IMG/VR virus record: IMGVR_UViG_3300017788_000027
Coordinates: 1-59,104 of that record
Reading direction: 5' to 3' (one strand)
Length of the DNA: 59,104 bases
DNA from: a virus
Lineage: Duplodnaviria > Caudoviricetes
Positions 1-59,104 of this stretch are shown here, in pieces. The notes beneath the pieces are model-generated. The model had not been told where the DNA came from and made no database searches. It saw only the letters and a program-made list of their open reading frames with translations. Position 1 is the stretch's first letter. The number at the start of each line of letters is the position of its first letter. Position numbers and translations under genes: made by a program.

Positions 1-288
1 TACACCTTCTTTCTCAAAATGCAGCGTGACCAACATGTTTTTTCCGTTGGTCTTGTTTATGAGATTGTCTTTTTTGATGTTTGTCAGTGCAACACCATAT
101 AAGGCAAAGCTGAGAGCATTTACAATAGTGGTCTTGCCAGTGCCGTTGCGACTGCCGTTGTCGTCTCCGCCCTGATCTAGATTTTCGCCCAGCACGAGAG
201 TCAGTTGCTCCCGGCCAAAATCTACAGCCTGGGTCTGATTCCCGACTGACATGAAATTCTTTACTGTGAGGTCTTTGATTCGGATCAT
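1..288 (-). CDS. gp46: Recombination endonuclease ATPase subunit (T4 gp46/SbcC/Rad50-like), N-terminal part, runs off the window edge
   Basis: Not in the ORF track. Manual translation from ATG at 288: MIRIKDLTVKNFMSVGNQTQ...LVLGENLDQGGDDNGSRNGTGKTT, giving the KNFMS motif and Walker A. ATGA overlap with the gp47 stop. Confidence 0.93.
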   Translation of the reverse strand, partial: MIRIKDLTVKNFMSVGNQTQAVDFGREQLTLVLGENLDQGGDDNGSRNGTGKTTIVNALSFALYGVALTNIKKDNLINKTNGKNMLVTLHFEKEGV

Positions 289-1295
289 AGGTTATTATAA
301 ATTGCCAACAGCGTCTTGGCGTCATAGGTATCGCTTTCAATATTGACTAGTTGATTACTGACGATCTGATCAACACTTTCAAATGCTCGGATGTCGATCT
401 CTGTGTTGATTTCTACATCCTTCTTTTCTGGGATCAACGTTAATTCTCTGATGTCATACTCCCCTAGAAATTTTTCTTTGATAAAGCTGGCTTCTTCGTA
501 GCTGATATCAATGTCTAAGTTTACACGAAGGTGCATCTTAGGTTTGATGATTTTATCAGCTCCGTCGATGAGCTCACTGAGTTTAGTTGTGCGGAATGTG
601 GGCTGCGCGGGCCAACTGTGGTAAACAGGATCCTTGCCCCACTCTAAAATCATCATTCCACGATCATCGTCCCACGCATCTGAATAGTTGTGAGGAAATG
701 CATTGCCGATGTAGATCATATTTCCCCTGCGCTGGCGTTTATGAAAGTGCCCGCTGAATCCTAGTTCAAAATGTTGGAAGTGATCCAGCTGTATCTCACC
801 ATGATCAGGCATCTGTACCATGGCGTTCATGTAAAACAATGGCAGTTCAAAATGTCCAAAGATATAGTTGCCTTTTAGTTTAGCTATGCTTTTCCATTCT
901 TCGTTGACCAGCCATGGACACAATGTGACATTACCTTCAGATAACGGGTGATGTATAACATTGATGCCAGGAATATACTTGCCAAACTCTACACTGTGGA
1001 TATCACGCTTATCTTTGTAATAAAGATCATGATTACCAGGAAAAAAGAAAAACTGACTAAAAGCCTGTCCCAGCTTTTCCAATGCTCGAAGGCTGTAGTC
1101 CATAGTAGTAATGTTAAGACTATTGCGGTTGTGATGCCAATCACCCATAAAAATACCAGTGTCACATCCTTCCTCCTTGGCTTTGGCTATATACCAATCT
1201 ACAAAATCTTCACAATCTTGATTGTGCGCACCACTATTGGATTTCAAACCAAAGTGTATGTCTGTAAAACAGGCTGCTTTTTTAAAGAGATTCAT
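285..1295 (-). CDS. gp47: Recombination endonuclease nuclease subunit (T4 gp47/SbcD/Mre11-like metallophosphoesterase)
   Basis: Motifs DIHFG, GDWHH, GNHD and SGHFH; adjacent to gp46. Confidence 0.95.
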   Translation of the reverse strand: MNLFKKAACFTDIHFGLKSNSGAHNQDCEDFVDWYIAKAKEEGCDTGIFMGDWHHNRNSLNITTMDYSLRALEKLGQAFSQFFFFPGNHDLYYKDKRDIHSVEFGKYIPGINVIHHPLSEGNVTLCPWLVNEEWKSIAKLKGNYIFGHFELPLFYMNAMVQMPDHGEIQLDHFQHFELGFSGHFHKRQRRGNMIYIGNAFPHNYSDAWDDDRGMMILEWGKDPVYHSWPAQPTFRTTKLSELIDGADKIIKPKMHLRVNLDIDISYEEASFIKEKFLGEYDIRELTLIPEKKDVEINTEIDIRAFESVDQIVSNQLVNIESDTYDAKTLLAIYNNL

Positions 1296-1440
1296 AAAAG
1301 TCTTGTCCTAACATTGTTTGTATGTCTTCTAAAGTTTCATCAGGCATCTGACAGACCCAATCATCTTCCTTGGACATCCTTGTAAAACATATTTTTGCCA
1401 TGCCACCGTTGGGTAATCTAAAAGTAATGTATGTGATCAA
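1282..1440 (-). CDS. Small hypothetical protein (52 aa, TTG start)
   Basis: Manual translation MITYITFRLPNGGMAKICFTRMSKEDDWVCQMPDETLEDIQTMLGQDFYESL. Fills the gp55-gp47 gap; TTGA overlap with the gp55 stop. Confidence 0.55.
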   Translation of the reverse strand: MITYITFRLPNGGMAKICFTRMSKEDDWVCQMPDETLEDIQTMLGQDFYESL

Positions 1441-2264
1441 TCTTCATCTCCGACTGGACCATGTCTTTTCATAGCAGCGGCATGTTCAGCTGCACCGGTT
1501 CTGCTGTAACTGGGATTCATGCCATTCATTTCTAGTATATCATCTCTTATATTCTGCATTTTCTTTTCGATATTGATAATTCTCACGAAGCTGTTGGTCA
1601 CTGCCGCGGTAAAGTAAGCAAACGGATTATTACTTTTTTCCTCATTGAATTGCAAGCCTATTTGAGTTAATTGCAGAATAGCCTGCGCTCGCATCTCATC
1701 GTTGTAAGTATAGCCACGGACGTTGCCTCTGGTAGCGTAGCGCTCGCAGAGTTTGATGTACATGCGGGCTAAGTTGTCCGTGATCTGTCCGTGATCCTTG
1801 CTAAACTTGCCTTTGGCGACGCTGCCGGCCCAGTGACTTTTTCCCACACAGACCAATTCATCATTCTCATTGAATTTCCAATGTTGAAACGGTGGAAAGT
1901 TTACTTTGTCCCTACGGTCAGCGGCACTTTTTGGATTCTTTTTTCTAGTGCTGTTTAAGGGTATGTGATCATAGGTCATGATCCTAAACACGAGATCAGT
2001 TTTAGCAATTTTTTTGTAGTCGATTTCGCAGTCTGCTTGTTTGACCTTCTCCCCAGCAGCCTTTCTCGCTTGATAATCTGCATCACCTAGTCGTTTTGCT
2101 TGGCTGCGTTTGGCCTCAGCAATAGTCCTTATGTTTATTTTCCCCAAACTAGGCAGTATGATATCATATTGATGATATTCTGGTTTGGTATAACTGCAAT
2201 AAGTGTTTTTTGATTTGTGTATTTCTTCTAATAAATCTCGGTTGTTTAGGTAATTTACGGTCAT
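1437..2264 (-). CDS. gp55: Late-transcription sigma factor (T4 gp55-like)
   Basis: NYLNNRDLL N-terminus, RGYTYNDEM and SNNPFAYFT motifs; T4-like gp55-gp47-gp46 order. Confidence 0.9.
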   Translation of the reverse strand: MTVNYLNNRDLLEEIHKSKNTYCSYTKPEYHQYDIILPSLGKINIRTIAEAKRSQAKRLGDADYQARKAAGEKVKQADCEIDYKKIAKTDLVFRIMTYDHIPLNSTRKKNPKSAADRRDKVNFPPFQHWKFNENDELVCVGKSHWAGSVAKGKFSKDHGQITDNLARMYIKLCERYATRGNVRGYTYNDEMRAQAILQLTQIGLQFNEEKSNNPFAYFTAAVTNSFVRIINIEKKMQNIRDDILEMNGMNPSYSRTGAAEHAAAMKRHGPVGDED

Positions 2265-2287
2265 TTACTCAATCCTGTAGTTGTAGA

Positions 2288-2316
2288 AGTATAAACTACG
2301 CACTTTAAAAAGTCAA
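2288..2316 (-). promoter_or_regulatory. Sigma70-type promoter for gp55-gp47-gp46
   Basis: Minus strand TTGACT-17 nt-TATACT just upstream of the gp55 start. Confidence 0.8.
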
Positions 2317-2317
2317 C

Positions 2318-2323
2318 TAAATA
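2318..2323 (+). promoter_or_regulatory. Putative late promoter core TAAATA
   Basis: Matches the 3' core of the T4 late promoter TATAAATA; upstream of the first baseplate gene and its AGGGAG RBS. Confidence 0.65.
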
Positions 2324-2342
2324 TTTGCCAAGGGAGACAAAA

Positions 2343-3344
2343 ATGGCATTTGACGTAACTAAGGGTCTGTCAACAGTGGCTAGCACAGCTCAGTCGGCTT
2401 TTGGCGCAGTAAGTGCCGGTCTAAACACAGCGGCAAGATTGGGTTCGGCACTAAGTAATTTATCTAGTCCTGCAGGCCTACTAAGCACGATTCGAAGTAT
2501 AAATTTACCAGTTGGTGGAGAAGCAATCAGCAAATCTATTGCTGCATCGGCAACTTTTGGAGGCACTGACGCTAATACTGATTGGCGTGTTAGACTCAGT
2601 ATGCCTACAGGCAGCTTTTTTGATTCAAGCCCAGTGTTAAAACCATTATGGGACGCAGGCGGCTTAATTTTTCCCTATACCCCCACTATAACCATCGCAC
2701 ATTCGGCGACCTACAATGAACTATCAGTGACACATCAAAATTACCAGTTCAACGCTTATCAGAACAGTAGAGCCAGTGACATACAGATTACTGGTGAATT
2801 TAACGTACAAGATGCTGTGCAAGCCAAATATTGGATAGCCACGGTTCATTTTTTAAGAGCAGTGACAAAAATGTTTACCGGTGACACAGCTTATGCTGGG
2901 AACCCACCACCCGTGTTAAATTTCAGCGCCTACGGAGATCATGTTTTTAGAAATGTGCCAGTGGTGGTCAAAAGTTTTACTATGACATTGCCTAAAGATG
3001 TTAACTACATTAGTACAAATATTGCTAGCGGTAGCGGGTTTGGTTTAGATAGTATCAGTCAAACTGCCGGTCAGCTGGCGGGTCTTGCTGGCGTAGTTGG
3101 AGCATCAGGAGTTGCCAGAAGATTGGGTTCCGCAGCCTCTACAATCAGTGGTGTTAACAGCGTAATCAATGGATTAGGAATTTCAGGAGCTGCTGGTGGT
3201 ATGTCTTCGACAAGAGACAGCTATGTACCAACTAAAAGTGATTTAACAGTGACGGTGATGCCGGTGTACAGCAGAGAAAGTGTTAGACAATTTAGCCTAC
3301 AGCAGTTTGTCAACGGTGCTTATGTGAGCAAGGGGTATATTTAA
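2343..3344 (+). CDS. Baseplate/tail-tube initiator-like structural protein
   Basis: FPYTPTI...YQNS...IQITGEF...PPPVLNFSAYG core typical of contractile-tail tube-like baseplate proteins; precedes a gp53-like gene. Start moved to ATG 2343 (AGGGAG RBS). Confidence 0.6.
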   Translation: MAFDVTKGLSTVASTAQSAFGAVSAGLNTAARLGSALSNLSSPAGLLSTIRSINLPVGGEAISKSIAASATFGGTDANTDWRVRLSMPTGSFFDSSPVLKPLWDAGGLIFPYTPTITIAHSATYNELSVTHQNYQFNAYQNSRASDIQITGEFNVQDAVQAKYWIATVHFLRAVTKMFTGDTAYAGNPPPVLNFSAYGDHVFRNVPVVVKSFTMTLPKDVNYISTNIASGSGFGLDSISQTAGQLAGLAGVVGASGVARRLGSAASTISGVNSVINGLGISGAAGGMSSTRDSYVPTKSDLTVTVMPVYSRESVRQFSLQQFVNGAYVSKGYI

Positions 3345-3646
3345 TGGCTGCACAGTATAACAATATGAGCCCGTGGTATAACACTTCCGTAATAAGAGAT
3401 TATTTGGATGTTTTGACGATAAGACCAGTCAGCGCAGAACCTGACGATTATCTCTATACCATAGAGCCGCAGTATACATATAGGCCCGATCTTTTGGCCT
3501 ATGATTTGTACGGCACCAAAGACCTTTGGTGGGTCTTTATCCAGAGAAATTTAGATGTACTGCAAGATCCAGTATTTGATTTTGTTCCAGGAACAAAAAT
3601 CTATCTACCAAAAAATACCAGTCTCAAAGAAGTTTTAGGAGGCTAA
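3344..3646 (+). CDS. Baseplate wedge protein, gp53/LysM-like
   Basis: YRPDLLAYDLYG...LWWVF...GTKIYLP signature; 100 aa; position in the baseplate cluster. Confidence 0.8.
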   Translation: MAAQYNNMSPWYNTSVIRDYLDVLTIRPVSAEPDDYLYTIEPQYTYRPDLLAYDLYGTKDLWWVFIQRNLDVLQDPVFDFVPGTKIYLPKNTSLKEVLGG

Positions 3647-3647
3647 C

Positions 3648-6080
3648 TTGGCCATCGATGTAAAATCAGCTGCTACTACTGCGTCTAGACTGGCAAATAC
3701 TGCAATTAACTCTTCTGGAGTAGTGTCTGGTCTGCAAAATGCTGCCGGTAATCTAGACAGCTTAAAGAATGCTGCCAGTGCAGGTTTATCTAACGTTGCG
3801 GGATCGTTGACTGGCCTTGCTGGTCAGGTAAAATCCGCTATAGAATCAGTGCCTAAGATCATTGATCTTGACATCGAAAAATTAATACAGTCTGCGAAAA
3901 CAGTGGTAACAATTCCAGGTAAACCTCCGTTTCCTAATGCGTTACACAATTTCGCTAGTTACAATTACATATGGACGTTGAGTGTGTTAAGTCCTCAAGA
4001 TGTTAATTTCCCGGATGAAAGTTATAGGAAAGGTAAACTAGGCCCTTTAATTTTAAAAAGCGGCAGCGGAAACCCAAAGGATAGAATTAGCACAGTCTAT
4101 AAGAGTGTGGAAAATCCCGAAGGTAAATTTGACTATTTCATAGATGATGTTCGAATAAATGGCACTATGGGCATGGATCGAGTCACTGGAAACACCAATG
4201 CCACAGGTATTAGTTTTAAAATTACTGAACCATATAGCATGGGTTTGTTTTTTCAAAGCCTACAGATCGCAGCATTAGAAGCGGGCTATTATAACTGGCT
4301 TGATGTGCCTTTGCTTTTGAGGCTGGAATTCTTTGGTCACATTGATGCACAGAGACAAAATGTTCAGATACCCGGGACTACCAAATATTTTCCATTAAAA
4401 ATACGTGATATTAAGATGCGGGTCAGCGGGCAAGGCAGCGTCTATGATTGTGAGGCAATTCCTTGGAATGAAAAAGCACACAGCACAACATACAGTCAAG
4501 TAAAAACAGATTTAACTATCAGTGGAAAATCCGTGCAAGAAATGATACAGACCGGTGAAAAAAGTCTGCAAAAGGTGGTCAATGATGCTTATTTAGAAGC
4601 TGTGAAAAGAAAAGACGTTCAAGTACCTGATCAGATATTAATATTATTTCCCACAGACCTTAAAACCAGTGACGCTACAGGTGTAGCCAATGATTCAAGT
4701 AATGCTCCTGGAGCCACAGTCAACCCTTCAGAAAAATCCGCAGCTAATCAAAGTGTATTAAAACGGTTGGGTGTTGTTAGAGGAACCGATGGATTTAACC
4801 TAGTACAAAAAGACAATATCAATCCCATAGGTGCTGCCAATATGGGATTCAATGAATACAGAAAGGGTGAAAGCCCGTTTGGCAAAGACAACGCAGTCTA
4901 CGATGAAAAGACTGGAACCTACAAGCGCGGCAATGTCACAGTCAGCAAGACAGTCAGTGAAGCCAAATTTGCACAAGGCACTGACATACCCAATGTAATA
5001 AATCAAATAATATTGGCCAGCGACTACGGTCGTCAAGCCTTAGATCCAGACAAGATCACAGAAGACGGTTTTATCAATTGGTGGCGCATAGATACTCAGA
5101 TGTATATCATGGACACAGATGCTAACATAGAAAAAACAGGAAGAAAACCAAATCTAGTTGTGTATAGAGTAACACCACATAAGGTTCATCACAGTAAATT
5201 CATGGCACCAAATCAAGCAGCCAAAGGCACTGAACAAATTAAGTTAGAAGCCATCAAAGAATATAACTATCTATACACTGCTAAAAATCTAGATATCTTA
5301 GATTTTGCCATAGAATTCAATGCTGCATTTTACACAGCCACCAACGCTGACAGTGGAAAAAACAACGTTGACGTTCAAAGAACCGCGGAAACAGGCAACC
5401 TTGCTGCCACAGAACGCACATCAGCTGAAAATACTAGGTCCGGAGACTTTGCCAGGGATTCTCAGACAGGTCAAGTAACTTCAACAGGATTAGGCAGCGG
5501 TTCAGCCGTCCCAAGGATTGGTCTTAATACATTGCCCACCAGCAGTTATGCTGACAAAGTTAATACTAGTTCTGGCAATAAAGGTGGCCCTAGAAGCGAT
5601 GATGCAGCCACAATCGCAGCTAGACAGTTTCAAGATGCCTTAACAGCTATGGGAGACATGGTGGAGTTACAGATGAAAATTATAGGGGATCCTTTTTATA
5701 TCGGCGACAGTGGTATGGGAAATTACAGTGCTCAGGCCACTAATTTAAAAGGAATCAATGGTGATGGTGCTATTAACTATCAGGATGGAGAAGTCTACGT
5801 AGTGATCAATTTTAGAAACCCTATAGATATTAATCCTAGAACAGGTAGATATGATTTTCCTGGGGGATCACTGGTACCGCAGTTTAGTGGTCTTTATCGT
5901 GTCAGTATTGTGGAAAACAGTTTTAGTAAAGGTCAGTTCACGCAGAGTTTGACTTTAACTAGAATGGCTGGCCAGGATATCAAAGACGATGGTGGCCAAG
6001 CAGGTAAGACTGCGGTGTCAGATGTCGTTAATGCATTTAACCCCAATGACCCAGCAAGTTATAGTTCAGAGGGGGAATAA
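3648..6080 (+). CDS. Baseplate hub protein (gp27-like) with Ala/Ser/Gly-rich N-terminal extension
   Basis: Lies between gp53-like and gp5-like genes. C-terminal MKIIGDP and FSGLYRVSIVENSFSKGQFTQSLTL are typical of hub proteins. TTG start after AGGAGG. Confidence 0.7.
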   Translation: MAIDVKSAATTASRLANTAINSSGVVSGLQNAAGNLDSLKNAASAGLSNVAGSLTGLAGQVKSAIESVPKIIDLDIEKLIQSAKTVVTIPGKPPFPNALHNFASYNYIWTLSVLSPQDVNFPDESYRKGKLGPLILKSGSGNPKDRISTVYKSVENPEGKFDYFIDDVRINGTMGMDRVTGNTNATGISFKITEPYSMGLFFQSLQIAALEAGYYNWLDVPLLLRLEFFGHIDAQRQNVQIPGTTKYFPLKIRDIKMRVSGQGSVYDCEAIPWNEKAHSTTYSQVKTDLTISGKSVQEMIQTGEKSLQKVVNDAYLEAVKRKDVQVPDQILILFPTDLKTSDATGVANDSSNAPGATVNPSEKSAANQSVLKRLGVVRGTDGFNLVQKDNINPIGAANMGFNEYRKGESPFGKDNAVYDEKTGTYKRGNVTVSKTVSEAKFAQGTDIPNVINQIILASDYGRQALDPDKITEDGFINWWRIDTQMYIMDTDANIEKTGRKPNLVVYRVTPHKVHHSKFMAPNQAAKGTEQIKLEAIKEYNYLYTAKNLDILDFAIEFNAAFYTATNADSGKNNVDVQRTAETGNLAATERTSAENTRSGDFARDSQTGQVTSTGLGSGSAVPRIGLNTLPTSSYADKVNTSSGNKGGPRSDDAATIAARQFQDALTAMGDMVELQMKIIGDPFYIGDSGMGNYSAQATNLKGINGDGAINYQDGEVYVVINFRNPIDINPRTGRYDFPGGSLVPQFSGLYRVSIVENSFSKGQFTQSLTLTRMAGQDIKDDGGQAGKTAVSDVVNAFNPNDPASYSSEGE

Positions 6081-7642
6081 TGGCTGAAGAAACCAGAGTC
6101 GCCACAGGCAGTGCAGGAAATAATCCAGGGCCTTTTTTAGCCAAAGTAGTCAGCCACTTAGACCCCAATTACATGGGATCATTGGAAGTGCAACTTCTTC
6201 ATGAAGTGGGTAACGACCCAGCGAAAGAAGGACAATTACATGTGGTAAAATACATGAGTCCTTTCGCTGGTAGTACAGCAGTGGAATATGTAGGCGAAGA
6301 AGAAACCTATAATAATACACAAAAAAGTTATGGCTGGTGGGCCGTGCCTCCCGATGTGGGTTCAACTGTTATTGTGTTCTTTATCGAAGGCGATCCTAGA
6401 AAAGGATTTTGGATCGGGTGTGTACAAGACGAAAACATAAATTTTATGACACCGGGCCTCGCAGCCACAAGCTACGCTATCGATGGTGATGAAGAAAGAG
6501 TGCCAGTAGCAGAATATAATAAAAAAGCTATACCAGTTGGCAACAATGACAGCACTAAGAACAGAAAAGCACAACATCCTTTTGCTAAAATTTTACAGGA
6601 ACAAGGCCTGTTATTAGACGATATCCGTGGAATAACTACCAGCAGTGCTAGGAGAGAAACACCTAGCACAGTATTTGGAATCAGCACTCCAGGCCCAATA
6701 GACAAACAACCAGGAGCAACTAAGGGAAAGATCGGTAAAGCAGAACATCAGATCGCCGGAGCATTTGTCAGTAGACTGGGCGGTACCACTTTTGTCATGG
6801 ATGACGGCGATGACAAGTTTCTAAGAAAAAAACCAGCAAGCGAAGGTCCGCCCGAGTATGTCAGTGTCGAACAGGACGAGACTGGTGGCGACGTTACGAT
6901 CCCACACAATGAACTTGTTCGAATTAGAACACGCACTGGACATCAGATATTACTGCACAACAGCGAAGATTTAATTTATATAGGCAATGCCAAAGGCACC
7001 ACTTGGATAGAACTCACCAGCGATGGAAAGATAGACATTTTTGCCGAAGACAGCGTTAGCATCCATACAAAACAAGACCTAAATTTCTATGCTGACAGGG
7101 ATATTAATTTAGAAGCAGGTAGAAACGTAAACATAAAATCCAAAGAAGAAATGCAGATAGAAACCGGCAAAGATTTTAACCTGCTTATAGGAGCCAACGG
7201 CAAGATACTGTTAGGACAGACTGGCGCGACACCGGGCGCAGGCGATCTAGATATAAATGCCAAAGGACACATTTGGCAAACCTCTGGTGGAACCAATGAG
7301 ACCAAAGCCGGCGGTAATATCGTAGAAACAGCGCCTAATATACATATGAATGGGCCGACAGCTCAGACAGCACCTATTCCTAAAGTGTTAAAAACACACA
7401 GCCTGCCGGATCAAGAAGGCAGCGAATTAGCGCAGACTATAATGCGAAGATTGCCAACACATGAACCTTGGCCACATCATGAAAATTTAGATCCTATGAA
7501 ATATAAAGCAGATAAAACTGATAGAGATTTAGACGGAAGAAATGAAGAAAATTCTCAGTCAATACTAGAATCTCCCGAAACTTGGAAGAAATACTCCACA
7601 GTCACCGACACCTTTGCAAAACTTAAAGGTGCTGAAGGTTAA
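6080..7642 (+). CDS. gp5: Baseplate central spike (gp5/VgrG-like; OB-fold plus beta-helix; no lysozyme domain seen)
   Basis: DPNYMGSLEV...SYGWWAVPPDVGSTVIVFF...WIGC OB-fold; RTRTGHQILL and WIELTSDGKIDIF beta-helix repeats; directly before gp25. Confidence 0.85.
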   Translation: MAEETRVATGSAGNNPGPFLAKVVSHLDPNYMGSLEVQLLHEVGNDPAKEGQLHVVKYMSPFAGSTAVEYVGEEETYNNTQKSYGWWAVPPDVGSTVIVFFIEGDPRKGFWIGCVQDENINFMTPGLAATSYAIDGDEERVPVAEYNKKAIPVGNNDSTKNRKAQHPFAKILQEQGLLLDDIRGITTSSARRETPSTVFGISTPGPIDKQPGATKGKIGKAEHQIAGAFVSRLGGTTFVMDDGDDKFLRKKPASEGPPEYVSVEQDETGGDVTIPHNELVRIRTRTGHQILLHNSEDLIYIGNAKGTTWIELTSDGKIDIFAEDSVSIHTKQDLNFYADRDINLEAGRNVNIKSKEEMQIETGKDFNLLIGANGKILLGQTGATPGAGDLDINAKGHIWQTSGGTNETKAGGNIVETAPNIHMNGPTAQTAPIPKVLKTHSLPDQEGSELAQTIMRRLPTHEPWPHHENLDPMKYKADKTDRDLDGRNEENSQSILESPETWKKYSTVTDTFAKLKGAEG

Positions 7643-7645
7643 ATA
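7640..7645 (+). promoter_or_regulatory. Putative late promoter core TAAATA
   Basis: Overlaps the gp5 stop, 5 nt before the gp25 ATG. Confidence 0.5.
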
Positions 7646-7650
7646 ATTTT

Positions 7651-8094
7651 ATGACTACACAGCGTTTATATGATAAAATCGTACTAAAGGGCAAATCCCC
7701 CTCACAGGAAGCGCCCATGCCTAGGACTTATCGGGGGTTTAGCACTATAAGCGCAGACAGCGAAAGTTATACTCTTTATGATCTTTCGTTGATCAAACAA
7801 GACATAGTCAATCATTTTCATGTAAGGCAGGGAGAAAAGCTCAGTGATCCCGAATTTGGCACGATTATATGGGACTTGCTTTTTGAACCACTTACTGAAG
7901 ATTTAAAAACGCTGATATTAAAAAATGTCGAAGATGTGATCAATTATGATCCTAGGGTACGTGCGGACAATGTTATAGTTACCAGCTACGAAAGCGGTAT
8001 TCAGATAGAATGTGAGTTAACTTACCTACCATACAACATTTCAGAAACACTGCAATTTCGTTTTGATCAAGCAAACGGTCTAACGGGCAATTAA
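7651..8094 (+). CDS. gp25: Baseplate wedge subunit gp25-like
   Basis: RQGEKLSDPEFGTIIWDLLFEP...YDPRV signature. Confidence 0.92.
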   Translation: MTTQRLYDKIVLKGKSPSQEAPMPRTYRGFSTISADSESYTLYDLSLIKQDIVNHFHVRQGEKLSDPEFGTIIWDLLFEPLTEDLKTLILKNVEDVINYDPRVRADNVIVTSYESGIQIECELTYLPYNISETLQFRFDQANGLTGN

Positions 8095-8116
8095 ACTAGC
8101 ATATAATAAAAACCGC

Positions 8117-8122
8117 TAAATA
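8117..8122 (+). promoter_or_regulatory. Putative late promoter core TAAATA
   Basis: In the gp25-gp6 gap, upstream of an AGGA RBS. Confidence 0.6.
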
Positions 8123-8143
8123 TTACTAATATAGGAAGCGGAC

Positions 8144-11100
8144 ATGTCAAGTACCGATAGACAAAACAGATTATTAGTTGCTGAGGACTGGAAAAGAATT
8201 TATCAGAGCTTCAGAAACGCCGATTTTCAAAGCTATGACTTTGAAAACCTACGTAGAGTAATGATCAATTATCTTCGAGAAAACTATCCCGAAGATTTCA
8301 ATGACTACATAGAATCAAGCGAATATCTAGCACTTATAGATATGATAGCGTTCTTAGGTCAAAGCGTGGCATTTCGTGTAGACCTTAATGCCCGTGAAAA
8401 CTTTTTAGAACTAGCAGAGCGCAGGGAAAGCATACTAAGACTGGCAAGACTACTTAGTTATAACGCCAAACGAAATCGTGCAGGCAACGGTCTTTTAAAA
8501 TTTCAAAGTGTCTCTACCACACAAACAGTAATAGACAGTAATGGTAGGAATCTTGCTGGACAAGTAGTAGTATGGAACGATCCTGCCAATAATAATTGGT
8601 ACGATCAATTTATCAAGGTCGTTAATTCTGCTTTGCCTTCAACAAGGCAATTCGGTAATCCTGATGACAAAGCCACAGTCTACGGTATTCCTACAGAACA
8701 ATACAGATTTCAAACGTACAGCACCGGTGTTCCTGTGTTTGGTTTCACAAAAACTGTCGATGGCAGAAATATGAACTTTGAAATAGTCAGCACTGTAATC
8801 CAAGAAGGGCAGGATATAATCGAAGATCCCCCACAGGGCGGCAAGTCTCTTGCATTTTTATATAGAGACGATGGCAGAGGTGCTGCTAGTCCAAGTTCAG
8901 GATTTTTCCTACATTTCCGTCAAGGTAACTTAAACACAGGTACATTTACAGTAACACAGCCTAGTACCAACGAATTAATCGATATCGATGCCAATAACAT
9001 CAACGACACTGACGTATGGTTATACCGATTAAATTCTAATGGTGTTGAAAGTGAACAGTGGGCAAAAGTTCCCAGTTTCGAAGGCAATAATATCATTTAT
9101 AACAGTTTGAAAAAGAACATAAGAAACATATATGGTGTAGTTACTAGGTTAAATGACCGTGTAAGTTTGACTTTTAGTGACGGCACTTTTGGTACACTGC
9201 CTTTAGGAACATTTAGGACTTATTATAGAGTTAGTAACGGTCTGTCATATACAATTAATCCTAAGGATGTTAGAAACGTTAGCATAGATATACCATATAT
9301 TTCTAACTTAGGTCAGGCAGAAGTGCTAACAGTCACAATGTCATTACAGACATCAGTGTCGAATAGTGCTGCATCCGAGTCAAACGACAATATTAAAAAC
9401 AATGCACCTGCGACTTATTACACACAAAATAGAATGATCACAGGTGAGGACTACAATATTAGTCCCCTGTCGGTGAGTCAGGATGTTGTAAAAATCAAAG
9501 CAGTGAATAGAACAAGTAGTGGCATCAGTAGATATTTTGATTTAGTTGATCCCACAGGCAAATACTCTAGTACGAATTTATTTGGTGATGATGGTGTAAT
9601 TTATAAAGAAGAATATCAAGATAGTTTTAGATTTAGTTATTTGACTAGAACAGACATAGAGGCTGTGATCTACAATCAAATATTAGATGTGTTGACAGAA
9701 ACTACTTTAAGAAATTTTTATTATTCTAATTTTAGTAAAATCACTACTGACAGCCTCAACATCGCTTGGTACCAAAGAACCAACGATACTAATCAAAGCA
9801 CAGGTTATGTGGGCGATAACATAGATTCGACACCATACAGGACTGGAACATTTGCTGCTACAGATCTCCAGTATTTTGAACCGGGTGCTTTGATAAAATT
9901 CCTAGCACCTGCTGGCTATTATTTTGACATAAACAACAACAATCAATTGACTGCGGGCGCTGCAACAGTGCCAAATTCTACCGCAGCGATTTGGGCTAAG
10001 GTAGTAAGTATTTCAGGAGATGGCACTGCTGGCGGGTCGGGAGTGTTATCGACAGGACAAGGGCCAGTAGTATTAAACACTGTGGTACCATCAGCAGCAG
10101 TAGTAGGACAGATAATTCCTAGATGGAGAACCACTATTGATACAAATGTTATTTCTAGTATGATAGAATTAATATTTGCGAATAAACCGTTTGGACTCCG
10201 TTATGATATCAACACTAAAAGCTGGAAGATCATATTTGAAGGTAATTTAAATCTAATCGATATTTTTAGTTTAGGTAAACAAGGGGACAACAGCAATCAA
10301 CAACTTGATGCCAGCTGGTTGTTATTGTTTACTACAGACACAGAATTTTATACAGTGACAAGTCGTCGACTGCGCTACATCTTTGAAAGTGATCAGCAGA
10401 TAAGATTCTTTTATGATTCGTCTAACAAAATCTATGATAGTAGAACAAATAGTATAGTCAAAGATAAAATTAAACTATTAAGTGTTAACACTAAACCTGA
10501 TAGTACCGCAGCACTGACCTACGATGTTACCTGGGAAATCAACAAGGAATTTGTTGGGTTAGATGGATATGTGGACACCAAGAAGATAGAACTTGCTTTC
10601 AGTGATTCTGATGATGACAGTATAGTTGACGATCCTGAATTATTTGAAACAATGGTAGCACCGTCAACGAATAGATTGTCTAAGTACGTTGTTTTAGAAA
10701 GGTATGAAGTAGATTCTGGGCAGTTAGATTATAGGTATGTTGACAACAGCGATAACAAGATAGTAATAGTTAGCTCAGAACTCACTGTTGGGGATTTGGC
10801 CCAGTACTCAGATGGACAGTATTTTTATTTTATCGACACAGCAGTCGTAAAAAAATATGATAGGATTAATGGAAGATTTATTACAAGCCTGGATTATAAA
10901 GTATTCCAAGGAAGAAATAAAATCAAATTTCAGTATGTCCACAGTGCTGATTATGAAACACGTATAGATCCTGGACATACCAATATCATGGATTTATTTG
11001 TGTTAACTAGGGAATACGATATCGAATTTAGAAAATGGCTAACAGGTAATTTAGAAACTGAACCTCTGCCATCTAGTTCGGATCAACTAGAACTTTCATT

Positions 11101-11599
11101 GTCTCCGACGCTGAATGCTATTAAAGCCACTAGCGATGAGATCGTGTACCATCCAGTCAAATACAAAGTGTTATTTGGGGGGAAAGCCAGTTTAGATGTC
11201 AGGGCCAGTTTTAAAATAATCAAGAATTTAGAACAGCCTATCAGTGACAATGAAATAAAATCTCGTGTGTTAACTGCAATCAATGAATTTTTTGCTTTAG
11301 AAAATTGGGAGTTCGGTGACAGCTTTTATTTCAGTGAAATGTCGGCATATGTGATGAATAGAACAGCACCATTCCTAGTTAATTTTGTCATAGTACCAAG
11401 ACAAAATAATCTAAGTTTTGGAAGTTTGTTTGAGATAAAGGCTGAAAGTGATCAAATCTTTATCAACGGAGCCACCACTGATGATATCGAAGTAGTTGCA
11501 GGAATAACTGCCAGCACTATTTTAGCTACCGGATCAATAACATCATCAAATAATGTGATTTCTCAACAGAGTGTAACTAGTAAAACAGGGAGTTATTAA
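8144..11599 (+). CDS. gp6: Baseplate wedge subunit gp6-like (1151 aa)
   Basis: YDFENLR...FNDYIESSE...ARENFLELAERRESILRLARLLSY, FSDGTFG and TQNRMITGEDY motifs; follows gp25. Confidence 0.9.
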   Translation: MSSTDRQNRLLVAEDWKRIYQSFRNADFQSYDFENLRRVMINYLRENYPEDFNDYIESSEYLALIDMIAFLGQSVAFRVDLNARENFLELAERRESILRLARLLSYNAKRNRAGNGLLKFQSVSTTQTVIDSNGRNLAGQVVVWNDPANNNWYDQFIKVVNSALPSTRQFGNPDDKATVYGIPTEQYRFQTYSTGVPVFGFTKTVDGRNMNFEIVSTVIQEGQDIIEDPPQGGKSLAFLYRDDGRGAASPSSGFFLHFRQGNLNTGTFTVTQPSTNELIDIDANNINDTDVWLYRLNSNGVESEQWAKVPSFEGNNIIYNSLKKNIRNIYGVVTRLNDRVSLTFSDGTFGTLPLGTFRTYYRVSNGLSYTINPKDVRNVSIDIPYISNLGQAEVLTVTMSLQTSVSNSAASESNDNIKNNAPATYYTQNRMITGEDYNISPLSVSQDVVKIKAVNRTSSGISRYFDLVDPTGKYSSTNLFGDDGVIYKEEYQDSFRFSYLTRTDIEAVIYNQILDVLTETTLRNFYYSNFSKITTDSLNIAWYQRTNDTNQSTGYVGDNIDSTPYRTGTFAATDLQYFEPGALIKFLAPAGYYFDINNNNQLTAGAATVPNSTAAIWAKVVSISGDGTAGGSGVLSTGQGPVVLNTVVPSAAVVGQIIPRWRTTIDTNVISSMIELIFANKPFGLRYDINTKSWKIIFEGNLNLIDIFSLGKQGDNSNQQLDASWLLLFTTDTEFYTVTSRRLRYIFESDQQIRFFYDSSNKIYDSRTNSIVKDKIKLLSVNTKPDSTAALTYDVTWEINKEFVGLDGYVDTKKIELAFSDSDDDSIVDDPELFETMVAPSTNRLSKYVVLERYEVDSGQLDYRYVDNSDNKIVIVSSELTVGDLAQYSDGQYFYFIDTAVVKKYDRINGRFITSLDYKVFQGRNKIKFQYVHSADYETRIDPGHTNIMDLFVLTREYDIEFRKWLTGNLETEPLPSSSDQLELSLSPTLNAIKATSDEIVYHPVKYKVLFGGKASLDVRASFKIIKNLEQPISDNEIKSRVLTAINEFFALENWEFGDSFYFSEMSAYVMNRTAPFLVNFVIVPRQNNLSFGSLFEIKAESDQIFINGATTDDIEVVAGITASTILATGSITSSNNVISQQSVTSKTGSY

Positions 11600-14500
11600 T
11601 GGCTGAAGAGCAAAATGAATATGGCCTTCCCATCGGTAAAGGTGAAAAAAGAAGAGGTGCAAAACTTTTACCTAGGTATTATAGAACAGAGCCTAACAAA
11701 AAATTCATACAAGCCACGATAGATCAATTAACTCAAACGGGCACTGTAAGGCGCCTTAATGGGTATATTGGAAGACAAAATGCCAAAGCAGTCACAGGCA
11801 AAGATGTGTTTTTAGACGCCCCAACCGTTGATAGGAAAGATTATCAATTAGAACCAGCACTAGTAGTTCGTGATGAACTTGACAATGTCACCTTCTTTAA
11901 AGATTATATCGATTATATCAATACTGTTGATGTGTTGGGCGGTATCAACGATAATCATCAAATACTGAACAAGCAAGAACTATACAGCTGGAGACCGCAT
12001 GTTAACTGGGACAAATTAACAAATTTTCAACAATATTATTGGTTGCCTTATGGTCCCTCAACTGTTAAAATTTTTGGCCAGCAACAAAACATAACGAGCA
12101 CATATACCGTTAATATTTCTGATGAAGGTGATAATAGGGCATATGTTTTTACCCCCAACGGATTAAGTAGAAATCCTACACTGAGACTTTACCGGGGGCA
12201 AACATATAGATTTGAAATTGACGCACCCAATGAGCCCTTTAGTATTAAAACACAACGAGTCGCTGGAACGTTGTTTAGATATACTAAAAATGTATCTAGC
12301 AATGCTGTCGAATCTGGTGTAATAGAATTTACTGTACCTGAAGATGCGCCCGATGTATTGTATTATGTCAGCGAAAATAGCGTTGATACTGGAGGCACAT
12401 GGCAAGTTTTTGACATCGAGGAAAATACAACAATTAATGTCGATGAAGAAGTTATTGGTAAAAAAACATACGTTTTGCCTAACGGAGTAGCATTAAGCAA
12501 CGGCATGAAAATTTCTTTCGGTGGCAACGTTGTGCCCGCTATTTATTCTAAGGGAGCATTTTATGTTGAGGGTGTTGGTGACAAAATATATTTGATATCA
12601 GAACTTTCTTTAGAAGTTATTTCTGGGTATTCTGGTAGTTTTGAGGTACTGTTTGATGATTCGGGATTTGACTCATTACCATTCAGCGACGCCACAGCAT
12701 TTGCCTCCCAGAAGGATTATATCACTATTAATAGGGGTAGCGGAGATAGAAACCCGTGGAGTCGATATAACAGATGGTTCCATCAAGATGTGATTATTAA
12801 AAGTGCTGAGCTTGCAGGAGAACAACCGGTATTAGATCAAGACAGGCGAGCGACGCGGCCCATCATTGAGTTTGATGCAAACATCAAACTTTATAATTTT
12901 GGTACACAGACAAAAGTTGACGTAGATCTAGTGGACGTATATACCGCTGATGTATTTTCTACAATAGAAGGTAGCACGGGTTATAATATCGATGGCGTGC
13001 AATTAGCCAATGGACAACGTATCTTATTTTTAGCAGACACTGATACATTGGTTAAAAATAGAATTTTTAGAGTACAATTTTTAAATCTAACACCGCCCGG
13101 CGAAAATATTAAAAGACAAATACATCTTGTAGAAGAAACAGATGCCATGCCGTTGACAAACGAAACTGTGTTAGTTAGATCAGGTAATGATTATCAAGGA
13201 AAAATGTTTTGGTTTGATGGCACTTCATGGAAAGTCACACAGGAAAAAACGTCTATAAATCAAGCACCGTTGTTTGATCTTTTTGACGAAGAAGGTACCA
13301 GTCTCAATGATCCTGTAAAATATCAAGGGTCTACTTTTGCAGGAAACAAAATATTTTCATACAAATCAGGAATTGGCTCAAAAGATCCGATTCTTGGATT
13401 TTCCTTAGCTTATAGAAATATCAATAATGTTGGTGACATAGTTTTTACCTTTGATCTTTTACAAAACAGTTTTTCATATAAGCAATTTGTTGATGTTATC
13501 ACTGAAAAAACTGACGGTAAGTTCTTGAAAATTTATAAAGGACTTGATTACGGCACACACGTCAATGGATGGGTTAAGACATCTCTCGACAACGTTCAGC
13601 CTATAATTAGGATTTATAAAGATACAGATTTAACATCGGTGTTTCCTATTGATGTCTATGATAACATAGATGAATTATCTGATCTGTTAGTTAAGGTGTA
13701 TATTAATGGTAAACGATTAGAAAAAGAAAACTGGAATATAGAAAATGGTGCTATCTATAAAAATGTAGTACTTAATAGACCTGTGACACCTACTGATGTG
13801 GTAACATTAAAGTGCTATGCCAAGCAAAAGAAAAATGCTAATGGATATTATGACCTTCCAGTTAATCTACAAAATAATCCATTGAACAACAATATTAATG
13901 AGTTCACATTAGGGGAAGTCATTGATCATGTGGACAGCATTGTCGATAATTATCCGGCCTTTGCTGGTCAATATCCTGGTGCAAGTAATCTTCGAGATCA
14001 AGGCAATTTATCTACATATGGAATTAAATTTGTTCAACATGCCGGACCTTTAAATTTTGGCGCTTATTTTTTAACATCAAGAAATGCCAACGTGATCAAA
14101 GCCATAGAACAGGCAAGAGAAGAATACGGAAAATTCAAAAGAAATTTCGCCAATGTAGCGAAATCTAAAGGTGACTCTTTGTCCACTAAACAGTTTGTGG
14201 ATGAGATTTTGTTTGAAATTAATAAAGATAATCCAAAAAATTCTCCATATTACTTCAGTGATATGATAGGGTTTGGAGCATCTACTAAGACTGATTATAC
14301 AGTTATAGATTTTAGAATCAAAACATATCCATTGTCTAATGTTTTTTCACTTAATCAATTAACAAATAAAGCAGTTTATGTATATCTTAATGATATTCAA
14401 TTGGTCTATGAAAAGGATTATACATTTAATTCTGCAGGATTTGTCGAATTGACTACTACTGTGGAGTTAGCAGATAATGACGTAATTACGGTTTATGAAT

Positions 14501-17500
14501 ATGAAAGTACTGATGGTTGTTGTATACCACAGACACCTTCAGCTTTAGGATTGTGGCCAAAATTTGAACCAAAAAAATATTTAGATACTACTTTAGTTAC
14601 TCCACAGAATGTTATACAGGGCCATGACGGAAGTATTATCCTAGCATTTAATGATTATCGTGATGATCTCATATTAGAGCTCGAAAAAAGAATCTTTAAT
14701 AATATTAAGATAACATATGATTCTTCAGTGTTAGATTTTTATGATATTCTTCCCGGATATAATAGAAATACTGACTATTCATTAGATGAGTTTAATAGAG
14801 TGCTGGCGCCTAATTTTTATCAGTGGACGCAGTTGATAGACAGAGATTTCACCAAGCCATTGACGTATGCAGCTGAAAATCCATTCACGTATAACTATAG
14901 TAAGAATTCTGCTCCTGATGGAAGAACTCTTCCTGGTTATTGGCGGGGAGTTTATACTTGGTTGTTTGACACTGATAGAATACATATCTGTCCTTGGGAA
15001 AGTTTGGGGTACACCATTGAACCAAAATGGTGGCAAGAAGTATATGGTCCAGCGCCTTACACACGAAACAATCTAATACTTTGGCAAGACCTTAAAGAGG
15101 GCATAGTCAGAGAACCTGGAAAACCTATTATTAGATATCCTAAATTTGCTAGACCTGTTTTAGAAAATATTCCTGTAGATGATGCCGGAAATCTATTAGA
15201 TCCAGTGAATGCAAACATAGCCAAGGGTTATTTTAGAAGTCAGTTATCCGATGATTTTGTATTTGGTGATAACAGCCCAGTCGAAGCAGCCTGGCGTCGA
15301 AGTAGTTTTTATCCGTTTAGTGTTTTGTCATCAATGATATTAATGCAGCCAAATAAACTTATTGGCGCATTTATTGATAGATCCAGGGTTGTTCGTAGTG
15401 ATTCTGGACAATTAGTTTATACACCTACGAATTTAAGATTAAGATTACAGGATCTTGTTGTTCCATCCACCATAGACGATGAAGAACGTAGGATGACTGC
15501 TGGATTAATCAATTATATTGTTGATTATATTTTAAGTGATAATTTACGATCTTTAGAAGAATTTAAAAATGATCTTAAATCTTTAACAAACCAATTAAGT
15601 CATAGACTCGGCGGGTTTACTAGCAAAGAAAAATTTAATTTAATATTAGACAGCAAAAGTCCGATAGCTACAGCAGGGGTATTTGTGCCGCAAGAAAATT
15701 ATAAGATTTTTCTAAACACGTCATCTCCTACTAAAAAATTACTTTACAGTGGTGTTATTATTACTAAGATACTGACAAAGTATGGATCGGGATTTGAAGT
15801 TAAGGGCTATAGTCAAAAAACGCCGTTTTTTTATTTTTATCCTTGGACACAATCTGGTATAACAATCAACGTTGGTGGAATCAGTGAGTCGTTTATTAAT
15901 TGGACCGCAGGACAACAATACGTTGTTGGAAATATAGTTAGATTCAATAATAATTTTTATAGAGTAAAAACAACACATGTTGCTCAAACGAACATAGATC
16001 TGTCATTGTATCAAAAGTTGCCGGCACTGCCTATTGTCGGTGGTAGGGATGCTGTACTTAGAAAAGAGTGGGATAGAACCCCTGTTCTGCTAAACTACGG
16101 ACATACCTTTATTTCTATTCAAGAAGTTGTAGATTTTCTTCAAGGTTACGGGGAATTCCTAAAAGATCAAGGCTTTGTTTTCGATGACTACAACACAAAT
16201 TTAAAATCAATAGCCAGCTGGGAAACTGCGGTCAAAGAATTTTTGTTCTGGACGACACAAAACTGGAGTACCGGTGAAGAAAAATATGTAGACTGGCAAG
16301 CCAACAAATTTTTTAAAGCTGATGAGATAGTAATTTATAATGGTGATTATTATAGATCAAGGAGAGATCATACAGCCACTGATCTGTTTGATGAATCTAT
16401 CTATAAAAAAATTGATAATTTAAATCAAGACGGAGCAAGTGTTATTACAATGAGTCCTAGCGCTTTGGGACTTTCTTTAAAATTAGATTTTAACGTTGTC
16501 GATGATCTTAGGGATGAGTTTAATGATTATGAAATTTTTAAAGCTGACGGGCAAAAATTTGAACAAAACTTTATAAACTACACAAGAGACGATAATGTTT
16601 TTGCCTTTAGTCCAAGAGTCGGAGGCATTGGTATTTACGGTGCTGGATTTTATCTAGTACAAAAAGAACATGTCTTGATCATCGATAATACTACGCAATT
16701 TAATGATACTATCTATGATTTAGAAGCAGGATACCGCCAAGAAAGAATACGTGTTTCTGGATATAAAACCATTGATTGGTACGGAGGATTCGATGTTCCT
16801 GGGTTTGTCTATGACAAAGCTGAAATCAAAGATTGGCAACCTTGGAATGATTACAATCTAGGCGACACTGTAAGATATAAAGAGTTTTATTATAGTGCCA
16901 ACAAATTTTTATCAGGATCACAGGATTTCAATTCTGATGATTGGATACGACTTGATGAAAAACCAGAAGCAAGATTGATACCTAACTGGGATTATAAAGC
17001 AGATCAGTTTACTGATTTTTATGACTTAGAAAGTGATAATTTTGATGCAGATCAACAAAGGATCGCACAGCATCTCATAGGCTATCAAAAGAGACAGTAT
17101 CTAGAAAATATCATAAAGAATGATGTCAGTGAGTTTAAATTTTATCAAGGTATGATACCTGAGAAAGGCACACAAAATGTTTTAAACAAATTGTTTGATG
17201 TGTTAAGCGCCGCTGATCAGGAAAGCATTAATTTTGATGAGGAATGGGCTGTTAGGATAGGGCAGTATGGCGGTGCCGATGCCTTTGAAGAAATCGAATT
17301 TTCTCTAGATGAAGACCTATTTAAAGTTAATCCTCAAGGATTTGAACTAGTTGATACAGTAGACGAAAGCAAAGTTGATTTTATCATTCGCCAGTCTCCT
17401 GGGGATATCTACGTAAAACCAAAAAATTATAACAATAATCCATGGCCAGTTAATGATAATTTTATACCATACCTAAGAACACCGGGGTATGTTAGATACG

Positions 17501-20500
17501 ATCAAGTTTCAATCAATATTGATTCTTTAGAAAACATCTTGGATCAAAATATAGAGGTATTCAGTGAAGGCGACTACGTATGGTGTGCATTTGAAAGCAG
17601 AGACTGGCAGGTTTATAGATTTACGTCAGCAGAATTTTTCGCAAGAGACGTTGAATATGCCGATGGTGTTTTAAAAATACAATGTGACAAGGTGCCAACG
17701 GTTCAAGTAGGTGACTTCATCGGTATAACTAATTCTGAAAAAATTCAAGGATTTCATAAGGTCGATGATGTAGTATTAAATTCTATTTTTATTAGAAAAC
17801 AAATTGCTGGATGGCAATCTCCTTTTCAAGACAGTTCACAGGTCTTGATATACAAATTTTTGCCACAAAGATATTCCAGCGTTGACAGTGAAATCGACTT
17901 GCCTAAAGTATTAAAACCTAAGGAAATTATTTGGACTGATGATGATGGGTCGGATAAAGCAGCAGTTTGGCAAAATGAACCAGTATATACTAGAAAAAAG
18001 TTAACAAATGCATCGCCATCATCGAACGAGTTTTTAGGTAAAGCTATTGCCGTTAACTCTACAGCAGGAACACTGGCAGTTTCTGATACCAATACGATCA
18101 AACTCTATCAAAAATCTACAAGTATAACCGGATGGACTAGACAGCAATCGATAGAGAAGCCTCCAGCATTTGCCTTCGCCAGCAGTTACGGTGACGTGTT
18201 ATCTCTAGCACCAGATGGAAAATGGTTGGCTGTGGGTATGCCAGAAGCATCAAACGTGATGACAAAACTCAGAGGGGTCTATGATAACACCGGAGCAACC
18301 ACTTATAATGTAGGTGATATCGTTAAAGTTGGTAATACTTATTGGAAGGCCAAAAAAACAGTAGTAGGTGATGGTAGTTCTATCAGTTTAAATTCTTTGG
18401 ATTGGGAACCCGCCTATATACTCGAGTTTGACTCTACTGGTTCTAGTGCTGGAGTAATGAAACAAGGAGCAGTTGCTCTTTACATCAGTGACAGTAACAA
18501 TGATTATCAGTATTTGACAACGATAGTTAGCCCAGAACCCGGTCTTAATGAACATTTTGGTGATAAGATCAGAATAGTTAAAATAGGCAGTGATTATAAG
18601 ATGATAATCAGCGCCCCGGGATACCCATCAGGTAACAATCAAGGTCGTGTTTATCTGTTCAAATATGATAGCACTACTTTACAATGGCAGATAGATTATG
18701 ATACACGATATAGAGGATTTTATAATAATACTATACGATATTTTTCAGGAGATATAGTCTTTTTTGATTATAAACTTTATCAAGCAGTATCTGAAACTAT
18801 TGCGCAGTCTCCGACAACTACTGAATTCTGGCAAAGAATTACTGATAAAAAGATCTATGGGTATTTTCCTCAGCCAGTTGTAGACAGTACTGTAATAGAT
18901 GGGAATTTAATTTACTTGCCCCTGCCTGGTGATGATTCTACGGTAATAGATGGCCTAGGAGATTCTACGTCACAGGCATCCGAATTAGTTGAATCTATCA
19001 GATCGGGCGATCAATACGGGTATGATTTTGACGTTAGTGAAGATGGTGTTTATATAGTAGTTTCTGCCCCATCAGCTGATCAACTAGTCTACGATAATTT
19101 CAAGGGAATTTATAGAACAAACTTGACCTATGTTGTTGATGATGTTGTTTTACATTCTGGTGCATACTATAAATGTATAATTGATTTTAACGGGGCCGTC
19201 GCCGGAGCATTCGATGCTAGTAAATGGCAGTTGTTGTCAAGTTCTTTAGAAGCCAACAACGGAAAAGTCTTTGTTTATAAAAAGGACGAGGACAGTTATG
19301 ATCTTATACAGACACTTGGAAAAACAAATGTAGAATTTAGAAATGCTGAGCGTTTCGGTGAAAGTGTAAGTGTTGCTACAGATGGTAGCTGGTTAGCTGT
19401 AGGTAGTTTACTTGCTGATGATACTAAGTCAGATCAAGGATTAGTGAGAACATTTAAACTTGCAGATACGTTTGATTTAGTCCAAATCATCAAGAATAGA
19501 AGTCCAGAAGTTGTAGAAGGCTTCGGTGCTAAAATACAATTTATCAACGATAATAAATCTCTAGCAATATTCAGTGTATTAGGCGATTCATTTGTTAAAA
19601 CGATATTTGACAATGCTAGTACTACATTTGATAGGGCAAGCACCCGTGTTGTAGATTATAACATCGATAGTGGCCGTGTTGATGTCTATGACAGGTTCAG
19701 TCAAAACTTTGTCTATGCAGAATCGTTGTTAGTCGATAATGTATTTGGTGAAAAATACGGATTCGGATTCGCCGGGGCAAAAAATGTTGTAGTAGTATCA
19801 GCACCCAATGAAGGAACTAATCTCGTAAATATTGGTGCAGTTTATACATACGAAAAAAATCCCACAAAAAATAGTTGGTCAAAAATACAAGAAGAATCAG
19901 ATAAGGTCGATTTATCTAAAATTAAAAAAGCGTTCTTGTATAACAAAAAAACAAATGAGTTAATATCTTATTTGGATATCATTGATCCTGTACAAGGTAA
20001 GATATCCGGAGTTGCAGAACAAGAAATCAAGTACAAAACTTATCATGATCCTGCGACATACTCTATAGGCAACGATGCGGTCACTGTTGACGAAGGTATG
20101 GCATGGACGGATAAACAGGTTGGAATGTTATGGTGGGACTTAACTAGGGCTAAATTTCTAGATAGTTATACTGGCGAATTAGTTTATAAGAATTCTACTT
20201 GGAACACATTATATGAGACCGCAAGCATTGACATTTATGAATGGGTAGAATCTAAGATAACACCGTTAGAATGGGACGCCCAGGCTGATACAGAAGCAGG
20301 TTTATCATCTGGAATTAGTGGTAAAAGTCTGTATGGAAATGCTGTTTACAGCGTAAAGAAAAGATACGACACTGTTGCTAAGACTTTTAAAAACACATAT
20401 TATTTCTGGGTCAAAAATAAAACAGTGATCCCTAATGTTAGAGATAGAAGAATATCTGCCAGTGATGTGTCTGCGCTTATCGCAGATCCAAAAGGTCAAG

Positions 20501-23500
20501 GCATAAAATTTGTAGAATTTACTGGTACTAATTCTTTTAGTTTAGTTAATGTTAAGAACTCCTTGATAAACAGTGGGGTTGTGTTAGTTGTGCAGTATTG
20601 GCTGGTTGATCAAGACAATTTAAATGTACACAGTGATTGGAAGATTATCAGTAAAAATATCAATACGACGATTCCTAAAACCATTGAGGATAAATGGATA
20701 GATAGTTTGATCGGTGTAGATGCTAATGATAGATCAGTACCAGATCTTACGTTGCCACCAAAGCAACGTTATGGGGTGCAGTTTAGACCAAGGCAAAGTA
20801 TGTTTGTTAATAGATTAGAAGCTCTTAAACTTTTTGTTGAGAGGATAAATTTAGAACTTGCTAATCTATTAATAGTTGATTCGGCAGATTTGTCTAACTT
20901 CTTTGATAAAGATCTAGAACCATCTACGGTTTCTGGGCATTATGATTATGTTATTGATACTAATCAGGAACTTAGGTTGGTCAACACAGGTGCATATAGA
21001 AAACCAGAGTTGCTCCCAATCGTAGTTGACGGAGCGATTGTTGCTGTTGATGTTGTGAATCCTGGCGCGGGATACAAATATGCACCTCCTGTAGTTATCA
21101 ATGGTGTGGGTAAAGACGCAGTGATTAGAACTACGATTGATGAGATTACTGGCAGCATAGTCAGTGTATCAATCGTTAATAAAGGATATGGATACGACGA
21201 ATTTAATACGTCGTTGACAGTTAGAGACTTGTCTACATTAATAAAAAGTGATGTAGATGCTATTGGTAGATGGAGCATCTATGCATTTGATTTAATAAAG
21301 AATTCTTGGTACAGAACAAACACCCAGGCCTACGATGTTACTAATTTTTGGAATTATAAAGATTGGTACGATGTGGGGTACAATCAATTTGTAAAAATTG
21401 ATTATGTAGTTGACAGCACTTATCAGTTGTATACTTTAGAATCAGAGATAGGCCAGTTAGTCAAAGTCAAAAATGTCGGAAGCTTTGGCTGGGTCTTATT
21501 AGAAAAGTTTGCCAACGTCAAATCTATTGACTATACACAGTCTTATAAAGTTGTTGGTAGACAAAATGGCACTATTCAGATATCTAATAAATTTTATCAG
21601 TTTGTTGCCAACAATCTAGGTTATGATGGCCCACTGTATGATGCAGACACTTTTGATAATTCTGGATCTATAGAATTGAGAACGATTTTAACAGCTCTTA
21701 GAGACAAAATTTTAATAGATGATCTAAGACCTATATATTTAGATTTGTTCTTCTTAGGTCTGAAACATGCATTGTCAGAACAGACATTCGTTGATTGGGC
21801 CTTTAAGACCAGTTTTGTCAAAGCTATGCATAATGTTGGTGAATTAAAACAAAAAGTCACTTATAATAATGATAATCTTAGTGATTTTGAGCAGTATATA
21901 AATGAAGTTAAACCATATAGAACAAAAATAAGAGAGTATGTTAGTTCCTATAACGCCATAGATGAATCTAAGAGTATGGTAACTGATTTTGATCTCCCGC
22001 CCATAACAAAGGGGGACAAAATCGAAACTATTTTCGCTAAGATTCAAGACGGTAAAGTTTTCTGTGAAGATCCAGAAATCAATGAATATCCTTGGAAACA
22101 TTGGTTAGATAACGCAGGATTTTATGTCAGTGAAATTGTTATTATAGATGGTGGTACAGGATATATTAATAGGCCTGTAGTTAACATCATTGGTGATAAC
22201 ACAATTCAAGCTAAAGCTCGTGCGTTTATCGCCAACGGCAAAGTCACTAAGATAGAACTTTTGACCAAAGGTTCCGGATATTTTGAAGCTCCACAGATTG
22301 AAATCACTGGAGGGTTATCTACTACAGGAACTCCCGCTAGAGCTGTTGCTTATATTAAAAATGATCTAGTGAGAAGTAACCTGATTAAAATTAAGTTTGA
22401 TAGAATTACAAAGAATTATTTTATCACCGACCTAAATGCTACAGAAGTGTTTATCGGAACGGGTTCAAGATTGCAATATGCTTTAAAATGGAGTCCTGAT
22501 ACACGAACAGGAAAAACCATAGTTAAAATCAATGACCAAGAAGCATTGCGCGACACATATACTATCAGCAGTAAAAAAACTATTAATCGTGGATATACAT
22601 CATACTCAGGTCTTTTGACCTTTGACTCAGCACCTACCTCAGGTGACGTTATTGAAATTTCGTATGTAAAAGATTTTAATTATCTATCAGCTGCTGATAG
22701 AATAAACTATTACTATGATCCACAGACCGGACAACTGGGCAAGGATCTAGCGCAGCTAATGACAGGAGTAGACTACGGCGGTGTTAATATCATTGGACTT
22801 GATTTCAAAGCCAGTTCTGGTTGGGACGAGTTGCCATGGTACACAGACACATGGGACGCATTTGATCCTACATTTGATGATTATATTGTTACAGTTGCTG
22901 ACAGCAGTTATGAATTTGAGTTGCCTTATACTCCAATAAATGGCCAACAGATCAATGTATATGTTAATGGTGTAAGGATAGATGATCCATACTTTGATGT
23001 TTATGATGGCAGTACAGTACAGCCTAATGGAAGAACTGTAGCCCCTGCAACAGCAAAAATGAAAACACTTGTAGGTAACGGTGTAATTAATACATTTATA
23101 TTGCCTAATTTAGGCAGCAATCCTCCTTTAGATATAAATGCAGGTGACCAAGTTATTTTCCGAAAATCAACAAGTGACGGATCTAAACAGACATCTAATT
23201 TGGATTATGATACACAATTATCTGGTGGCGATATGGCATACACTACAGCAACTGGTTTGGCAGCAGAGGACATAATTGTTGATGGTGACGGGTTTGTTAC
23301 ACCTACAACAAGCTCGGCCCCAGAAGAAGTAGTTCCAGGTCAGGTAGTTGATGCAGTAGCTATTAAAGTTTTGCAAAGAACTGATTCAGCTTCTGCTAAT
23401 ATAAAAGCAAATAATTATATCGGTGACGGCGTTACCAATGTCTTTAACATGGGTCAGGCTCCGAATACTGAACAAGCAGTAGTGGTCAAAGTAGGAAATC

Positions 23501-25545
23501 AAATACTAGAATTAGGAACTGGATACACCATTGATTATGATCAACAAACGGTGCAATTGACAACACCGCCAGTAGATAAGGCTATAGTATCTGTTGTAAG
23601 TTTTGGATATAACAGCGAAAATATTATAGATTTAGATGTATTCGTTGGTGACGGAAGCACATTTGAGTTTGTGACTAAAGCACCATGGGATACTACAGTA
23701 ACATCATTAGTTGTTGTTTCTGGAGCTTTGGAAAATTACGAATTATTTAGAACAGACAGCACTTATGATAGTCCAGATAAGATTGGTATTAGATTCGGTG
23801 TTGCACCCATTATAGGATCTATAATTAATTATTTGATTTCTGATTCAGAAGAGCGTACATACAGTCTAGCATCAAGAGAAACAATAGTTGCTGACGGATC
23901 ATCAAAAGTATATCCGTTAACATTATCTGTAGGATCAGCATTACCTTACGAAGCTAGTTTGTTTGTTAGAAACGGTAACACTGTATTAAATGGCCCTAAT
24001 AACACATACTATACTATGGAAAACGATCAGTTGATTTATGACATACCAACTGAAAAATTTCAAGCATCATTATATGACATTAATGATTTCAAAGTGTATA
24101 GAGATGGTGAACAGTTGATCTTAATGGTGGGTTATACTCTAGACCTATTAAACGGTACTGTAACTATAAATCCTGCAGTTTATGTAGAAGGTGGAAAATT
24201 AGTAGTAAGTATACTTACAACTGCTGATTACGTTATAACTACAGATTCAACTGTAAAACTTATCGAGTTCACAGTAGCACCTACAGCAGGCAGTGAAATA
24301 ACTATCACTTCTATGTTTGATCATGATATTTTAGATATAGAAACTACCGAATCAACGATACTCAGCAATATTACTATTGCGTCAAATACTTTAGATTACT
24401 TTAGATACAATCAAATTAAAGGCGGTGTGTTAGATTTGGGTAGACAGGTTTTAAGTGATGATTATGTATGGGTAGTTAAAAATAATAATCTCTTAACTCA
24501 TAGTGTTGATTATGTACTAAAATCAACAAAGGATGCTGTGAAATTAACTTTGGACCCACAGTTAAACGATTCATTTACTGTGATAACATTCTCCAGTAAT
24601 GTCGTTAGACAATCATTCGGATTCATGCAGTTCAAAGATATGCTGAATAGGGTTCATTATAAGAGATTGAATAAAGAAAAAGAAACGGTATTAATTCAAC
24701 CTTTAAATTATTATGATTCTGTAATTAGAGTTCAGGATGCATCTATACTTACAGAACCAAATAGAAATAGAAATATTCCTGGAGTGATCTATATTAACGG
24801 TGAGCGCATTGAGTTTTTTGAAATTGATGGTAATACTCTAGGACAATTACGCAGAGGAACACTGGGTACTGGAATTCCAACAGTACATCCTATTGAAACT
24901 ACACTGTTTGATATGGGCACTAGCGAAACAATTCCTTACAATGATGAAACGTTGATTGATACATTTGTCTATGACGGCAGCACAAACTTAATACCGTTAC
25001 CATACTTGCCTAATCCAACAACTGGAACTATAGATGATGGCAGCACACTATACACAGAATGGCAGCGTGATACCATACCAGCACAGTTTGGGCAATCAGA
25101 TGAATTAGACGTGTTTGTGGGAGGTTACAATATTTCAGGAGAATGGGTAGCAAATACTAGTTATTCGTTAGGTGATATTGTGATATATGGGTCATACACA
25201 TATCGTTGTGTTACAACCCATACAAGTTCAGAATCATTTGCCGACGATAGACCCAACTGGAAATATTTCATTGGCTATCAGAGATTGATAAAGCATCCTT
25301 ATGCAGTTCATAATCAAGAACTACATAATGAAAGTCCAGAAGGCGATGTTGATTTTGAAGCTGACTTTGCAGTCAACGGAACCACAAATGCTGTAAGAAT
25401 TACACAAGAACTTAGTATTGGTACACGAGTAGTTACTGTTAAACGAATTGGACGTGTTTGGAATGATCCTGGTAGGAGATTAATTGATTCTAATAATAAA
25501 ATCGCTAATTTCCTTAAGGAAAAGCCCACTATGTTTCCACGATAA
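11599..25545 (+). CDS. Giant virion structural protein (4648 aa), gp7-like baseplate wedge scaffold with accessory domains
   Basis: Coupled to gp6. Contains GxGY...P.V.I.G repeats, seven CBM5/12-like modules, FG-GAP-like propeller repeats, a cupredoxin-like segment and C-terminal LRRGTLGT. Confidence 0.75.
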   Translation: MAEEQNEYGLPIGKGEKRRGAKLLPRYYRTEPNKKFIQATIDQLTQTGTVRRLNGYIGRQNAKAVTGKDVFLDAPTVDRKDYQLEPALVVRDELDNVTFFKDYIDYINTVDVLGGINDNHQILNKQELYSWRPHVNWDKLTNFQQYYWLPYGPSTVKIFGQQQNITSTYTVNISDEGDNRAYVFTPNGLSRNPTLRLYRGQTYRFEIDAPNEPFSIKTQRVAGTLFRYTKNVSSNAVESGVIEFTVPEDAPDVLYYVSENSVDTGGTWQVFDIEENTTINVDEEVIGKKTYVLPNGVALSNGMKISFGGNVVPAIYSKGAFYVEGVGDKIYLISELSLEVISGYSGSFEVLFDDSGFDSLPFSDATAFASQKDYITINRGSGDRNPWSRYNRWFHQDVIIKSAELAGEQPVLDQDRRATRPIIEFDANIKLYNFGTQTKVDVDLVDVYTADVFSTIEGSTGYNIDGVQLANGQRILFLADTDTLVKNRIFRVQFLNLTPPGENIKRQIHLVEETDAMPLTNETVLVRSGNDYQGKMFWFDGTSWKVTQEKTSINQAPLFDLFDEEGTSLNDPVKYQGSTFAGNKIFSYKSGIGSKDPILGFSLAYRNINNVGDIVFTFDLLQNSFSYKQFVDVITEKTDGKFLKIYKGLDYGTHVNGWVKTSLDNVQPIIRIYKDTDLTSVFPIDVYDNIDELSDLLVKVYINGKRLEKENWNIENGAIYKNVVLNRPVTPTDVVTLKCYAKQKKNANGYYDLPVNLQNNPLNNNINEFTLGEVIDHVDSIVDNYPAFAGQYPGASNLRDQGNLSTYGIKFVQHAGPLNFGAYFLTSRNANVIKAIEQAREEYGKFKRNFANVAKSKGDSLSTKQFVDEILFEINKDNPKNSPYYFSDMIGFGASTKTDYTVIDFRIKTYPLSNVFSLNQLTNKAVYVYLNDIQLVYEKDYTFNSAGFVELTTTVELADNDVITVYEYESTDGCCIPQTPSALGLWPKFEPKKYLDTTLVTPQNVIQGHDGSIILAFNDYRDDLILELEKRIFNNIKITYDSSVLDFYDILPGYNRNTDYSLDEFNRVLAPNFYQWTQLIDRDFTKPLTYAAENPFTYNYSKNSAPDGRTLPGYWRGVYTWLFDTDRIHICPWESLGYTIEPKWWQEVYGPAPYTRNNLILWQDLKEGIVREPGKPIIRYPKFARPVLENIPVDDAGNLLDPVNANIAKGYFRSQLSDDFVFGDNSPVEAAWRRSSFYPFSVLSSMILMQPNKLIGAFIDRSRVVRSDSGQLVYTPTNLRLRLQDLVVPSTIDDEERRMTAGLINYIVDYILSDNLRSLEEFKNDLKSLTNQLSHRLGGFTSKEKFNLILDSKSPIATAGVFVPQENYKIFLNTSSPTKKLLYSGVIITKILTKYGSGFEVKGYSQKTPFFYFYPWTQSGITINVGGISESFINWTAGQQYVVGNIVRFNNNFYRVKTTHVAQTNIDLSLYQKLPALPIVGGRDAVLRKEWDRTPVLLNYGHTFISIQEVVDFLQGYGEFLKDQGFVFDDYNTNLKSIASWETAVKEFLFWTTQNWSTGEEKYVDWQANKFFKADEIVIYNGDYYRSRRDHTATDLFDESIYKKIDNLNQDGASVITMSPSALGLSLKLDFNVVDDLRDEFNDYEIFKADGQKFEQNFINYTRDDNVFAFSPRVGGIGIYGAGFYLVQKEHVLIIDNTTQFNDTIYDLEAGYRQERIRVSGYKTIDWYGGFDVPGFVYDKAEIKDWQPWNDYNLGDTVRYKEFYYSANKFLSGSQDFNSDDWIRLDEKPEARLIPNWDYKADQFTDFYDLESDNFDADQQRIAQHLIGYQKRQYLENIIKNDVSEFKFYQGMIPEKGTQNVLNKLFDVLSAADQESINFDEEWAVRIGQYGGADAFEEIEFSLDEDLFKVNPQGFELVDTVDESKVDFIIRQSPGDIYVKPKNYNNNPWPVNDNFIPYLRTPGYVRYDQVSINIDSLENILDQNIEVFSEGDYVWCAFESRDWQVYRFTSAEFFARDVEYADGVLKIQCDKVPTVQVGDFIGITNSEKIQGFHKVDDVVLNSIFIRKQIAGWQSPFQDSSQVLIYKFLPQRYSSVDSEIDLPKVLKPKEIIWTDDDGSDKAAVWQNEPVYTRKKLTNASPSSNEFLGKAIAVNSTAGTLAVSDTNTIKLYQKSTSITGWTRQQSIEKPPAFAFASSYGDVLSLAPDGKWLAVGMPEASNVMTKLRGVYDNTGATTYNVGDIVKVGNTYWKAKKTVVGDGSSISLNSLDWEPAYILEFDSTGSSAGVMKQGAVALYISDSNNDYQYLTTIVSPEPGLNEHFGDKIRIVKIGSDYKMIISAPGYPSGNNQGRVYLFKYDSTTLQWQIDYDTRYRGFYNNTIRYFSGDIVFFDYKLYQAVSETIAQSPTTTEFWQRITDKKIYGYFPQPVVDSTVIDGNLIYLPLPGDDSTVIDGLGDSTSQASELVESIRSGDQYGYDFDVSEDGVYIVVSAPSADQLVYDNFKGIYRTNLTYVVDDVVLHSGAYYKCIIDFNGAVAGAFDASKWQLLSSSLEANNGKVFVYKKDEDSYDLIQTLGKTNVEFRNAERFGESVSVATDGSWLAVGSLLADDTKSDQGLVRTFKLADTFDLVQIIKNRSPEVVEGFGAKIQFINDNKSLAIFSVLGDSFVKTIFDNASTTFDRASTRVVDYNIDSGRVDVYDRFSQNFVYAESLLVDNVFGEKYGFGFAGAKNVVVVSAPNEGTNLVNIGAVYTYEKNPTKNSWSKIQEESDKVDLSKIKKAFLYNKKTNELISYLDIIDPVQGKISGVAEQEIKYKTYHDPATYSIGNDAVTVDEGMAWTDKQVGMLWWDLTRAKFLDSYTGELVYKNSTWNTLYETASIDIYEWVESKITPLEWDAQADTEAGLSSGISGKSLYGNAVYSVKKRYDTVAKTFKNTYYFWVKNKTVIPNVRDRRISASDVSALIADPKGQGIKFVEFTGTNSFSLVNVKNSLINSGVVLVVQYWLVDQDNLNVHSDWKIISKNINTTIPKTIEDKWIDSLIGVDANDRSVPDLTLPPKQRYGVQFRPRQSMFVNRLEALKLFVERINLELANLLIVDSADLSNFFDKDLEPSTVSGHYDYVIDTNQELRLVNTGAYRKPELLPIVVDGAIVAVDVVNPGAGYKYAPPVVINGVGKDAVIRTTIDEITGSIVSVSIVNKGYGYDEFNTSLTVRDLSTLIKSDVDAIGRWSIYAFDLIKNSWYRTNTQAYDVTNFWNYKDWYDVGYNQFVKIDYVVDSTYQLYTLESEIGQLVKVKNVGSFGWVLLEKFANVKSIDYTQSYKVVGRQNGTIQISNKFYQFVANNLGYDGPLYDADTFDNSGSIELRTILTALRDKILIDDLRPIYLDLFFLGLKHALSEQTFVDWAFKTSFVKAMHNVGELKQKVTYNNDNLSDFEQYINEVKPYRTKIREYVSSYNAIDESKSMVTDFDLPPITKGDKIETIFAKIQDGKVFCEDPEINEYPWKHWLDNAGFYVSEIVIIDGGTGYINRPVVNIIGDNTIQAKARAFIANGKVTKIELLTKGSGYFEAPQIEITGGLSTTGTPARAVAYIKNDLVRSNLIKIKFDRITKNYFITDLNATEVFIGTGSRLQYALKWSPDTRTGKTIVKINDQEALRDTYTISSKKTINRGYTSYSGLLTFDSAPTSGDVIEISYVKDFNYLSAADRINYYYDPQTGQLGKDLAQLMTGVDYGGVNIIGLDFKASSGWDELPWYTDTWDAFDPTFDDYIVTVADSSYEFELPYTPINGQQINVYVNGVRIDDPYFDVYDGSTVQPNGRTVAPATAKMKTLVGNGVINTFILPNLGSNPPLDINAGDQVIFRKSTSDGSKQTSNLDYDTQLSGGDMAYTTATGLAAEDIIVDGDGFVTPTTSSAPEEVVPGQVVDAVAIKVLQRTDSASANIKANNYIGDGVTNVFNMGQAPNTEQAVVVKVGNQILELGTGYTIDYDQQTVQLTTPPVDKAIVSVVSFGYNSENIIDLDVFVGDGSTFEFVTKAPWDTTVTSLVVVSGALENYELFRTDSTYDSPDKIGIRFGVAPIIGSIINYLISDSEERTYSLASRETIVADGSSKVYPLTLSVGSALPYEASLFVRNGNTVLNGPNNTYYTMENDQLIYDIPTEKFQASLYDINDFKVYRDGEQLILMVGYTLDLLNGTVTINPAVYVEGGKLVVSILTTADYVITTDSTVKLIEFTVAPTAGSEITITSMFDHDILDIETTESTILSNITIASNTLDYFRYNQIKGGVLDLGRQVLSDDYVWVVKNNNLLTHSVDYVLKSTKDAVKLTLDPQLNDSFTVITFSSNVVRQSFGFMQFKDMLNRVHYKRLNKEKETVLIQPLNYYDSVIRVQDASILTEPNRNRNIPGVIYINGERIEFFEIDGNTLGQLRRGTLGTGIPTVHPIETTLFDMGTSETIPYNDETLIDTFVYDGSTNLIPLPYLPNPTTGTIDDGSTLYTEWQRDTIPAQFGQSDELDVFVGGYNISGEWVANTSYSLGDIVIYGSYTYRCVTTHTSSESFADDRPNWKYFIGYQRLIKHPYAVHNQELHNESPEGDVDFEADFAVNGTTNAVRITQELSIGTRVVTVKRIGRVWNDPGRRLIDSNNKIANFLKEKPTMFPR

Positions 25546-25548
25546 ATA
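25543..25548 (+). promoter_or_regulatory. Putative late promoter core TAAATA
   Basis: GATAAATA overlapping the giant gene stop, upstream of 25568. Confidence 0.6.
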
Positions 25549-25567
25549 TGTTGATTGAGAGAGAATT

Positions 25568-26176
25568 ATGCAAACAAAAGATCTAACTGGCATACATTTA
25601 GAAGGGCACATTAAAATCTGGGATCCAGAAAGCAAGGAAATCTATGTGAATAAACGCAATGCCATACACTATGAAAACATGAGTGTGGCACTAGCTGAAA
25701 GCATAGCCAACTCTGGTCAGGGATTTATATATGAAATGGCATTCGGCAACGGTGGAACTACTGTTGATCCTACTGGCATTATTACATATTTGACACCAAA
25801 TAGCACAGGCATTAACGCCAGTCTATATAATCAACGCTATACCAAAGTAGTCGATGATAGAAGCGTCTCCAATGTTGACCCCACAAGAAATTATATTGAA
25901 ACAAGACACGTAACTGGTGTTAATTATACCGATGTGTTTGTAACGTGCCTATTAGATTATGGTGATGGTACTGGACAAAGTGCTTTTGATAATACTACAA
26001 ATAATGACAGTAGTTTTGTATTTGATGAACTAGGATTAAAATCATATAGCAGTTCAGGAAACAGTAAACTACTAACACACGTGATATTTCATCCTGTGCA
26101 AAAAAGTTTAAATCGTCTAATTCAAATTGATTATACCGTTAGAATTCAAAGCCTAACAGGCCTAAGTGGAGCATGA
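25568..26176 (+). CDS. Baseplate/tail structural protein
   Basis: MAFGNGG...FDELGL...LLTHVIFHPVQKS...IDYTVR pattern; lies between wedge and fibre genes. Confidence 0.6.
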   Translation: MQTKDLTGIHLEGHIKIWDPESKEIYVNKRNAIHYENMSVALAESIANSGQGFIYEMAFGNGGTTVDPTGIITYLTPNSTGINASLYNQRYTKVVDDRSVSNVDPTRNYIETRHVTGVNYTDVFVTCLLDYGDGTGQSAFDNTTNNDSSFVFDELGLKSYSSSGNSKLLTHVIFHPVQKSLNRLIQIDYTVRIQSLTGLSGA

Positions 26177-26177
26177 T

Positions 26178-28256
26178 ATGAGTTATCAGGTACGATTTAC
26201 AGATATTACTAAAACACCGATAACAGTTGAAGATCAAACTCTAAACACTGAAAAAAGTATTGGCTTTATTGGCAAAAATTATGCCGGCTACAGTCAAGTA
26301 GTTGGTGAAAATTTTCTACATCTATTAGAAAATTTTGCTAGAAGTTCGGCGCCACCCAATCCAATACAGGGACAACTATGGTATGATACTACTGTAGGTA
26401 TCAATAATCAACTTAAATTATATGATGGCACAACCTGGGTAGCCGCAGGTAATGTCAAAAAGTCTACAACACAGCCAGTTACAGCAGTTGTTGGCGATTT
26501 ATGGGTAGACACTGATAACCAACAATTATATTTGTACAACGGTACACTTTGGGTACTAGTTGGTCCACAGTTCAGCGATGGTCAAGAAACAGGTGCTAGG
26601 GTAGATTCTGTTCCTGATAGTGTAGGTGACAGCAGTAGATCTATACTTAGACTATTAGTTAAAGGTGAAACAGTTGCTATTCTCAGTGAAAGAGATTTTA
26701 CTCCTAAGGCTGCTATTGAGGGGTTTACTACTCTTAAACAGGGCATAAATTTATCTACAAAGAATTTTAATAATAGTACTACTGGTAACAAATATTGGGG
26801 TGTGGCTGAAAAAGCAGAGGCATTAATTGTTGGTACAGCGACGATTTCATCATCAAACTTTTTAAGATCAGACGTTATCAGTACAACAAATTTTGGTTTA
26901 AATGTAAGAAACAATGCAGGTATAAGTGTTGGCGGTGATTTGGCGTTGAGCGTGGGCATTGAAAACAATAGCGGAGTTTTGTACAACAAGATATCTGGAT
27001 CTAGCATAGATTTTAAATTAAAGTCTGGTAGCACAACACCTATTGTCTTAAGAATTGATAGTAATCAACGTATTGGAGTTAATAAAACAAATCCTGACGA
27101 AGCTGTGGATGTTACTGGAAATATCAAAACTGATGGTAAAATTATTGTCACTGGTACAGAAGATGCTACTAATTTAATCACTGGCAGTATATCTACAGCA
27201 GGTGGTGCTAGCATTGCAAAAAATTTAAGAGTTGGTAATGAGTTAAACATTGGTGGTGATGCACTATTAAAAAATACTTTACCTCAGCAGAATAATTCTT
27301 TTGATTTAGGTTCTTCGACAGTCAAATGGAACAACGTGTATGCTACCAATGTTAATGCTACTAACCTTACAGGAAGTTTTACAGGGTTTTTAACAGGTAA
27401 TATTTCAGGGTCAGCTACTAGCCTAGTTAATAGCGCAACATTTAGCTTAGGTGACAGAATTGGTCCTACAGGCGCAATTTTACAGGCCAGTGATGTGGTA
27501 AGCACAGGAGTGGCATTTAACGGTACACAGGGAAATGTTGTTTTAACTGGAACGATCAGTAGTAGTTTTATTGCAAATAAAACAGAAGCCACTGATTCAT
27601 TCTCGGCAGATGAATTTTTGATCAATAGAGGCGGAATATTACGAAGATTAACTAAACAAACTTTTTTAAGAAATGTGCCTACTATTCCTACTGGTACGAT
27701 ATTGCCGTTTGCTGGAAACATTATACCTACAGGTTATCTGCTTTGTGACGGTAGTGAACAACAGATAGCCAGTTATCCTGAATTATTTTCAGTTATTCAA
27801 TATTCGTATAAATCTATTAGTCTGCTCACTGGGGTGGCTACATTTGCCCTCCCAGATCTACGAGGAAGATTTCCCTTAGGTCGTGATGATATGAGTAATG
27901 CCAGTGCATCTAATCCTGCTGATAGGGTCACAGATGTTGCTGCCGATACTGTTGGCCTTGTCGGCGGGGCTTCAGAAGTTACATTAACTAGAAATAATCT
28001 CCCACAGCACGTACACGATTTAAAAGGTAATGCCGGAAGTCAATTCTATGCGTTTGCTCCTAGAACAGGAACGCCACCAGATACAAATGCTGAAGCAGCT
28101 AACGGTACTGTGGCTTCAGGACAAGGACAATTAATGGTTAATAGCGGTAATATTTTCATGGATGATCTGCCATCTAGTACATTAAATGTGCCGATCAATG
28201 TGACTAATCATTATCAAACAATAAATTATATCATATTTACAGGTAGGATAGCATAA
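26178..28256 (+). CDS. Tail fibre protein with phage tail-collar domain (gp12-like short fibre)
   Basis: PTGTILPFAG...GYLLCDGS...FALPDLRGRFPLG collar motif, LPQHVH and INYIIFTG. Start moved to ATG 26178 (GGAG RBS). Confidence 0.85.
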   Translation: MSYQVRFTDITKTPITVEDQTLNTEKSIGFIGKNYAGYSQVVGENFLHLLENFARSSAPPNPIQGQLWYDTTVGINNQLKLYDGTTWVAAGNVKKSTTQPVTAVVGDLWVDTDNQQLYLYNGTLWVLVGPQFSDGQETGARVDSVPDSVGDSSRSILRLLVKGETVAILSERDFTPKAAIEGFTTLKQGINLSTKNFNNSTTGNKYWGVAEKAEALIVGTATISSSNFLRSDVISTTNFGLNVRNNAGISVGGDLALSVGIENNSGVLYNKISGSSIDFKLKSGSTTPIVLRIDSNQRIGVNKTNPDEAVDVTGNIKTDGKIIVTGTEDATNLITGSISTAGGASIAKNLRVGNELNIGGDALLKNTLPQQNNSFDLGSSTVKWNNVYATNVNATNLTGSFTGFLTGNISGSATSLVNSATFSLGDRIGPTGAILQASDVVSTGVAFNGTQGNVVLTGTISSSFIANKTEATDSFSADEFLINRGGILRRLTKQTFLRNVPTIPTGTILPFAGNIIPTGYLLCDGSEQQIASYPELFSVIQYSYKSISLLTGVATFALPDLRGRFPLGRDDMSNASASNPADRVTDVAADTVGLVGGASEVTLTRNNLPQHVHDLKGNAGSQFYAFAPRTGTPPDTNAEAANGTVASGQGQLMVNSGNIFMDDLPSSTLNVPINVTNHYQTINYIIFTGRIA

Positions 28257-29518
28257 TGGCGTATGTTCTCAATAAAACAGATGGGTCGGAACTTACCGAG
28301 CTATTAGATAATGTTATAGATCAAACAACTATTGATCTTACTCTAATAGGTAAGAATGCATCTAATTACGGTGAAGTGCTTAATGAAAATTTTATTAAAC
28401 TTTTAGAAAATTTTTCTAACACAGCACCACCCAACTTCCCTGTTACAGGTCAGATATGGTATGACAGTGGAGAGAACAGATTAAAAATCTATGATGGCAC
28501 ACAGTTTAGAACCAGTGGTGGCCCCATAGTTTCCACAACGACTCCCACAAGTTTTATTCAAGGCGACATATGGATTAATAATACTACTAATCAAATGTAT
28601 TTTTATGACGGGGTAGATCTACTACTTGCCGGGCCACTCTATACTGATGAGCAGGGAATATCAGGTCCCGAAGTTGTTAGCGTACAGGATACAAGTGGAA
28701 ATGTAAAGACGATTGTAAAAATATGGGTCGGTCAGGTTTTATTAGGTATTTGGAGCAAGGAACAGTTTACACCAGCGACCTCTATTAGTGGATTTTCTGG
28801 GGTTATTAGAGTAGGGTTTAACGCCAGTACTTTATCCGGATCAAAATTTCATGTTACAGCAACAATGGCTGATGCACTTGTTGATCCGTTAGGAAACCTA
28901 AAAACCACAGCCAGTTTTGTCAGTACTGATGCTAATTCTAATATGGCCGGAACACTGTCTATCCAAAATGCTACTCCGTTGATAATTGGTTCAAATCAAA
29001 ATAATGAGTTCAGAGTTAGTTCATCATCCTTCCAGATAGTTAGCAATAATGCCGGACAAGATTTTAGGATCAAATTAAAAGATCTTTCAGTGTTTGACGC
29101 ATTGGTGATAAATTCAATAGGACCGTATATGGGAGTGTTCAATTCCTCCCCAACTAGTGCTTTAGATGTTACGGGCGATGTCAAAGTTTCAGGCAATATT
29201 ACATTGACTGCCGGCAAGTTTTTGCCTAAATATACTTTAGTTCCATCAAATCATGCAGCACAATCCGGTGAGAGATTAATAATAGACCATCTTGCGCCGG
29301 TGACAGTTACACTACCGTCAGACCCGTCAGTGGGCGATTATGTGACTTTTATCGACGGATCTAGCGGTGGATTCTCAACCAACAATTTAACTATAGATAG
29401 AAATGGCAGCGAAATCAATAATGCTTCGTCAAATCTCGTGGTTTCTATATCAGGGGCATCGTTTACCCTCGTTTACACAGAAAATAGAGGTTGGGTCTAT
29501 GATAACTATTTGGTTTGA
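28256..29518 (+). CDS. Tail fibre/baseplate connector protein
   Basis: Shares the N-terminal IGKN...ENF..LLENF module with its neighbours. C-terminal VTVTLP..P..GD.V.FID...NNLTIDRNG...LVY...GW domain is gp9/gp10-like. Confidence 0.7.
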   Translation: MAYVLNKTDGSELTELLDNVIDQTTIDLTLIGKNASNYGEVLNENFIKLLENFSNTAPPNFPVTGQIWYDSGENRLKIYDGTQFRTSGGPIVSTTTPTSFIQGDIWINNTTNQMYFYDGVDLLLAGPLYTDEQGISGPEVVSVQDTSGNVKTIVKIWVGQVLLGIWSKEQFTPATSISGFSGVIRVGFNASTLSGSKFHVTATMADALVDPLGNLKTTASFVSTDANSNMAGTLSIQNATPLIIGSNQNNEFRVSSSSFQIVSNNAGQDFRIKLKDLSVFDALVINSIGPYMGVFNSSPTSALDVTGDVKVSGNITLTAGKFLPKYTLVPSNHAAQSGERLIIDHLAPVTVTLPSDPSVGDYVTFIDGSSGGFSTNNLTIDRNGSEINNASSNLVVSISGASFTLVYTENRGWVYDNYLV

Positions 29519-29519
29519 A

Positions 29520-29525
29520 TAAATA
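29520..29525 (+). promoter_or_regulatory. Putative late promoter core TAAATA
   Basis: AATAAATA in the gap before 29545. Confidence 0.6.
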
Positions 29526-29544
29526 TAAAAAAGGGGTTTAAGGG

Positions 29545-31020
29545 ATGCCTTATAATATTAATAGATATAATGGAACATTGCTAGCAGTGGTCGAAGATGG
29601 CACTGTTGATAACACGCTAGATGTTAAATTAATCGGTAAAAACTATGCCGGTTATGGTGAGGTACAGAATGAAAATTTTGTACATCTTCTAGAAAATTTT
29701 GCAGGTACTTCAGAACCTGCTAGAAAAACAACAGGCCAGATCTGGTTTGATAGCGGAACCAAAAAACTAAAGTTTTACGATGGTGTCAAATTTAGAACCA
29801 CCGGTGGAGCAGAAGTAGGTACTACCGCTCCTACGGGTCTAACCACAGGTGATTTTTGGTTTAATACGTCAACGAATCAGCTTTATGCATGGAATGGCTC
29901 CCAATTTGATCTCATTGGTCCACAAGCTGTTGCTGATGCAGAAACTACTCAATTAAGATCGAGAAGTGTAGTTGATAATTTAGGTTCAACACACGCAATT
30001 GTAGAAGCAATAGTTGATGGTACAACGATTTATATTATATCTTCAGATGAATTTACCCTTAACAATGCAGTTAACGCTATCACAGGTTTCAGCACCATTA
30101 AGAAAGGTATCACTTTAGTCAATACTCCCAATATCACTGCTGGAGTTGAAACTGAAGGTGTTACCTCTACTGATCACAGATTTTGGGGTACTGTGAGTAA
30201 CGCTCTCAAATTAGGCGGGGTCACAGCTGACAAATATGTGAGAAATGATGTTTCTGTAATACCAACCGCCATTCAACGGTTTGCAGATGTGGGATATACT
30301 GTAGGTAATGACAATGACTTAAGAGTTTTTATTGACGGCACTACACCGACAATTATTAACGATATCAGTGATTCTATAGTTTTTAAAACAACATTGTCTG
30401 GAACTAAAATTCCAATGAGATTAGTTGGTGCAGACATACTCCCAGGAGTGCATAATACTTCCAATTTAGGATCTAGTGCTGTTAGATTTGCCACAGTATT
30501 TGCAATGTCTTTTAATGGAACAGCTACCCAAGCTGATAGTTTAAATGTTGGCGGTACTTACAGAACTGCAAGTACAGCTTCAAGTAACAATACAATCGCA
30601 GCACGAGATGCATCAGGAAACATTTTTGCTTCTAGATTTGAAGGGGTTGCTAGTTCTGCAGAATATGCTGACTTAGCTGAGATATATGCAACAGATAAAG
30701 GATATGAAGTAGGCACAGTGGTTGTTGTTGGCGGTGAAGCAGAAGTACGTGCATCAGCTTTTGGGGATAGAGCAATTGGGGTTATTTCAGCTAATCCTGC
30801 TTACCTGATGAACAAGGAAGCGGCAGGTCAGGCAGTTGCATTAAAAGGCCGAGTACCTGTGAAAGTAGTTGGAATTATTAAGAAAGGTGATAGGCTAGTC
30901 GCCGCTGATAACGGTTGTGCAGTTCACGCTACTTTCCATCAATTTGTTGATGTCTTCGGTATTGCCTTAGAATCCAGCGACGATGTTGGTGTAAAATTAA
31001 TTGAAGCAGTTATACTGTAA
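29545..31020 (+). CDS. Tail fibre protein with C-terminal peptidase G2-type intramolecular chaperone
   Basis: Shared N-terminal module; C-terminal YADLAEIY...GVISANPAYLMN...VALKGRVPVKV...KGDRLV. Confidence 0.8.
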   Translation: MPYNINRYNGTLLAVVEDGTVDNTLDVKLIGKNYAGYGEVQNENFVHLLENFAGTSEPARKTTGQIWFDSGTKKLKFYDGVKFRTTGGAEVGTTAPTGLTTGDFWFNTSTNQLYAWNGSQFDLIGPQAVADAETTQLRSRSVVDNLGSTHAIVEAIVDGTTIYIISSDEFTLNNAVNAITGFSTIKKGITLVNTPNITAGVETEGVTSTDHRFWGTVSNALKLGGVTADKYVRNDVSVIPTAIQRFADVGYTVGNDNDLRVFIDGTTPTIINDISDSIVFKTTLSGTKIPMRLVGADILPGVHNTSNLGSSAVRFATVFAMSFNGTATQADSLNVGGTYRTASTASSNNTIAARDASGNIFASRFEGVASSAEYADLAEIYATDKGYEVGTVVVVGGEAEVRASAFGDRAIGVISANPAYLMNKEAAGQAVALKGRVPVKVVGIIKKGDRLVAADNGCAVHATFHQFVDVFGIALESSDDVGVKLIEAVIL

Positions 31021-31026
31021 TAAATA
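31021..31026 (+). promoter_or_regulatory. Putative late promoter core TAAATA
   Basis: Immediately after the fibre stop; a second copy lies at 31047-31052. Confidence 0.55.
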
Positions 31027-31051
31027 ACGAAACTAAGAAAAGAGAGTAAAT

Positions 31052-32002
31052 ATGCCAGGATCACCAGGAATTTTTCCAAAAAACGATGGCGATAGTATAT
31101 ACGCAGCCGACTATAATAATATTAGTTCTGTAGTTGATTCATTATTAGGCGTTGGCCTTGCAGATTCTGGATATGGTCAAAGTTATACATCTCTGTCTCC
31201 TGGAGCAAGCACACAAATTACAGTCAGTCAGTGGTCACAGCTCAGGACTAATTTACTAAGAATAAGACAGCACCAAACAGGTTTAGATGAAAGTACGAAT
31301 TTAACCGTGCCGTCAAACGTTGATTTAATTACCAATGAACTTGTAAATCAATACAAAACTTTTGCCACAACTTGTAATTCAAATAGATTGACTATTGCAT
31401 CTAATCAAGGATCACTAGATCCATTTGCACAGACGATTGGATTTGGTAGCTGGAATGGTACAAGACAGCATGTAATTACAATTACTTTTTCTGGCCCCAA
31501 TGCCGCAAGACATTGGTTTAATGCTGGAGGACAGTTTAGATTTACAGCCAGTATGGTCGCTGCAGCCGCCAATTCTAAAAATATTAGCTGGGTAAATTTA
31601 CTAAGCAACATGGGTACTATTACTTTTAATCATGGCAGTACTACATATAGCGGCAGTGGCGCCAGTACTGTTCAAACCAGTATTGGATGGTACGGATTAA
31701 CTACGTCGGATCAAACATTGTTTGTTATGCCGGCTGCTGCTGGCGTTTATCTAGAAAACGATTATAATATTCAAGCTCGTAAAAACGCCAACGATAACAC
31801 AGCTACAGTGTTAACATTTACAATTCAGTTCAGAGACGATGACACTGGAGATCCACCAATAACTCCGTTACCAAAAGGCGCTACACCAGGTGGTGTGGAT
31901 GAAAATGTCAGCGGAGATTTAACCAGTACAGTGCAGGTCTTTAGACCAGTAGGCACAAACGTTCAACTTTCAGCACCTGCATTCACACAATCTGGTTTCT
32001 AA
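31052..32002 (+). CDS. Virion structural protein (tail-fibre associated)
   Basis: Ser/Thr/Gly/Asn-rich beta-type protein at the end of the late module. Confidence 0.6.
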   Translation: MPGSPGIFPKNDGDSIYAADYNNISSVVDSLLGVGLADSGYGQSYTSLSPGASTQITVSQWSQLRTNLLRIRQHQTGLDESTNLTVPSNVDLITNELVNQYKTFATTCNSNRLTIASNQGSLDPFAQTIGFGSWNGTRQHVITITFSGPNAARHWFNAGGQFRFTASMVAAAANSKNISWVNLLSNMGTITFNHGSTTYSGSGASTVQTSIGWYGLTTSDQTLFVMPAAAGVYLENDYNIQARKNANDNTATVLTFTIQFRDDDTGDPPITPLPKGATPGGVDENVSGDLTSTVQVFRPVGTNVQLSAPAFTQSGF

Positions 32003-32012
32003 TTCAAATTTC

Positions 32013-32041
32013 TTGACTTTTACTCTCTAACTCTATAAAAT
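32013..32041 (+). promoter_or_regulatory. Sigma70-type promoter of the glycosyltransferase/radical SAM operon
   Basis: TTGACT (32013-32018)-17 nt-TAAAAT (32036-32041), followed by an AGGAG RBS. Confidence 0.75.
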
Positions 32042-32060
32042 AGAGTATAGGAGTTTTTTT

Positions 32061-32408
32061 ATGAATAAAAACCTACAACAGGCGTTTGAAGTAGCCAATT
32101 ATATGATTACATTGGCTGATCAAAAAAGAGTTTTACAGGAAGAATTTGATCAAAATTCTGTTTATTTTTTAAATGGCGGATGTTTCAAAGTAAACAAAGA
32201 ATTAATTAACTTTGTAAAAACTCTTTTAGATTTAGGAAAAGAGAACGCAGTATTAATTGACAGTAATTCTTTGCCAGTAGAAATCGCCGATCTAAAAACT
32301 TTTTTAGATAATATCCTGCACACGCATTTTTTTGCAGTCAATTCTTATCATACCAAATATCAAAAATTAAAATCTAGCAGAACTATTGAAGGTCTTATCA
32401 GTATATGA
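32061..32408 (+). CDS. Hypothetical protein
   Basis: 115-aa ORF with AGGAG RBS; first gene of the coupled operon. Confidence 0.75.
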   Translation: MNKNLQQAFEVANYMITLADQKRVLQEEFDQNSVYFLNGGCFKVNKELINFVKTLLDLGKENAVLIDSNSLPVEIADLKTFLDNILHTHFFAVNSYHTKYQKLKSSRTIEGLISI

Positions 32409-33238
32409 CCAAAGGTGCTTTAATTTTTTCTTTTGATAATTCTGAAATAGATTATATTTCATTAGCGGCATACTCAGCTAAAAGAATTAGTAACTTCCTA
32501 AACGTTCCAGTGTCACTAATAACTAATGATATTGATAAAGCTAATGATTATAGAACTGTATTTGATCAAATTATATCTTTTGAGGATAATAGTAGACAAA
32601 TAAAAAGATTTTACACTGGATCCAATGAGTATAAAAGTGCTGTATGGTTTAATGAATCTAGGTCTAATGCATTTGTACTTTCTCCTTATGATCAAACACT
32701 AGTATTGGATTCGGATTATATTGTTAATTGTGATTTTCTAAAATATTGCTGGGCACAAAATGAGGATTTTCTATTATACGATAATTCTATGGATTTAGCC
32801 AGTTGGCGTAGTAATGAAGAATTTAAAAATGTAAGTGATTGTGGTATTAAATTTTACTGGGCTACTGTGTTTTTCTTCCGTAAAACAAAGCGTGTTGAAT
32901 TGTTTTTTGCTCTAGTAGATCATATAAAACAAAATTGGCAGTATTACTTGAAATTATACCATCTACCTGGTTCTAAATTTAGAAATGATTATGCTTTTAG
33001 TATAGCAATTAATATATTAGATGGATTTTCTAAAGAATCAAACTTTCAAACTTTTGCAAATAAAATGATATATGTTACTGACAGAGATATTCTATTAGAA
33101 CACACACAAAATAGAATGAAATTCTTATTACAGAAAAAAGGTAAGATTGATGAATACACATTAGTTACTACTGATAATTTAGATGTCCATGTTATGAGTA
33201 AATTTAGCCTATTGGAAGTGATAAAAAATAATGAATAA
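32405..33238 (+). CDS. GT-A fold glycosyltransferase-like protein
   Basis: SPYDQTLVLDSDY DxD motif and RNDYAF; paralogue of the next gene. Confidence 0.7.
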   Translation: MTKGALIFSFDNSEIDYISLAAYSAKRISNFLNVPVSLITNDIDKANDYRTVFDQIISFEDNSRQIKRFYTGSNEYKSAVWFNESRSNAFVLSPYDQTLVLDSDYIVNCDFLKYCWAQNEDFLLYDNSMDLASWRSNEEFKNVSDCGIKFYWATVFFFRKTKRVELFFALVDHIKQNWQYYLKLYHLPGSKFRNDYAFSIAINILDGFSKESNFQTFANKMIYVTDRDILLEHTQNRMKFLLQKKGKIDEYTLVTTDNLDVHVMSKFSLLEVIKNNE

Positions 33239-34043
33239 AGGTCATGTTTTTCTAGCGCAAAATTCTACTATAGATTATGTTGAGCAGGCCTTTCTGTTGG
33301 CGTCTACTATAAAACAAAATAATAAAATCAATCAAACCTGTTTAATTACTTCAGATGAAGTACCGGACAATTTTAGATCAGTGTTCGATTACGTTGTAAA
33401 AATACCTGGGGAAGATCAAGCAAAGGTATCTAAATGGAAGATAGAAAACAGGTGGAAAATCATTCATGCCACACCTTTTGAAGAGAATTTAGTCTATGAT
33501 ACAGATATGCTGGTATTATCATCAAATGATCATTGGTGGGATTTTTTGTCAAATAAGGACGTTGTATTAACTTCAAAAGTTAAAGATTTTAGAGGTAACA
33601 CTATAGTCAATGACTCATATAGAAAGACTTTTACTAGCAATAATCTTCCTAACGTGTACATGGGTGTTCATTATTTTAAAAAGAGCCCAAAAGCATTTGA
33701 ATTTTATAAATGGCTCGAAGTTATCACTAAAAATTATAAAGATTTTTATTCTAAATTTTTATCTAAGAATCAACAGAGATTTTGTAGTATGGATGTAAAT
33801 GCCGCATTAACTGTCAAATTTATGGATGCTGAAGCAGAATTTATGATAGATACAGATACGCCTTCATTTGTACATATGAAATCAGATATACAGGGCTGGG
33901 GGTCAAAATCATCTTTTTGGCAGGATATAATAACCTGGCACTATAACAAACAGTTAATAGTGGGAAATATTCTACAGACTGGCGTTTTTCATTATACAGA
34001 AGATGATTTTTTAACGGAAGAATTATATGGAAGTATTAACTGA
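33231..34043 (+). CDS. GT-A fold glycosyltransferase-like protein
   Basis: TPFEENLVYDTDML DxD motif, FVHMK and FHY. Confidence 0.7.
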   Translation: MNKGHVFLAQNSTIDYVEQAFLLASTIKQNNKINQTCLITSDEVPDNFRSVFDYVVKIPGEDQAKVSKWKIENRWKIIHATPFEENLVYDTDMLVLSSNDHWWDFLSNKDVVLTSKVKDFRGNTIVNDSYRKTFTSNNLPNVYMGVHYFKKSPKAFEFYKWLEVITKNYKDFYSKFLSKNQQRFCSMDVNAALTVKFMDAEAEFMIDTDTPSFVHMKSDIQGWGSKSSFWQDIITWHYNKQLIVGNILQTGVFHYTEDDFLTEELYGSIN

Positions 34044-34617
34044 GGAAGAACTTCTTTTAGCCAAGCAGAGATATATACCACCTACTCATGCCTATATCTA
34101 TTATAATGATAATAGGAAAGTTGTTAGTATTTCACCTATAAAATATGATCATGAAGTAACAAATTTTATAGAAGTGCCATTTATTAGGGCACTAGATTTC
34201 TTAGAAGGAAAAAAAGATCCTGCTAGGTATGATTTAGAATATTTTAAAACTGGTAAAGAAAAACTATTGGATACTAAAAAGGTATTGCGAAAAAATCTTA
34301 TATTTCAAATACCAGAAATTAATACTCTAGCTGAAGTAACTTTTGTACATAATATCAAAAATAAAAGATGGGAAGTATCTTTAACTAATTCGGCCATAGA
34401 CGAATTAGAAAAAATGAACTTGAACACAGTTTTAAAATTCTATGTTACAGTTAAATCTAGACCACAGTTATTGATACGTACTATAGATATAAAAGGTACT
34501 GAACTGATAACAAAAAAGTTTATTAATTTTTCTACAGAATACGAGTTAAATTTAGATAAAATTAGTTTATATACATATCCTGAATTTAATTCTTACGGAG
34601 TTAAAAAGAATGACTAA
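34027..34617 (+). CDS. Hypothetical protein
   Basis: 196-aa ORF overlapping both neighbours; no motif recognised. Confidence 0.7.
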   Translation: MEVLTEEELLLAKQRYIPPTHAYIYYNDNRKVVSISPIKYDHEVTNFIEVPFIRALDFLEGKKDPARYDLEYFKTGKEKLLDTKKVLRKNLIFQIPEINTLAEVTFVHNIKNKRWEVSLTNSAIDELEKMNLNTVLKFYVTVKSRPQLLIRTIDIKGTELITKKFINFSTEYELNLDKISLYTYPEFNSYGVKKND

Positions 34618-35518
34618 ATTGAAAGTTACTGATTTTGATATAGTATATCTCAGCTATGATGAACCTAATGCTGAAAAAAATTACGCAGATTTATTAACAA
34701 AAGTTCCTTGGGCTAAACGTGTGCATGGAGTCAAAGGCAGTGACAGCGCACATAAAGCCTGTGCTAATCTCAGTGAAACTGATAGATTTATAACCATTGA
34801 CGGTGATAATATTATTAGAGCTGAATTTGTAAATCAAGAAATTGATATTGACGACAGTGTGGACCTAAGTCGAAGCGTTATTAGTTGGGGTGCGTATAAC
34901 TTAATCAACGGACTAATATATGGCAACGGTGGTATAAAATGTTGGCCTAAGGATCTAGTGTTAAACATGCGAACGCACGAAAACGCAGACCCATCAAATG
35001 ATAAGGGTCAAGTTGATTTTTGTTGGGACGTTCAATATATACAACAAGATTCTTGCTTCAGCGACATACACAATAATGCAACACCTTTACAAGCATGGCG
35101 TGCTGGATTTCGTGAAGGTGTAAAAATGACACTGCTAGAAGGCACTAAGTTGGCAGATCCGGGTCAGACCACAAAACTAGTTCACTGGAAAAATTTAGAA
35201 AGACTGCTTGTTTGGTGTAATGTTGGATTAGATTCGCTTAACGGTATATGGGCTATATATGGCGCAAGACAGGGCTGTTATATGACTAATTTAACAGACT
35301 GGGATTTTAAAAACGTTAGAGATTTTGAATATCTTAATGAACTTTGGACAACTACAGTATCTAAAGAAATTGATGATTATAATATCTCTGATAAAATTGT
35401 TGAACTAGGCAAAGAAATCTCTAGCAATCTTGATCTGCCAATGGGCTATATGGACTCAGAAGCCAGTAAGTTTTTTAAGATGGTTTACAGAAATCCCAGT
35501 AGGACTAAAACAAAATAA
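34610..35518 (+). CDS. Glycosyltransferase-like protein (GT-A, DGD motif)
   Basis: DIVYLSYDEPNA...GVKG..AH...IDGDN...YGNGG...AWRAGFRE. Confidence 0.65.
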   Translation: MTKLKVTDFDIVYLSYDEPNAEKNYADLLTKVPWAKRVHGVKGSDSAHKACANLSETDRFITIDGDNIIRAEFVNQEIDIDDSVDLSRSVISWGAYNLINGLIYGNGGIKCWPKDLVLNMRTHENADPSNDKGQVDFCWDVQYIQQDSCFSDIHNNATPLQAWRAGFREGVKMTLLEGTKLADPGQTTKLVHWKNLERLLVWCNVGLDSLNGIWAIYGARQGCYMTNLTDWDFKNVRDFEYLNELWTTTVSKEIDDYNISDKIVELGKEISSNLDLPMGYMDSEASKFFKMVYRNPSRTKTK

Positions 35519-36216
35519 TGTACGATATTGTTTTTATCAGTTATAATGAACTTAATGCTGATGAGAATTGGCAGAGGCTGAAATCTAGATTTCCTATGGC
35601 ATCTCATATACACGGAGTCAAAGGGATACATCAAGCGCATATTGCCGCAGCGAAATCTTGCTTTACAAATATGTTTTGGGTTATTGATGGAGATGCAGAA
35701 ATTTTAGATGATTTTGATTTTAGTTATATAGTACCTAAACATCAATTACATACCGTGCATGTGTGGCGTAGTCGCAACCCAATAAATGATCTAGAATATG
35801 GAAATGGAGGGGTTAAATTGTTACCAAGGAATCTAACTATAAACATGGATACTGGTAGAACTGACATGACTACGAGTATCAGTCAACACTTTAAAGCGGT
35901 AAAAGAAGTTAGTAATGTGACAGTGTTTAATACTAATCCTTTTAATACTTGGCGTAGCGCATATAGAGAATGTGCAAAACTAGCAGGTAGGATCATTGAT
36001 AGACAAAAAAACGATGAAACTGAATATAGATTAAATGTCTGGTGCACAGTCGGTGGAGACAGGCCATATGGAAAATTTGCGATAGATGGTGCAAATCATG
36101 GGAAACTTTATGGAAGTCAATGGGCTCATGACGTTTCAAAAATGTCAAAAATAAATGATTTTGATTATTTAAAAACCCTTTACGATATGTTAGGTGTCGA
36201 AGAAAAATGCAAATAA
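35518..36216 (+). CDS. Glycosyltransferase-like protein (paralogue of the preceding gene)
   Basis: DIVFISYNELNA...GVKG..AH...IDGDA...YGNGG...TWRSAYRE. Confidence 0.65.
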   Translation: MYDIVFISYNELNADENWQRLKSRFPMASHIHGVKGIHQAHIAAAKSCFTNMFWVIDGDAEILDDFDFSYIVPKHQLHTVHVWRSRNPINDLEYGNGGVKLLPRNLTINMDTGRTDMTTSISQHFKAVKEVSNVTVFNTNPFNTWRSAYRECAKLAGRIIDRQKNDETEYRLNVWCTVGGDRPYGKFAIDGANHGKLYGSQWAHDVSKMSKINDFDYLKTLYDMLGVEEKCK

Positions 36217-37436
36217 AAGATTATTTAGATAGGTTTGAGCTTTTATTTCCTGACAATGAAAATCTTAAAGACTATAGGCGCGCCTACAATGATAAAGATT
36301 TATCTAGTATATTTAAATTGTTAGATAATGATGAGTTGCGTAAGGCAGTTATGGAGGAAAATTTACATAGTATTTTTAGAGTATTAGAACCGCATTCTTT
36401 AAAAAATCTTAAATTAGATAAAGAAGATTTTAGAAAAGCTATTTTAGAAAAAAACTTGCACAGTGTTTTTAGATTATTGGACAAATCATCTACAAAAGAA
36501 ACACAGATAAATTTAGATGATTTTAGAAAATCAGTGATTGAACACAATTTATCTAGTATATTTCGCATTTTAGAATCATCAATAATTGATCTAGATTTCA
36601 ATGTTTCTGATTTTAGAAAAGCGGTTATGAATAATAATCTGCGCAGTATTTTTAGATTTTTTGATTGTGATGACATCCGAAAAGCCGTTATAGATAAAAA
36701 TTTAGACTGCATTTTTAGAATAGAACCAAATGAAACTCTTAGAAAATTGATATTTGAAGACAATTATAAAGTACTATGGGAAATCCTAACTGAAAATGCA
36801 AGAACAACTTTTGTTCAGACTCTTAAATTTATATACAATAATAAAATAGAATTTGATTACAATAGTTTTAGTCAAGGGCAAATTAAAAGTAAGATCTGGT
36901 TGATAAAAGAACTAAAAAAATTAAATTTAAATTTGGGAGTAGTGTTTTTATGTGCAGGATGGTACGCTACACTGGCAACACTTCTTTTTGAGAATGATTT
37001 TCAAATTACTAAAATAAGAAGTTTTGATGTAGATCCGGCCTGTGCTGATATGGCAGACAGGTTTAATAAACCATGGGTGTTGCAGGAATGGAAATTTAAA
37101 TCTTCTACAAAGGATATTTTAGATATAGATTATAATATTGATCTTTACCAAGTTAAAAAATCTGACGGTACATTAGAAACTTGCAAAGACAGACCGGATA
37201 CAATTATTAATACAAGTTGCGAACATATTAAAAATTTCGATCAATGGTATGACAGAATTCCAATAGGAAAATTGCTTATATTACAAACAAACAATTATTT
37301 TGATATCGATGATCACGTTAATTGCAGTAAAAATTTAGAAGAGTTTGCAAAAAATACTCCTATGTCTAAATTGTTGTATCAGGGCGAGCTAGATTTAGTT
37401 AAGTATAAAAGATTTATGAGGATCGGCTACAAATGA
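36207..37436 (+). CDS. Class I SAM-dependent methyltransferase-like protein with N-terminal tandem helical repeats
   Basis: C-terminal VFLCAGWY...IRSFDVDP...IINTSCEH Rossmann pattern; seven N-terminal repeats. Confidence 0.65.
   Translation: MQIKDYLDRFELLFPDNENLKDYRRAYNDKDLSSIFKLLDNDELRKAVMEENLHSIFRVLEPHSLKNLKLDKEDFRKAILEKNLHSVFRLLDKSSTKETQINLDDFRKSVIEHNLSSIFRILESSIIDLDFNVSDFRKAVMNNNLRSIFRFFDCDDIRKAVIDKNLDCIFRIEPNETLRKLIFEDNYKVLWEILTENARTTFVQTLKFIYNNKIEFDYNSFSQGQIKSKIWLIKELKKLNLNLGVVFLCAGWYATLATLLFENDFQITKIRSFDVDPACADMADRFNKPWVLQEWKFKSSTKDILDIDYNIDLYQVKKSDGTLETCKDRPDTIINTSCEHIKNFDQWYDRIPIGKLLILQTNNYFDIDDHVNCSKNLEEFAKNTPMSKLLYQGELDLVKYKRFMRIGYK
36273..36788 (+). repeat. Seven degenerate in-frame repeats (21-31 aa), consensus [FLI]RK[AS]VxxxNLxS[IV]FR
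   Basis: LRKAVMEENLHSIFRVL, FRKAILEKNLHSVFRLL, FRKSVIEHNLSSIFRIL, FRKAVMNNNLRSIFRFF and IRKAVIDKNLDCIFRIE, plus two degenerate flanking copies. GATTTTAGAAAA recurs in the DNA. Confidence 0.9.
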
Positions 37437-38602
37437 TCTATCAGTACAAGGATATCAGAACAGTTCATTTGGAAATTACAGAACGTTGTAATGCTAGTTG
37501 TCCTATGTGTGCTAGAAATATAAATGGTGGTGAGGATAACCCTTATCTTAAGGACAACGAATTGACGTTGGAAGACTGTAAAAAGATTTTCCCTTCAGAG
37601 TTTATACAGCAATTGGATAGAATGTATATGTGCGGAAATTTTGGAGATCCAATCGCCGCTAGAGATACATTGGAGGTATTTGAGTATTTTAGAGCGAATA
37701 ATTCTAAAATGAATTTGACTATGTATACCAATGGTAGTGCGAAACGACCCGAATGGTGGAAGCACCTTGCACAGGTATTAGGTAAAAATGCTTATGTAGT
37801 GTTTAGTATTGACGGGCTAGGAGATACTAATCATTTGTACAGACAGAATACAAATTGGTCGAAAATAATAGAAAATGCTAAAGCGTTTATTTCCGCAGGA
37901 GGCCGAGCTCGATGGGATTATATTGTTTTCGCGCACAACGAACATCAAGTTGAAACTGCAGAAGCACTAAGCAAACATATGGGATTTGAAAAGTTTCAAT
38001 ATAAAAAGAGCGCAAGATTTTTTAGTAATAATAGTGGAGTTACTAAAGAAATGCATCAAGCTATGAGCAGAAAAGGCACATCTACTCTGTTACAAGCGCC
38101 GACGAACTCTAAATATCGAAATAGTGTGCTAGATCAGATCAGTAAAGTTGTTGGTAAAGAAGAAGTTATTAAGTTTTTGCCGTCAAAAAAATCAGAAGCA
38201 TTACAAGTTCAAGGAAATCAAAAATTTAGTTCAACCCCTGAATTAAAATCTAAATTGGAAAAAGAGTTGGATTCGGCTGTCATAAAATGTAAAGTAGCTG
38301 AGGAAAAATCGCTATATATAAGTGCTGAAGGTATCGTGCAGCCATGTTGTTGGACAGCGGGGCAAATGTACGTTTGGTATTACAAACCAGAAGCTTCGCA
38401 AATTTGGCAGGCGATTAACATTGTAGGAAAAGATAGCATAAATGCGAAAAATCACAATTTAGAGGATATAGTGAACGGATTATATTTTCAATCAGTAATA
38501 CCTAATAGCTGGAATAAGACTAGCTGTGCTGACGGAAAATTAGCAGTATGTGCCAAAACTTGCGGTACTAAGTATGATGCTTTTGCAGAGCAGTTTAAAT
38601 GA
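37433..38602 (+). CDS. Radical SAM enzyme with C-terminal twitch/SPASM-like domain
   Basis: CNASCPMC; CGNFGDP in place of GGEP; FSIDG; C-terminal CK...PCC...CAKTC. Confidence 0.9.
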   Translation: MIYQYKDIRTVHLEITERCNASCPMCARNINGGEDNPYLKDNELTLEDCKKIFPSEFIQQLDRMYMCGNFGDPIAARDTLEVFEYFRANNSKMNLTMYTNGSAKRPEWWKHLAQVLGKNAYVVFSIDGLGDTNHLYRQNTNWSKIIENAKAFISAGGRARWDYIVFAHNEHQVETAEALSKHMGFEKFQYKKSARFFSNNSGVTKEMHQAMSRKGTSTLLQAPTNSKYRNSVLDQISKVVGKEEVIKFLPSKKSEALQVQGNQKFSSTPELKSKLEKELDSAVIKCKVAEEKSLYISAEGIVQPCCWTAGQMYVWYYKPEASQIWQAINIVGKDSINAKNHNLEDIVNGLYFQSVIPNSWNKTSCADGKLAVCAKTCGTKYDAFAEQFK

Positions 38603-39645
38603 ACATTAATAATATTAGAAAAATTGAATTGGAAATCACAAGCAATTGTAATGCTGCTTGTCCTGGATGTGCTAGAACACAAAATTCGGATATTCTAGAA
38701 ATTCGTAGTTTTACACTAACCGATTTAAAAAGAATATTTCCTGAGGCATCTTATATTAAGAACAAACAATTTAAATTTTGCGGGGTGCTAGGAGATCCAG
38801 CATTTAATTCAGAATGTGTTGACATGGTGGAATATCTAACATTATTTGGTGGGCATTGCCAACTCAGTACTAATGGTGGAATACAAACAACAGATTGGTG
38901 GAAAAGATTAGGTGCAATAAGTAATAGGACAAAAAAAGTTGATGTGGTATTTTGTGTAGATGGACATAAAGAAACCAATCATATTTACCGAGTTAACACA
39001 GTGTTTGATGTTATAGCACGTAACATGGAATCATACGCAACTGCAGGTGGTATTGGTACTTGGATGTTTATTGTGTTCGATCACAATGAGCATGAACTTC
39101 CAGCAGCTGAAAGTCATGCTAAACAGTTGGGTTTTAAATTTGCTACCAGAACCGGTATGAGAAATAGCATACATGATTGGGTTGCAGTTGTTAGTAAAAA
39201 GCAGCAAGGAAAGCTGATAAAGGAGCAAGTGGTTATTACTACCACTGGAGAAAAAGAACACAGCAAAAAAGAACAGGTTAAAGAATTACAAAAATTTATC
39301 GAGGCACCCAAAAAAGAAAAAAAGCAAGAAATCCTAGATTCCATTGTGTGCAAACTAGTTCATGAAGGCGAGATCTTTATTGCATCGGATCAGACTATGT
39401 GGCCCTGTTGTTTTCTTTGGGACAGTTATTTTAAAAATAAAGAAAATATTAGACAAAAACTTAATGGTTATTCTGATGGGTGGAATAGTTTAAAAGATAA
39501 ATCGATCAACGATGTCCTTCAAACTGAATGGTTTGATGAGGTATTAACCCTTAGTTGGGATCCATCACACAATAAACATTTAGATAGATGTATCAGAACT
39601 TGTGCTAAAAATAAAGCATATCAAAATGAGATTAAATTTAAATGA
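38599..39645 (+). CDS. Radical SAM enzyme with C-terminal twitch/SPASM-like domain (paralogue of the preceding gene)
   Basis: CNAACPGC; CGVLGDP; CK...PCC...CIRTC. Confidence 0.9.
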   Translation: MNINNIRKIELEITSNCNAACPGCARTQNSDILEIRSFTLTDLKRIFPEASYIKNKQFKFCGVLGDPAFNSECVDMVEYLTLFGGHCQLSTNGGIQTTDWWKRLGAISNRTKKVDVVFCVDGHKETNHIYRVNTVFDVIARNMESYATAGGIGTWMFIVFDHNEHELPAAESHAKQLGFKFATRTGMRNSIHDWVAVVSKKQQGKLIKEQVVITTTGEKEHSKKEQVKELQKFIEAPKKEKKQEILDSIVCKLVHEGEIFIASDQTMWPCCFLWDSYFKNKENIRQKLNGYSDGWNSLKDKSINDVLQTEWFDEVLTLSWDPSHNKHLDRCIRTCAKNKAYQNEIKFK

Positions 39646-41048
39646 CAGATAAAAAGATACCTTCAGAAACATTTTGTATACTTCCCTGGGTCCATCTAAG
39701 TACCCGACCAGATGGCAGTATGCGAGTCTGTTGCACAGCTAATGCCAGTAGTGTCGGCCCCACTAATGATAAACAACACGGGGGGATGGTAGGAATATTA
39801 AAAACAGACGAGGGCAAACCCAGCAATTTAAATGTAAGTGATTTTTTATCTAGTTGGAACAGCACGTATATGAAAAATGTTCGTAAACAAATGCTTAACG
39901 GAGAGCAACCGCCTAGTTGTTTAAAGTGTTATAAAGAAGAAGCTGCCGGGCATAAAAGTAAAAGAATGTGGGAAACTGCCTATTGGATGGATCGTGTAGA
40001 TTTAGATCAATTGATTGCTGATACAGCACCTGATGGGTCAATACCGCCCAAGTTAAGTTACATCGATCTACGATTCGGAACGAAATGTCAATTGGCCTGT
40101 GTAATGTGCAGTCCACACGATAGTAGTGGGTGGATCAAAGACTGGCAGGCAATACACCCGCAAATAGAAAACCCCACATTAAAGCAAACTACTATGTGGG
40201 CTAACAAAGGTAGCACCAATGGCAGCAGTTATAATTGGCATAAAAATAATCCGGTTTTTTGGCAGCAATTTTATGATCAAATACCGAACATGCAACAATT
40301 ATATTTTGCTGGTGGCGAAAGCCTGATTATCGAAGAACACTATGAAATTTTGGAAGAATGCATACGTCAAGGACATGCAAAAAATTTAGAATTGCGTTAT
40401 AATAGCAATGGGGTAGAATGGCGCGAAGACCTATTTGAATTGTGGAAACAATTTAAATTAGTTCGTTTTCATTATAGTGTCGACAGTATATATGAGATGA
40501 ACGACTATATTCGTTACCCTAGTAAATGGAGTCGTACCGCAGAAGTGTTTCATATATTAGATACACAAACACCTGATAACACAGAAGTCACTGTGGCCTG
40601 TGCAGTGCAGGCGCTAAACATCTATTACATTCCAGATTTTATTAAATGGAAATTAGAGCAAGGGTTTAAGAAAATCAATATGTGGCCTTTTGGTGCTGGA
40701 GGAGTCAATTATCATTTTGTTTATCACCCGCCACATTTAAATGTAAAAGTATTGCCTGAGTGGTTTAAGAAAAAATGCAGAGAAAAATATGAATTATTTT
40801 ACCCATGGTGGGAAGCTAATTGGGAAAAGGGTATACCTGAATGGCATAAGGGCAGGGTAACATATGAACAATGGCGCAACGCTGGCTACGGGATTGATCG
40901 TTTAGAAGGTATGCTTAATTTTATGGAAAGTGAAGATTGGGGCGTCAGATTACCAGAAATGAAAGAATTTTTAGAACTCTGTGATAAACAAAGAAATAAT
41001 AGTTTTTATGATATTTTTTCAGAGATGAAAGACATTTTTAATGACTAA
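39642..41048 (+). CDS. Radical SAM enzyme with N-terminal twitch domain
   Basis: FCILPW...RVCC...CLKC, then CQLACVMC and FAGGE. Confidence 0.9.
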   Translation: MTDKKIPSETFCILPWVHLSTRPDGSMRVCCTANASSVGPTNDKQHGGMVGILKTDEGKPSNLNVSDFLSSWNSTYMKNVRKQMLNGEQPPSCLKCYKEEAAGHKSKRMWETAYWMDRVDLDQLIADTAPDGSIPPKLSYIDLRFGTKCQLACVMCSPHDSSGWIKDWQAIHPQIENPTLKQTTMWANKGSTNGSSYNWHKNNPVFWQQFYDQIPNMQQLYFAGGESLIIEEHYEILEECIRQGHAKNLELRYNSNGVEWREDLFELWKQFKLVRFHYSVDSIYEMNDYIRYPSKWSRTAEVFHILDTQTPDNTEVTVACAVQALNIYYIPDFIKWKLEQGFKKINMWPFGAGGVNYHFVYHPPHLNVKVLPEWFKKKCREKYELFYPWWEANWEKGIPEWHKGRVTYEQWRNAGYGIDRLEGMLNFMESEDWGVRLPEMKEFLELCDKQRNNSFYDIFSEMKDIFND

Positions 41049-42378
41049 ACCTATTATTTGTGCATATGCATTAGGCGCCATTAATTATAAAAATGGCTTT
41101 GTAACCAGTTGCCCTCAACAATCAGACCAGTTGCACGTATATAAAGACACAAAAGTTTTAAAACCTTCTGAAATCATAAATTCTGAAAATTTTAAGAAAC
41201 ATAGAAAAGAATTAATGAGTGGAACATGGAGTAAGGGTTGTCATTTGTGTAAAGAAGCAGAGGAAATTGGGTCGCCATCTATGCGACAGGATTATCTGGT
41301 CACCGATCAAGATTTAGAATTGTATAATAATGAATCGGGAGAAACTAATTTTAAATTAATCAAACACGTCGAATTGCGATTTAGTAATAGTTGTAATATG
41401 GCATGTTTACATTGTAGTGATGTTTATTCAAGCGGATGGGTCAGCAAACTAAAAAATTATGTTCCTGATGAAGAAGATAAAAAACATAAACTTTTACAGT
41501 TAACTAAGACTTTTCATAAATTGACACCTGATGAAGATCTTACTATTAGTATATCTATCAATGAGATGGAAATTATTATTGACGACTTAATTGAAAATTT
41601 CCCTAATTTAAAAAAAGTAGACTTTGCTGGAGGCGAGGTGTTATATCAAAAGCAGTTTTTCCCCTGCCTCAGAAAATTATCCAAGCATCCAAATGTAAAA
41701 AACATGAAGGTGTCTTTTCATACAAATTTTAATGCTAAATTTAAACCAGAAGAACTTTCTGAGGTATTACAGCCTTTTGGAAAAGTGTCAATACAAATGT
41801 CGTTAGATGCTGGAAAAAACATTTATCCATATTTTAGAACTGGTGATTGGGAAGTATTAAAGTCAAATGTTGAGCGTTTTAGAAAAGTTGATAATAAATG
41901 TGAATTGAATATAAAATGCACAACCAGCGTTTATCAGATCATGGACATTGAAGATGTGTTTAAATCTTTTATGGAATTAGATGTCAATTTTATAGACAGT
42001 GCAATAGTTTACACTCCGAGATATATTAATCCGGCGTTAATGGTTATGCACTTTAAGGATGAGGTATATCAAGATATTCAAAAAACATATAAGATGTTAA
42101 GTGATGAATTAAAATATAGATTAGAAAATTTAAGTTCTTATGAACATAGGAAGTCCTGGGTGCCTAATAGGAAAGAGTTTACAGATATTAGAACTGCGTT
42201 TAAAGCATTAGAAGAAATTGAACATTATGTTTTTAATCATCAATGTAAAAAAGAAGAATGGGACGCTCTTTTAGTTTATATTAGAAAAACCGACTCCATA
42301 TGGAAAAGAAATTTCAATGATTTTATAAAGAAGTATGAATTTAAAGATAATCAACTAGTGAGGTCAATAAATGTTTGA
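41041..42378 (+). CDS. Radical SAM enzyme with N-terminal twitch domain
   Basis: ICAY...SC...CHLC, then CNMACLHC and FAGGE. Confidence 0.88.
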   Translation: MTKPIICAYALGAINYKNGFVTSCPQQSDQLHVYKDTKVLKPSEIINSENFKKHRKELMSGTWSKGCHLCKEAEEIGSPSMRQDYLVTDQDLELYNNESGETNFKLIKHVELRFSNSCNMACLHCSDVYSSGWVSKLKNYVPDEEDKKHKLLQLTKTFHKLTPDEDLTISISINEMEIIIDDLIENFPNLKKVDFAGGEVLYQKQFFPCLRKLSKHPNVKNMKVSFHTNFNAKFKPEELSEVLQPFGKVSIQMSLDAGKNIYPYFRTGDWEVLKSNVERFRKVDNKCELNIKCTTSVYQIMDIEDVFKSFMELDVNFIDSAIVYTPRYINPALMVMHFKDEVYQDIQKTYKMLSDELKYRLENLSSYEHRKSWVPNRKEFTDIRTAFKALEEIEHYVFNHQCKKEEWDALLVYIRKTDSIWKRNFNDFIKKYEFKDNQLVRSINV

Positions 42379-43234
42379 AGACTCGAATAACTTGTATAAG
42401 GATCTGAACGAAGAAAATCAAATTATCGCTAAAGACTACGATATGAAATTATATCGATTTAGCGGGTTGGATATCCCCTGGAGTCCAAAATGGAAAAAAA
42501 TTGCAATTAATCTATCTGGTGGTGCTGATAGTTGCTGTTTGACAGTACTGCTTTGTAAAATAATTGAAAAATATCAATATGATTGTAAAATTGATATTAT
42601 TACACATGTTAGGTGTTGGACGACTCGTCCTTGGCAACAGCCTATAAGTTTAATAGTGTTTAATAAACTTAAAGAAATGTATCCAAATATTATTGATACT
42701 CGCCATGAAAACTTTATCGCACCAGAACTAGAACATGGAGTAACGGGGTACATTTATACTGATCCTAAATTTAATAAAGAACATAGCGGCGATCAGTTGC
42801 AAGTATCTAGTTTTAATGCTTATTGCGGGTTTAAAAATAAGTTCGATGCTATCTTTAATGCCACTAGTTTGAATCCTCCAGGTACCGACTTTCCAAAGAA
42901 AATGATGGATAGAGAAAAAATAGCTAAAGATGGAATAACTAGTGATTTGATCTTATTTGTTGAAGGAAGTTTTTTGTGCCACCCATTTAGGTTTGTTGAC
43001 AAGTCCTGGATCATAGCGCAATATTACAAGTATAAGATCACTGATTTGTTAAAGTTAACAAGAAGCTGCGAAGGTGATGTAACACACCCTGTAATTAAAG
43101 ATATAGTTTCTAGTTATAAAGATTATATTTCTGGTATGGACGTGCCAGAGTGCGGTAGTTGTTTTTGGTGTTTAGAAAGAAATTGGGCATTTTCTAAACT
43201 TACTGAAACTTTAGAAAAAATAAAGAATGTCTAA
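42371..43234 (+). CDS. QueC-like PP-loop ATP pyrophosphatase
   Basis: LSGGADS PP-loop; TRSCE...CGSCFWCLER zinc site. Confidence 0.8.
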   Translation: MFEDSNNLYKDLNEENQIIAKDYDMKLYRFSGLDIPWSPKWKKIAINLSGGADSCCLTVLLCKIIEKYQYDCKIDIITHVRCWTTRPWQQPISLIVFNKLKEMYPNIIDTRHENFIAPELEHGVTGYIYTDPKFNKEHSGDQLQVSSFNAYCGFKNKFDAIFNATSLNPPGTDFPKKMMDREKIAKDGITSDLILFVEGSFLCHPFRFVDKSWIIAQYYKYKITDLLKLTRSCEGDVTHPVIKDIVSSYKDYISGMDVPECGSCFWCLERNWAFSKLTETLEKIKNV

Positions 43235-44531
43235 TACTTTTTGTCCTATACCTTGGAACTTTCAAGCCATACGTGCCAATGGTGATATACGTGTGTGTTG
43301 TCAGGCCAATGTGACTAAAAATCAAGGCGTTATTCGTAAAGATAACGGAACTGCTTTTAACGCAGGTAGAGATGTATTAGTTGATGCTCGTAACAACGAC
43401 ATGATGAAAGCAATGCGACTAAACATGTTAAATGGTGTATGGAGTGAAGAATGTGGTCGCTGTCGTAATGAGGAATCTGCAGGATTAGTTAGTAGACGTA
43501 CATATGAAAATGAACAGTGGAAATTAAGTATCGATGAGGCTTGGGCAAAAACTAAAGATGATGGCAGTATAGATTCAACTGATTTTCCTGTAGTTTATTA
43601 TGACTTACGTTTTGGTAATTTTTGCAATTTAAAGTGCAGAATGTGTGGACCCACTGATAGCAACGCATGGTATGATGATTGGATAAAATTAACCGGCAGC
43701 AATAAGTTTAAAGATACCAGCGGCATTATGGAAATTGTAGACGGCAATGTTCCAGCGTTCAATTGGCCGGAGTATGAACCATTCTGGGAACAACTAGAAT
43801 CAAATATTCACAATATACAACATGTATACTTTGCTGGCGGTGAACCTATGCTTATCGAACGGCACTATGATTTTTTAGAGCGATGTGTTGAAAAAGATGC
43901 AGCTAAAAACATCATTGTAGAATACAATACGAATATGAGTACATTGCCCACTAGGGTCACTGATCTATGGACACATTTTAAACAGGTTCGTATAGGAGCA
44001 AGCGTTGATGGAATGGGAATGATGCAAGAATATCAACGCAGTCCAGCAAAGTGGGTTAAGACCCTAAACAATTTACGAAAAATAGATCAGTTGCCAGATA
44101 ACATATTTGGGTGGCTGGCATTTACTGTTACAGCATACAACGTTAATCATATGATCGATTTTATGATGTGGAAATTAAAAGAATCTAATTTTAAAAAAAT
44201 TAATTTCACATTTAAACGACCAATTATTACACATCATGTAGCACATCATCCTAAACATTTAAATGTTAGAGTCTTACCGGATCAATATAAAAAAGAAGTT
44301 ACAGAAAGACTTCAGCAATTTGTACAATGGGTCAAAGATAACGGTTATGCCGGCCATGTAATTAAACAGGCAACTGACATAGCTAATGGGGTATCAAGTT
44401 ACATGAATGCTGAAAGTTATTTTGACACGCATTGGAATGAATTTGTCAAATATACTAACGATCTTGATAAAATAAGAGATGAAAAATTAACTGATGTTGA
44501 GCCCAAATTTAAGGAATATTTAAATGGCTAG
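43227..44531 (+). CDS. Radical SAM enzyme with N-terminal twitch domain
   Basis: FCPIPW...RVCC...CGRC, then CNLKCRMC and FAGGEP. Confidence 0.9.
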   Translation: MSNTFCPIPWNFQAIRANGDIRVCCQANVTKNQGVIRKDNGTAFNAGRDVLVDARNNDMMKAMRLNMLNGVWSEECGRCRNEESAGLVSRRTYENEQWKLSIDEAWAKTKDDGSIDSTDFPVVYYDLRFGNFCNLKCRMCGPTDSNAWYDDWIKLTGSNKFKDTSGIMEIVDGNVPAFNWPEYEPFWEQLESNIHNIQHVYFAGGEPMLIERHYDFLERCVEKDAAKNIIVEYNTNMSTLPTRVTDLWTHFKQVRIGASVDGMGMMQEYQRSPAKWVKTLNNLRKIDQLPDNIFGWLAFTVTAYNVNHMIDFMMWKLKESNFKKINFTFKRPIITHHVAHHPKHLNVRVLPDQYKKEVTERLQQFVQWVKDNGYAGHVIKQATDIANGVSSYMNAESYFDTHWNEFVKYTNDLDKIRDEKLTDVEPKFKEYLNG

Positions 44532-45234
44532 TTTTGATACAGTTGATTTATTAGACGGAAATGTATTTCAAGTTACATGGGATCTTGGAAGAAGGTGTAA
44601 TTATGATTGTAGTTATTGCCCTGCTCATAGACATGATAATTTTAGTCCACATGCAATGTTAGAAGATTTGATTAAAAACAGTGATTTTGTTTTGAAATAT
44701 ATCGATCTTTATATGACTTATAGAAATTATAAAAGAGCAAGTATTAGCTTTACAGGCGGGGAACCAACAGTAAATCCTAGTTTTATCCCTTTTATAAAAT
44801 ATTTAAAAGATACGTACAACGAAAAATATAAAAAAAGATATGATTGTAGTTTTGCACTAACAAGTAACGGCGCTATGAGTGAAAAAATGGCGACTCAAGT
44901 TATGGAAAATTTAGATCATATCACTATCAGTTATCATGCTGAAGCTGATGATAGGCTTAAAAATCAAGTCAAGGATCGAATGGTCCAGTTCCATTTGTAT
45001 GGAGCACAGAACAACTGTACTATGAGTATCAATGTAATGTTTCACGCTGCGTATTTTGGAGAATGTATTAAAGTTTGTGAATTTTTAGATGAACGTGATA
45101 TTAAATATGTTCCTCGGATCATCGGTGAAGAACCAGATAGTAAAAGCAATTTTGCCCATATGTACACCAAGGAGCAAACACAATGGTTCAAAGACTATTG
45201 GGATAAAAATACTAAAAAGGTTCAACAATCATGA
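44524..45234 (+). CDS. Radical SAM core domain (N-terminal half of a split enzyme)
   Basis: VTWDLGRRCNYDCSYC, FTGGEPT, TSNG and ISYHAE; no C-terminal Cys domain. Confidence 0.85.
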   Translation: MASFDTVDLLDGNVFQVTWDLGRRCNYDCSYCPAHRHDNFSPHAMLEDLIKNSDFVLKYIDLYMTYRNYKRASISFTGGEPTVNPSFIPFIKYLKDTYNEKYKKRYDCSFALTSNGAMSEKMATQVMENLDHITISYHAEADDRLKNQVKDRMVQFHLYGAQNNCTMSINVMFHAAYFGECIKVCEFLDERDIKYVPRIIGEEPDSKSNFAHMYTKEQTQWFKDYWDKNTKKVQQS

Positions 45235-45692
45235 GCGAAGAAAAAGAATTGGCATTAAAAATAGGTAGACCTTGCTGCGGTAGTAGGACCATGTGTCTCT
45301 ATAAAGAAGGCGAATCTAGAAAGAGTAAGTTTGTTGATTATCGTGAATTTAAAGGTTGGTACTGTAGTGTAAATTGGTTTTTCATGCATATAGAGCAACA
45401 GACTGACAGTGTGTTTCACCATCAAACGTGTCAAGCACAGTTTGGTCAAACTCGTGGGCCTATAGGCAAGTTAAGTGAGGGCGACAAAATTCTCGCAGAA
45501 CTTGAGGAGCATTTAAAGAATGGTACTATGCCTACGATTATTTGCCCTAAGCACACTTGTGGCTGTGGGTTATGTTCCCCTAAATCGACCACTAAAGAAA
45601 ACTATCAAAAAGTATTGTTTAATCACGTTGATAAAAGCGTATTTAAAAATTCTATGAACGAACAAGGTGATTTAGATAAATGCAAAAAATAA
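45231..45692 (+). CDS. Stand-alone Cys-rich SPASM/twitch-like domain (C-terminal half of the split enzyme)
   Basis: PCCG, FKGWYCS, HQTC and ICPKHTCGCGLC; aligns by eye with the C-terminus of 47882..49048 (FKNWECS). Confidence 0.7.
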   Translation: MSEEKELALKIGRPCCGSRTMCLYKEGESRKSKFVDYREFKGWYCSVNWFFMHIEQQTDSVFHHQTCQAQFGQTRGPIGKLSEGDKILAELEEHLKNGTMPTIICPKHTCGCGLCSPKSTTKENYQKVLFNHVDKSVFKNSMNEQGDLDKCKK

Positions 45693-46774
45693 TCTATTAT
45701 ACTGACGATCCAAAAACCTTATCATGGAATGGGGGATTTATATCTTCTCGACCTTGTTTTTTTCCTACGTTAATGTTTGAAGAAAATAATGTATTTTTTG
45801 AAAATTTTAAAAGTTCAAATTCATATAAAGATGATGATATATTTTATCTGCTGTGGAATGATGGCGGATGTTTAAATGATACACAATTAAAATTTTTAAA
45901 AAATCATAGATGTATAATTGGTGGCAAAGAAGCATACTGCGATCAATGGAAAGAATATTACATTAATTTAAATAATCCAAATTTACTTTTTTTATTTTCT
46001 AGTCAAGGCATTAATACAAAAAATAAGATTTTTTTAGAAAAATATTGGTGGATTTTGACTTATTTTAACTTGGTAGATGCAGATTATAATTTATTGAATG
46101 GAATAACATCAACGAAGACACTTGATAAAAAATTTCTTTTGCCGATTAGAACAACCGAGGGACCTAGAACTTGGAGATTAGAATTTTATGGTTCGTTAGT
46201 GGATCACTTAGATGACAGTCTGTTTAGCAGACATGATCTTGAATTAATGTTAGATCATTCATTGTTTAGACAGAGTGGTTCCGAAGTATCATTAGGTTCT
46301 GATCACCGAGAAAATTTGTTTTCCGATATGGAGTCTAATTGGAATATAATGCAGGCAAATCCAGAATGGTATTCAAAAACACATTTTTCAATAGTTCTCG
46401 AAACTTACATTAAAAATGAATACCCTATCTTTATCACTGAAAAAACATTTAAACCAATTGCTAATGAGCATCCATTTATGATAGCATCAGTGCCACGCAC
46501 TTTAGATACTTTAAGATCATGGGGTTTTGAAACGTTTAATAACTTATTTGATGAGTCTTATGATGATTTGATTTACGAAAGCACTGATATTAGAAAAAAA
46601 GTTCAAATCATAAAGAAAAATGTTGATAATTATGACTACTCTAAATATTATGATTCAACGACCTTGAAAAAAATAAAGCATAATCGAGAATTATTTTTTA
46701 ATCTTGATGAAATTAAAAAACACTATACCAACGATTTTTTATTTCCTATACTTGATTGGATTAATCCTAAATGA
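45680..46774 (+). CDS. Putative glycosyltransferase (GT10-like C-terminal motif)
   Basis: FSIVLET...FITEKTFKPI...PF resembles the nucleotide-sugar-binding E...TEK motif of GT10 enzymes. Confidence 0.45.
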   Translation: MQKIIYYTDDPKTLSWNGGFISSRPCFFPTLMFEENNVFFENFKSSNSYKDDDIFYLLWNDGGCLNDTQLKFLKNHRCIIGGKEAYCDQWKEYYINLNNPNLLFLFSSQGINTKNKIFLEKYWWILTYFNLVDADYNLLNGITSTKTLDKKFLLPIRTTEGPRTWRLEFYGSLVDHLDDSLFSRHDLELMLDHSLFRQSGSEVSLGSDHRENLFSDMESNWNIMQANPEWYSKTHFSIVLETYIKNEYPIFITEKTFKPIANEHPFMIASVPRTLDTLRSWGFETFNNLFDESYDDLIYESTDIRKKVQIIKKNVDNYDYSKYYDSTTLKKIKHNRELFFNLDEIKKHYTNDFLFPILDWINPK

Positions 46775-47889
46775 AAAATACTTACTGCCCTTTGCCTTTT
46801 TATCATTTAGCGATACGCCCAAATGGTAGGGTTTATCCATGTTGTAATTTTAAATGGGAAGAGGTTCCTGAAGATTTTAACATTAATGATCCTAACGTTT
46901 TTAATCATCCATTTTTAGAATCTATCAGAGAAAAAATGCACAACGGTGAAAAGATTGATGGATGTTCTAAATGTTATGAGGATGAAAAAAATACAGAGCA
47001 AAGTACTCGAACATACTTTTTAAATAGAATAGACGAATTTGAATGGTCAAGCAAGCCTACAAAAGATGTTAAACTAACTTATTTAGATCTTGCTCTTAGT
47101 AACACCTGCAATAATAAATGTAGAATGTGTAATGCAGATTTAAGTACGAGTTGGTATAGTGACTGGCGTGCCCTAGGTAGAGAAATACCTAAAGGGATTC
47201 TTAGACAGGAAACAGTGTTAAAGGATTATGATTTTAGTGAGATGAAATTTATTAAACTTATTGGTGGCGAACCTTTAATGGAACAGGATAAATTTATTGA
47301 TGTGCTAAAAAGATGTAATAGAAGTCAACTATCAATTCTTTTAACTACAAATGTTACACTAACACCAAATGATGAACTATTAAGATTGCTTAAAGAATGT
47401 AAAAATGTTACAATTAATCTAAGTATTGACGCCCACGGATCTTTAAATGATTTTTTAAGAAAAGGCAGCAAATGGGAAAAAACTGTTGAAAACATCGAGT
47501 GGTTTTCTAAGAATTTTTCAAAAAAGAATGATCTAGCACTACACGGGGTTATAAGTCTTTATAACGTTAATAAAATCGATGAACTATATTTTTTCTTAAA
47601 AGAAAATTATCCGTTAATAGATCTCAGTTATGTGTTAGTTGATAGTCCGGATTGGATGAGTATAAAGCATTTACCTGAATATGTAAAAGATGAAATTAAA
47701 AAGAAAATAGAACAATGGAAAAAAATTTACGATACTCCTTTTTACAATGTCTTACTTTCTGAGTTAAACAAATTAGGTGATTTTGAAAAATTTATAAAAA
47801 ATGATAAAAAACTTAGTGAGATTAGAAAAGAAAATTGGTGGGACTACAACCCTGAACTTTACGAAATGGTGAAAAAATATTATGAGTGA
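46771..47889 (+). CDS. Radical SAM enzyme with N-terminal twitch domain
   Basis: YCPLPF...PCC...CSKC, then CNNKCRMC and IGGEP. Confidence 0.9.
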   Translation: MKNTYCPLPFYHLAIRPNGRVYPCCNFKWEEVPEDFNINDPNVFNHPFLESIREKMHNGEKIDGCSKCYEDEKNTEQSTRTYFLNRIDEFEWSSKPTKDVKLTYLDLALSNTCNNKCRMCNADLSTSWYSDWRALGREIPKGILRQETVLKDYDFSEMKFIKLIGGEPLMEQDKFIDVLKRCNRSQLSILLTTNVTLTPNDELLRLLKECKNVTINLSIDAHGSLNDFLRKGSKWEKTVENIEWFSKNFSKKNDLALHGVISLYNVNKIDELYFFLKENYPLIDLSYVLVDSPDWMSIKHLPEYVKDEIKKKIEQWKKIYDTPFYNVLLSELNKLGDFEKFIKNDKKLSEIRKENWWDYNPELYEMVKKYYE

Positions 47890-49048
47890 TCTAGCAACGT
47901 CAGCTTACGACTTTACAAAAATACCATTTGATGATATCGTGCGTGTTGGGCAACGTACTATGCTGTATCGAGATCTTTTTACAGTCAGTTGGCTATTAGG
48001 TAGATTCTGTAACTATAAATGTAGCTATTGTTGGCCTTATGCACGTAGTGATAAAAAAGATCATAGACCTACAGAGTTATGTTTAAAGACTGTTGATGAA
48101 ATAAAAAGACAGGCTAGAGAAAGAGGGTTCAATAGTTTTCATTTTAGTCTTAGCGGCGGCGAGCCAACATTTCATCCTGGCTATATTGACATATTAAATC
48201 ACCTTAACAATGATGTAAACAATACAAATTATACCAGTGTTCATATGACAACAAATATGAGTAGAAATATGAAATGGTTTAAAGAAGAATATTGTCCCGC
48301 AGTAAGTAAATTTCACAGAGCTAGTATTACTGCCAGTTTGCATACAGAGTATATTAACACTTCTGAGAAAAAAGCAGAGTTTGCTGATAAGTTAGATTTG
48401 TGTCAACAACACGATGTACAAGTCACTATTAATATGGTAATGGTTCCTGAATGGTTTGAACGTGATTATGAAAACGCATTGTATTTTCATAATAGAGGAA
48501 TCAATGTTACATTAAAGCCTCAGAGTGATCCTACAGCCAGTTTTGTTGTAGAGGGCTATACACCAGAAATGTTAAAGACTCTGCGCAACGGAATGCCTCA
48601 ACGAGCATTTACAGAAACAAAAGCCGCACTTGCCAAACTAATAGAAAGACCTAAGCCTAATTTTAATAAATCACCAGATCCAATATACTTAGAAGAACAC
48701 AGTGCTATACCACAACATTTTCAAGTTGAATTTGTTGATAAGGACAAAAAAGTTTGGTACATGGATCAAGCTGAAAGATTTAATGCTTTTAATTTTAATA
48801 AATTTAAAAATTGGGAATGTTCAAGCGGATATCGTAGCATCATTATCAGAGAACCTGATGGAAATATAAAACGTAGCTATAGTTGTCACGACGAACCGTT
48901 AGGTAATATAGAAACTGGTTTTAAACTATTTGATGGACCTAAACCCTGTATTACAAACAGTTGTGTAAGTAGCGCAGACTCTAAAATACCAAAAAGAGCC
49001 CCGGGAACAAAATTACCTTTATGGCCCGGGGATCAGTCTTTTAATTAA
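47882..49048 (+). CDS. Radical SAM enzyme with C-terminal Cys-containing domain
   Basis: VSWLLGRFCNYKCSYC, LSGGEPT; C-terminal CSSG...SC...PCITNSC. Confidence 0.9.
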   Translation: MSDLATSAYDFTKIPFDDIVRVGQRTMLYRDLFTVSWLLGRFCNYKCSYCWPYARSDKKDHRPTELCLKTVDEIKRQARERGFNSFHFSLSGGEPTFHPGYIDILNHLNNDVNNTNYTSVHMTTNMSRNMKWFKEEYCPAVSKFHRASITASLHTEYINTSEKKAEFADKLDLCQQHDVQVTINMVMVPEWFERDYENALYFHNRGINVTLKPQSDPTASFVVEGYTPEMLKTLRNGMPQRAFTETKAALAKLIERPKPNFNKSPDPIYLEEHSAIPQHFQVEFVDKDKKVWYMDQAERFNAFNFNKFKNWECSSGYRSIIIREPDGNIKRSYSCHDEPLGNIETGFKLFDGPKPCITNSCVSSADSKIPKRAPGTKLPLWPGDQSFN

Positions 49049-49580
49049 TTAAAAAACCTGATATCTGCATAGTATATTTGTCTTGAAATCCTGCGTTAGA
49101 ACTAAGATGCAGAATTTCACTGTCCCAAATAAATCCTTCACCTTTATGCCAATTAGTATCAGTAATAAATGAATCATTTTGTTTGTATTGAATAAAATGA
49201 CCCATTTTATAATCTTCAAGATAGATGTTTGCTCTTACTTTTGTTTCTTTTCTTTCTGGAAATTTTTTGCTAATTTGATAAAAAGTATCTCTATGATAAG
49301 GGACTACACAGCCGGGGGGTTGCTTAATAGTTGATACAGTGATAACCTCTATACCAAGTTGTTTTCCTAATTCTGCATAATCTATATGTGTTGGATCCCA
49401 CCAAAGTTGATGAATCATAGTATTATGCATACTATATGTTTTAGGAAATCCACCAAACTCATCATGAATGTCGTTTAGTTCATGAACTTGATGTGCAATA
49501 CAACTACCACAATGAGTACTGTAGTCTGCATTAACAAATTTTTGAAAATCGTAATTTAATTTGATTTTTTTTAATATCAT
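49041..49580 (-). CDS. Cupin-fold Fe(II)/2-oxoglutarate-type oxygenase-like protein
   Basis: QPPGCVVPYHRD (HxD), distal His in LHLSSNAG, and W..G..F.W. Start moved to 49580 (ATGA overlap with the thyX stop). Confidence 0.65.
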   Translation of the reverse strand: MILKKIKLNYDFQKFVNADYSTHCGSCIAHQVHELNDIHDEFGGFPKTYSMHNTMIHQLWWDPTHIDYAELGKQLGIEVITVSTIKQPPGCVVPYHRDTFYQISKKFPERKETKVRANIYLEDYKMGHFIQYKQNDSFITDTNWHKGEGFIWDSEILHLSSNAGFQDKYTMQISGFLIN

Positions 49581-50242
49581 GCTGTGTGCTGACCTATCAT
49601 AGGAAATACTGCTGCGATGACACAGGCACACTCTTTAGCAATAATTTGATGTTCTAACTGAGTACCGTTAGCACTACGTAATTGAATAAAATGTACCCAG
49701 CTACGTAGTGTGCCATTCATATATAGACGACTTATTGTATTTCCTTCTGGCAAAACTGAACGAGCTTGTTCCTTAGCAATTCCGTTTTCTATAGCCCATT
49801 GATAGGCCATACGTGCTTCATTAATAACGTTTTGTTGGTATTTGTTCCATTTCTTTTGTAATTCTTCGTCGTCTGTAACTATACTATTTTGACGATTTTT
49901 AGGATCCTGTAGTCTCGCTTCACGCAATACAAAATCAAGATCTTTTGTGGGGTCGGCATATCGCTGACTGAATTCCTGGAAGGAGAAACTTCTGTGACGG
50001 AGAATCTGTCTAGCGATATCCCGAGTAGTTTCGATTTCCAAACAGGCACTGACCATTTCAAGAGGACTCCAGTGTTGGTGTTTGATTAAGTAATTGATTA
50101 ATTTTTCACTAGTTTCAGTATTATACTGATTTGATGGATTACTGACTCTTGCGCAGTATGCAATTAGTTCTTGCGCATTATCGATACCTTTGTTTTCAAA
50201 TTCTGATGTTGCTTGACTGTATGATACTAGTTTAACCTTCAC
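49577..50242 (-). CDS. thyX: FAD-dependent thymidylate synthase ThyX
   Basis: HWSPLE and RQILRHRSFSFQEFSQRY signature; KEQARSVLP. Confidence 0.97.
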   Translation of the reverse strand: MKVKLVSYSQATSEFENKGIDNAQELIAYCARVSNPSNQYNTETSEKLINYLIKHQHWSPLEMVSACLEIETTRDIARQILRHRSFSFQEFSQRYADPTKDLDFVLREARLQDPKNRQNSIVTDDEELQKKWNKYQQNVINEARMAYQWAIENGIAKEQARSVLPEGNTISRLYMNGTLRSWVHFIQLRSANGTQLEHQIIAKECACVIAAVFPMIGQHTA

Positions 50243-50553
50243 TGCAATTTCCTTTTCTTTAAAAATCTGTTTGTTTCTTTGATAATGTCTTTTTTGATTC
50301 TATCGGTGTCTAATTTGAAGTCTACATTATCTATGCTATCTTGATAGGTAACGAAAATCTCGTGTAGTTGTTTTTCTACATCGTTCCAATCAGTGTCTCG
50401 ACGCCTACTGATCTCTATGTTCCATACTTTACTGTCTTTGAATTTAACCTGTACAGAATGAAGGTACTTTAACGGCACCACATTGAGATTGATCTCTTCA
50501 AATACTTCAGGCCAGCGTTCAATGACATCTTTTGATAGCTTCTTAGATGTCAT
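50239..50553 (-). CDS. Hypothetical protein
   Basis: 104-aa ORF coupled to both neighbours. Confidence 0.75.
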   Translation of the reverse strand: MTSKKLSKDVIERWPEVFEEINLNVVPLKYLHSVQVKFKDSKVWNIEISRRRDTDWNDVEKQLHEIFVTYQDSIDNVDFKLDTDRIKKDIIKETNRFLKKRKLQ

Positions 50554-51182
50554 TACTTTTTCTTAGTCGGAACCAGTTCCTCTGCTTTTCTACGAAACTC
50601 AGCTGCCTGTTTAGCAAGTCGATCAGCTTGACTACGATAAAATTTAGCTTCTGATTCTACACTGTCAAAATTTGCAGGTGCAGTTTCATTTACACTTGTT
50701 GAAGTTGTTTTAGTCACATCTGCTTTTTCTGTAGGCACTTCTCTTACAGTTGCAACTTCTTTTACTTCTACATTAGAGTTGTTAACGGAGTTTGGATTTT
50801 TGATGGCTAAATCGTCGACAGCAACGCCTAACTGTTGTGCAATAGCGGCATTAAGTTCTGATAATTTTACCCTTGTTTGAAAATTAGGAATCATTTCAAC
50901 TTGATCAGTTGCTACCTTTTTTAGTAGACCTTTGGTATGCAAGGTTGCTAACATAATGCTTCCGTCTGGAAATGGTGAACGTGCTAATACTTCTGCAAAC
51001 TCACCACTGCTTTGAGCAGCAGAAGATTCTACCAATTGGATTAGCGCATCATGATAACTGTCTGGCAATGTTTCTGTTGGTATAACAAGGCAGTTGAATG
51101 CATCTCCCGGCAATGTCCTATATGCGACTAGACATTTTCTGCCGTTAGTTACAAATCTACCTACATGTTTAAGACTGACCAT
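50553..51182 (-). CDS. Hypothetical protein with C-terminal coiled coil
   Basis: 209 aa; AAGGAGG RBS. Confidence 0.8.
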   Translation of the reverse strand: MVSLKHVGRFVTNGRKCLVAYRTLPGDAFNCLVIPTETLPDSYHDALIQLVESSAAQSSGEFAEVLARSPFPDGSIMLATLHTKGLLKKVATDQVEMIPNFQTRVKLSELNAAIAQQLGVAVDDLAIKNPNSVNNSNVEVKEVATVREVPTEKADVTKTTSTSVNETAPANFDSVESEAKFYRSQADRLAKQAAEFRRKAEELVPTKKK

Positions 51183-51411
51183 TCTGGCCTCCTTTTGCAG
51201 CCACTTGGGCTAGAAAATTTGATAATTTATTGTATACTTTTCCCACAGCTTCCATTTCACCGGCTTTAAATGCACCACGTGTGCTGGCGATATCTATGAT
51301 CTGTTTCATACCAGCGAGGTCGCTGATATTGAGATCGTTGTCTGCGGTTTCTGGTTGAGCAACTGGTGCAGGTTGTTCTACAGTGTTTTTTTCTTCAGTT
51401 TTTTCAGTCAT
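51169..51411 (-). CDS. Hypothetical protein (80 aa)
   Basis: Start moved to MTEKT at 51411 (AAGGAG RBS). Confidence 0.75.
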   Translation of the reverse strand: MTEKTEEKNTVEQPAPVAQPETADNDLNISDLAGMKQIIDIASTRGAFKAGEMEAVGKVYNKLSNFLAQVAAKGGQNGQS

Positions 51412-51463
51412 GGTTTCTCCTTTGTTGACGACTACATTATATAGCCGTATACCTTTTAAGGAG

Positions 51464-51742
51464 TCACAGATTTGAATATGAGAGAAGAAAAAAACTAAGT
51501 TCTTTTTCTTGCTCGAAACCAATTTTGGTTACATAGATTATGCTGTTAGTGGAATCTAAAGAAAGACCTTGACCAATATAATATCTGCCGTTTAAATTAT
51601 TGTAAATCCATTCATCGGCACCCTTTAAAACACTCGGGCTATATTTTGATAAATTGACGTAGTGAAAATGGCGGGCCGGAAATCGCACCCGCCTAAGATC
51701 CAAAAAATTCAGTGGATTCGGCTTGCCGTTTTTAATAGGCAT
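51464..51742 (-). CDS. Hypothetical protein
   Basis: 92-aa ORF; TAATG coupling to the VWA gene. Confidence 0.7.
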   Translation of the reverse strand: MPIKNGKPNPLNFLDLRRVRFPARHFHYVNLSKYSPSVLKGADEWIYNNLNGRYYIGQGLSLDSTNSIIYVTKIGFEQEKELSFFLLSYSNL

Positions 51743-52917
51743 TACTTGATTTCTTCGTAGTATGCGTGATTACCGAAAGGAGGTACAATACTGTCGTTGC
51801 CGTGAATGATAAACAGTGTGTCGCAGTAATCTTCTTCACCCCAACTGTCCCATGGATACCCATCAGTGAACATGATAAACTTTTTAGGTTGGATGTCATG
51901 ATCTTTCATGTACACCCAGTTAGCCATAAAGTCAGTACCACCTCCACCTTTTACTTCATAGGCCATGATGTCATCATTGTAACCATCAAAGTCGGCTTCA
52001 TTGTAGACCTTGGTATCAAAGCACCACAATTTGATCTTGTAGTCTTTGTATTCTTCCATGATGCCTTTGACCTCGCTTAGGAAGTCTTTGGCCTGTGCAT
52101 CGCCGATACTGCCACTCATGTCGATGGCGATACAGACATCGATGGTCTCATCATTTTTAAGACCAGGAAGAACTGCACCCATGTGCCAACCTTTGCGGTT
52201 AGGACGAGTGAAACTGTAGTCGTTTTTGATCAAACTTTGGATCTGCTGACGTAGCAATTCGCGCCAGTTCATCTTTGGTTCAGTCAATTCTTTGATCATG
52301 CGTTGGACACTGGCAGGAGTGTGACCTGCACCTGCGGCATGTGCAGCCTGCATGGTAGCTTCGCGGATCTCATCGCGGATCTTTTTTAGCTCATCTTTGC
52401 TGTATTGTGGCTGGCCGTTCTTGCCTTTCTTCCCCCAATCGATGTGTTCATCGAGAAGTTGTCCTAAGGCATTGAGTTGTTCTTCATCGTATTTGTTGTA
52501 GATCTCGTCGTAGACCTGTTCGGCACTATGACCGTAATACTTGCTGTCGTGAAATATTTGAATATCGGGAATATTGTGGTCGCCGATACGGTCACGCACT
52601 AATTGACCGTTTACACAATAGTCTGCGGCAATATTAAAAATTTGGGCATCTCTGCTTTCACGACGACTCATGTGATCAAAAACATTGTGCAGTATCTCGT
52701 GAGCAATCACAAACTCTACTTGTTTGGTAGTGAGTTTTTCAAAAAAGTTACGATTGTAAAACAAGTGACGTCCGTCAGTGGCCGCGGTAGGACACCAATC
52801 AGTGCATTCTTGAATCTTAAGGCGTGTGGCCATATTGCCGAAAAACGGATGACGTAGTAGCAGTCCAACTCGTGCTACAATGATCTTGTCGATGATAGGA
52901 TCTAGATTGTGTTGCAT
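51742..52917 (-). CDS. Metallopeptidase-like (HExxH) plus VWA domain protein (DUF2201-like), partner of the MoxR ATPase
   Basis: TAATDG and HEILH; MIDAS elements IDMSGS, GGGGTDF and FTDG. Confidence 0.9.
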   Translation of the reverse strand: MQHNLDPIIDKIIVARVGLLLRHPFFGNMATRLKIQECTDWCPTAATDGRHLFYNRNFFEKLTTKQVEFVIAHEILHNVFDHMSRRESRDAQIFNIAADYCVNGQLVRDRIGDHNIPDIQIFHDSKYYGHSAEQVYDEIYNKYDEEQLNALGQLLDEHIDWGKKGKNGQPQYSKDELKKIRDEIREATMQAAHAAGAGHTPASVQRMIKELTEPKMNWRELLRQQIQSLIKNDYSFTRPNRKGWHMGAVLPGLKNDETIDVCIAIDMSGSIGDAQAKDFLSEVKGIMEEYKDYKIKLWCFDTKVYNEADFDGYNDDIMAYEVKGGGGTDFMANWVYMKDHDIQPKKFIMFTDGYPWDSWGEEDYCDTLFIIHGNDSIVPPFGNHAYYEEIK

Positions 52918-52946
52918 TTCGGCTCCTGAACTTTACTATATTTAAT

Positions 52947-52975
52947 ATTATAACACCGCCCGTGGGCGGTGTCAA
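52947..52975 (-). promoter_or_regulatory. Consensus sigma70 promoter with a palindromic spacer
   Basis: TTGACA-17 nt-TATAAT; inverted repeat ACACCGCCC-GT-GGGCGGTGT at 52953-52972. Confidence 0.85.
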
Positions 52976-52980
52976 TCTGC

Positions 52981-54072
52981 TTAACGTTTTTCAGTTGCCG
53001 CCGAAATGTACTTACCAAACTTTTCGTGAAACTCGTCGAAGCAAGCAATTTCGTCCGGATCCAACGGCAAGTTGTATTGGGTAAGGGCAAGTTTAGTCGC
53101 CATAATCACCAATTCAGTTTCAAAGTTCTTCATGATAAATTCGAAGAAACAGTTGACCTGATCATTCCAATCTTTAGCGTTCTTGTCGCTGGCATCTTTG
53201 AGCTCATAGCAGAGGCTAACAGCCAAAGAATACATAGCGGAGATTTCTTTGGTCTCCATCTTCTTGACCTTGCCTTTAAGGATGTCAGTGGGATTAGGCA
53301 TCTTGCTGGAGTGTTTACGGTGAGCCATAAACTTAAGAGCAAGTCCTTCACCAACAGCACCAGAGATAAGATCAGTTAGTGTGTTTTCATCGCTGTCCTC
53401 ATCTTCTAGCAGTTCGCTGACAAAAGTCCAAGAACGCGGAGTAGCAAATGCACGGCTAGTGCTTTTAGGGTCAAAGTCGTACAAGTCCTTCTTAGAGAAG
53501 GTCAAGTATCCCACGACGTCTTTGTGGATGCGATTTTCTGTAGCCCAGAAACTGTAGTCGTCCCAGCTAACAGCCATTTCCAAATGGATGAAACGATTAG
53601 CCAACGGAGCAGGCATGCGATAAGTCACGCCTTTGTCTGCTTCACGGTTGCCAGCGGCGACAATTAGAACATTGTCTGGGAGGTGATATGTACCTACACG
53701 ACGATTGAGAACCAGCTGATAAGCCGCAGCCTGCACAGCCGGAGGAGCCGAATTCATTTCATCTAAGAACAGGATGATGTTTTTGTGTTGAGCAGCCATG
53801 TCAGCATCGGGCAGTTCAGACGGAGGAGCCCAAACCATCTTATTTGAATTGCTGTCAAAATAAGGAATACCTTTGATGTCGGTGGGTTCCCAAAGGCTTA
53901 GTCGAACATCGATGACATGAGCACCGAGGTCTTCGCCCAGTTGCTTGACGATGTCTGATTTACCAATTCCGGGAGGACCCCAAAGGAAAATTGGACGACG
54001 TTTTGAAAAACCTTTTTGGATGGCTTTTTTAGCAGCCTTAGGGCCTACGGTGCGTGAAACGATTTCGCTCAT
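52981..54072 (-). CDS. MoxR-type AAA+ ATPase
   Basis: Walker A GPPGIGKS, Walker B ILFLDEMN, AAGNR, LANRF and ATPRSW. Confidence 0.92.
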   Translation of the reverse strand: MSEIVSRTVGPKAAKKAIQKGFSKRRPIFLWGPPGIGKSDIVKQLGEDLGAHVIDVRLSLWEPTDIKGIPYFDSNSNKMVWAPPSELPDADMAAQHKNIILFLDEMNSAPPAVQAAAYQLVLNRRVGTYHLPDNVLIVAAGNREADKGVTYRMPAPLANRFIHLEMAVSWDDYSFWATENRIHKDVVGYLTFSKKDLYDFDPKSTSRAFATPRSWTFVSELLEDEDSDENTLTDLISGAVGEGLALKFMAHRKHSSKMPNPTDILKGKVKKMETKEISAMYSLAVSLCYELKDASDKNAKDWNDQVNCFFEFIMKNFETELVIMATKLALTQYNLPLDPDEIACFDEFHEKFGKYISAATEKR

Positions 54073-54124
54073 TTGCAGTTCCTATCAGTAGTTAAAAAAC
54101 ATGGAAATTTGTTACCATGTTCTT

Positions 54125-54153
54125 ATTATACGATAAGTTTGCGGTTTAGTCAA
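54125..54153 (-). promoter_or_regulatory. Sigma70-type promoter upstream of the MoxR ATPase
   Basis: TTGACT-17 nt-TATAAT. Confidence 0.85.
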
Positions 54154-54159
54154 GCAGTT

Positions 54160-54558
54160 TCAGTCACTATTTTCAGATTTTTTCCTAGCGTTCATAGCCT
54201 TAACCAACCCATATTTTCGTATGTCGTCACTAAACATATATAATTCAAAGGCTTTTTTTTCGGAAAAAACGGTCAAACTTTTTTGGGTAAGGTAGTAAGG
54301 ACAATCGATAAATCTATCAAAAAATATGATAGTTTGGGGACTGAGTTCGATATGCTCAGTAAATGGCACTTCGTACTCTTTTATAGACAACCTATTTACC
54401 AAATGATTGTAACCTTCTTCGGTCAATCGCAACCCGCCGCTGTCTTTGGTTCTAGTGTTTTGCCACCAAAGCCTGTGATGCAATTTTACATTGGCATCAT
54501 CACAGGACTTTTCCTGTTCTTTCAAAAAAATTTTTGTGTATGTTAGGCTGTTAATCAT
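54160..54558 (-). CDS. Hypothetical protein
   Basis: 132 aa; ATGA coupling to the upstream gene. Confidence 0.75.
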   Translation of the reverse strand: MINSLTYTKIFLKEQEKSCDDANVKLHHRLWWQNTRTKDSGGLRLTEEGYNHLVNRLSIKEYEVPFTEHIELSPQTIIFFDRFIDCPYYLTQKSLTVFSEKKAFELYMFSDDIRKYGLVKAMNARKKSENSD

Positions 54559-54839
54559 TTTAACGTTTGACCCGAAGTCAATATAACAACTTCGAAATCT
54601 TTACAGCCGAAAGTTAGATTTAGTTTTTTAGCAAGATTGATAGCATGACCGGGATTACTAAATGCTACTTTTTTGTATTTAGGACCGGGGTAGCTGGTAA
54701 TACTGCTGAATGATTTAAGATTAAAAGGCTGTCCCTTGTAAAACACAGCCCAGATAGCTTCCGCTTCTAAAATCTGTTCAGTTTTATAAGTTTTTTTATT
54801 TGTGTACTCTAAGAGTACTTTTGGTTTTGGGCGACTCAT
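54555..54839 (-). CDS. Hypothetical basic protein
   Basis: 94 aa; GAGGA RBS; TAAATA core upstream at 54867-54872. Confidence 0.75.
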   Translation of the reverse strand: MSRPKPKVLLEYTNKKTYKTEQILEAEAIWAVFYKGQPFNLKSFSSITSYPGPKYKKVAFSNPGHAINLAKKLNLTFGCKDFEVVILTSGQTLK

Positions 54840-54876
54840 ACATACGTCCTCGAAAAAGCACGTATATATTTATCTT

Positions 54877-55128
54877 TTAGTTAGAGGGTTTAAAGTCGCC
54901 ACCATCTACTTGAACTTCGATAACAGGATTATCGGCACTACTTTTTAACGCATGAAACAACGATTCATAATCTTGAGTCAATTTGCTAGTGACTTCGCCG
55001 ATAGTGAAAGCTAGTTGTTTGGCAGTTCGCATATCTAATTTTATTTCTTTTTGTTGACTCATGTCTGCCATTTTTACCTGTTGAATAAACTGTTGTAATG
55101 GTACAGTATTGATTGGACTACTTTGCAT
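54877..55128 (-). CDS. Hypothetical protein
   Basis: 83 aa; GGAGG RBS. Confidence 0.7.
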   Translation of the reverse strand: MQSSPINTVPLQQFIQQVKMADMSQQKEIKLDMRTAKQLAFTIGEVTSKLTQDYESLFHALKSSADNPVIEVQVDGGDFKPSN

Positions 55129-55591
55129 TAGCTAATGCCTCCCTAGCTTCTTCTTCAGTTTTAAACGGCCCTTCATATGGATAACGTTCAATAGTGATTA
55201 ATTTTGGACAAAAACTTCGAACCCAATTCTTAGGAAACTTGATAATATAATGACCAGCACAGAACAAACTTTTGCTTTGATTGCTTTTGGTAAAAAGTGG
55301 AAGTTTACGTCTGACATCATACATACCGTTACATGGCGTCCATCTTGTGGGATATCCGTAACAGTCATTTGTGTTGATACTAGATACAGTTGTTTTAATT
55401 CCTCTTAAGAAAAAATCTGAACCGAATTGTTTGGTAATTTCGGATTTTTTATTAAAGTAATATTCACCGTTATAAGAACTCAAAATATATTTGTTACCTT
55501 CTTTTTTATGTAAAGTTCCTACTTTTCTACCGGCTTCTTCTACAATCCATAAAACACCATCGACTATGGGTTTAGCATGTAGTTCAGTCAT
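55118..55591 (-). CDS. Hypothetical protein
   Basis: Start moved to MTELH at 55591 (ATGA overlap, GGAG RBS). Confidence 0.75.
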   Translation of the reverse strand: MTELHAKPIVDGVLWIVEEAGRKVGTLHKKEGNKYILSSYNGEYYFNKKSEITKQFGSDFFLRGIKTTVSSINTNDCYGYPTRWTPCNGMYDVRRKLPLFTKSNQSKSLFCAGHYIIKFPKNWVRSFCPKLITIERYPYEGPFKTEEEAREALANAK

Positions 55592-55770
55592 AGTTTTATC
55601 ACTCCTTTTCTTTGTCGATGGATGAATTCTCTTTTCAACCACCATTTGTATTTTTTAAAATAATCTTCTCGTGTGTAGTCTGGAAATTTTTGATTATATA
55701 TCTCAAATTCATTTTTATGATCGAACCACATGTGATTTAACCATCTTTTAAATTGGCTGTTATCTTTCAT
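55588..55770 (-). CDS. Small hypothetical protein
   Basis: 60 aa; ATGA overlaps at both ends. Confidence 0.65.
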   Translation of the reverse strand: MKDNSQFKRWLNHMWFDHKNEFEIYNQKFPDYTREDYFKKYKWWLKREFIHRQRKGVIKL

Positions 55771-56687
55771 TGTTCTGCTTCACAGTCATTGAACACGTGA
55801 GTATCTGGATCATAGGCAATGCCCTGCCATTCTTTTACTTTAATTTTTTCGTCGTTCCAATCATTGTGCCAAAATTTACCATTCCAAATAGCCTGATAAC
55901 TGTAGCCGTCTTTGGTTTTAACATTGTACTTGCCAACACGCTCTGGGATTTTTTTAGCAGGAAACCATTGTGATAGACTGTATTCAATATCATCCATGTC
56001 TTTGTATCGTTCAAACTTGCCAGTGCCTTCAGATGAACCTGCGATATAAAATCCAAAGTCTGAACTCTTGCCGCTAGTGTCACCACCTTCATTGCTGAGT
56101 TCTTCTCCGTCATAGGTGACAGAAGTAACGATCTCATTTCCATCGATCTCGTCGTAGTGAAGACACAGCTTGCCAGGATTGAACGGCATTTTAAGTTCAA
56201 GATCAGCTTCGAAGAATGTGCCTTTTTCACTGCTGGTGCCAACAAACACTACAGTGCCTTTAGGTTGACTATCAATCCATATTTCTTCACTGCCACCCCA
56301 TTCTGGCTCTGGAGGATCTTCGTATTCACCACCGCCACTGATACTTTCTAATTCTTTTTCATAAACGACGTTGCCATTCTCATCTTCGACTTGTAAAGTT
56401 CCAGAATTGCGATCTACTCCCCAGCTATGACCCAAGTTATCACAGTCATGCCAGTTGCCAGGTTCGAAAGGCAGCATATCTTCGGGTATATTGTTTTCTT
56501 CAGCATATTCGTAACCCCAGGCAAATTCGCTGACATCTAATCTACGTTGTCGGAAATAATCGTAGATTTTTCTATCTACAGTGCCCATAACATATTCACC
56601 ACCATAGCCCCAAAGTCTTAGTTTATAAGTTCTCGGTGTAAATTTAAGTATTTCGATCAGTTCTTCTTTTTCTTGCGTAGTGGCCAT
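55767..56687 (-). CDS. Acidic hypothetical protein with Trp-rich C-terminal (DUF551-like) module
   Basis: Start moved to MATTQ at 56687 (AGGAG RBS); C-terminal WFPAKKIP...G.Y.V...WNG..W...V.EWQG. Confidence 0.7.
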   Translation of the reverse strand: MATTQEKEELIEILKFTPRTYKLRLWGYGGEYVMGTVDRKIYDYFRQRRLDVSEFAWGYEYAEENNIPEDMLPFEPGNWHDCDNLGHSWGVDRNSGTLQVEDENGNVVYEKELESISGGGEYEDPPEPEWGGSEEIWIDSQPKGTVVFVGTSSEKGTFFEADLELKMPFNPGKLCLHYDEIDGNEIVTSVTYDGEELSNEGGDTSGKSSDFGFYIAGSSEGTGKFERYKDMDDIEYSLSQWFPAKKIPERVGKYNVKTKDGYSYQAIWNGKFWHNDWNDEKIKVKEWQGIAYDPDTHVFNDCEAEQ

Positions 56688-56688
56688 T

Positions 56689-57657
56689 TTATTCTCCTGG
56701 ATAGTTTGCCTGAAATGGTTCTGAATAAAGTTGAATACTGTCGCTGATTTTTTTAAGATCATAGAGGTTGCAGAATTTTAACAGCCTAATACCAACTTGG
56801 CTGATATTTTTAGGCTTGCTGCCTTCTCTTATAGTATTAACAATAAGTTCTTTGATATTATCTGGTTGATGTCCGAGATCAATTAGTTTACGATTGCGTT
56901 CATAATCATCCAACACACGATGTTCTACGCCGTTGTGATCAACCCAACGCTGTAACATGAGATTGTTCCATGCAAAGCCTTTTTTACTACGGTCATCAAA
57001 TGCTTCTTGTAGTTTATTTTTTCGAACCTTAGGATATGCGCTGAATACGTTGTCTGTGGGATCGCCACGCATACATTTTTCAAATAACAGCCATTCTGGA
57101 TTAGGAACGTCTTTGGCAGCGCCAGTTTTCTTGTCTACCACACGTTTGCCTTTTTTATCTAAAACGCCTTCGTGTGTAATAGTGGTTTCCATGACACCGT
57201 TATATTGACGTACATTTGGAGCAATAAGTTGTACAAAATCACTGTCTGTGCTGATGATAACGTGGTTATCTTTAGGATGATTTTGTATGAAGCCAGCAAT
57301 GAGATCATCGGCTTCTAATTGCGGGTTGTACAATACTGTACAATTGGTTTTTTCACTGACAAAGTTTTTGAACTCGTCAAAGGCTTCCCAGAAGATCTTT
57401 TCTTCTTCAGCTTCTCGTTCATTGTGTGCGGCACGTGCTTCAGCACGGTTACGCTTGTAAGGTTCGTAGTAATCTTTGCGCCAACTACGACCTTCAAGGC
57501 AAAAAACAACGTGGTCACCGTTGAAATCGGTCCACGCTTTTTTGATACTGTTTAGTGTGATATGAAACGCCATACCAAGTTTGATATCGGCACTTCCGTT
57601 TATTACGTGTCTAGCACGAAAAAAAGTATTGGCAGTATCCACCAAAATATAGTTCAT
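56689..57657 (-). CDS. rnh: T4 RNase H-like 5'-3' exonuclease (flap nuclease)
   Basis: ILVDTAN, WRKDYYEPYKRNR, EADDLIA, ISTDSDFVQL and GDPTDNV. Confidence 0.92.
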   Translation of the reverse strand: MNYILVDTANTFFRARHVINGSADIKLGMAFHITLNSIKKAWTDFNGDHVVFCLEGRSWRKDYYEPYKRNRAEARAAHNEREAEEEKIFWEAFDEFKNFVSEKTNCTVLYNPQLEADDLIAGFIQNHPKDNHVIISTDSDFVQLIAPNVRQYNGVMETTITHEGVLDKKGKRVVDKKTGAAKDVPNPEWLLFEKCMRGDPTDNVFSAYPKVRKNKLQEAFDDRSKKGFAWNNLMLQRWVDHNGVEHRVLDDYERNRKLIDLGHQPDNIKELIVNTIREGSKPKNISQVGIRLLKFCNLYDLKKISDSIQLYSEPFQANYPGE

Positions 57658-58082
57658 TTGACCTCTGCTTTGCCATCTGCAAGTTTGTTCACGTTAATGT
57701 AGCCAGCACCACGACTAGTGTCCTGACCTTCTTCGGCTAGTACGTTACGGGCAAGGTCTCGAAACCAACGATCTACTATATCTTCGTCTTTGTCGCCATC
57801 ATAACCATATCCAGCTTGTCTTAATTGTACAATGAAATACTCATTCCAGTCAAGCTCAAAAAAGCCATTTCTAACATTTTCTTTGTTGACATGCGTGTCC
57901 AAAACAGCAATATACGGTTCGCCTTGTGCTGTGGCTCGTTCTTTTGGAGTCATTTTGGCAAGTTCTTCTTCTCGTTTTGCCTGTTCAGCAATCAATCTAG
58001 CAGCCTCAGCCTGGGCAAGAGCATCTGTTTTTTCTTGTTCTAATCGTTCAATTCCTGTGATCCTTTTTATCCAATTTTTCAT
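57654..58082 (-). CDS. Hypothetical protein
   Basis: Start taken at 58082 (TAATG coupling to the queE stop); alternative start at 58094. Confidence 0.75.
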   Translation of the reverse strand: MKNWIKRITGIERLEQEKTDALAQAEAARLIAEQAKREEELAKMTPKERATAQGEPYIAVLDTHVNKENVRNGFFELDWNEYFIVQLRQAGYGYDGDKDEDIVDRWFRDLARNVLAEEGQDTSRGAGYINVNKLADGKAEVK

Positions 58083-58933
58083 TAAGTTCCCCACTCATTT
58101 TTGAATAATGGTACTTGTAGTCTATCACTGTAACGAAGACCGTTTTTCATTGCTAGTTCTGCTACACGACGGTTGTTTAGTGTGTAGACACTTTCTACGC
58201 CACCCACAGGCATCAAATATACAGGACCTTCAAACCCCTCTGCACGATAAATGTCCACAGTCTCTAATGCTTCTTCGGCGTCGTCTTCTGTAGCAACAAC
58301 AAATTTTAAATATGTATAGCCAACTTCCTCATAACCACAGACGACATCTGGCCTGATAGCAATATTCCTTGATTCGCCACTGCAACTTAATTTTGCACTT
58401 ACGCTGAATGTAAGTTTATCGTAGCCACGATTTTCTATACCCCAATCTAAAAGATATTTTCTAAACTCTGGAGTAAGTTCCTGAGTACCGTTAGTTTCAA
58501 ATGTAAGTTCTCTTAATCTTCGCATACTAGGATGATCTAATAGTGCTGGGTAGATGTTTTGCCATTTTAGTAATGGTTCTCCACCAGTGATAACTAAGTG
58601 TTCATCCTCCCATCGCTTGTAGGGAAGTATGCTCATTATGTTGTTTACGATCTCATCAGGTGTGTAAAATGGACTCAGATGTTTGAATGCAGGGTGCCAG
58701 CTGGCATAACTGTCACAACCTGTGCTTACTAACGGTAGTTCTTCATAACTTTTATACAAATGAACATTGGCTGCAATTGGTTCAACTTCTGCAGTTAACT
58801 CATCTCGAGGCATACCAAACCCTGCGCATTTAAAATTACATCCGAAGGTACGCATAAACACAGACGGGACGCCCATGTAGCGCCCTTCACCTTGTATGCT
58901 GTAAAATAGTTCTGCTAATTTTATCTTTTCCAT
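58082..58933 (-). CDS. queE: 7-carboxy-7-deazaguanine synthase QueE-like radical SAM enzyme
   Basis: ELFYSIQGEG...GVPSVFMRTFGCN, CDS, ITGGEP, ETNGT, LKFVV and RLQV. Confidence 0.85.
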   Translation of the reverse strand: MEKIKLAELFYSIQGEGRYMGVPSVFMRTFGCNFKCAGFGMPRDELTAEVEPIAANVHLYKSYEELPLVSTGCDSYASWHPAFKHLSPFYTPDEIVNNIMSILPYKRWEDEHLVITGGEPLLKWQNIYPALLDHPSMRRLRELTFETNGTQELTPEFRKYLLDWGIENRGYDKLTFSVSAKLSCSGESRNIAIRPDVVCGYEEVGYTYLKFVVATEDDAEEALETVDIYRAEGFEGPVYLMPVGGVESVYTLNNRRVAELAMKNGLRYSDRLQVPLFKNEWGT

Positions 58934-59103
58934 TAACTGTCTCTCATTGCATCCATGGTCAGTTCTTTGCCATATACGTGTGCCACTGGTTTCAAATAAC
59001 CATACTCTAATGCTTGCATTATAACATATTTGTATTCTTTAGGGCAAGATTGTGATATTTCAAATCCTGCTCTTGGTGCAGTAACGATGCCGTCAATTAA
59101 AGT
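58933..59103 (-). CDS. Hypothetical protein, C-terminal part (starts beyond the window)
   Basis: Open frame ...TLIDGIVTAPRAGFEISQSCPKEYKYVIMQALEYGYLKPVAHVYGKELTMDAMRDS*; TAATG coupling to queE. Confidence 0.7.
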   Translation of the reverse strand, partial: TLIDGIVTAPRAGFEISQSCPKEYKYVIMQALEYGYLKPVAHVYGKELTMDAMRDS

Positions 59104-59104
59104 A

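Follow-up and report, generated by a model that had tools for sequence, protein, structure and literature searches.

What product do the transferase-like and radical SAM proteins encoded side by side in this phage DNA build, and what is its acceptor? The sequence analyzed (the window, 59,104 nt) is part of the genome, approximately 350 kb long, of an uncultured Rak2/XacN1-type jumbo myovirus. Baseplate, giant fiber, and tail-fiber genes lie directly upstream of the gene island and on the same strand, in agreement with the phage origin and adjoining tail fibers described in an earlier note on this DNA. In this family of jumbo myoviruses, which are aquatic, uncultured, and ~350 kb in genome size, the island occupies the far end of the baseplate/giant-fiber/tail-fiber module; it is found 26 to 60 kb past the baseplate wedge in four of five long relatives, the fifth contig having no wedge gene. 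Beside the island, tail-fiber genes are recognizable in no sublineage but that of the window (tf3, in 6 of 40 distinct loci). Of 75 ORFs scanned against PHROG, three of which belong to the window, none was named as a tail protein.

The ORF listing and a script both return the 18 co-oriented genes reported previously (g1 to g18, positions 32061 to 49048), with overlaps from g1 to g18 of 4, 8, 17, 8, 1, 10, 4, 4, 4, 8, 8, 8, 8, 4, 13, 4, and 8 nt. Because all 17 junctions overlap, by 1 to 17 nt, translational coupling of the genes is suggested. The linkage exceeds chance, since the gene order persists in other viral contigs. The sigma70-type promoter proposed upstream is present as a site, which ranks top in the promoter scan; it matches at 10 of 12 positions, as do 16 other sites. 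The region contains 92 promoter-like sites, against 92.8 ± 8.7 in shuffled sequences, so the site alone is not evidence of a promoter. Its A/T element is one that we take to resemble a T4 late promoter. None of the 18 proteins contains a membrane segment, and no nucleotide-sugar synthesis gene was found within the window.

Table 1. Features of the island, with coordinates in the window
Feature	Position	Strand	Basis
Promoter-like TTGACT-17-TAAAAT, overlapping the TATAAAAT stretch	32013..32041	+	Within the sole 58-nt noncoding gap, ahead of g1
g1, 115 aa	32061..32408	+	No family at E≤0.01
g2, GT8-like GT-A protein, paralogue of g3	32405..33238	+	Joint g2/g3 profile vs glycogenin; invariant DxD
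g3, GT8-like GT-A protein	33231..34043	+	Joint g2/g3 profile vs glycogenin; invariant DxD
g4, 196 aa	34027..34617	+	No family found
g5, GT-A-type transferase, g6 paralogue with C-terminal extension	34610..35518	+	Homology to g6
g6, GT-A-fold transferase, core gene	35518..36216	+	AF2 model, structure matches, invariant D57xD59
g7, N-terminal repeats and C-terminal class I methyltransferase fold, core gene	36207..37436	+	Alignment A2, AF2, Foldseek
g8, radical SAM with C-terminal Cys-rich (SPASM-like) part, core gene	37433..38602	+	Pfam/NCBIfam and CxxxCxxC
g9, radical SAM paralogue of g8	38599..39645	+	30% identity to g8, E 1e-49; CxxxCxxC
g10, N-terminal-twitch radical SAM (NF033640), most conserved core gene	39642..41048	+	411.6 bits vs cutoff 170
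g11, NF033640 radical SAM, cassette	41041..42378	+	211.3 bits
g12, PP-loop ATP pyrophosphatase-like, C-terminal Cys cluster	42371..43234	+	Invariant motifs; HMM matches weak
g13, NF033640 radical SAM	43227..44531	+	380.7 bits; 34% identity to g10
g14, short radical SAM core, g18 type	44524..45234	+	33% identity to g18 N terminus, E 1e-11
g15, Cys-rich, 153 aa, 10 Cys	45231..45692	+	Weak match to g18 residues 293-350, E 0.007
g16, 364 aa, cassette	45680..46774	+	Orthologues in 5/40 loci
g17, NF033640 radical SAM, cassette	46771..47889	+	272.5 bits
g18, radical SAM with C-terminal Cys-rich domain, strongly conserved core gene	47882..49048	+	Profile matches

Pfam gives no match, even at E≤10, for g2, g3, g5, g6, g7, or g16, and the transferase and methyltransferase assignments therefore rest on folds and weak profile matches. 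The AF2 model of g6 (pLDDT 94) adopts a predicted GT-A fold. Foldseek matches it at E values of about 1e-4 to GT-A glycosyltransferases, including RmlT, WrtF, ppGalNAc-T, PBCV-1 A64R, and SunS, and residues 1 to 140 align with GT-A structures at VIA Z scores of 9 to 11, values that the nucleotidyltransferases IspD and MobA reach as strongly as the glycosyltransferases do. The paralogue g5 (32% identity to g6, E 4e-31 in BLASTP) carries the invariant residues of the g5/g6 alignment A1, and in this family D57xD59 and 22 further columns are invariant over 32 sequences. The N terminus of g3 is 30% identical to g2 in BLASTP, D90xD92 is invariant throughout the g2/g3 family (25 sequences), and the joint profile matches glycogenin (GT8) weakly, at an E value of 0.0026, across the DxD. 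The protein g3 belongs to phrog_1903, a PHROG without assigned function, and its nearest Atlas clusters, a lead only, are named nucleotide-diphospho-sugar transferase. The earlier count of four DxD GT-A-like proteins thus holds for the motif in both families and for the fold of g6, with a weak glycogenin match for g2 and g3.

A methyltransferase had also been announced, and the C-terminal half of g7 indeed has a predicted class I methyltransferase fold (Foldseek probability 1.0 to methyltransferases). It is preceded by about five repeats of ~23 to 30 amino acids with the conserved motif NxHSxFR, which the AF2 model (pLDDT 87) shows as a folded helical array attached to the enzyme domain. The repeat number varies widely among homologues, of which there are 1980, none named. 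The proteins g5, g6, and g7 are a single polypeptide in four relatives (L033, L049, L044, and L046), and g5 and g6 are fused in L038. This is the domain order of A064R, the enzyme of PBCV-1 capsid glycosylation that unites glycosyltransferase, glycosyltransferase, and methyltransferase in one protein. The PBCV-1 system is likewise virus encoded, soluble, and cytoplasmic, with GT-A-type domains and a methyltransferase. Domain 1 of A64R matches g6 at a Foldseek E value of 1e-3 and VIA Z scores of 9.6 to 9.8, tied with many GT-A proteins. However, the PBCV-1 system has no sequence similarity to the island, and chloroviruses are without radical SAM tailoring. Virion glycosylation operons of mycobacteriophages also place glycosyltransferase and methyltransferase genes among tailed-phage structural genes, but to our knowledge they are without radical SAM enzymes, and their hosts and phage type differ from those of the island.

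The CxxxCxxC motif is present in 8 of the 18 proteins (g8, g9, g10, g11, g13, g14, g17, and g18), which BLASTP divides into three subfamilies, g8/g9, g10/g11/g13/g17, and g14/g18, matching the number of enzymes and subfamilies first counted. Seven of the eight pass the Pfam Radical_SAM gathering score, and g9 scores 24.4 against 29.5. The core gene g8 occurs in 38 of the 40 distinct loci and g18, with a mean column identity of 81% (12 sequences), in 28; g10 is 73 to 94% identical across 80 viral loci and about 60% in Bdellovibrionota. Twitch enzymes of the BtrN type, which act on sugars or aminocyclitols, similarly combine a radical SAM core with a Cys-rich auxiliary-cluster domain, and the N-terminal region of NF033640 aligns with this BtrN domain at an E value of 0.0035. 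The domain is, however, C terminal in BtrN and N terminal in the NF033640 proteins, and the similarity to BtrN is marginal and does not exceed that to peptide maturases; among solved structures, the NF033640 profile matches one of these, SkfB, best (E 2.8e-7). Profile searches with the radical SAM proteins of the island retrieved no characterized enzyme acting on sugars at a level above noise; BlsE, BtrN, viperin, MoaA, SkfB, NifB, and GDGT-MAS match at similarly weak E values.

In g12, the PP-loop motif SGGADS is invariant over 19 sequences together with C233, C261, C264, and C267, which upholds the PP-loop enzyme; "QueC-like" overstated a combination of this motif, a weak PHROG match (2.7e-4), and the Cys cluster. 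The GT10-like label of g16 was not confirmed, its sole support being an Atlas lead of 0.81. The small protein g15, encoded directly behind g14 in the relatives that retain it, is possibly a detached C-terminal domain of g14. Orthologues of g1 occur in 9 of the 40 loci and as gene 354 of Ralstonia phage RsoM2USA (29% identity), and g4 is weakly conserved (22 to 34% identity, 11 distinct sequences).

A scan of viral contigs with g10 retrieved 138 matching stretches, and the 80 loci kept from it contain 5 to 12 radical SAM genes per 21 kb, so that the cluster is not singular. Three loci (L009, L011, and L013) have the complete order tf3-u316-g1...g18, and five more (L012, L014, L083, L027, and L079) have it with gaps. 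Neither g11 nor g17 is present in L012, L014, and L083, which are close relatives. Gain and loss of cassettes between close relatives is typical of surface-glycan loci. The core g5|g6, g7, g8, and g10 is present in 31 of the 40 loci, and the recurring set consists of GT-A proteins, the repeat-methyltransferase, and three radical SAM types (g8, g10, and g18). What had been pictured as an assembly line resembles a core with exchangeable cassettes more than a linear series; the island is common and hypervariable, and g1 to g18 are one version of it. In L045 and L058 a UDP-glucose/GDP-mannose dehydrogenase gene separates g7/g16 from g8, in L029 and L078 a CTP_transf_3 (cytidylyltransferase) gene separates g8 from g10, and in L077 and L084 a carbamoyltransferase gene is immediately ahead of g6. 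At least one of these three is found in 12 of the 40 loci, and 28 are without them within 10-kb flanks. Radical SAM cassettes beside tail fibers and glycosyltransferases are already in print for pelagimyophages (PMC7029224), as are 12 radical SAM genes in a T4-like marine genome (PMC5332604).

The cultured phage RsoM2USA (MG752970.1) contains a minimal syntenic version of the island in genes 347 to 355, all annotated as hypothetical. The order is fiber/u316-like, g1, g2, g3, the g4 position, g5, an NF033640 radical SAM gene, g6, and a g7-type methyltransferase, with 29 to 48% identity to the island proteins. The module is directly behind ORFs 356, 359, and 361, which are described as virion proteins identified by mass spectrometry (PMC8504454). 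It has one radical SAM gene, whereas the window has eight, and it is without g8, g9, g12, g14 to g18, and the g7 repeats, the match covering only g7 residues 329 to 409. A hypervariable island within the structural module is likewise described as the "host recognition cluster" of pelagimyophages and cyanomyophages (Zaragoza-Solas et al. 2020, PMC7029224), with tail fibers, glycosyltransferases (most often GT8), and radical SAM cassettes that vary from one close relative to the next. A giant structural gene is ahead of the island in both cases, VrlC in the pelagimyophages and the gene for a 4648-aa protein in the window. These phages, likened here by their description, are T4-like with genomes of ~150 to 190 kb in a descriptive study (PMC7029224), whereas the window is from a Rak2/XacN1-like jumbo phage.

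Several other uses of such an island have to be weighed. Soluble GT8- and GT2-like enzymes, working at the inner membrane face, might lengthen or alter the host's LPS core or a different glycan of the envelope, with radical SAM enzymes making unusual sugars and host exporters displaying the product; superinfection would be blocked or fewer progeny trapped. The pelagimyophage authors read the glycosyltransferases of their cluster in this way (PMC7029224), and the 270-min latent period reported for RsoM2USA (PMC8504454) leaves time for envelope change. In Bdellovibrionota chromosomes the core, in a different gene order, adjoins GT2, SIS-domain, GNAT, and Asp/Arg-hydroxylase genes and one for an outer-membrane-type protein, and it must therefore serve a cellular product there. 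The GT8-like profile of g2/g3 agrees with this, as GT8 includes LPS-core enzymes. Remodeling of the host envelope is nevertheless unlikely: no flippase, polymerase, or polyprenyl-phosphate transferase was found (none of the 150 neighboring ORFs scanned matched the Wzx, Wzy, Gtr, or ABC families), g1 to g18 are free of membrane segments, the island is embedded in the virion module and shares its strand, and it is typically temperate phages that convert serotypes, whereas the island phages look lytic. A RiPP-like maturation, in which SPASM/twitch enzymes would cross-link, epimerize, or modify a protein (the g7 repeats, a fiber protein, or an unseen small peptide) and transferases would add sugars as in glycocins, is also improbable. 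Most characterized SPASM/twitch enzymes named in the NCBIfam match lists are peptide maturases, SkfB leads the structure matches of NF033640, and the short g7 repeats vary in number. The nitroreductase, Asp/Arg hydroxylase, B12-radical SAM, halogenase, ATP-grasp, and Asn synthase families of related islands, where TauD and fatty-acid desaturase also occur, are compatible with peptide or lipid tailoring as well. Yet overlap at every junction leaves no space for a precursor gene, and no PqqD/RRE family was found. In g8, g9, g14, and g18 the radical SAM motif begins at residues 17 to 43, which leaves no N-terminal recognition domain; the g7 repeats are modeled as a folded array attached to the enzyme domain, and the proteins to which g7 is fused resemble glycosyltransferases.

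DNA, among the targets considered earlier, has lost ground and is now a very improbable one. PP-loop and radical SAM enzymes would make a modified base, such as a 7-deazaguanine derivative, and the transferases would glycosylate the DNA, for which the weak QueC-like match and CxxCxxC cluster of g12, a QueE-like radical SAM gene at 58082-58933 (E 5.6e-50), and weak matches of g14 and g18 to viperin and MoaA models could speak. A thyX or thyA gene, which follows closely behind the island in the window, L016, and L077, would fit too, but these thymidylate synthases score as ordinary ThyX/ThyA. A full QueC match is absent, with partial ones in two of five relatives, and kinase, pyrophosphorylase, and hydroxymethylase families were not seen within the window. 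The TGT/DpdA family was detected in all 14 control genomes but in none of the five long relatives, which include one that is 92% complete, although a divergent DpdA could escape PF01702. Least probable is the absence of any single pathway, with the locus a dumping ground of mobile auxiliary genes whose unrelated enzymes each act alone on host metabolism. It would account for gene content that differs greatly among loci, for the TctA transporter, fatty-acid desaturase, and redoxin genes near related islands, and for a GC content of 0.29 to 0.36 in the island versus 0.37 to 0.46 in the flanks. The fixed core, its reappearance, differently ordered, in a bacterial phylum, the fusions that tie g5, g6, and g7, and the coupling suggested by the overlaps argue against it.

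No characterized pathway matches the island. Together with the GT-A/GT-A/methyltransferase fusions and the sugar-nucleotide enzymes of related islands, this makes a glycan-type product the reading with the most support. The chances that the locus is a cytoplasmic glycan-building and radical-tailoring island are about even. The sugar substrates, the order of the steps, and the acceptor we infer as follows. The four soluble GT-A-type transferases (GT8-like g2 and g3, and g5 and g6 with a GT2-like fold) would use nucleotide sugars as donors and build a short glycan, the acceptor of which would be cytoplasmic. The helical-repeat and SAM methyltransferase protein g7 would methylate this glycan, probably jointly with g5 and g6, to which it is fused in some relatives. 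The conserved radical SAM types g8, g10, and g18, with the cassettes g9, g11, g13, g14 plus g15, and g17 and the PP-loop protein g12, would then edit the sugars or activated precursors, possibly by oxidation, epimerization, dehydration, decarboxylation, C-C chemistry, or carboxylate amidation. The acceptor is tentatively placed on the phage's own fibers or other virion proteins, in preference to the host envelope, which ranks second and is doubtful. The product of the island would probably be a heavily decorated sugar coat.

The viral contig, of 59,104 bases and an estimated completeness of 17%, encodes in its left half a late sigma factor of the gp55 type, proteins of the baseplate hub and wedge, three tail-fibre-like proteins, a Ser/Thr/Gly-rich protein of 316 amino acids (u316) and a giant virion protein of 4648 amino acids. 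The giant protein carries CBM5/12 carbohydrate-binding modules near its C terminus together with an FG-GAP repeat, and probably either forms a giant fibre or attaches to the baseplate, as the equivalent of ORF361 (>288 kDa) in Ralstonia phage RsoM2USA. The wedge protein is 34 to 38% identical to homologues from jumbo phages of the Rak2/PA5oct/Atu_ph07/SCTP-2 type. The block of 18 plus-strand genes (g1 to g18) described in the earlier note was confirmed, with overlaps of 1 to 17 nt at all 17 junctions. A 58-nt gap precedes g1, and genes on the opposite strand, of which thyX comes first, lie downstream. The GC content is 0.29 to 0.36 within the block versus 0.37 to 0.46 in its flanks; the minimum of the window (0.29 to 0.30) is found at both operon ends, where the least conserved cassettes (g1 to g4 and g16 to g17) are also located. 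The sigma70-type promoter proposed upstream of g1 corresponds to a real site, but such sites are no more frequent than in shuffled sequence. A T4-type late promoter for the operon was rejected because the signals are too weak: the exact TATAAATA is absent from the whole window, and only TATAAAAT occurs upstream of g1, with ATAAATA upstream of three fibre genes. On the minus strand beyond the operon, a MoxR-type AAA ATPase adjoins a DUF2201 metallopeptidase/VWA protein, for which the PHROGs label “HNH endonuclease” (phrog_1314) is at odds with the Pfam domains; the pair is also found downstream of the related island L016.

Coordinates of features in the window and of fused or long open frames (819 to 1127 amino acids) in related loci
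Feature	Sequence	Position	Strand	Basis
Giant virion protein, single open frame	window	11599-25545	+	PHROG virion structural protein family match
Fibre genes	window	26166-32002		
GC minimum, first operon end	window	32001-34000		
Sigma70-type promoter-like site	window	32013-32041		
Operon g1 to g18	window	32061-49048	+	
GC minimum, second operon end	window	46001-48000		
MoxR-type ATPase and DUF2201/VWA protein	window	51742-54072	-	Pfam
QueE-like radical SAM gene	window	58082-58933	-	phrog_2076, E 5.6e-50
g5-like, g6-like, repeats and g7 methyltransferase	L033	3139-6210		
g5-like, g6-like, repeats and g7 methyltransferase	L049	4101-7484		
g5-like, g6-like, repeats and g7 methyltransferase	L044	3-2888		
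g5-like, g6-like, repeats and g7 methyltransferase	L046	3-2462		
Long form with g6-like segments	L077	4075-6891		

The eight radical SAM enzymes reported for the operon all contain the CxxxCxxC motif, and seven of them pass the gathering score of PF04055. The exception, g9, scores 24.4 against a threshold of 29.5 and is 30% identical to g8. The enzymes form three groups, as follows: g8 and g9, with a Cys-rich part at the C terminus; g10, g11, g13 and g17; and g14 and g18. The second group belongs to NF033640, a family of radical SAM enzymes with an N-terminal twitch domain, since its members match the full-length model with scores above the 170 bits that NCBIfam sets as its curated cut-off (g10, 411.6; g13, 380.7; g17, 272.5; g11, 211.3), while g8, g9, g14 and g18 reach only 25 to 54 bits and lie outside it. 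The auxiliary domain of BtrN aligns marginally with the N-terminal Cys-rich region of the NF033640 profile (E 0.0035). The small, Cys-rich g15 matches residues 293 to 350 of g18 (E 0.007) and by this likeness is possibly a detached tail of g14; at that E value, g14 plus g15 as a split g18 was left as a suggestion. A ninth radical SAM gene, QueE-like, is situated outside the operon.

The glycosyltransferase-like proteins are of two kinds. The paralogues g5 and g6 share a conserved DxD motif and 22 further invariant columns in their family, and the AlphaFold model of g6 (pLDDT 94) has the GT-A fold of nucleotide-diphospho-sugar transferases, a fold common to nucleotidyltransferases, which score equally with glycosyltransferases against g6. 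Neither protein matches a Pfam family at E ≤ 10, including curated glycosyltransferase families such as PF00535, and their profile retrieves nothing under E 0.19 among solved structures. The joint profile of the paralogues g2 and g3 aligns with glycogenin (GT8) over its N-terminal 90 positions, spanning the DxD motif (E 0.0026); the nearest Atlas clusters, named nucleotide-diphospho-sugar transferase, are a lead, and PF01501 was not matched in the Pfam search. The assignment of g16 as GT10-like was not borne out. PF00852 is found in none of 24 family members at E ≤ 1, no solved structure matches at E ≤ 10, and the hint comes from Atlas only, with a score (0.81) under its own bar. The g16 family does contain an invariant TEKxxKP stretch, which we take to resemble a GT10 motif.

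Protein g7 is composed of about five N-terminal helical repeats (~23 to 30 amino acids) and a C-terminal half that is, by its modelled fold, predicted to be a class I SAM-dependent methyltransferase. Foldseek retrieved no fewer than 500 structures at E ≤ 0.001, those listed being nearly all methyltransferases (NodS, TM 0.72 by target); the g7 domain has 1980 unnamed homologues, and a Pfam search with g7 gave no match. In g12, an SGGADS PP-loop and four cysteines (a C...CxxCxxC cluster) are invariant in 19 sequences. Its matches are weak and below cut-off (PF01171, E 0.035; TilS_N, 1.5e-3; a QueC-like PHROG family, 2.7e-4), and solved structures align with the motif region alone (E > 0.1). No family could be assigned to g1 and g4, and a hydrophobic 19-mer of the membrane-helix type is absent from all 18 proteins.

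When viral contigs were scanned with g10, 138 stretches matched, of which 80, with 73 to 94% identity to g10, were kept. Mapping all 18 proteins onto these loci revealed a recurring core and a changing periphery. In the 40 distinct loci whose 10-kb flanks are complete, g10 is present in all 40, g8 in 38, g5 or g6 in 35, g7 in 33 and g18 in 28, and g5 or g6 occurs jointly with g7, g8 and g10 in 31. These loci hold 5 to 12 radical SAM genes related to those of the window (median 9), so that the window's complement of eight is ordinary for the island family. Even between close relatives entire cassettes vary: g11 and g17 are missing from L012, L014 and L083, and L009 has other radical SAM genes in place of g16. 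In several loci (L029, L053, L021, L063/L064) and in RsoM2USA (gene 349), a divergent NF033640 gene lies between g5 and g6, where the window has none. PHROG families gave a name to almost none of 75 scanned ORFs (72 unassigned ones in related loci, 3 in the window) and identified no tail protein, so adjacency to tail fibres beyond the sublineage of the window was not shown by annotation, and the distance to the baseplate wedge gene served instead as the measure of position. Among five long relatives (147 to 342 kb, 41 to 92% complete), four encode a wedge homologue that shares the island's orientation and lies 26 to 60 kb upstream of it, and the fifth contig has no wedge gene. The island therefore keeps to one place, where the baseplate-fibre module ends, in one phage family of ~350 kb.

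In four loci, a single open frame contains g5-like and g6-like parts, the repeats and the g7 methyltransferase, and in L038 g5 and g6 are fused. Other g6 forms have extra partial GT-A copies, up to four g6-like segments in the 938-amino-acid form of L077. The number of strict matches to NxHSxFR, the conserved motif of the g7 repeats, varies from two to five between the g7 homologues of the long forms, and a Pfam scan of the long forms found no additional informative domain. The fusion of g5, g6 and g7 in relatives argues that all three act on one substrate. In 20 loci with 175 unassigned ORFs, of which 150 were scanned, the accessory genes include sugar-type functions: a UDP-glucose/GDP-mannose dehydrogenase, a CMP-sugar-type cytidylyltransferase, a carbamoyltransferase, an Asn-synthase-type amidotransferase, FkbM and other methyltransferases, and SGNH/GDSL proteins. 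At least one of the first three is present in 12 of the 40 loci. Other families are a B12-radical SAM enzyme, a nitroreductase, an Asp/Arg hydroxylase, TauD, a fatty-acid desaturase, a halogenase and an ATP-grasp enzyme, which peptide or lipid tailoring would fit equally well.

To look beyond these phages, species-representative genomes were scanned with the four NF033640 paralogues; at least 124 relatives were confirmed among the 600 pattern matches listed, and the majority of those confirmed belong to Bdellovibrionota MAGs. Ten of these contigs (L091 to L097, L109, L119 and L132) carry chromosomal copies of the core in mixed orientation; on contigs of up to 936 kb, homologues of g6, g7, g8, g10, g18, g13 and g14 occur together on both strands. 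Three other Bdellovibrionota loci (L101, L127 and L163) contain 5 to 7 tandem NF033640 paralogues. The neighbours of the bacterial core are ordinary cellular genes (tRNA synthetase, GT2 enzymes, SIS, GNAT and an outer-membrane-type protein); outer-membrane-type proteins were considered as acceptors and dropped, as no link was found. In a quick tree that includes 30 of 59 phage sequences, with SH-aLRT support only and long outgroup branches, all phage g10 sequences group in a single clade (99), next to which Bdellovibrionota sequences form a grade. The phage clade also contains g10 from several MAG contigs labelled Flavobacteriaceae, Neisseriaceae, Chloroflexota, Acidimicrobiaceae and Gammaproteobacteria. 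Six MAG contigs (L089, L090, L098, L099, L130 and L152) have a same-strand, island-like gene order and a GC content of 0.28 to 0.37, L130 showing a tail-fibre-like gene followed by g1, g2, g3 and g5. Because of this phage-like order, the low GC and the phage-clade g10, they are probably mis-binned phage DNA.

Searches of isolated phages gave no match to the whole operon at the nucleotide level, none to g6-g7 by blastn, and two weak Vibrio phage matches or none by tblastn with g10 and g18. The module was found in one isolated phage only, RsoM2USA (343.8 kb). Its genes 355 to 347 are, in order, a fibre/u316-like gene, g1, g2, g3, a gene in the g4 position, g5, one NF033640 radical SAM gene, g6 and a g7-type methyltransferase, with 29 to 48% identity to the module of the window. 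ORFs 356, 359 and 361, which precede the module, were detected in virions by mass spectrometry, and the module is not annotated in the same publication (PMC8504454). This minimal version shows that the older unit is the transferase-methyltransferase block plus a single radical SAM enzyme, and that the radical SAM complement has expanded in aquatic phages.

The fusions, the sugar-type accessory genes and the lack of export parts, RiPP parts and DpdA/TGT all point to a cytoplasmic glycan-building and glycan-tailoring system, to which we give about an even chance. The interpretation of the earlier note is partly supported, with a glycan-type product as the best reading and without the GT10-like component. 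A system of RiPP radical SAM maturases would need a precursor, for which the overlapping junctions leave no intergenic room; it may be encoded elsewhere. No RRE/PqqD-like recognition domain was found in the operon proteins either, and in four of the eight radical SAM proteins the cluster motif begins at residues 17 to 43. Phage 7-deazaguanine DNA modification is recognized by a DpdA/TGT-family transglycosylase together with QueC, QueD, QueE and FolE. A DpdA/TGT family match was found in none of the five long relatives, two of them have partial QueC matches only, and in the window only the QueE-like gene was found. Modification of O antigen by a Gtr-type or Wzx/Wzy system is opposed by the failure to find an export or membrane component: no Pfam family of flippases, polymerases or GT-C enzymes of these types was found among 150 neighbouring ORFs scanned.

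For the glycan system, virion proteins are a tentative choice of acceptor, consistent with the position and strand of the island within the virion module, with the layout of RsoM2USA and with an analogy to PBCV-1 A064R. A064R is a GT-GT-methyltransferase protein, and its first domain is among the structural matches of g6, tied with many other proteins. The host envelope appears a rather improbable acceptor. It is favored by the GT8 likeness of g2 and g3, by the cellular copies in Bdellovibrionota and by the published interpretation of similar pelagimyophage islands (PMC7029224).

Published accounts already mention radical SAM cassettes next to the fibres and glycosyltransferases of pelagimyophages (PMC7029224) and a T4-like marine genome that carries 12 radical SAM genes (PMC5332604). 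No paper defining the island core, the fusions, the Bdellovibrionota counterpart or any product was found in the literature, and no characterized pathway was matched. The island is of an already known kind, that of virus-encoded glycosylation or host-recognition islands, and what sets it apart is a complement of radical SAM tailoring enzymes that is without precedent. Virus-encoded glycosylation is established in chloroviruses, giant viruses and a few phages; we know of no radical SAM tailoring in these systems, and 5 to 12 such enzymes per locus is, to our knowledge, extreme for any glycan pathway. Since NF033640, g8 and g18 have no characterized member among their matches, these enzymes are likely to yield new radical chemistry.

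The island is abundant, as seen from the 1980 g7-domain homologues and 138 g10-matching stretches, and is located where phages keep their host-recognition genes. Should its product be attached to fibres or to the host surface, it would matter for host range and phage-phage competition in aquatic systems, and with the Bdellovibrionota chromosomes the system can also be studied in a cellular context. An unlikely but broader proposal is a new glycosylation system common to tailed phages and predatory Bdellovibrionota, in which a short glycan built by GT-A enzymes on adhesive fibres would then be rewritten in place by radical SAM enzymes whose set can change. If this were true, hypervariable virion or cell-surface glycans would determine the range of hosts or prey, or protect the fibres, and radical “glycan editing” would be a mechanism of diversification comprising several unprecedented sugar chemistries.
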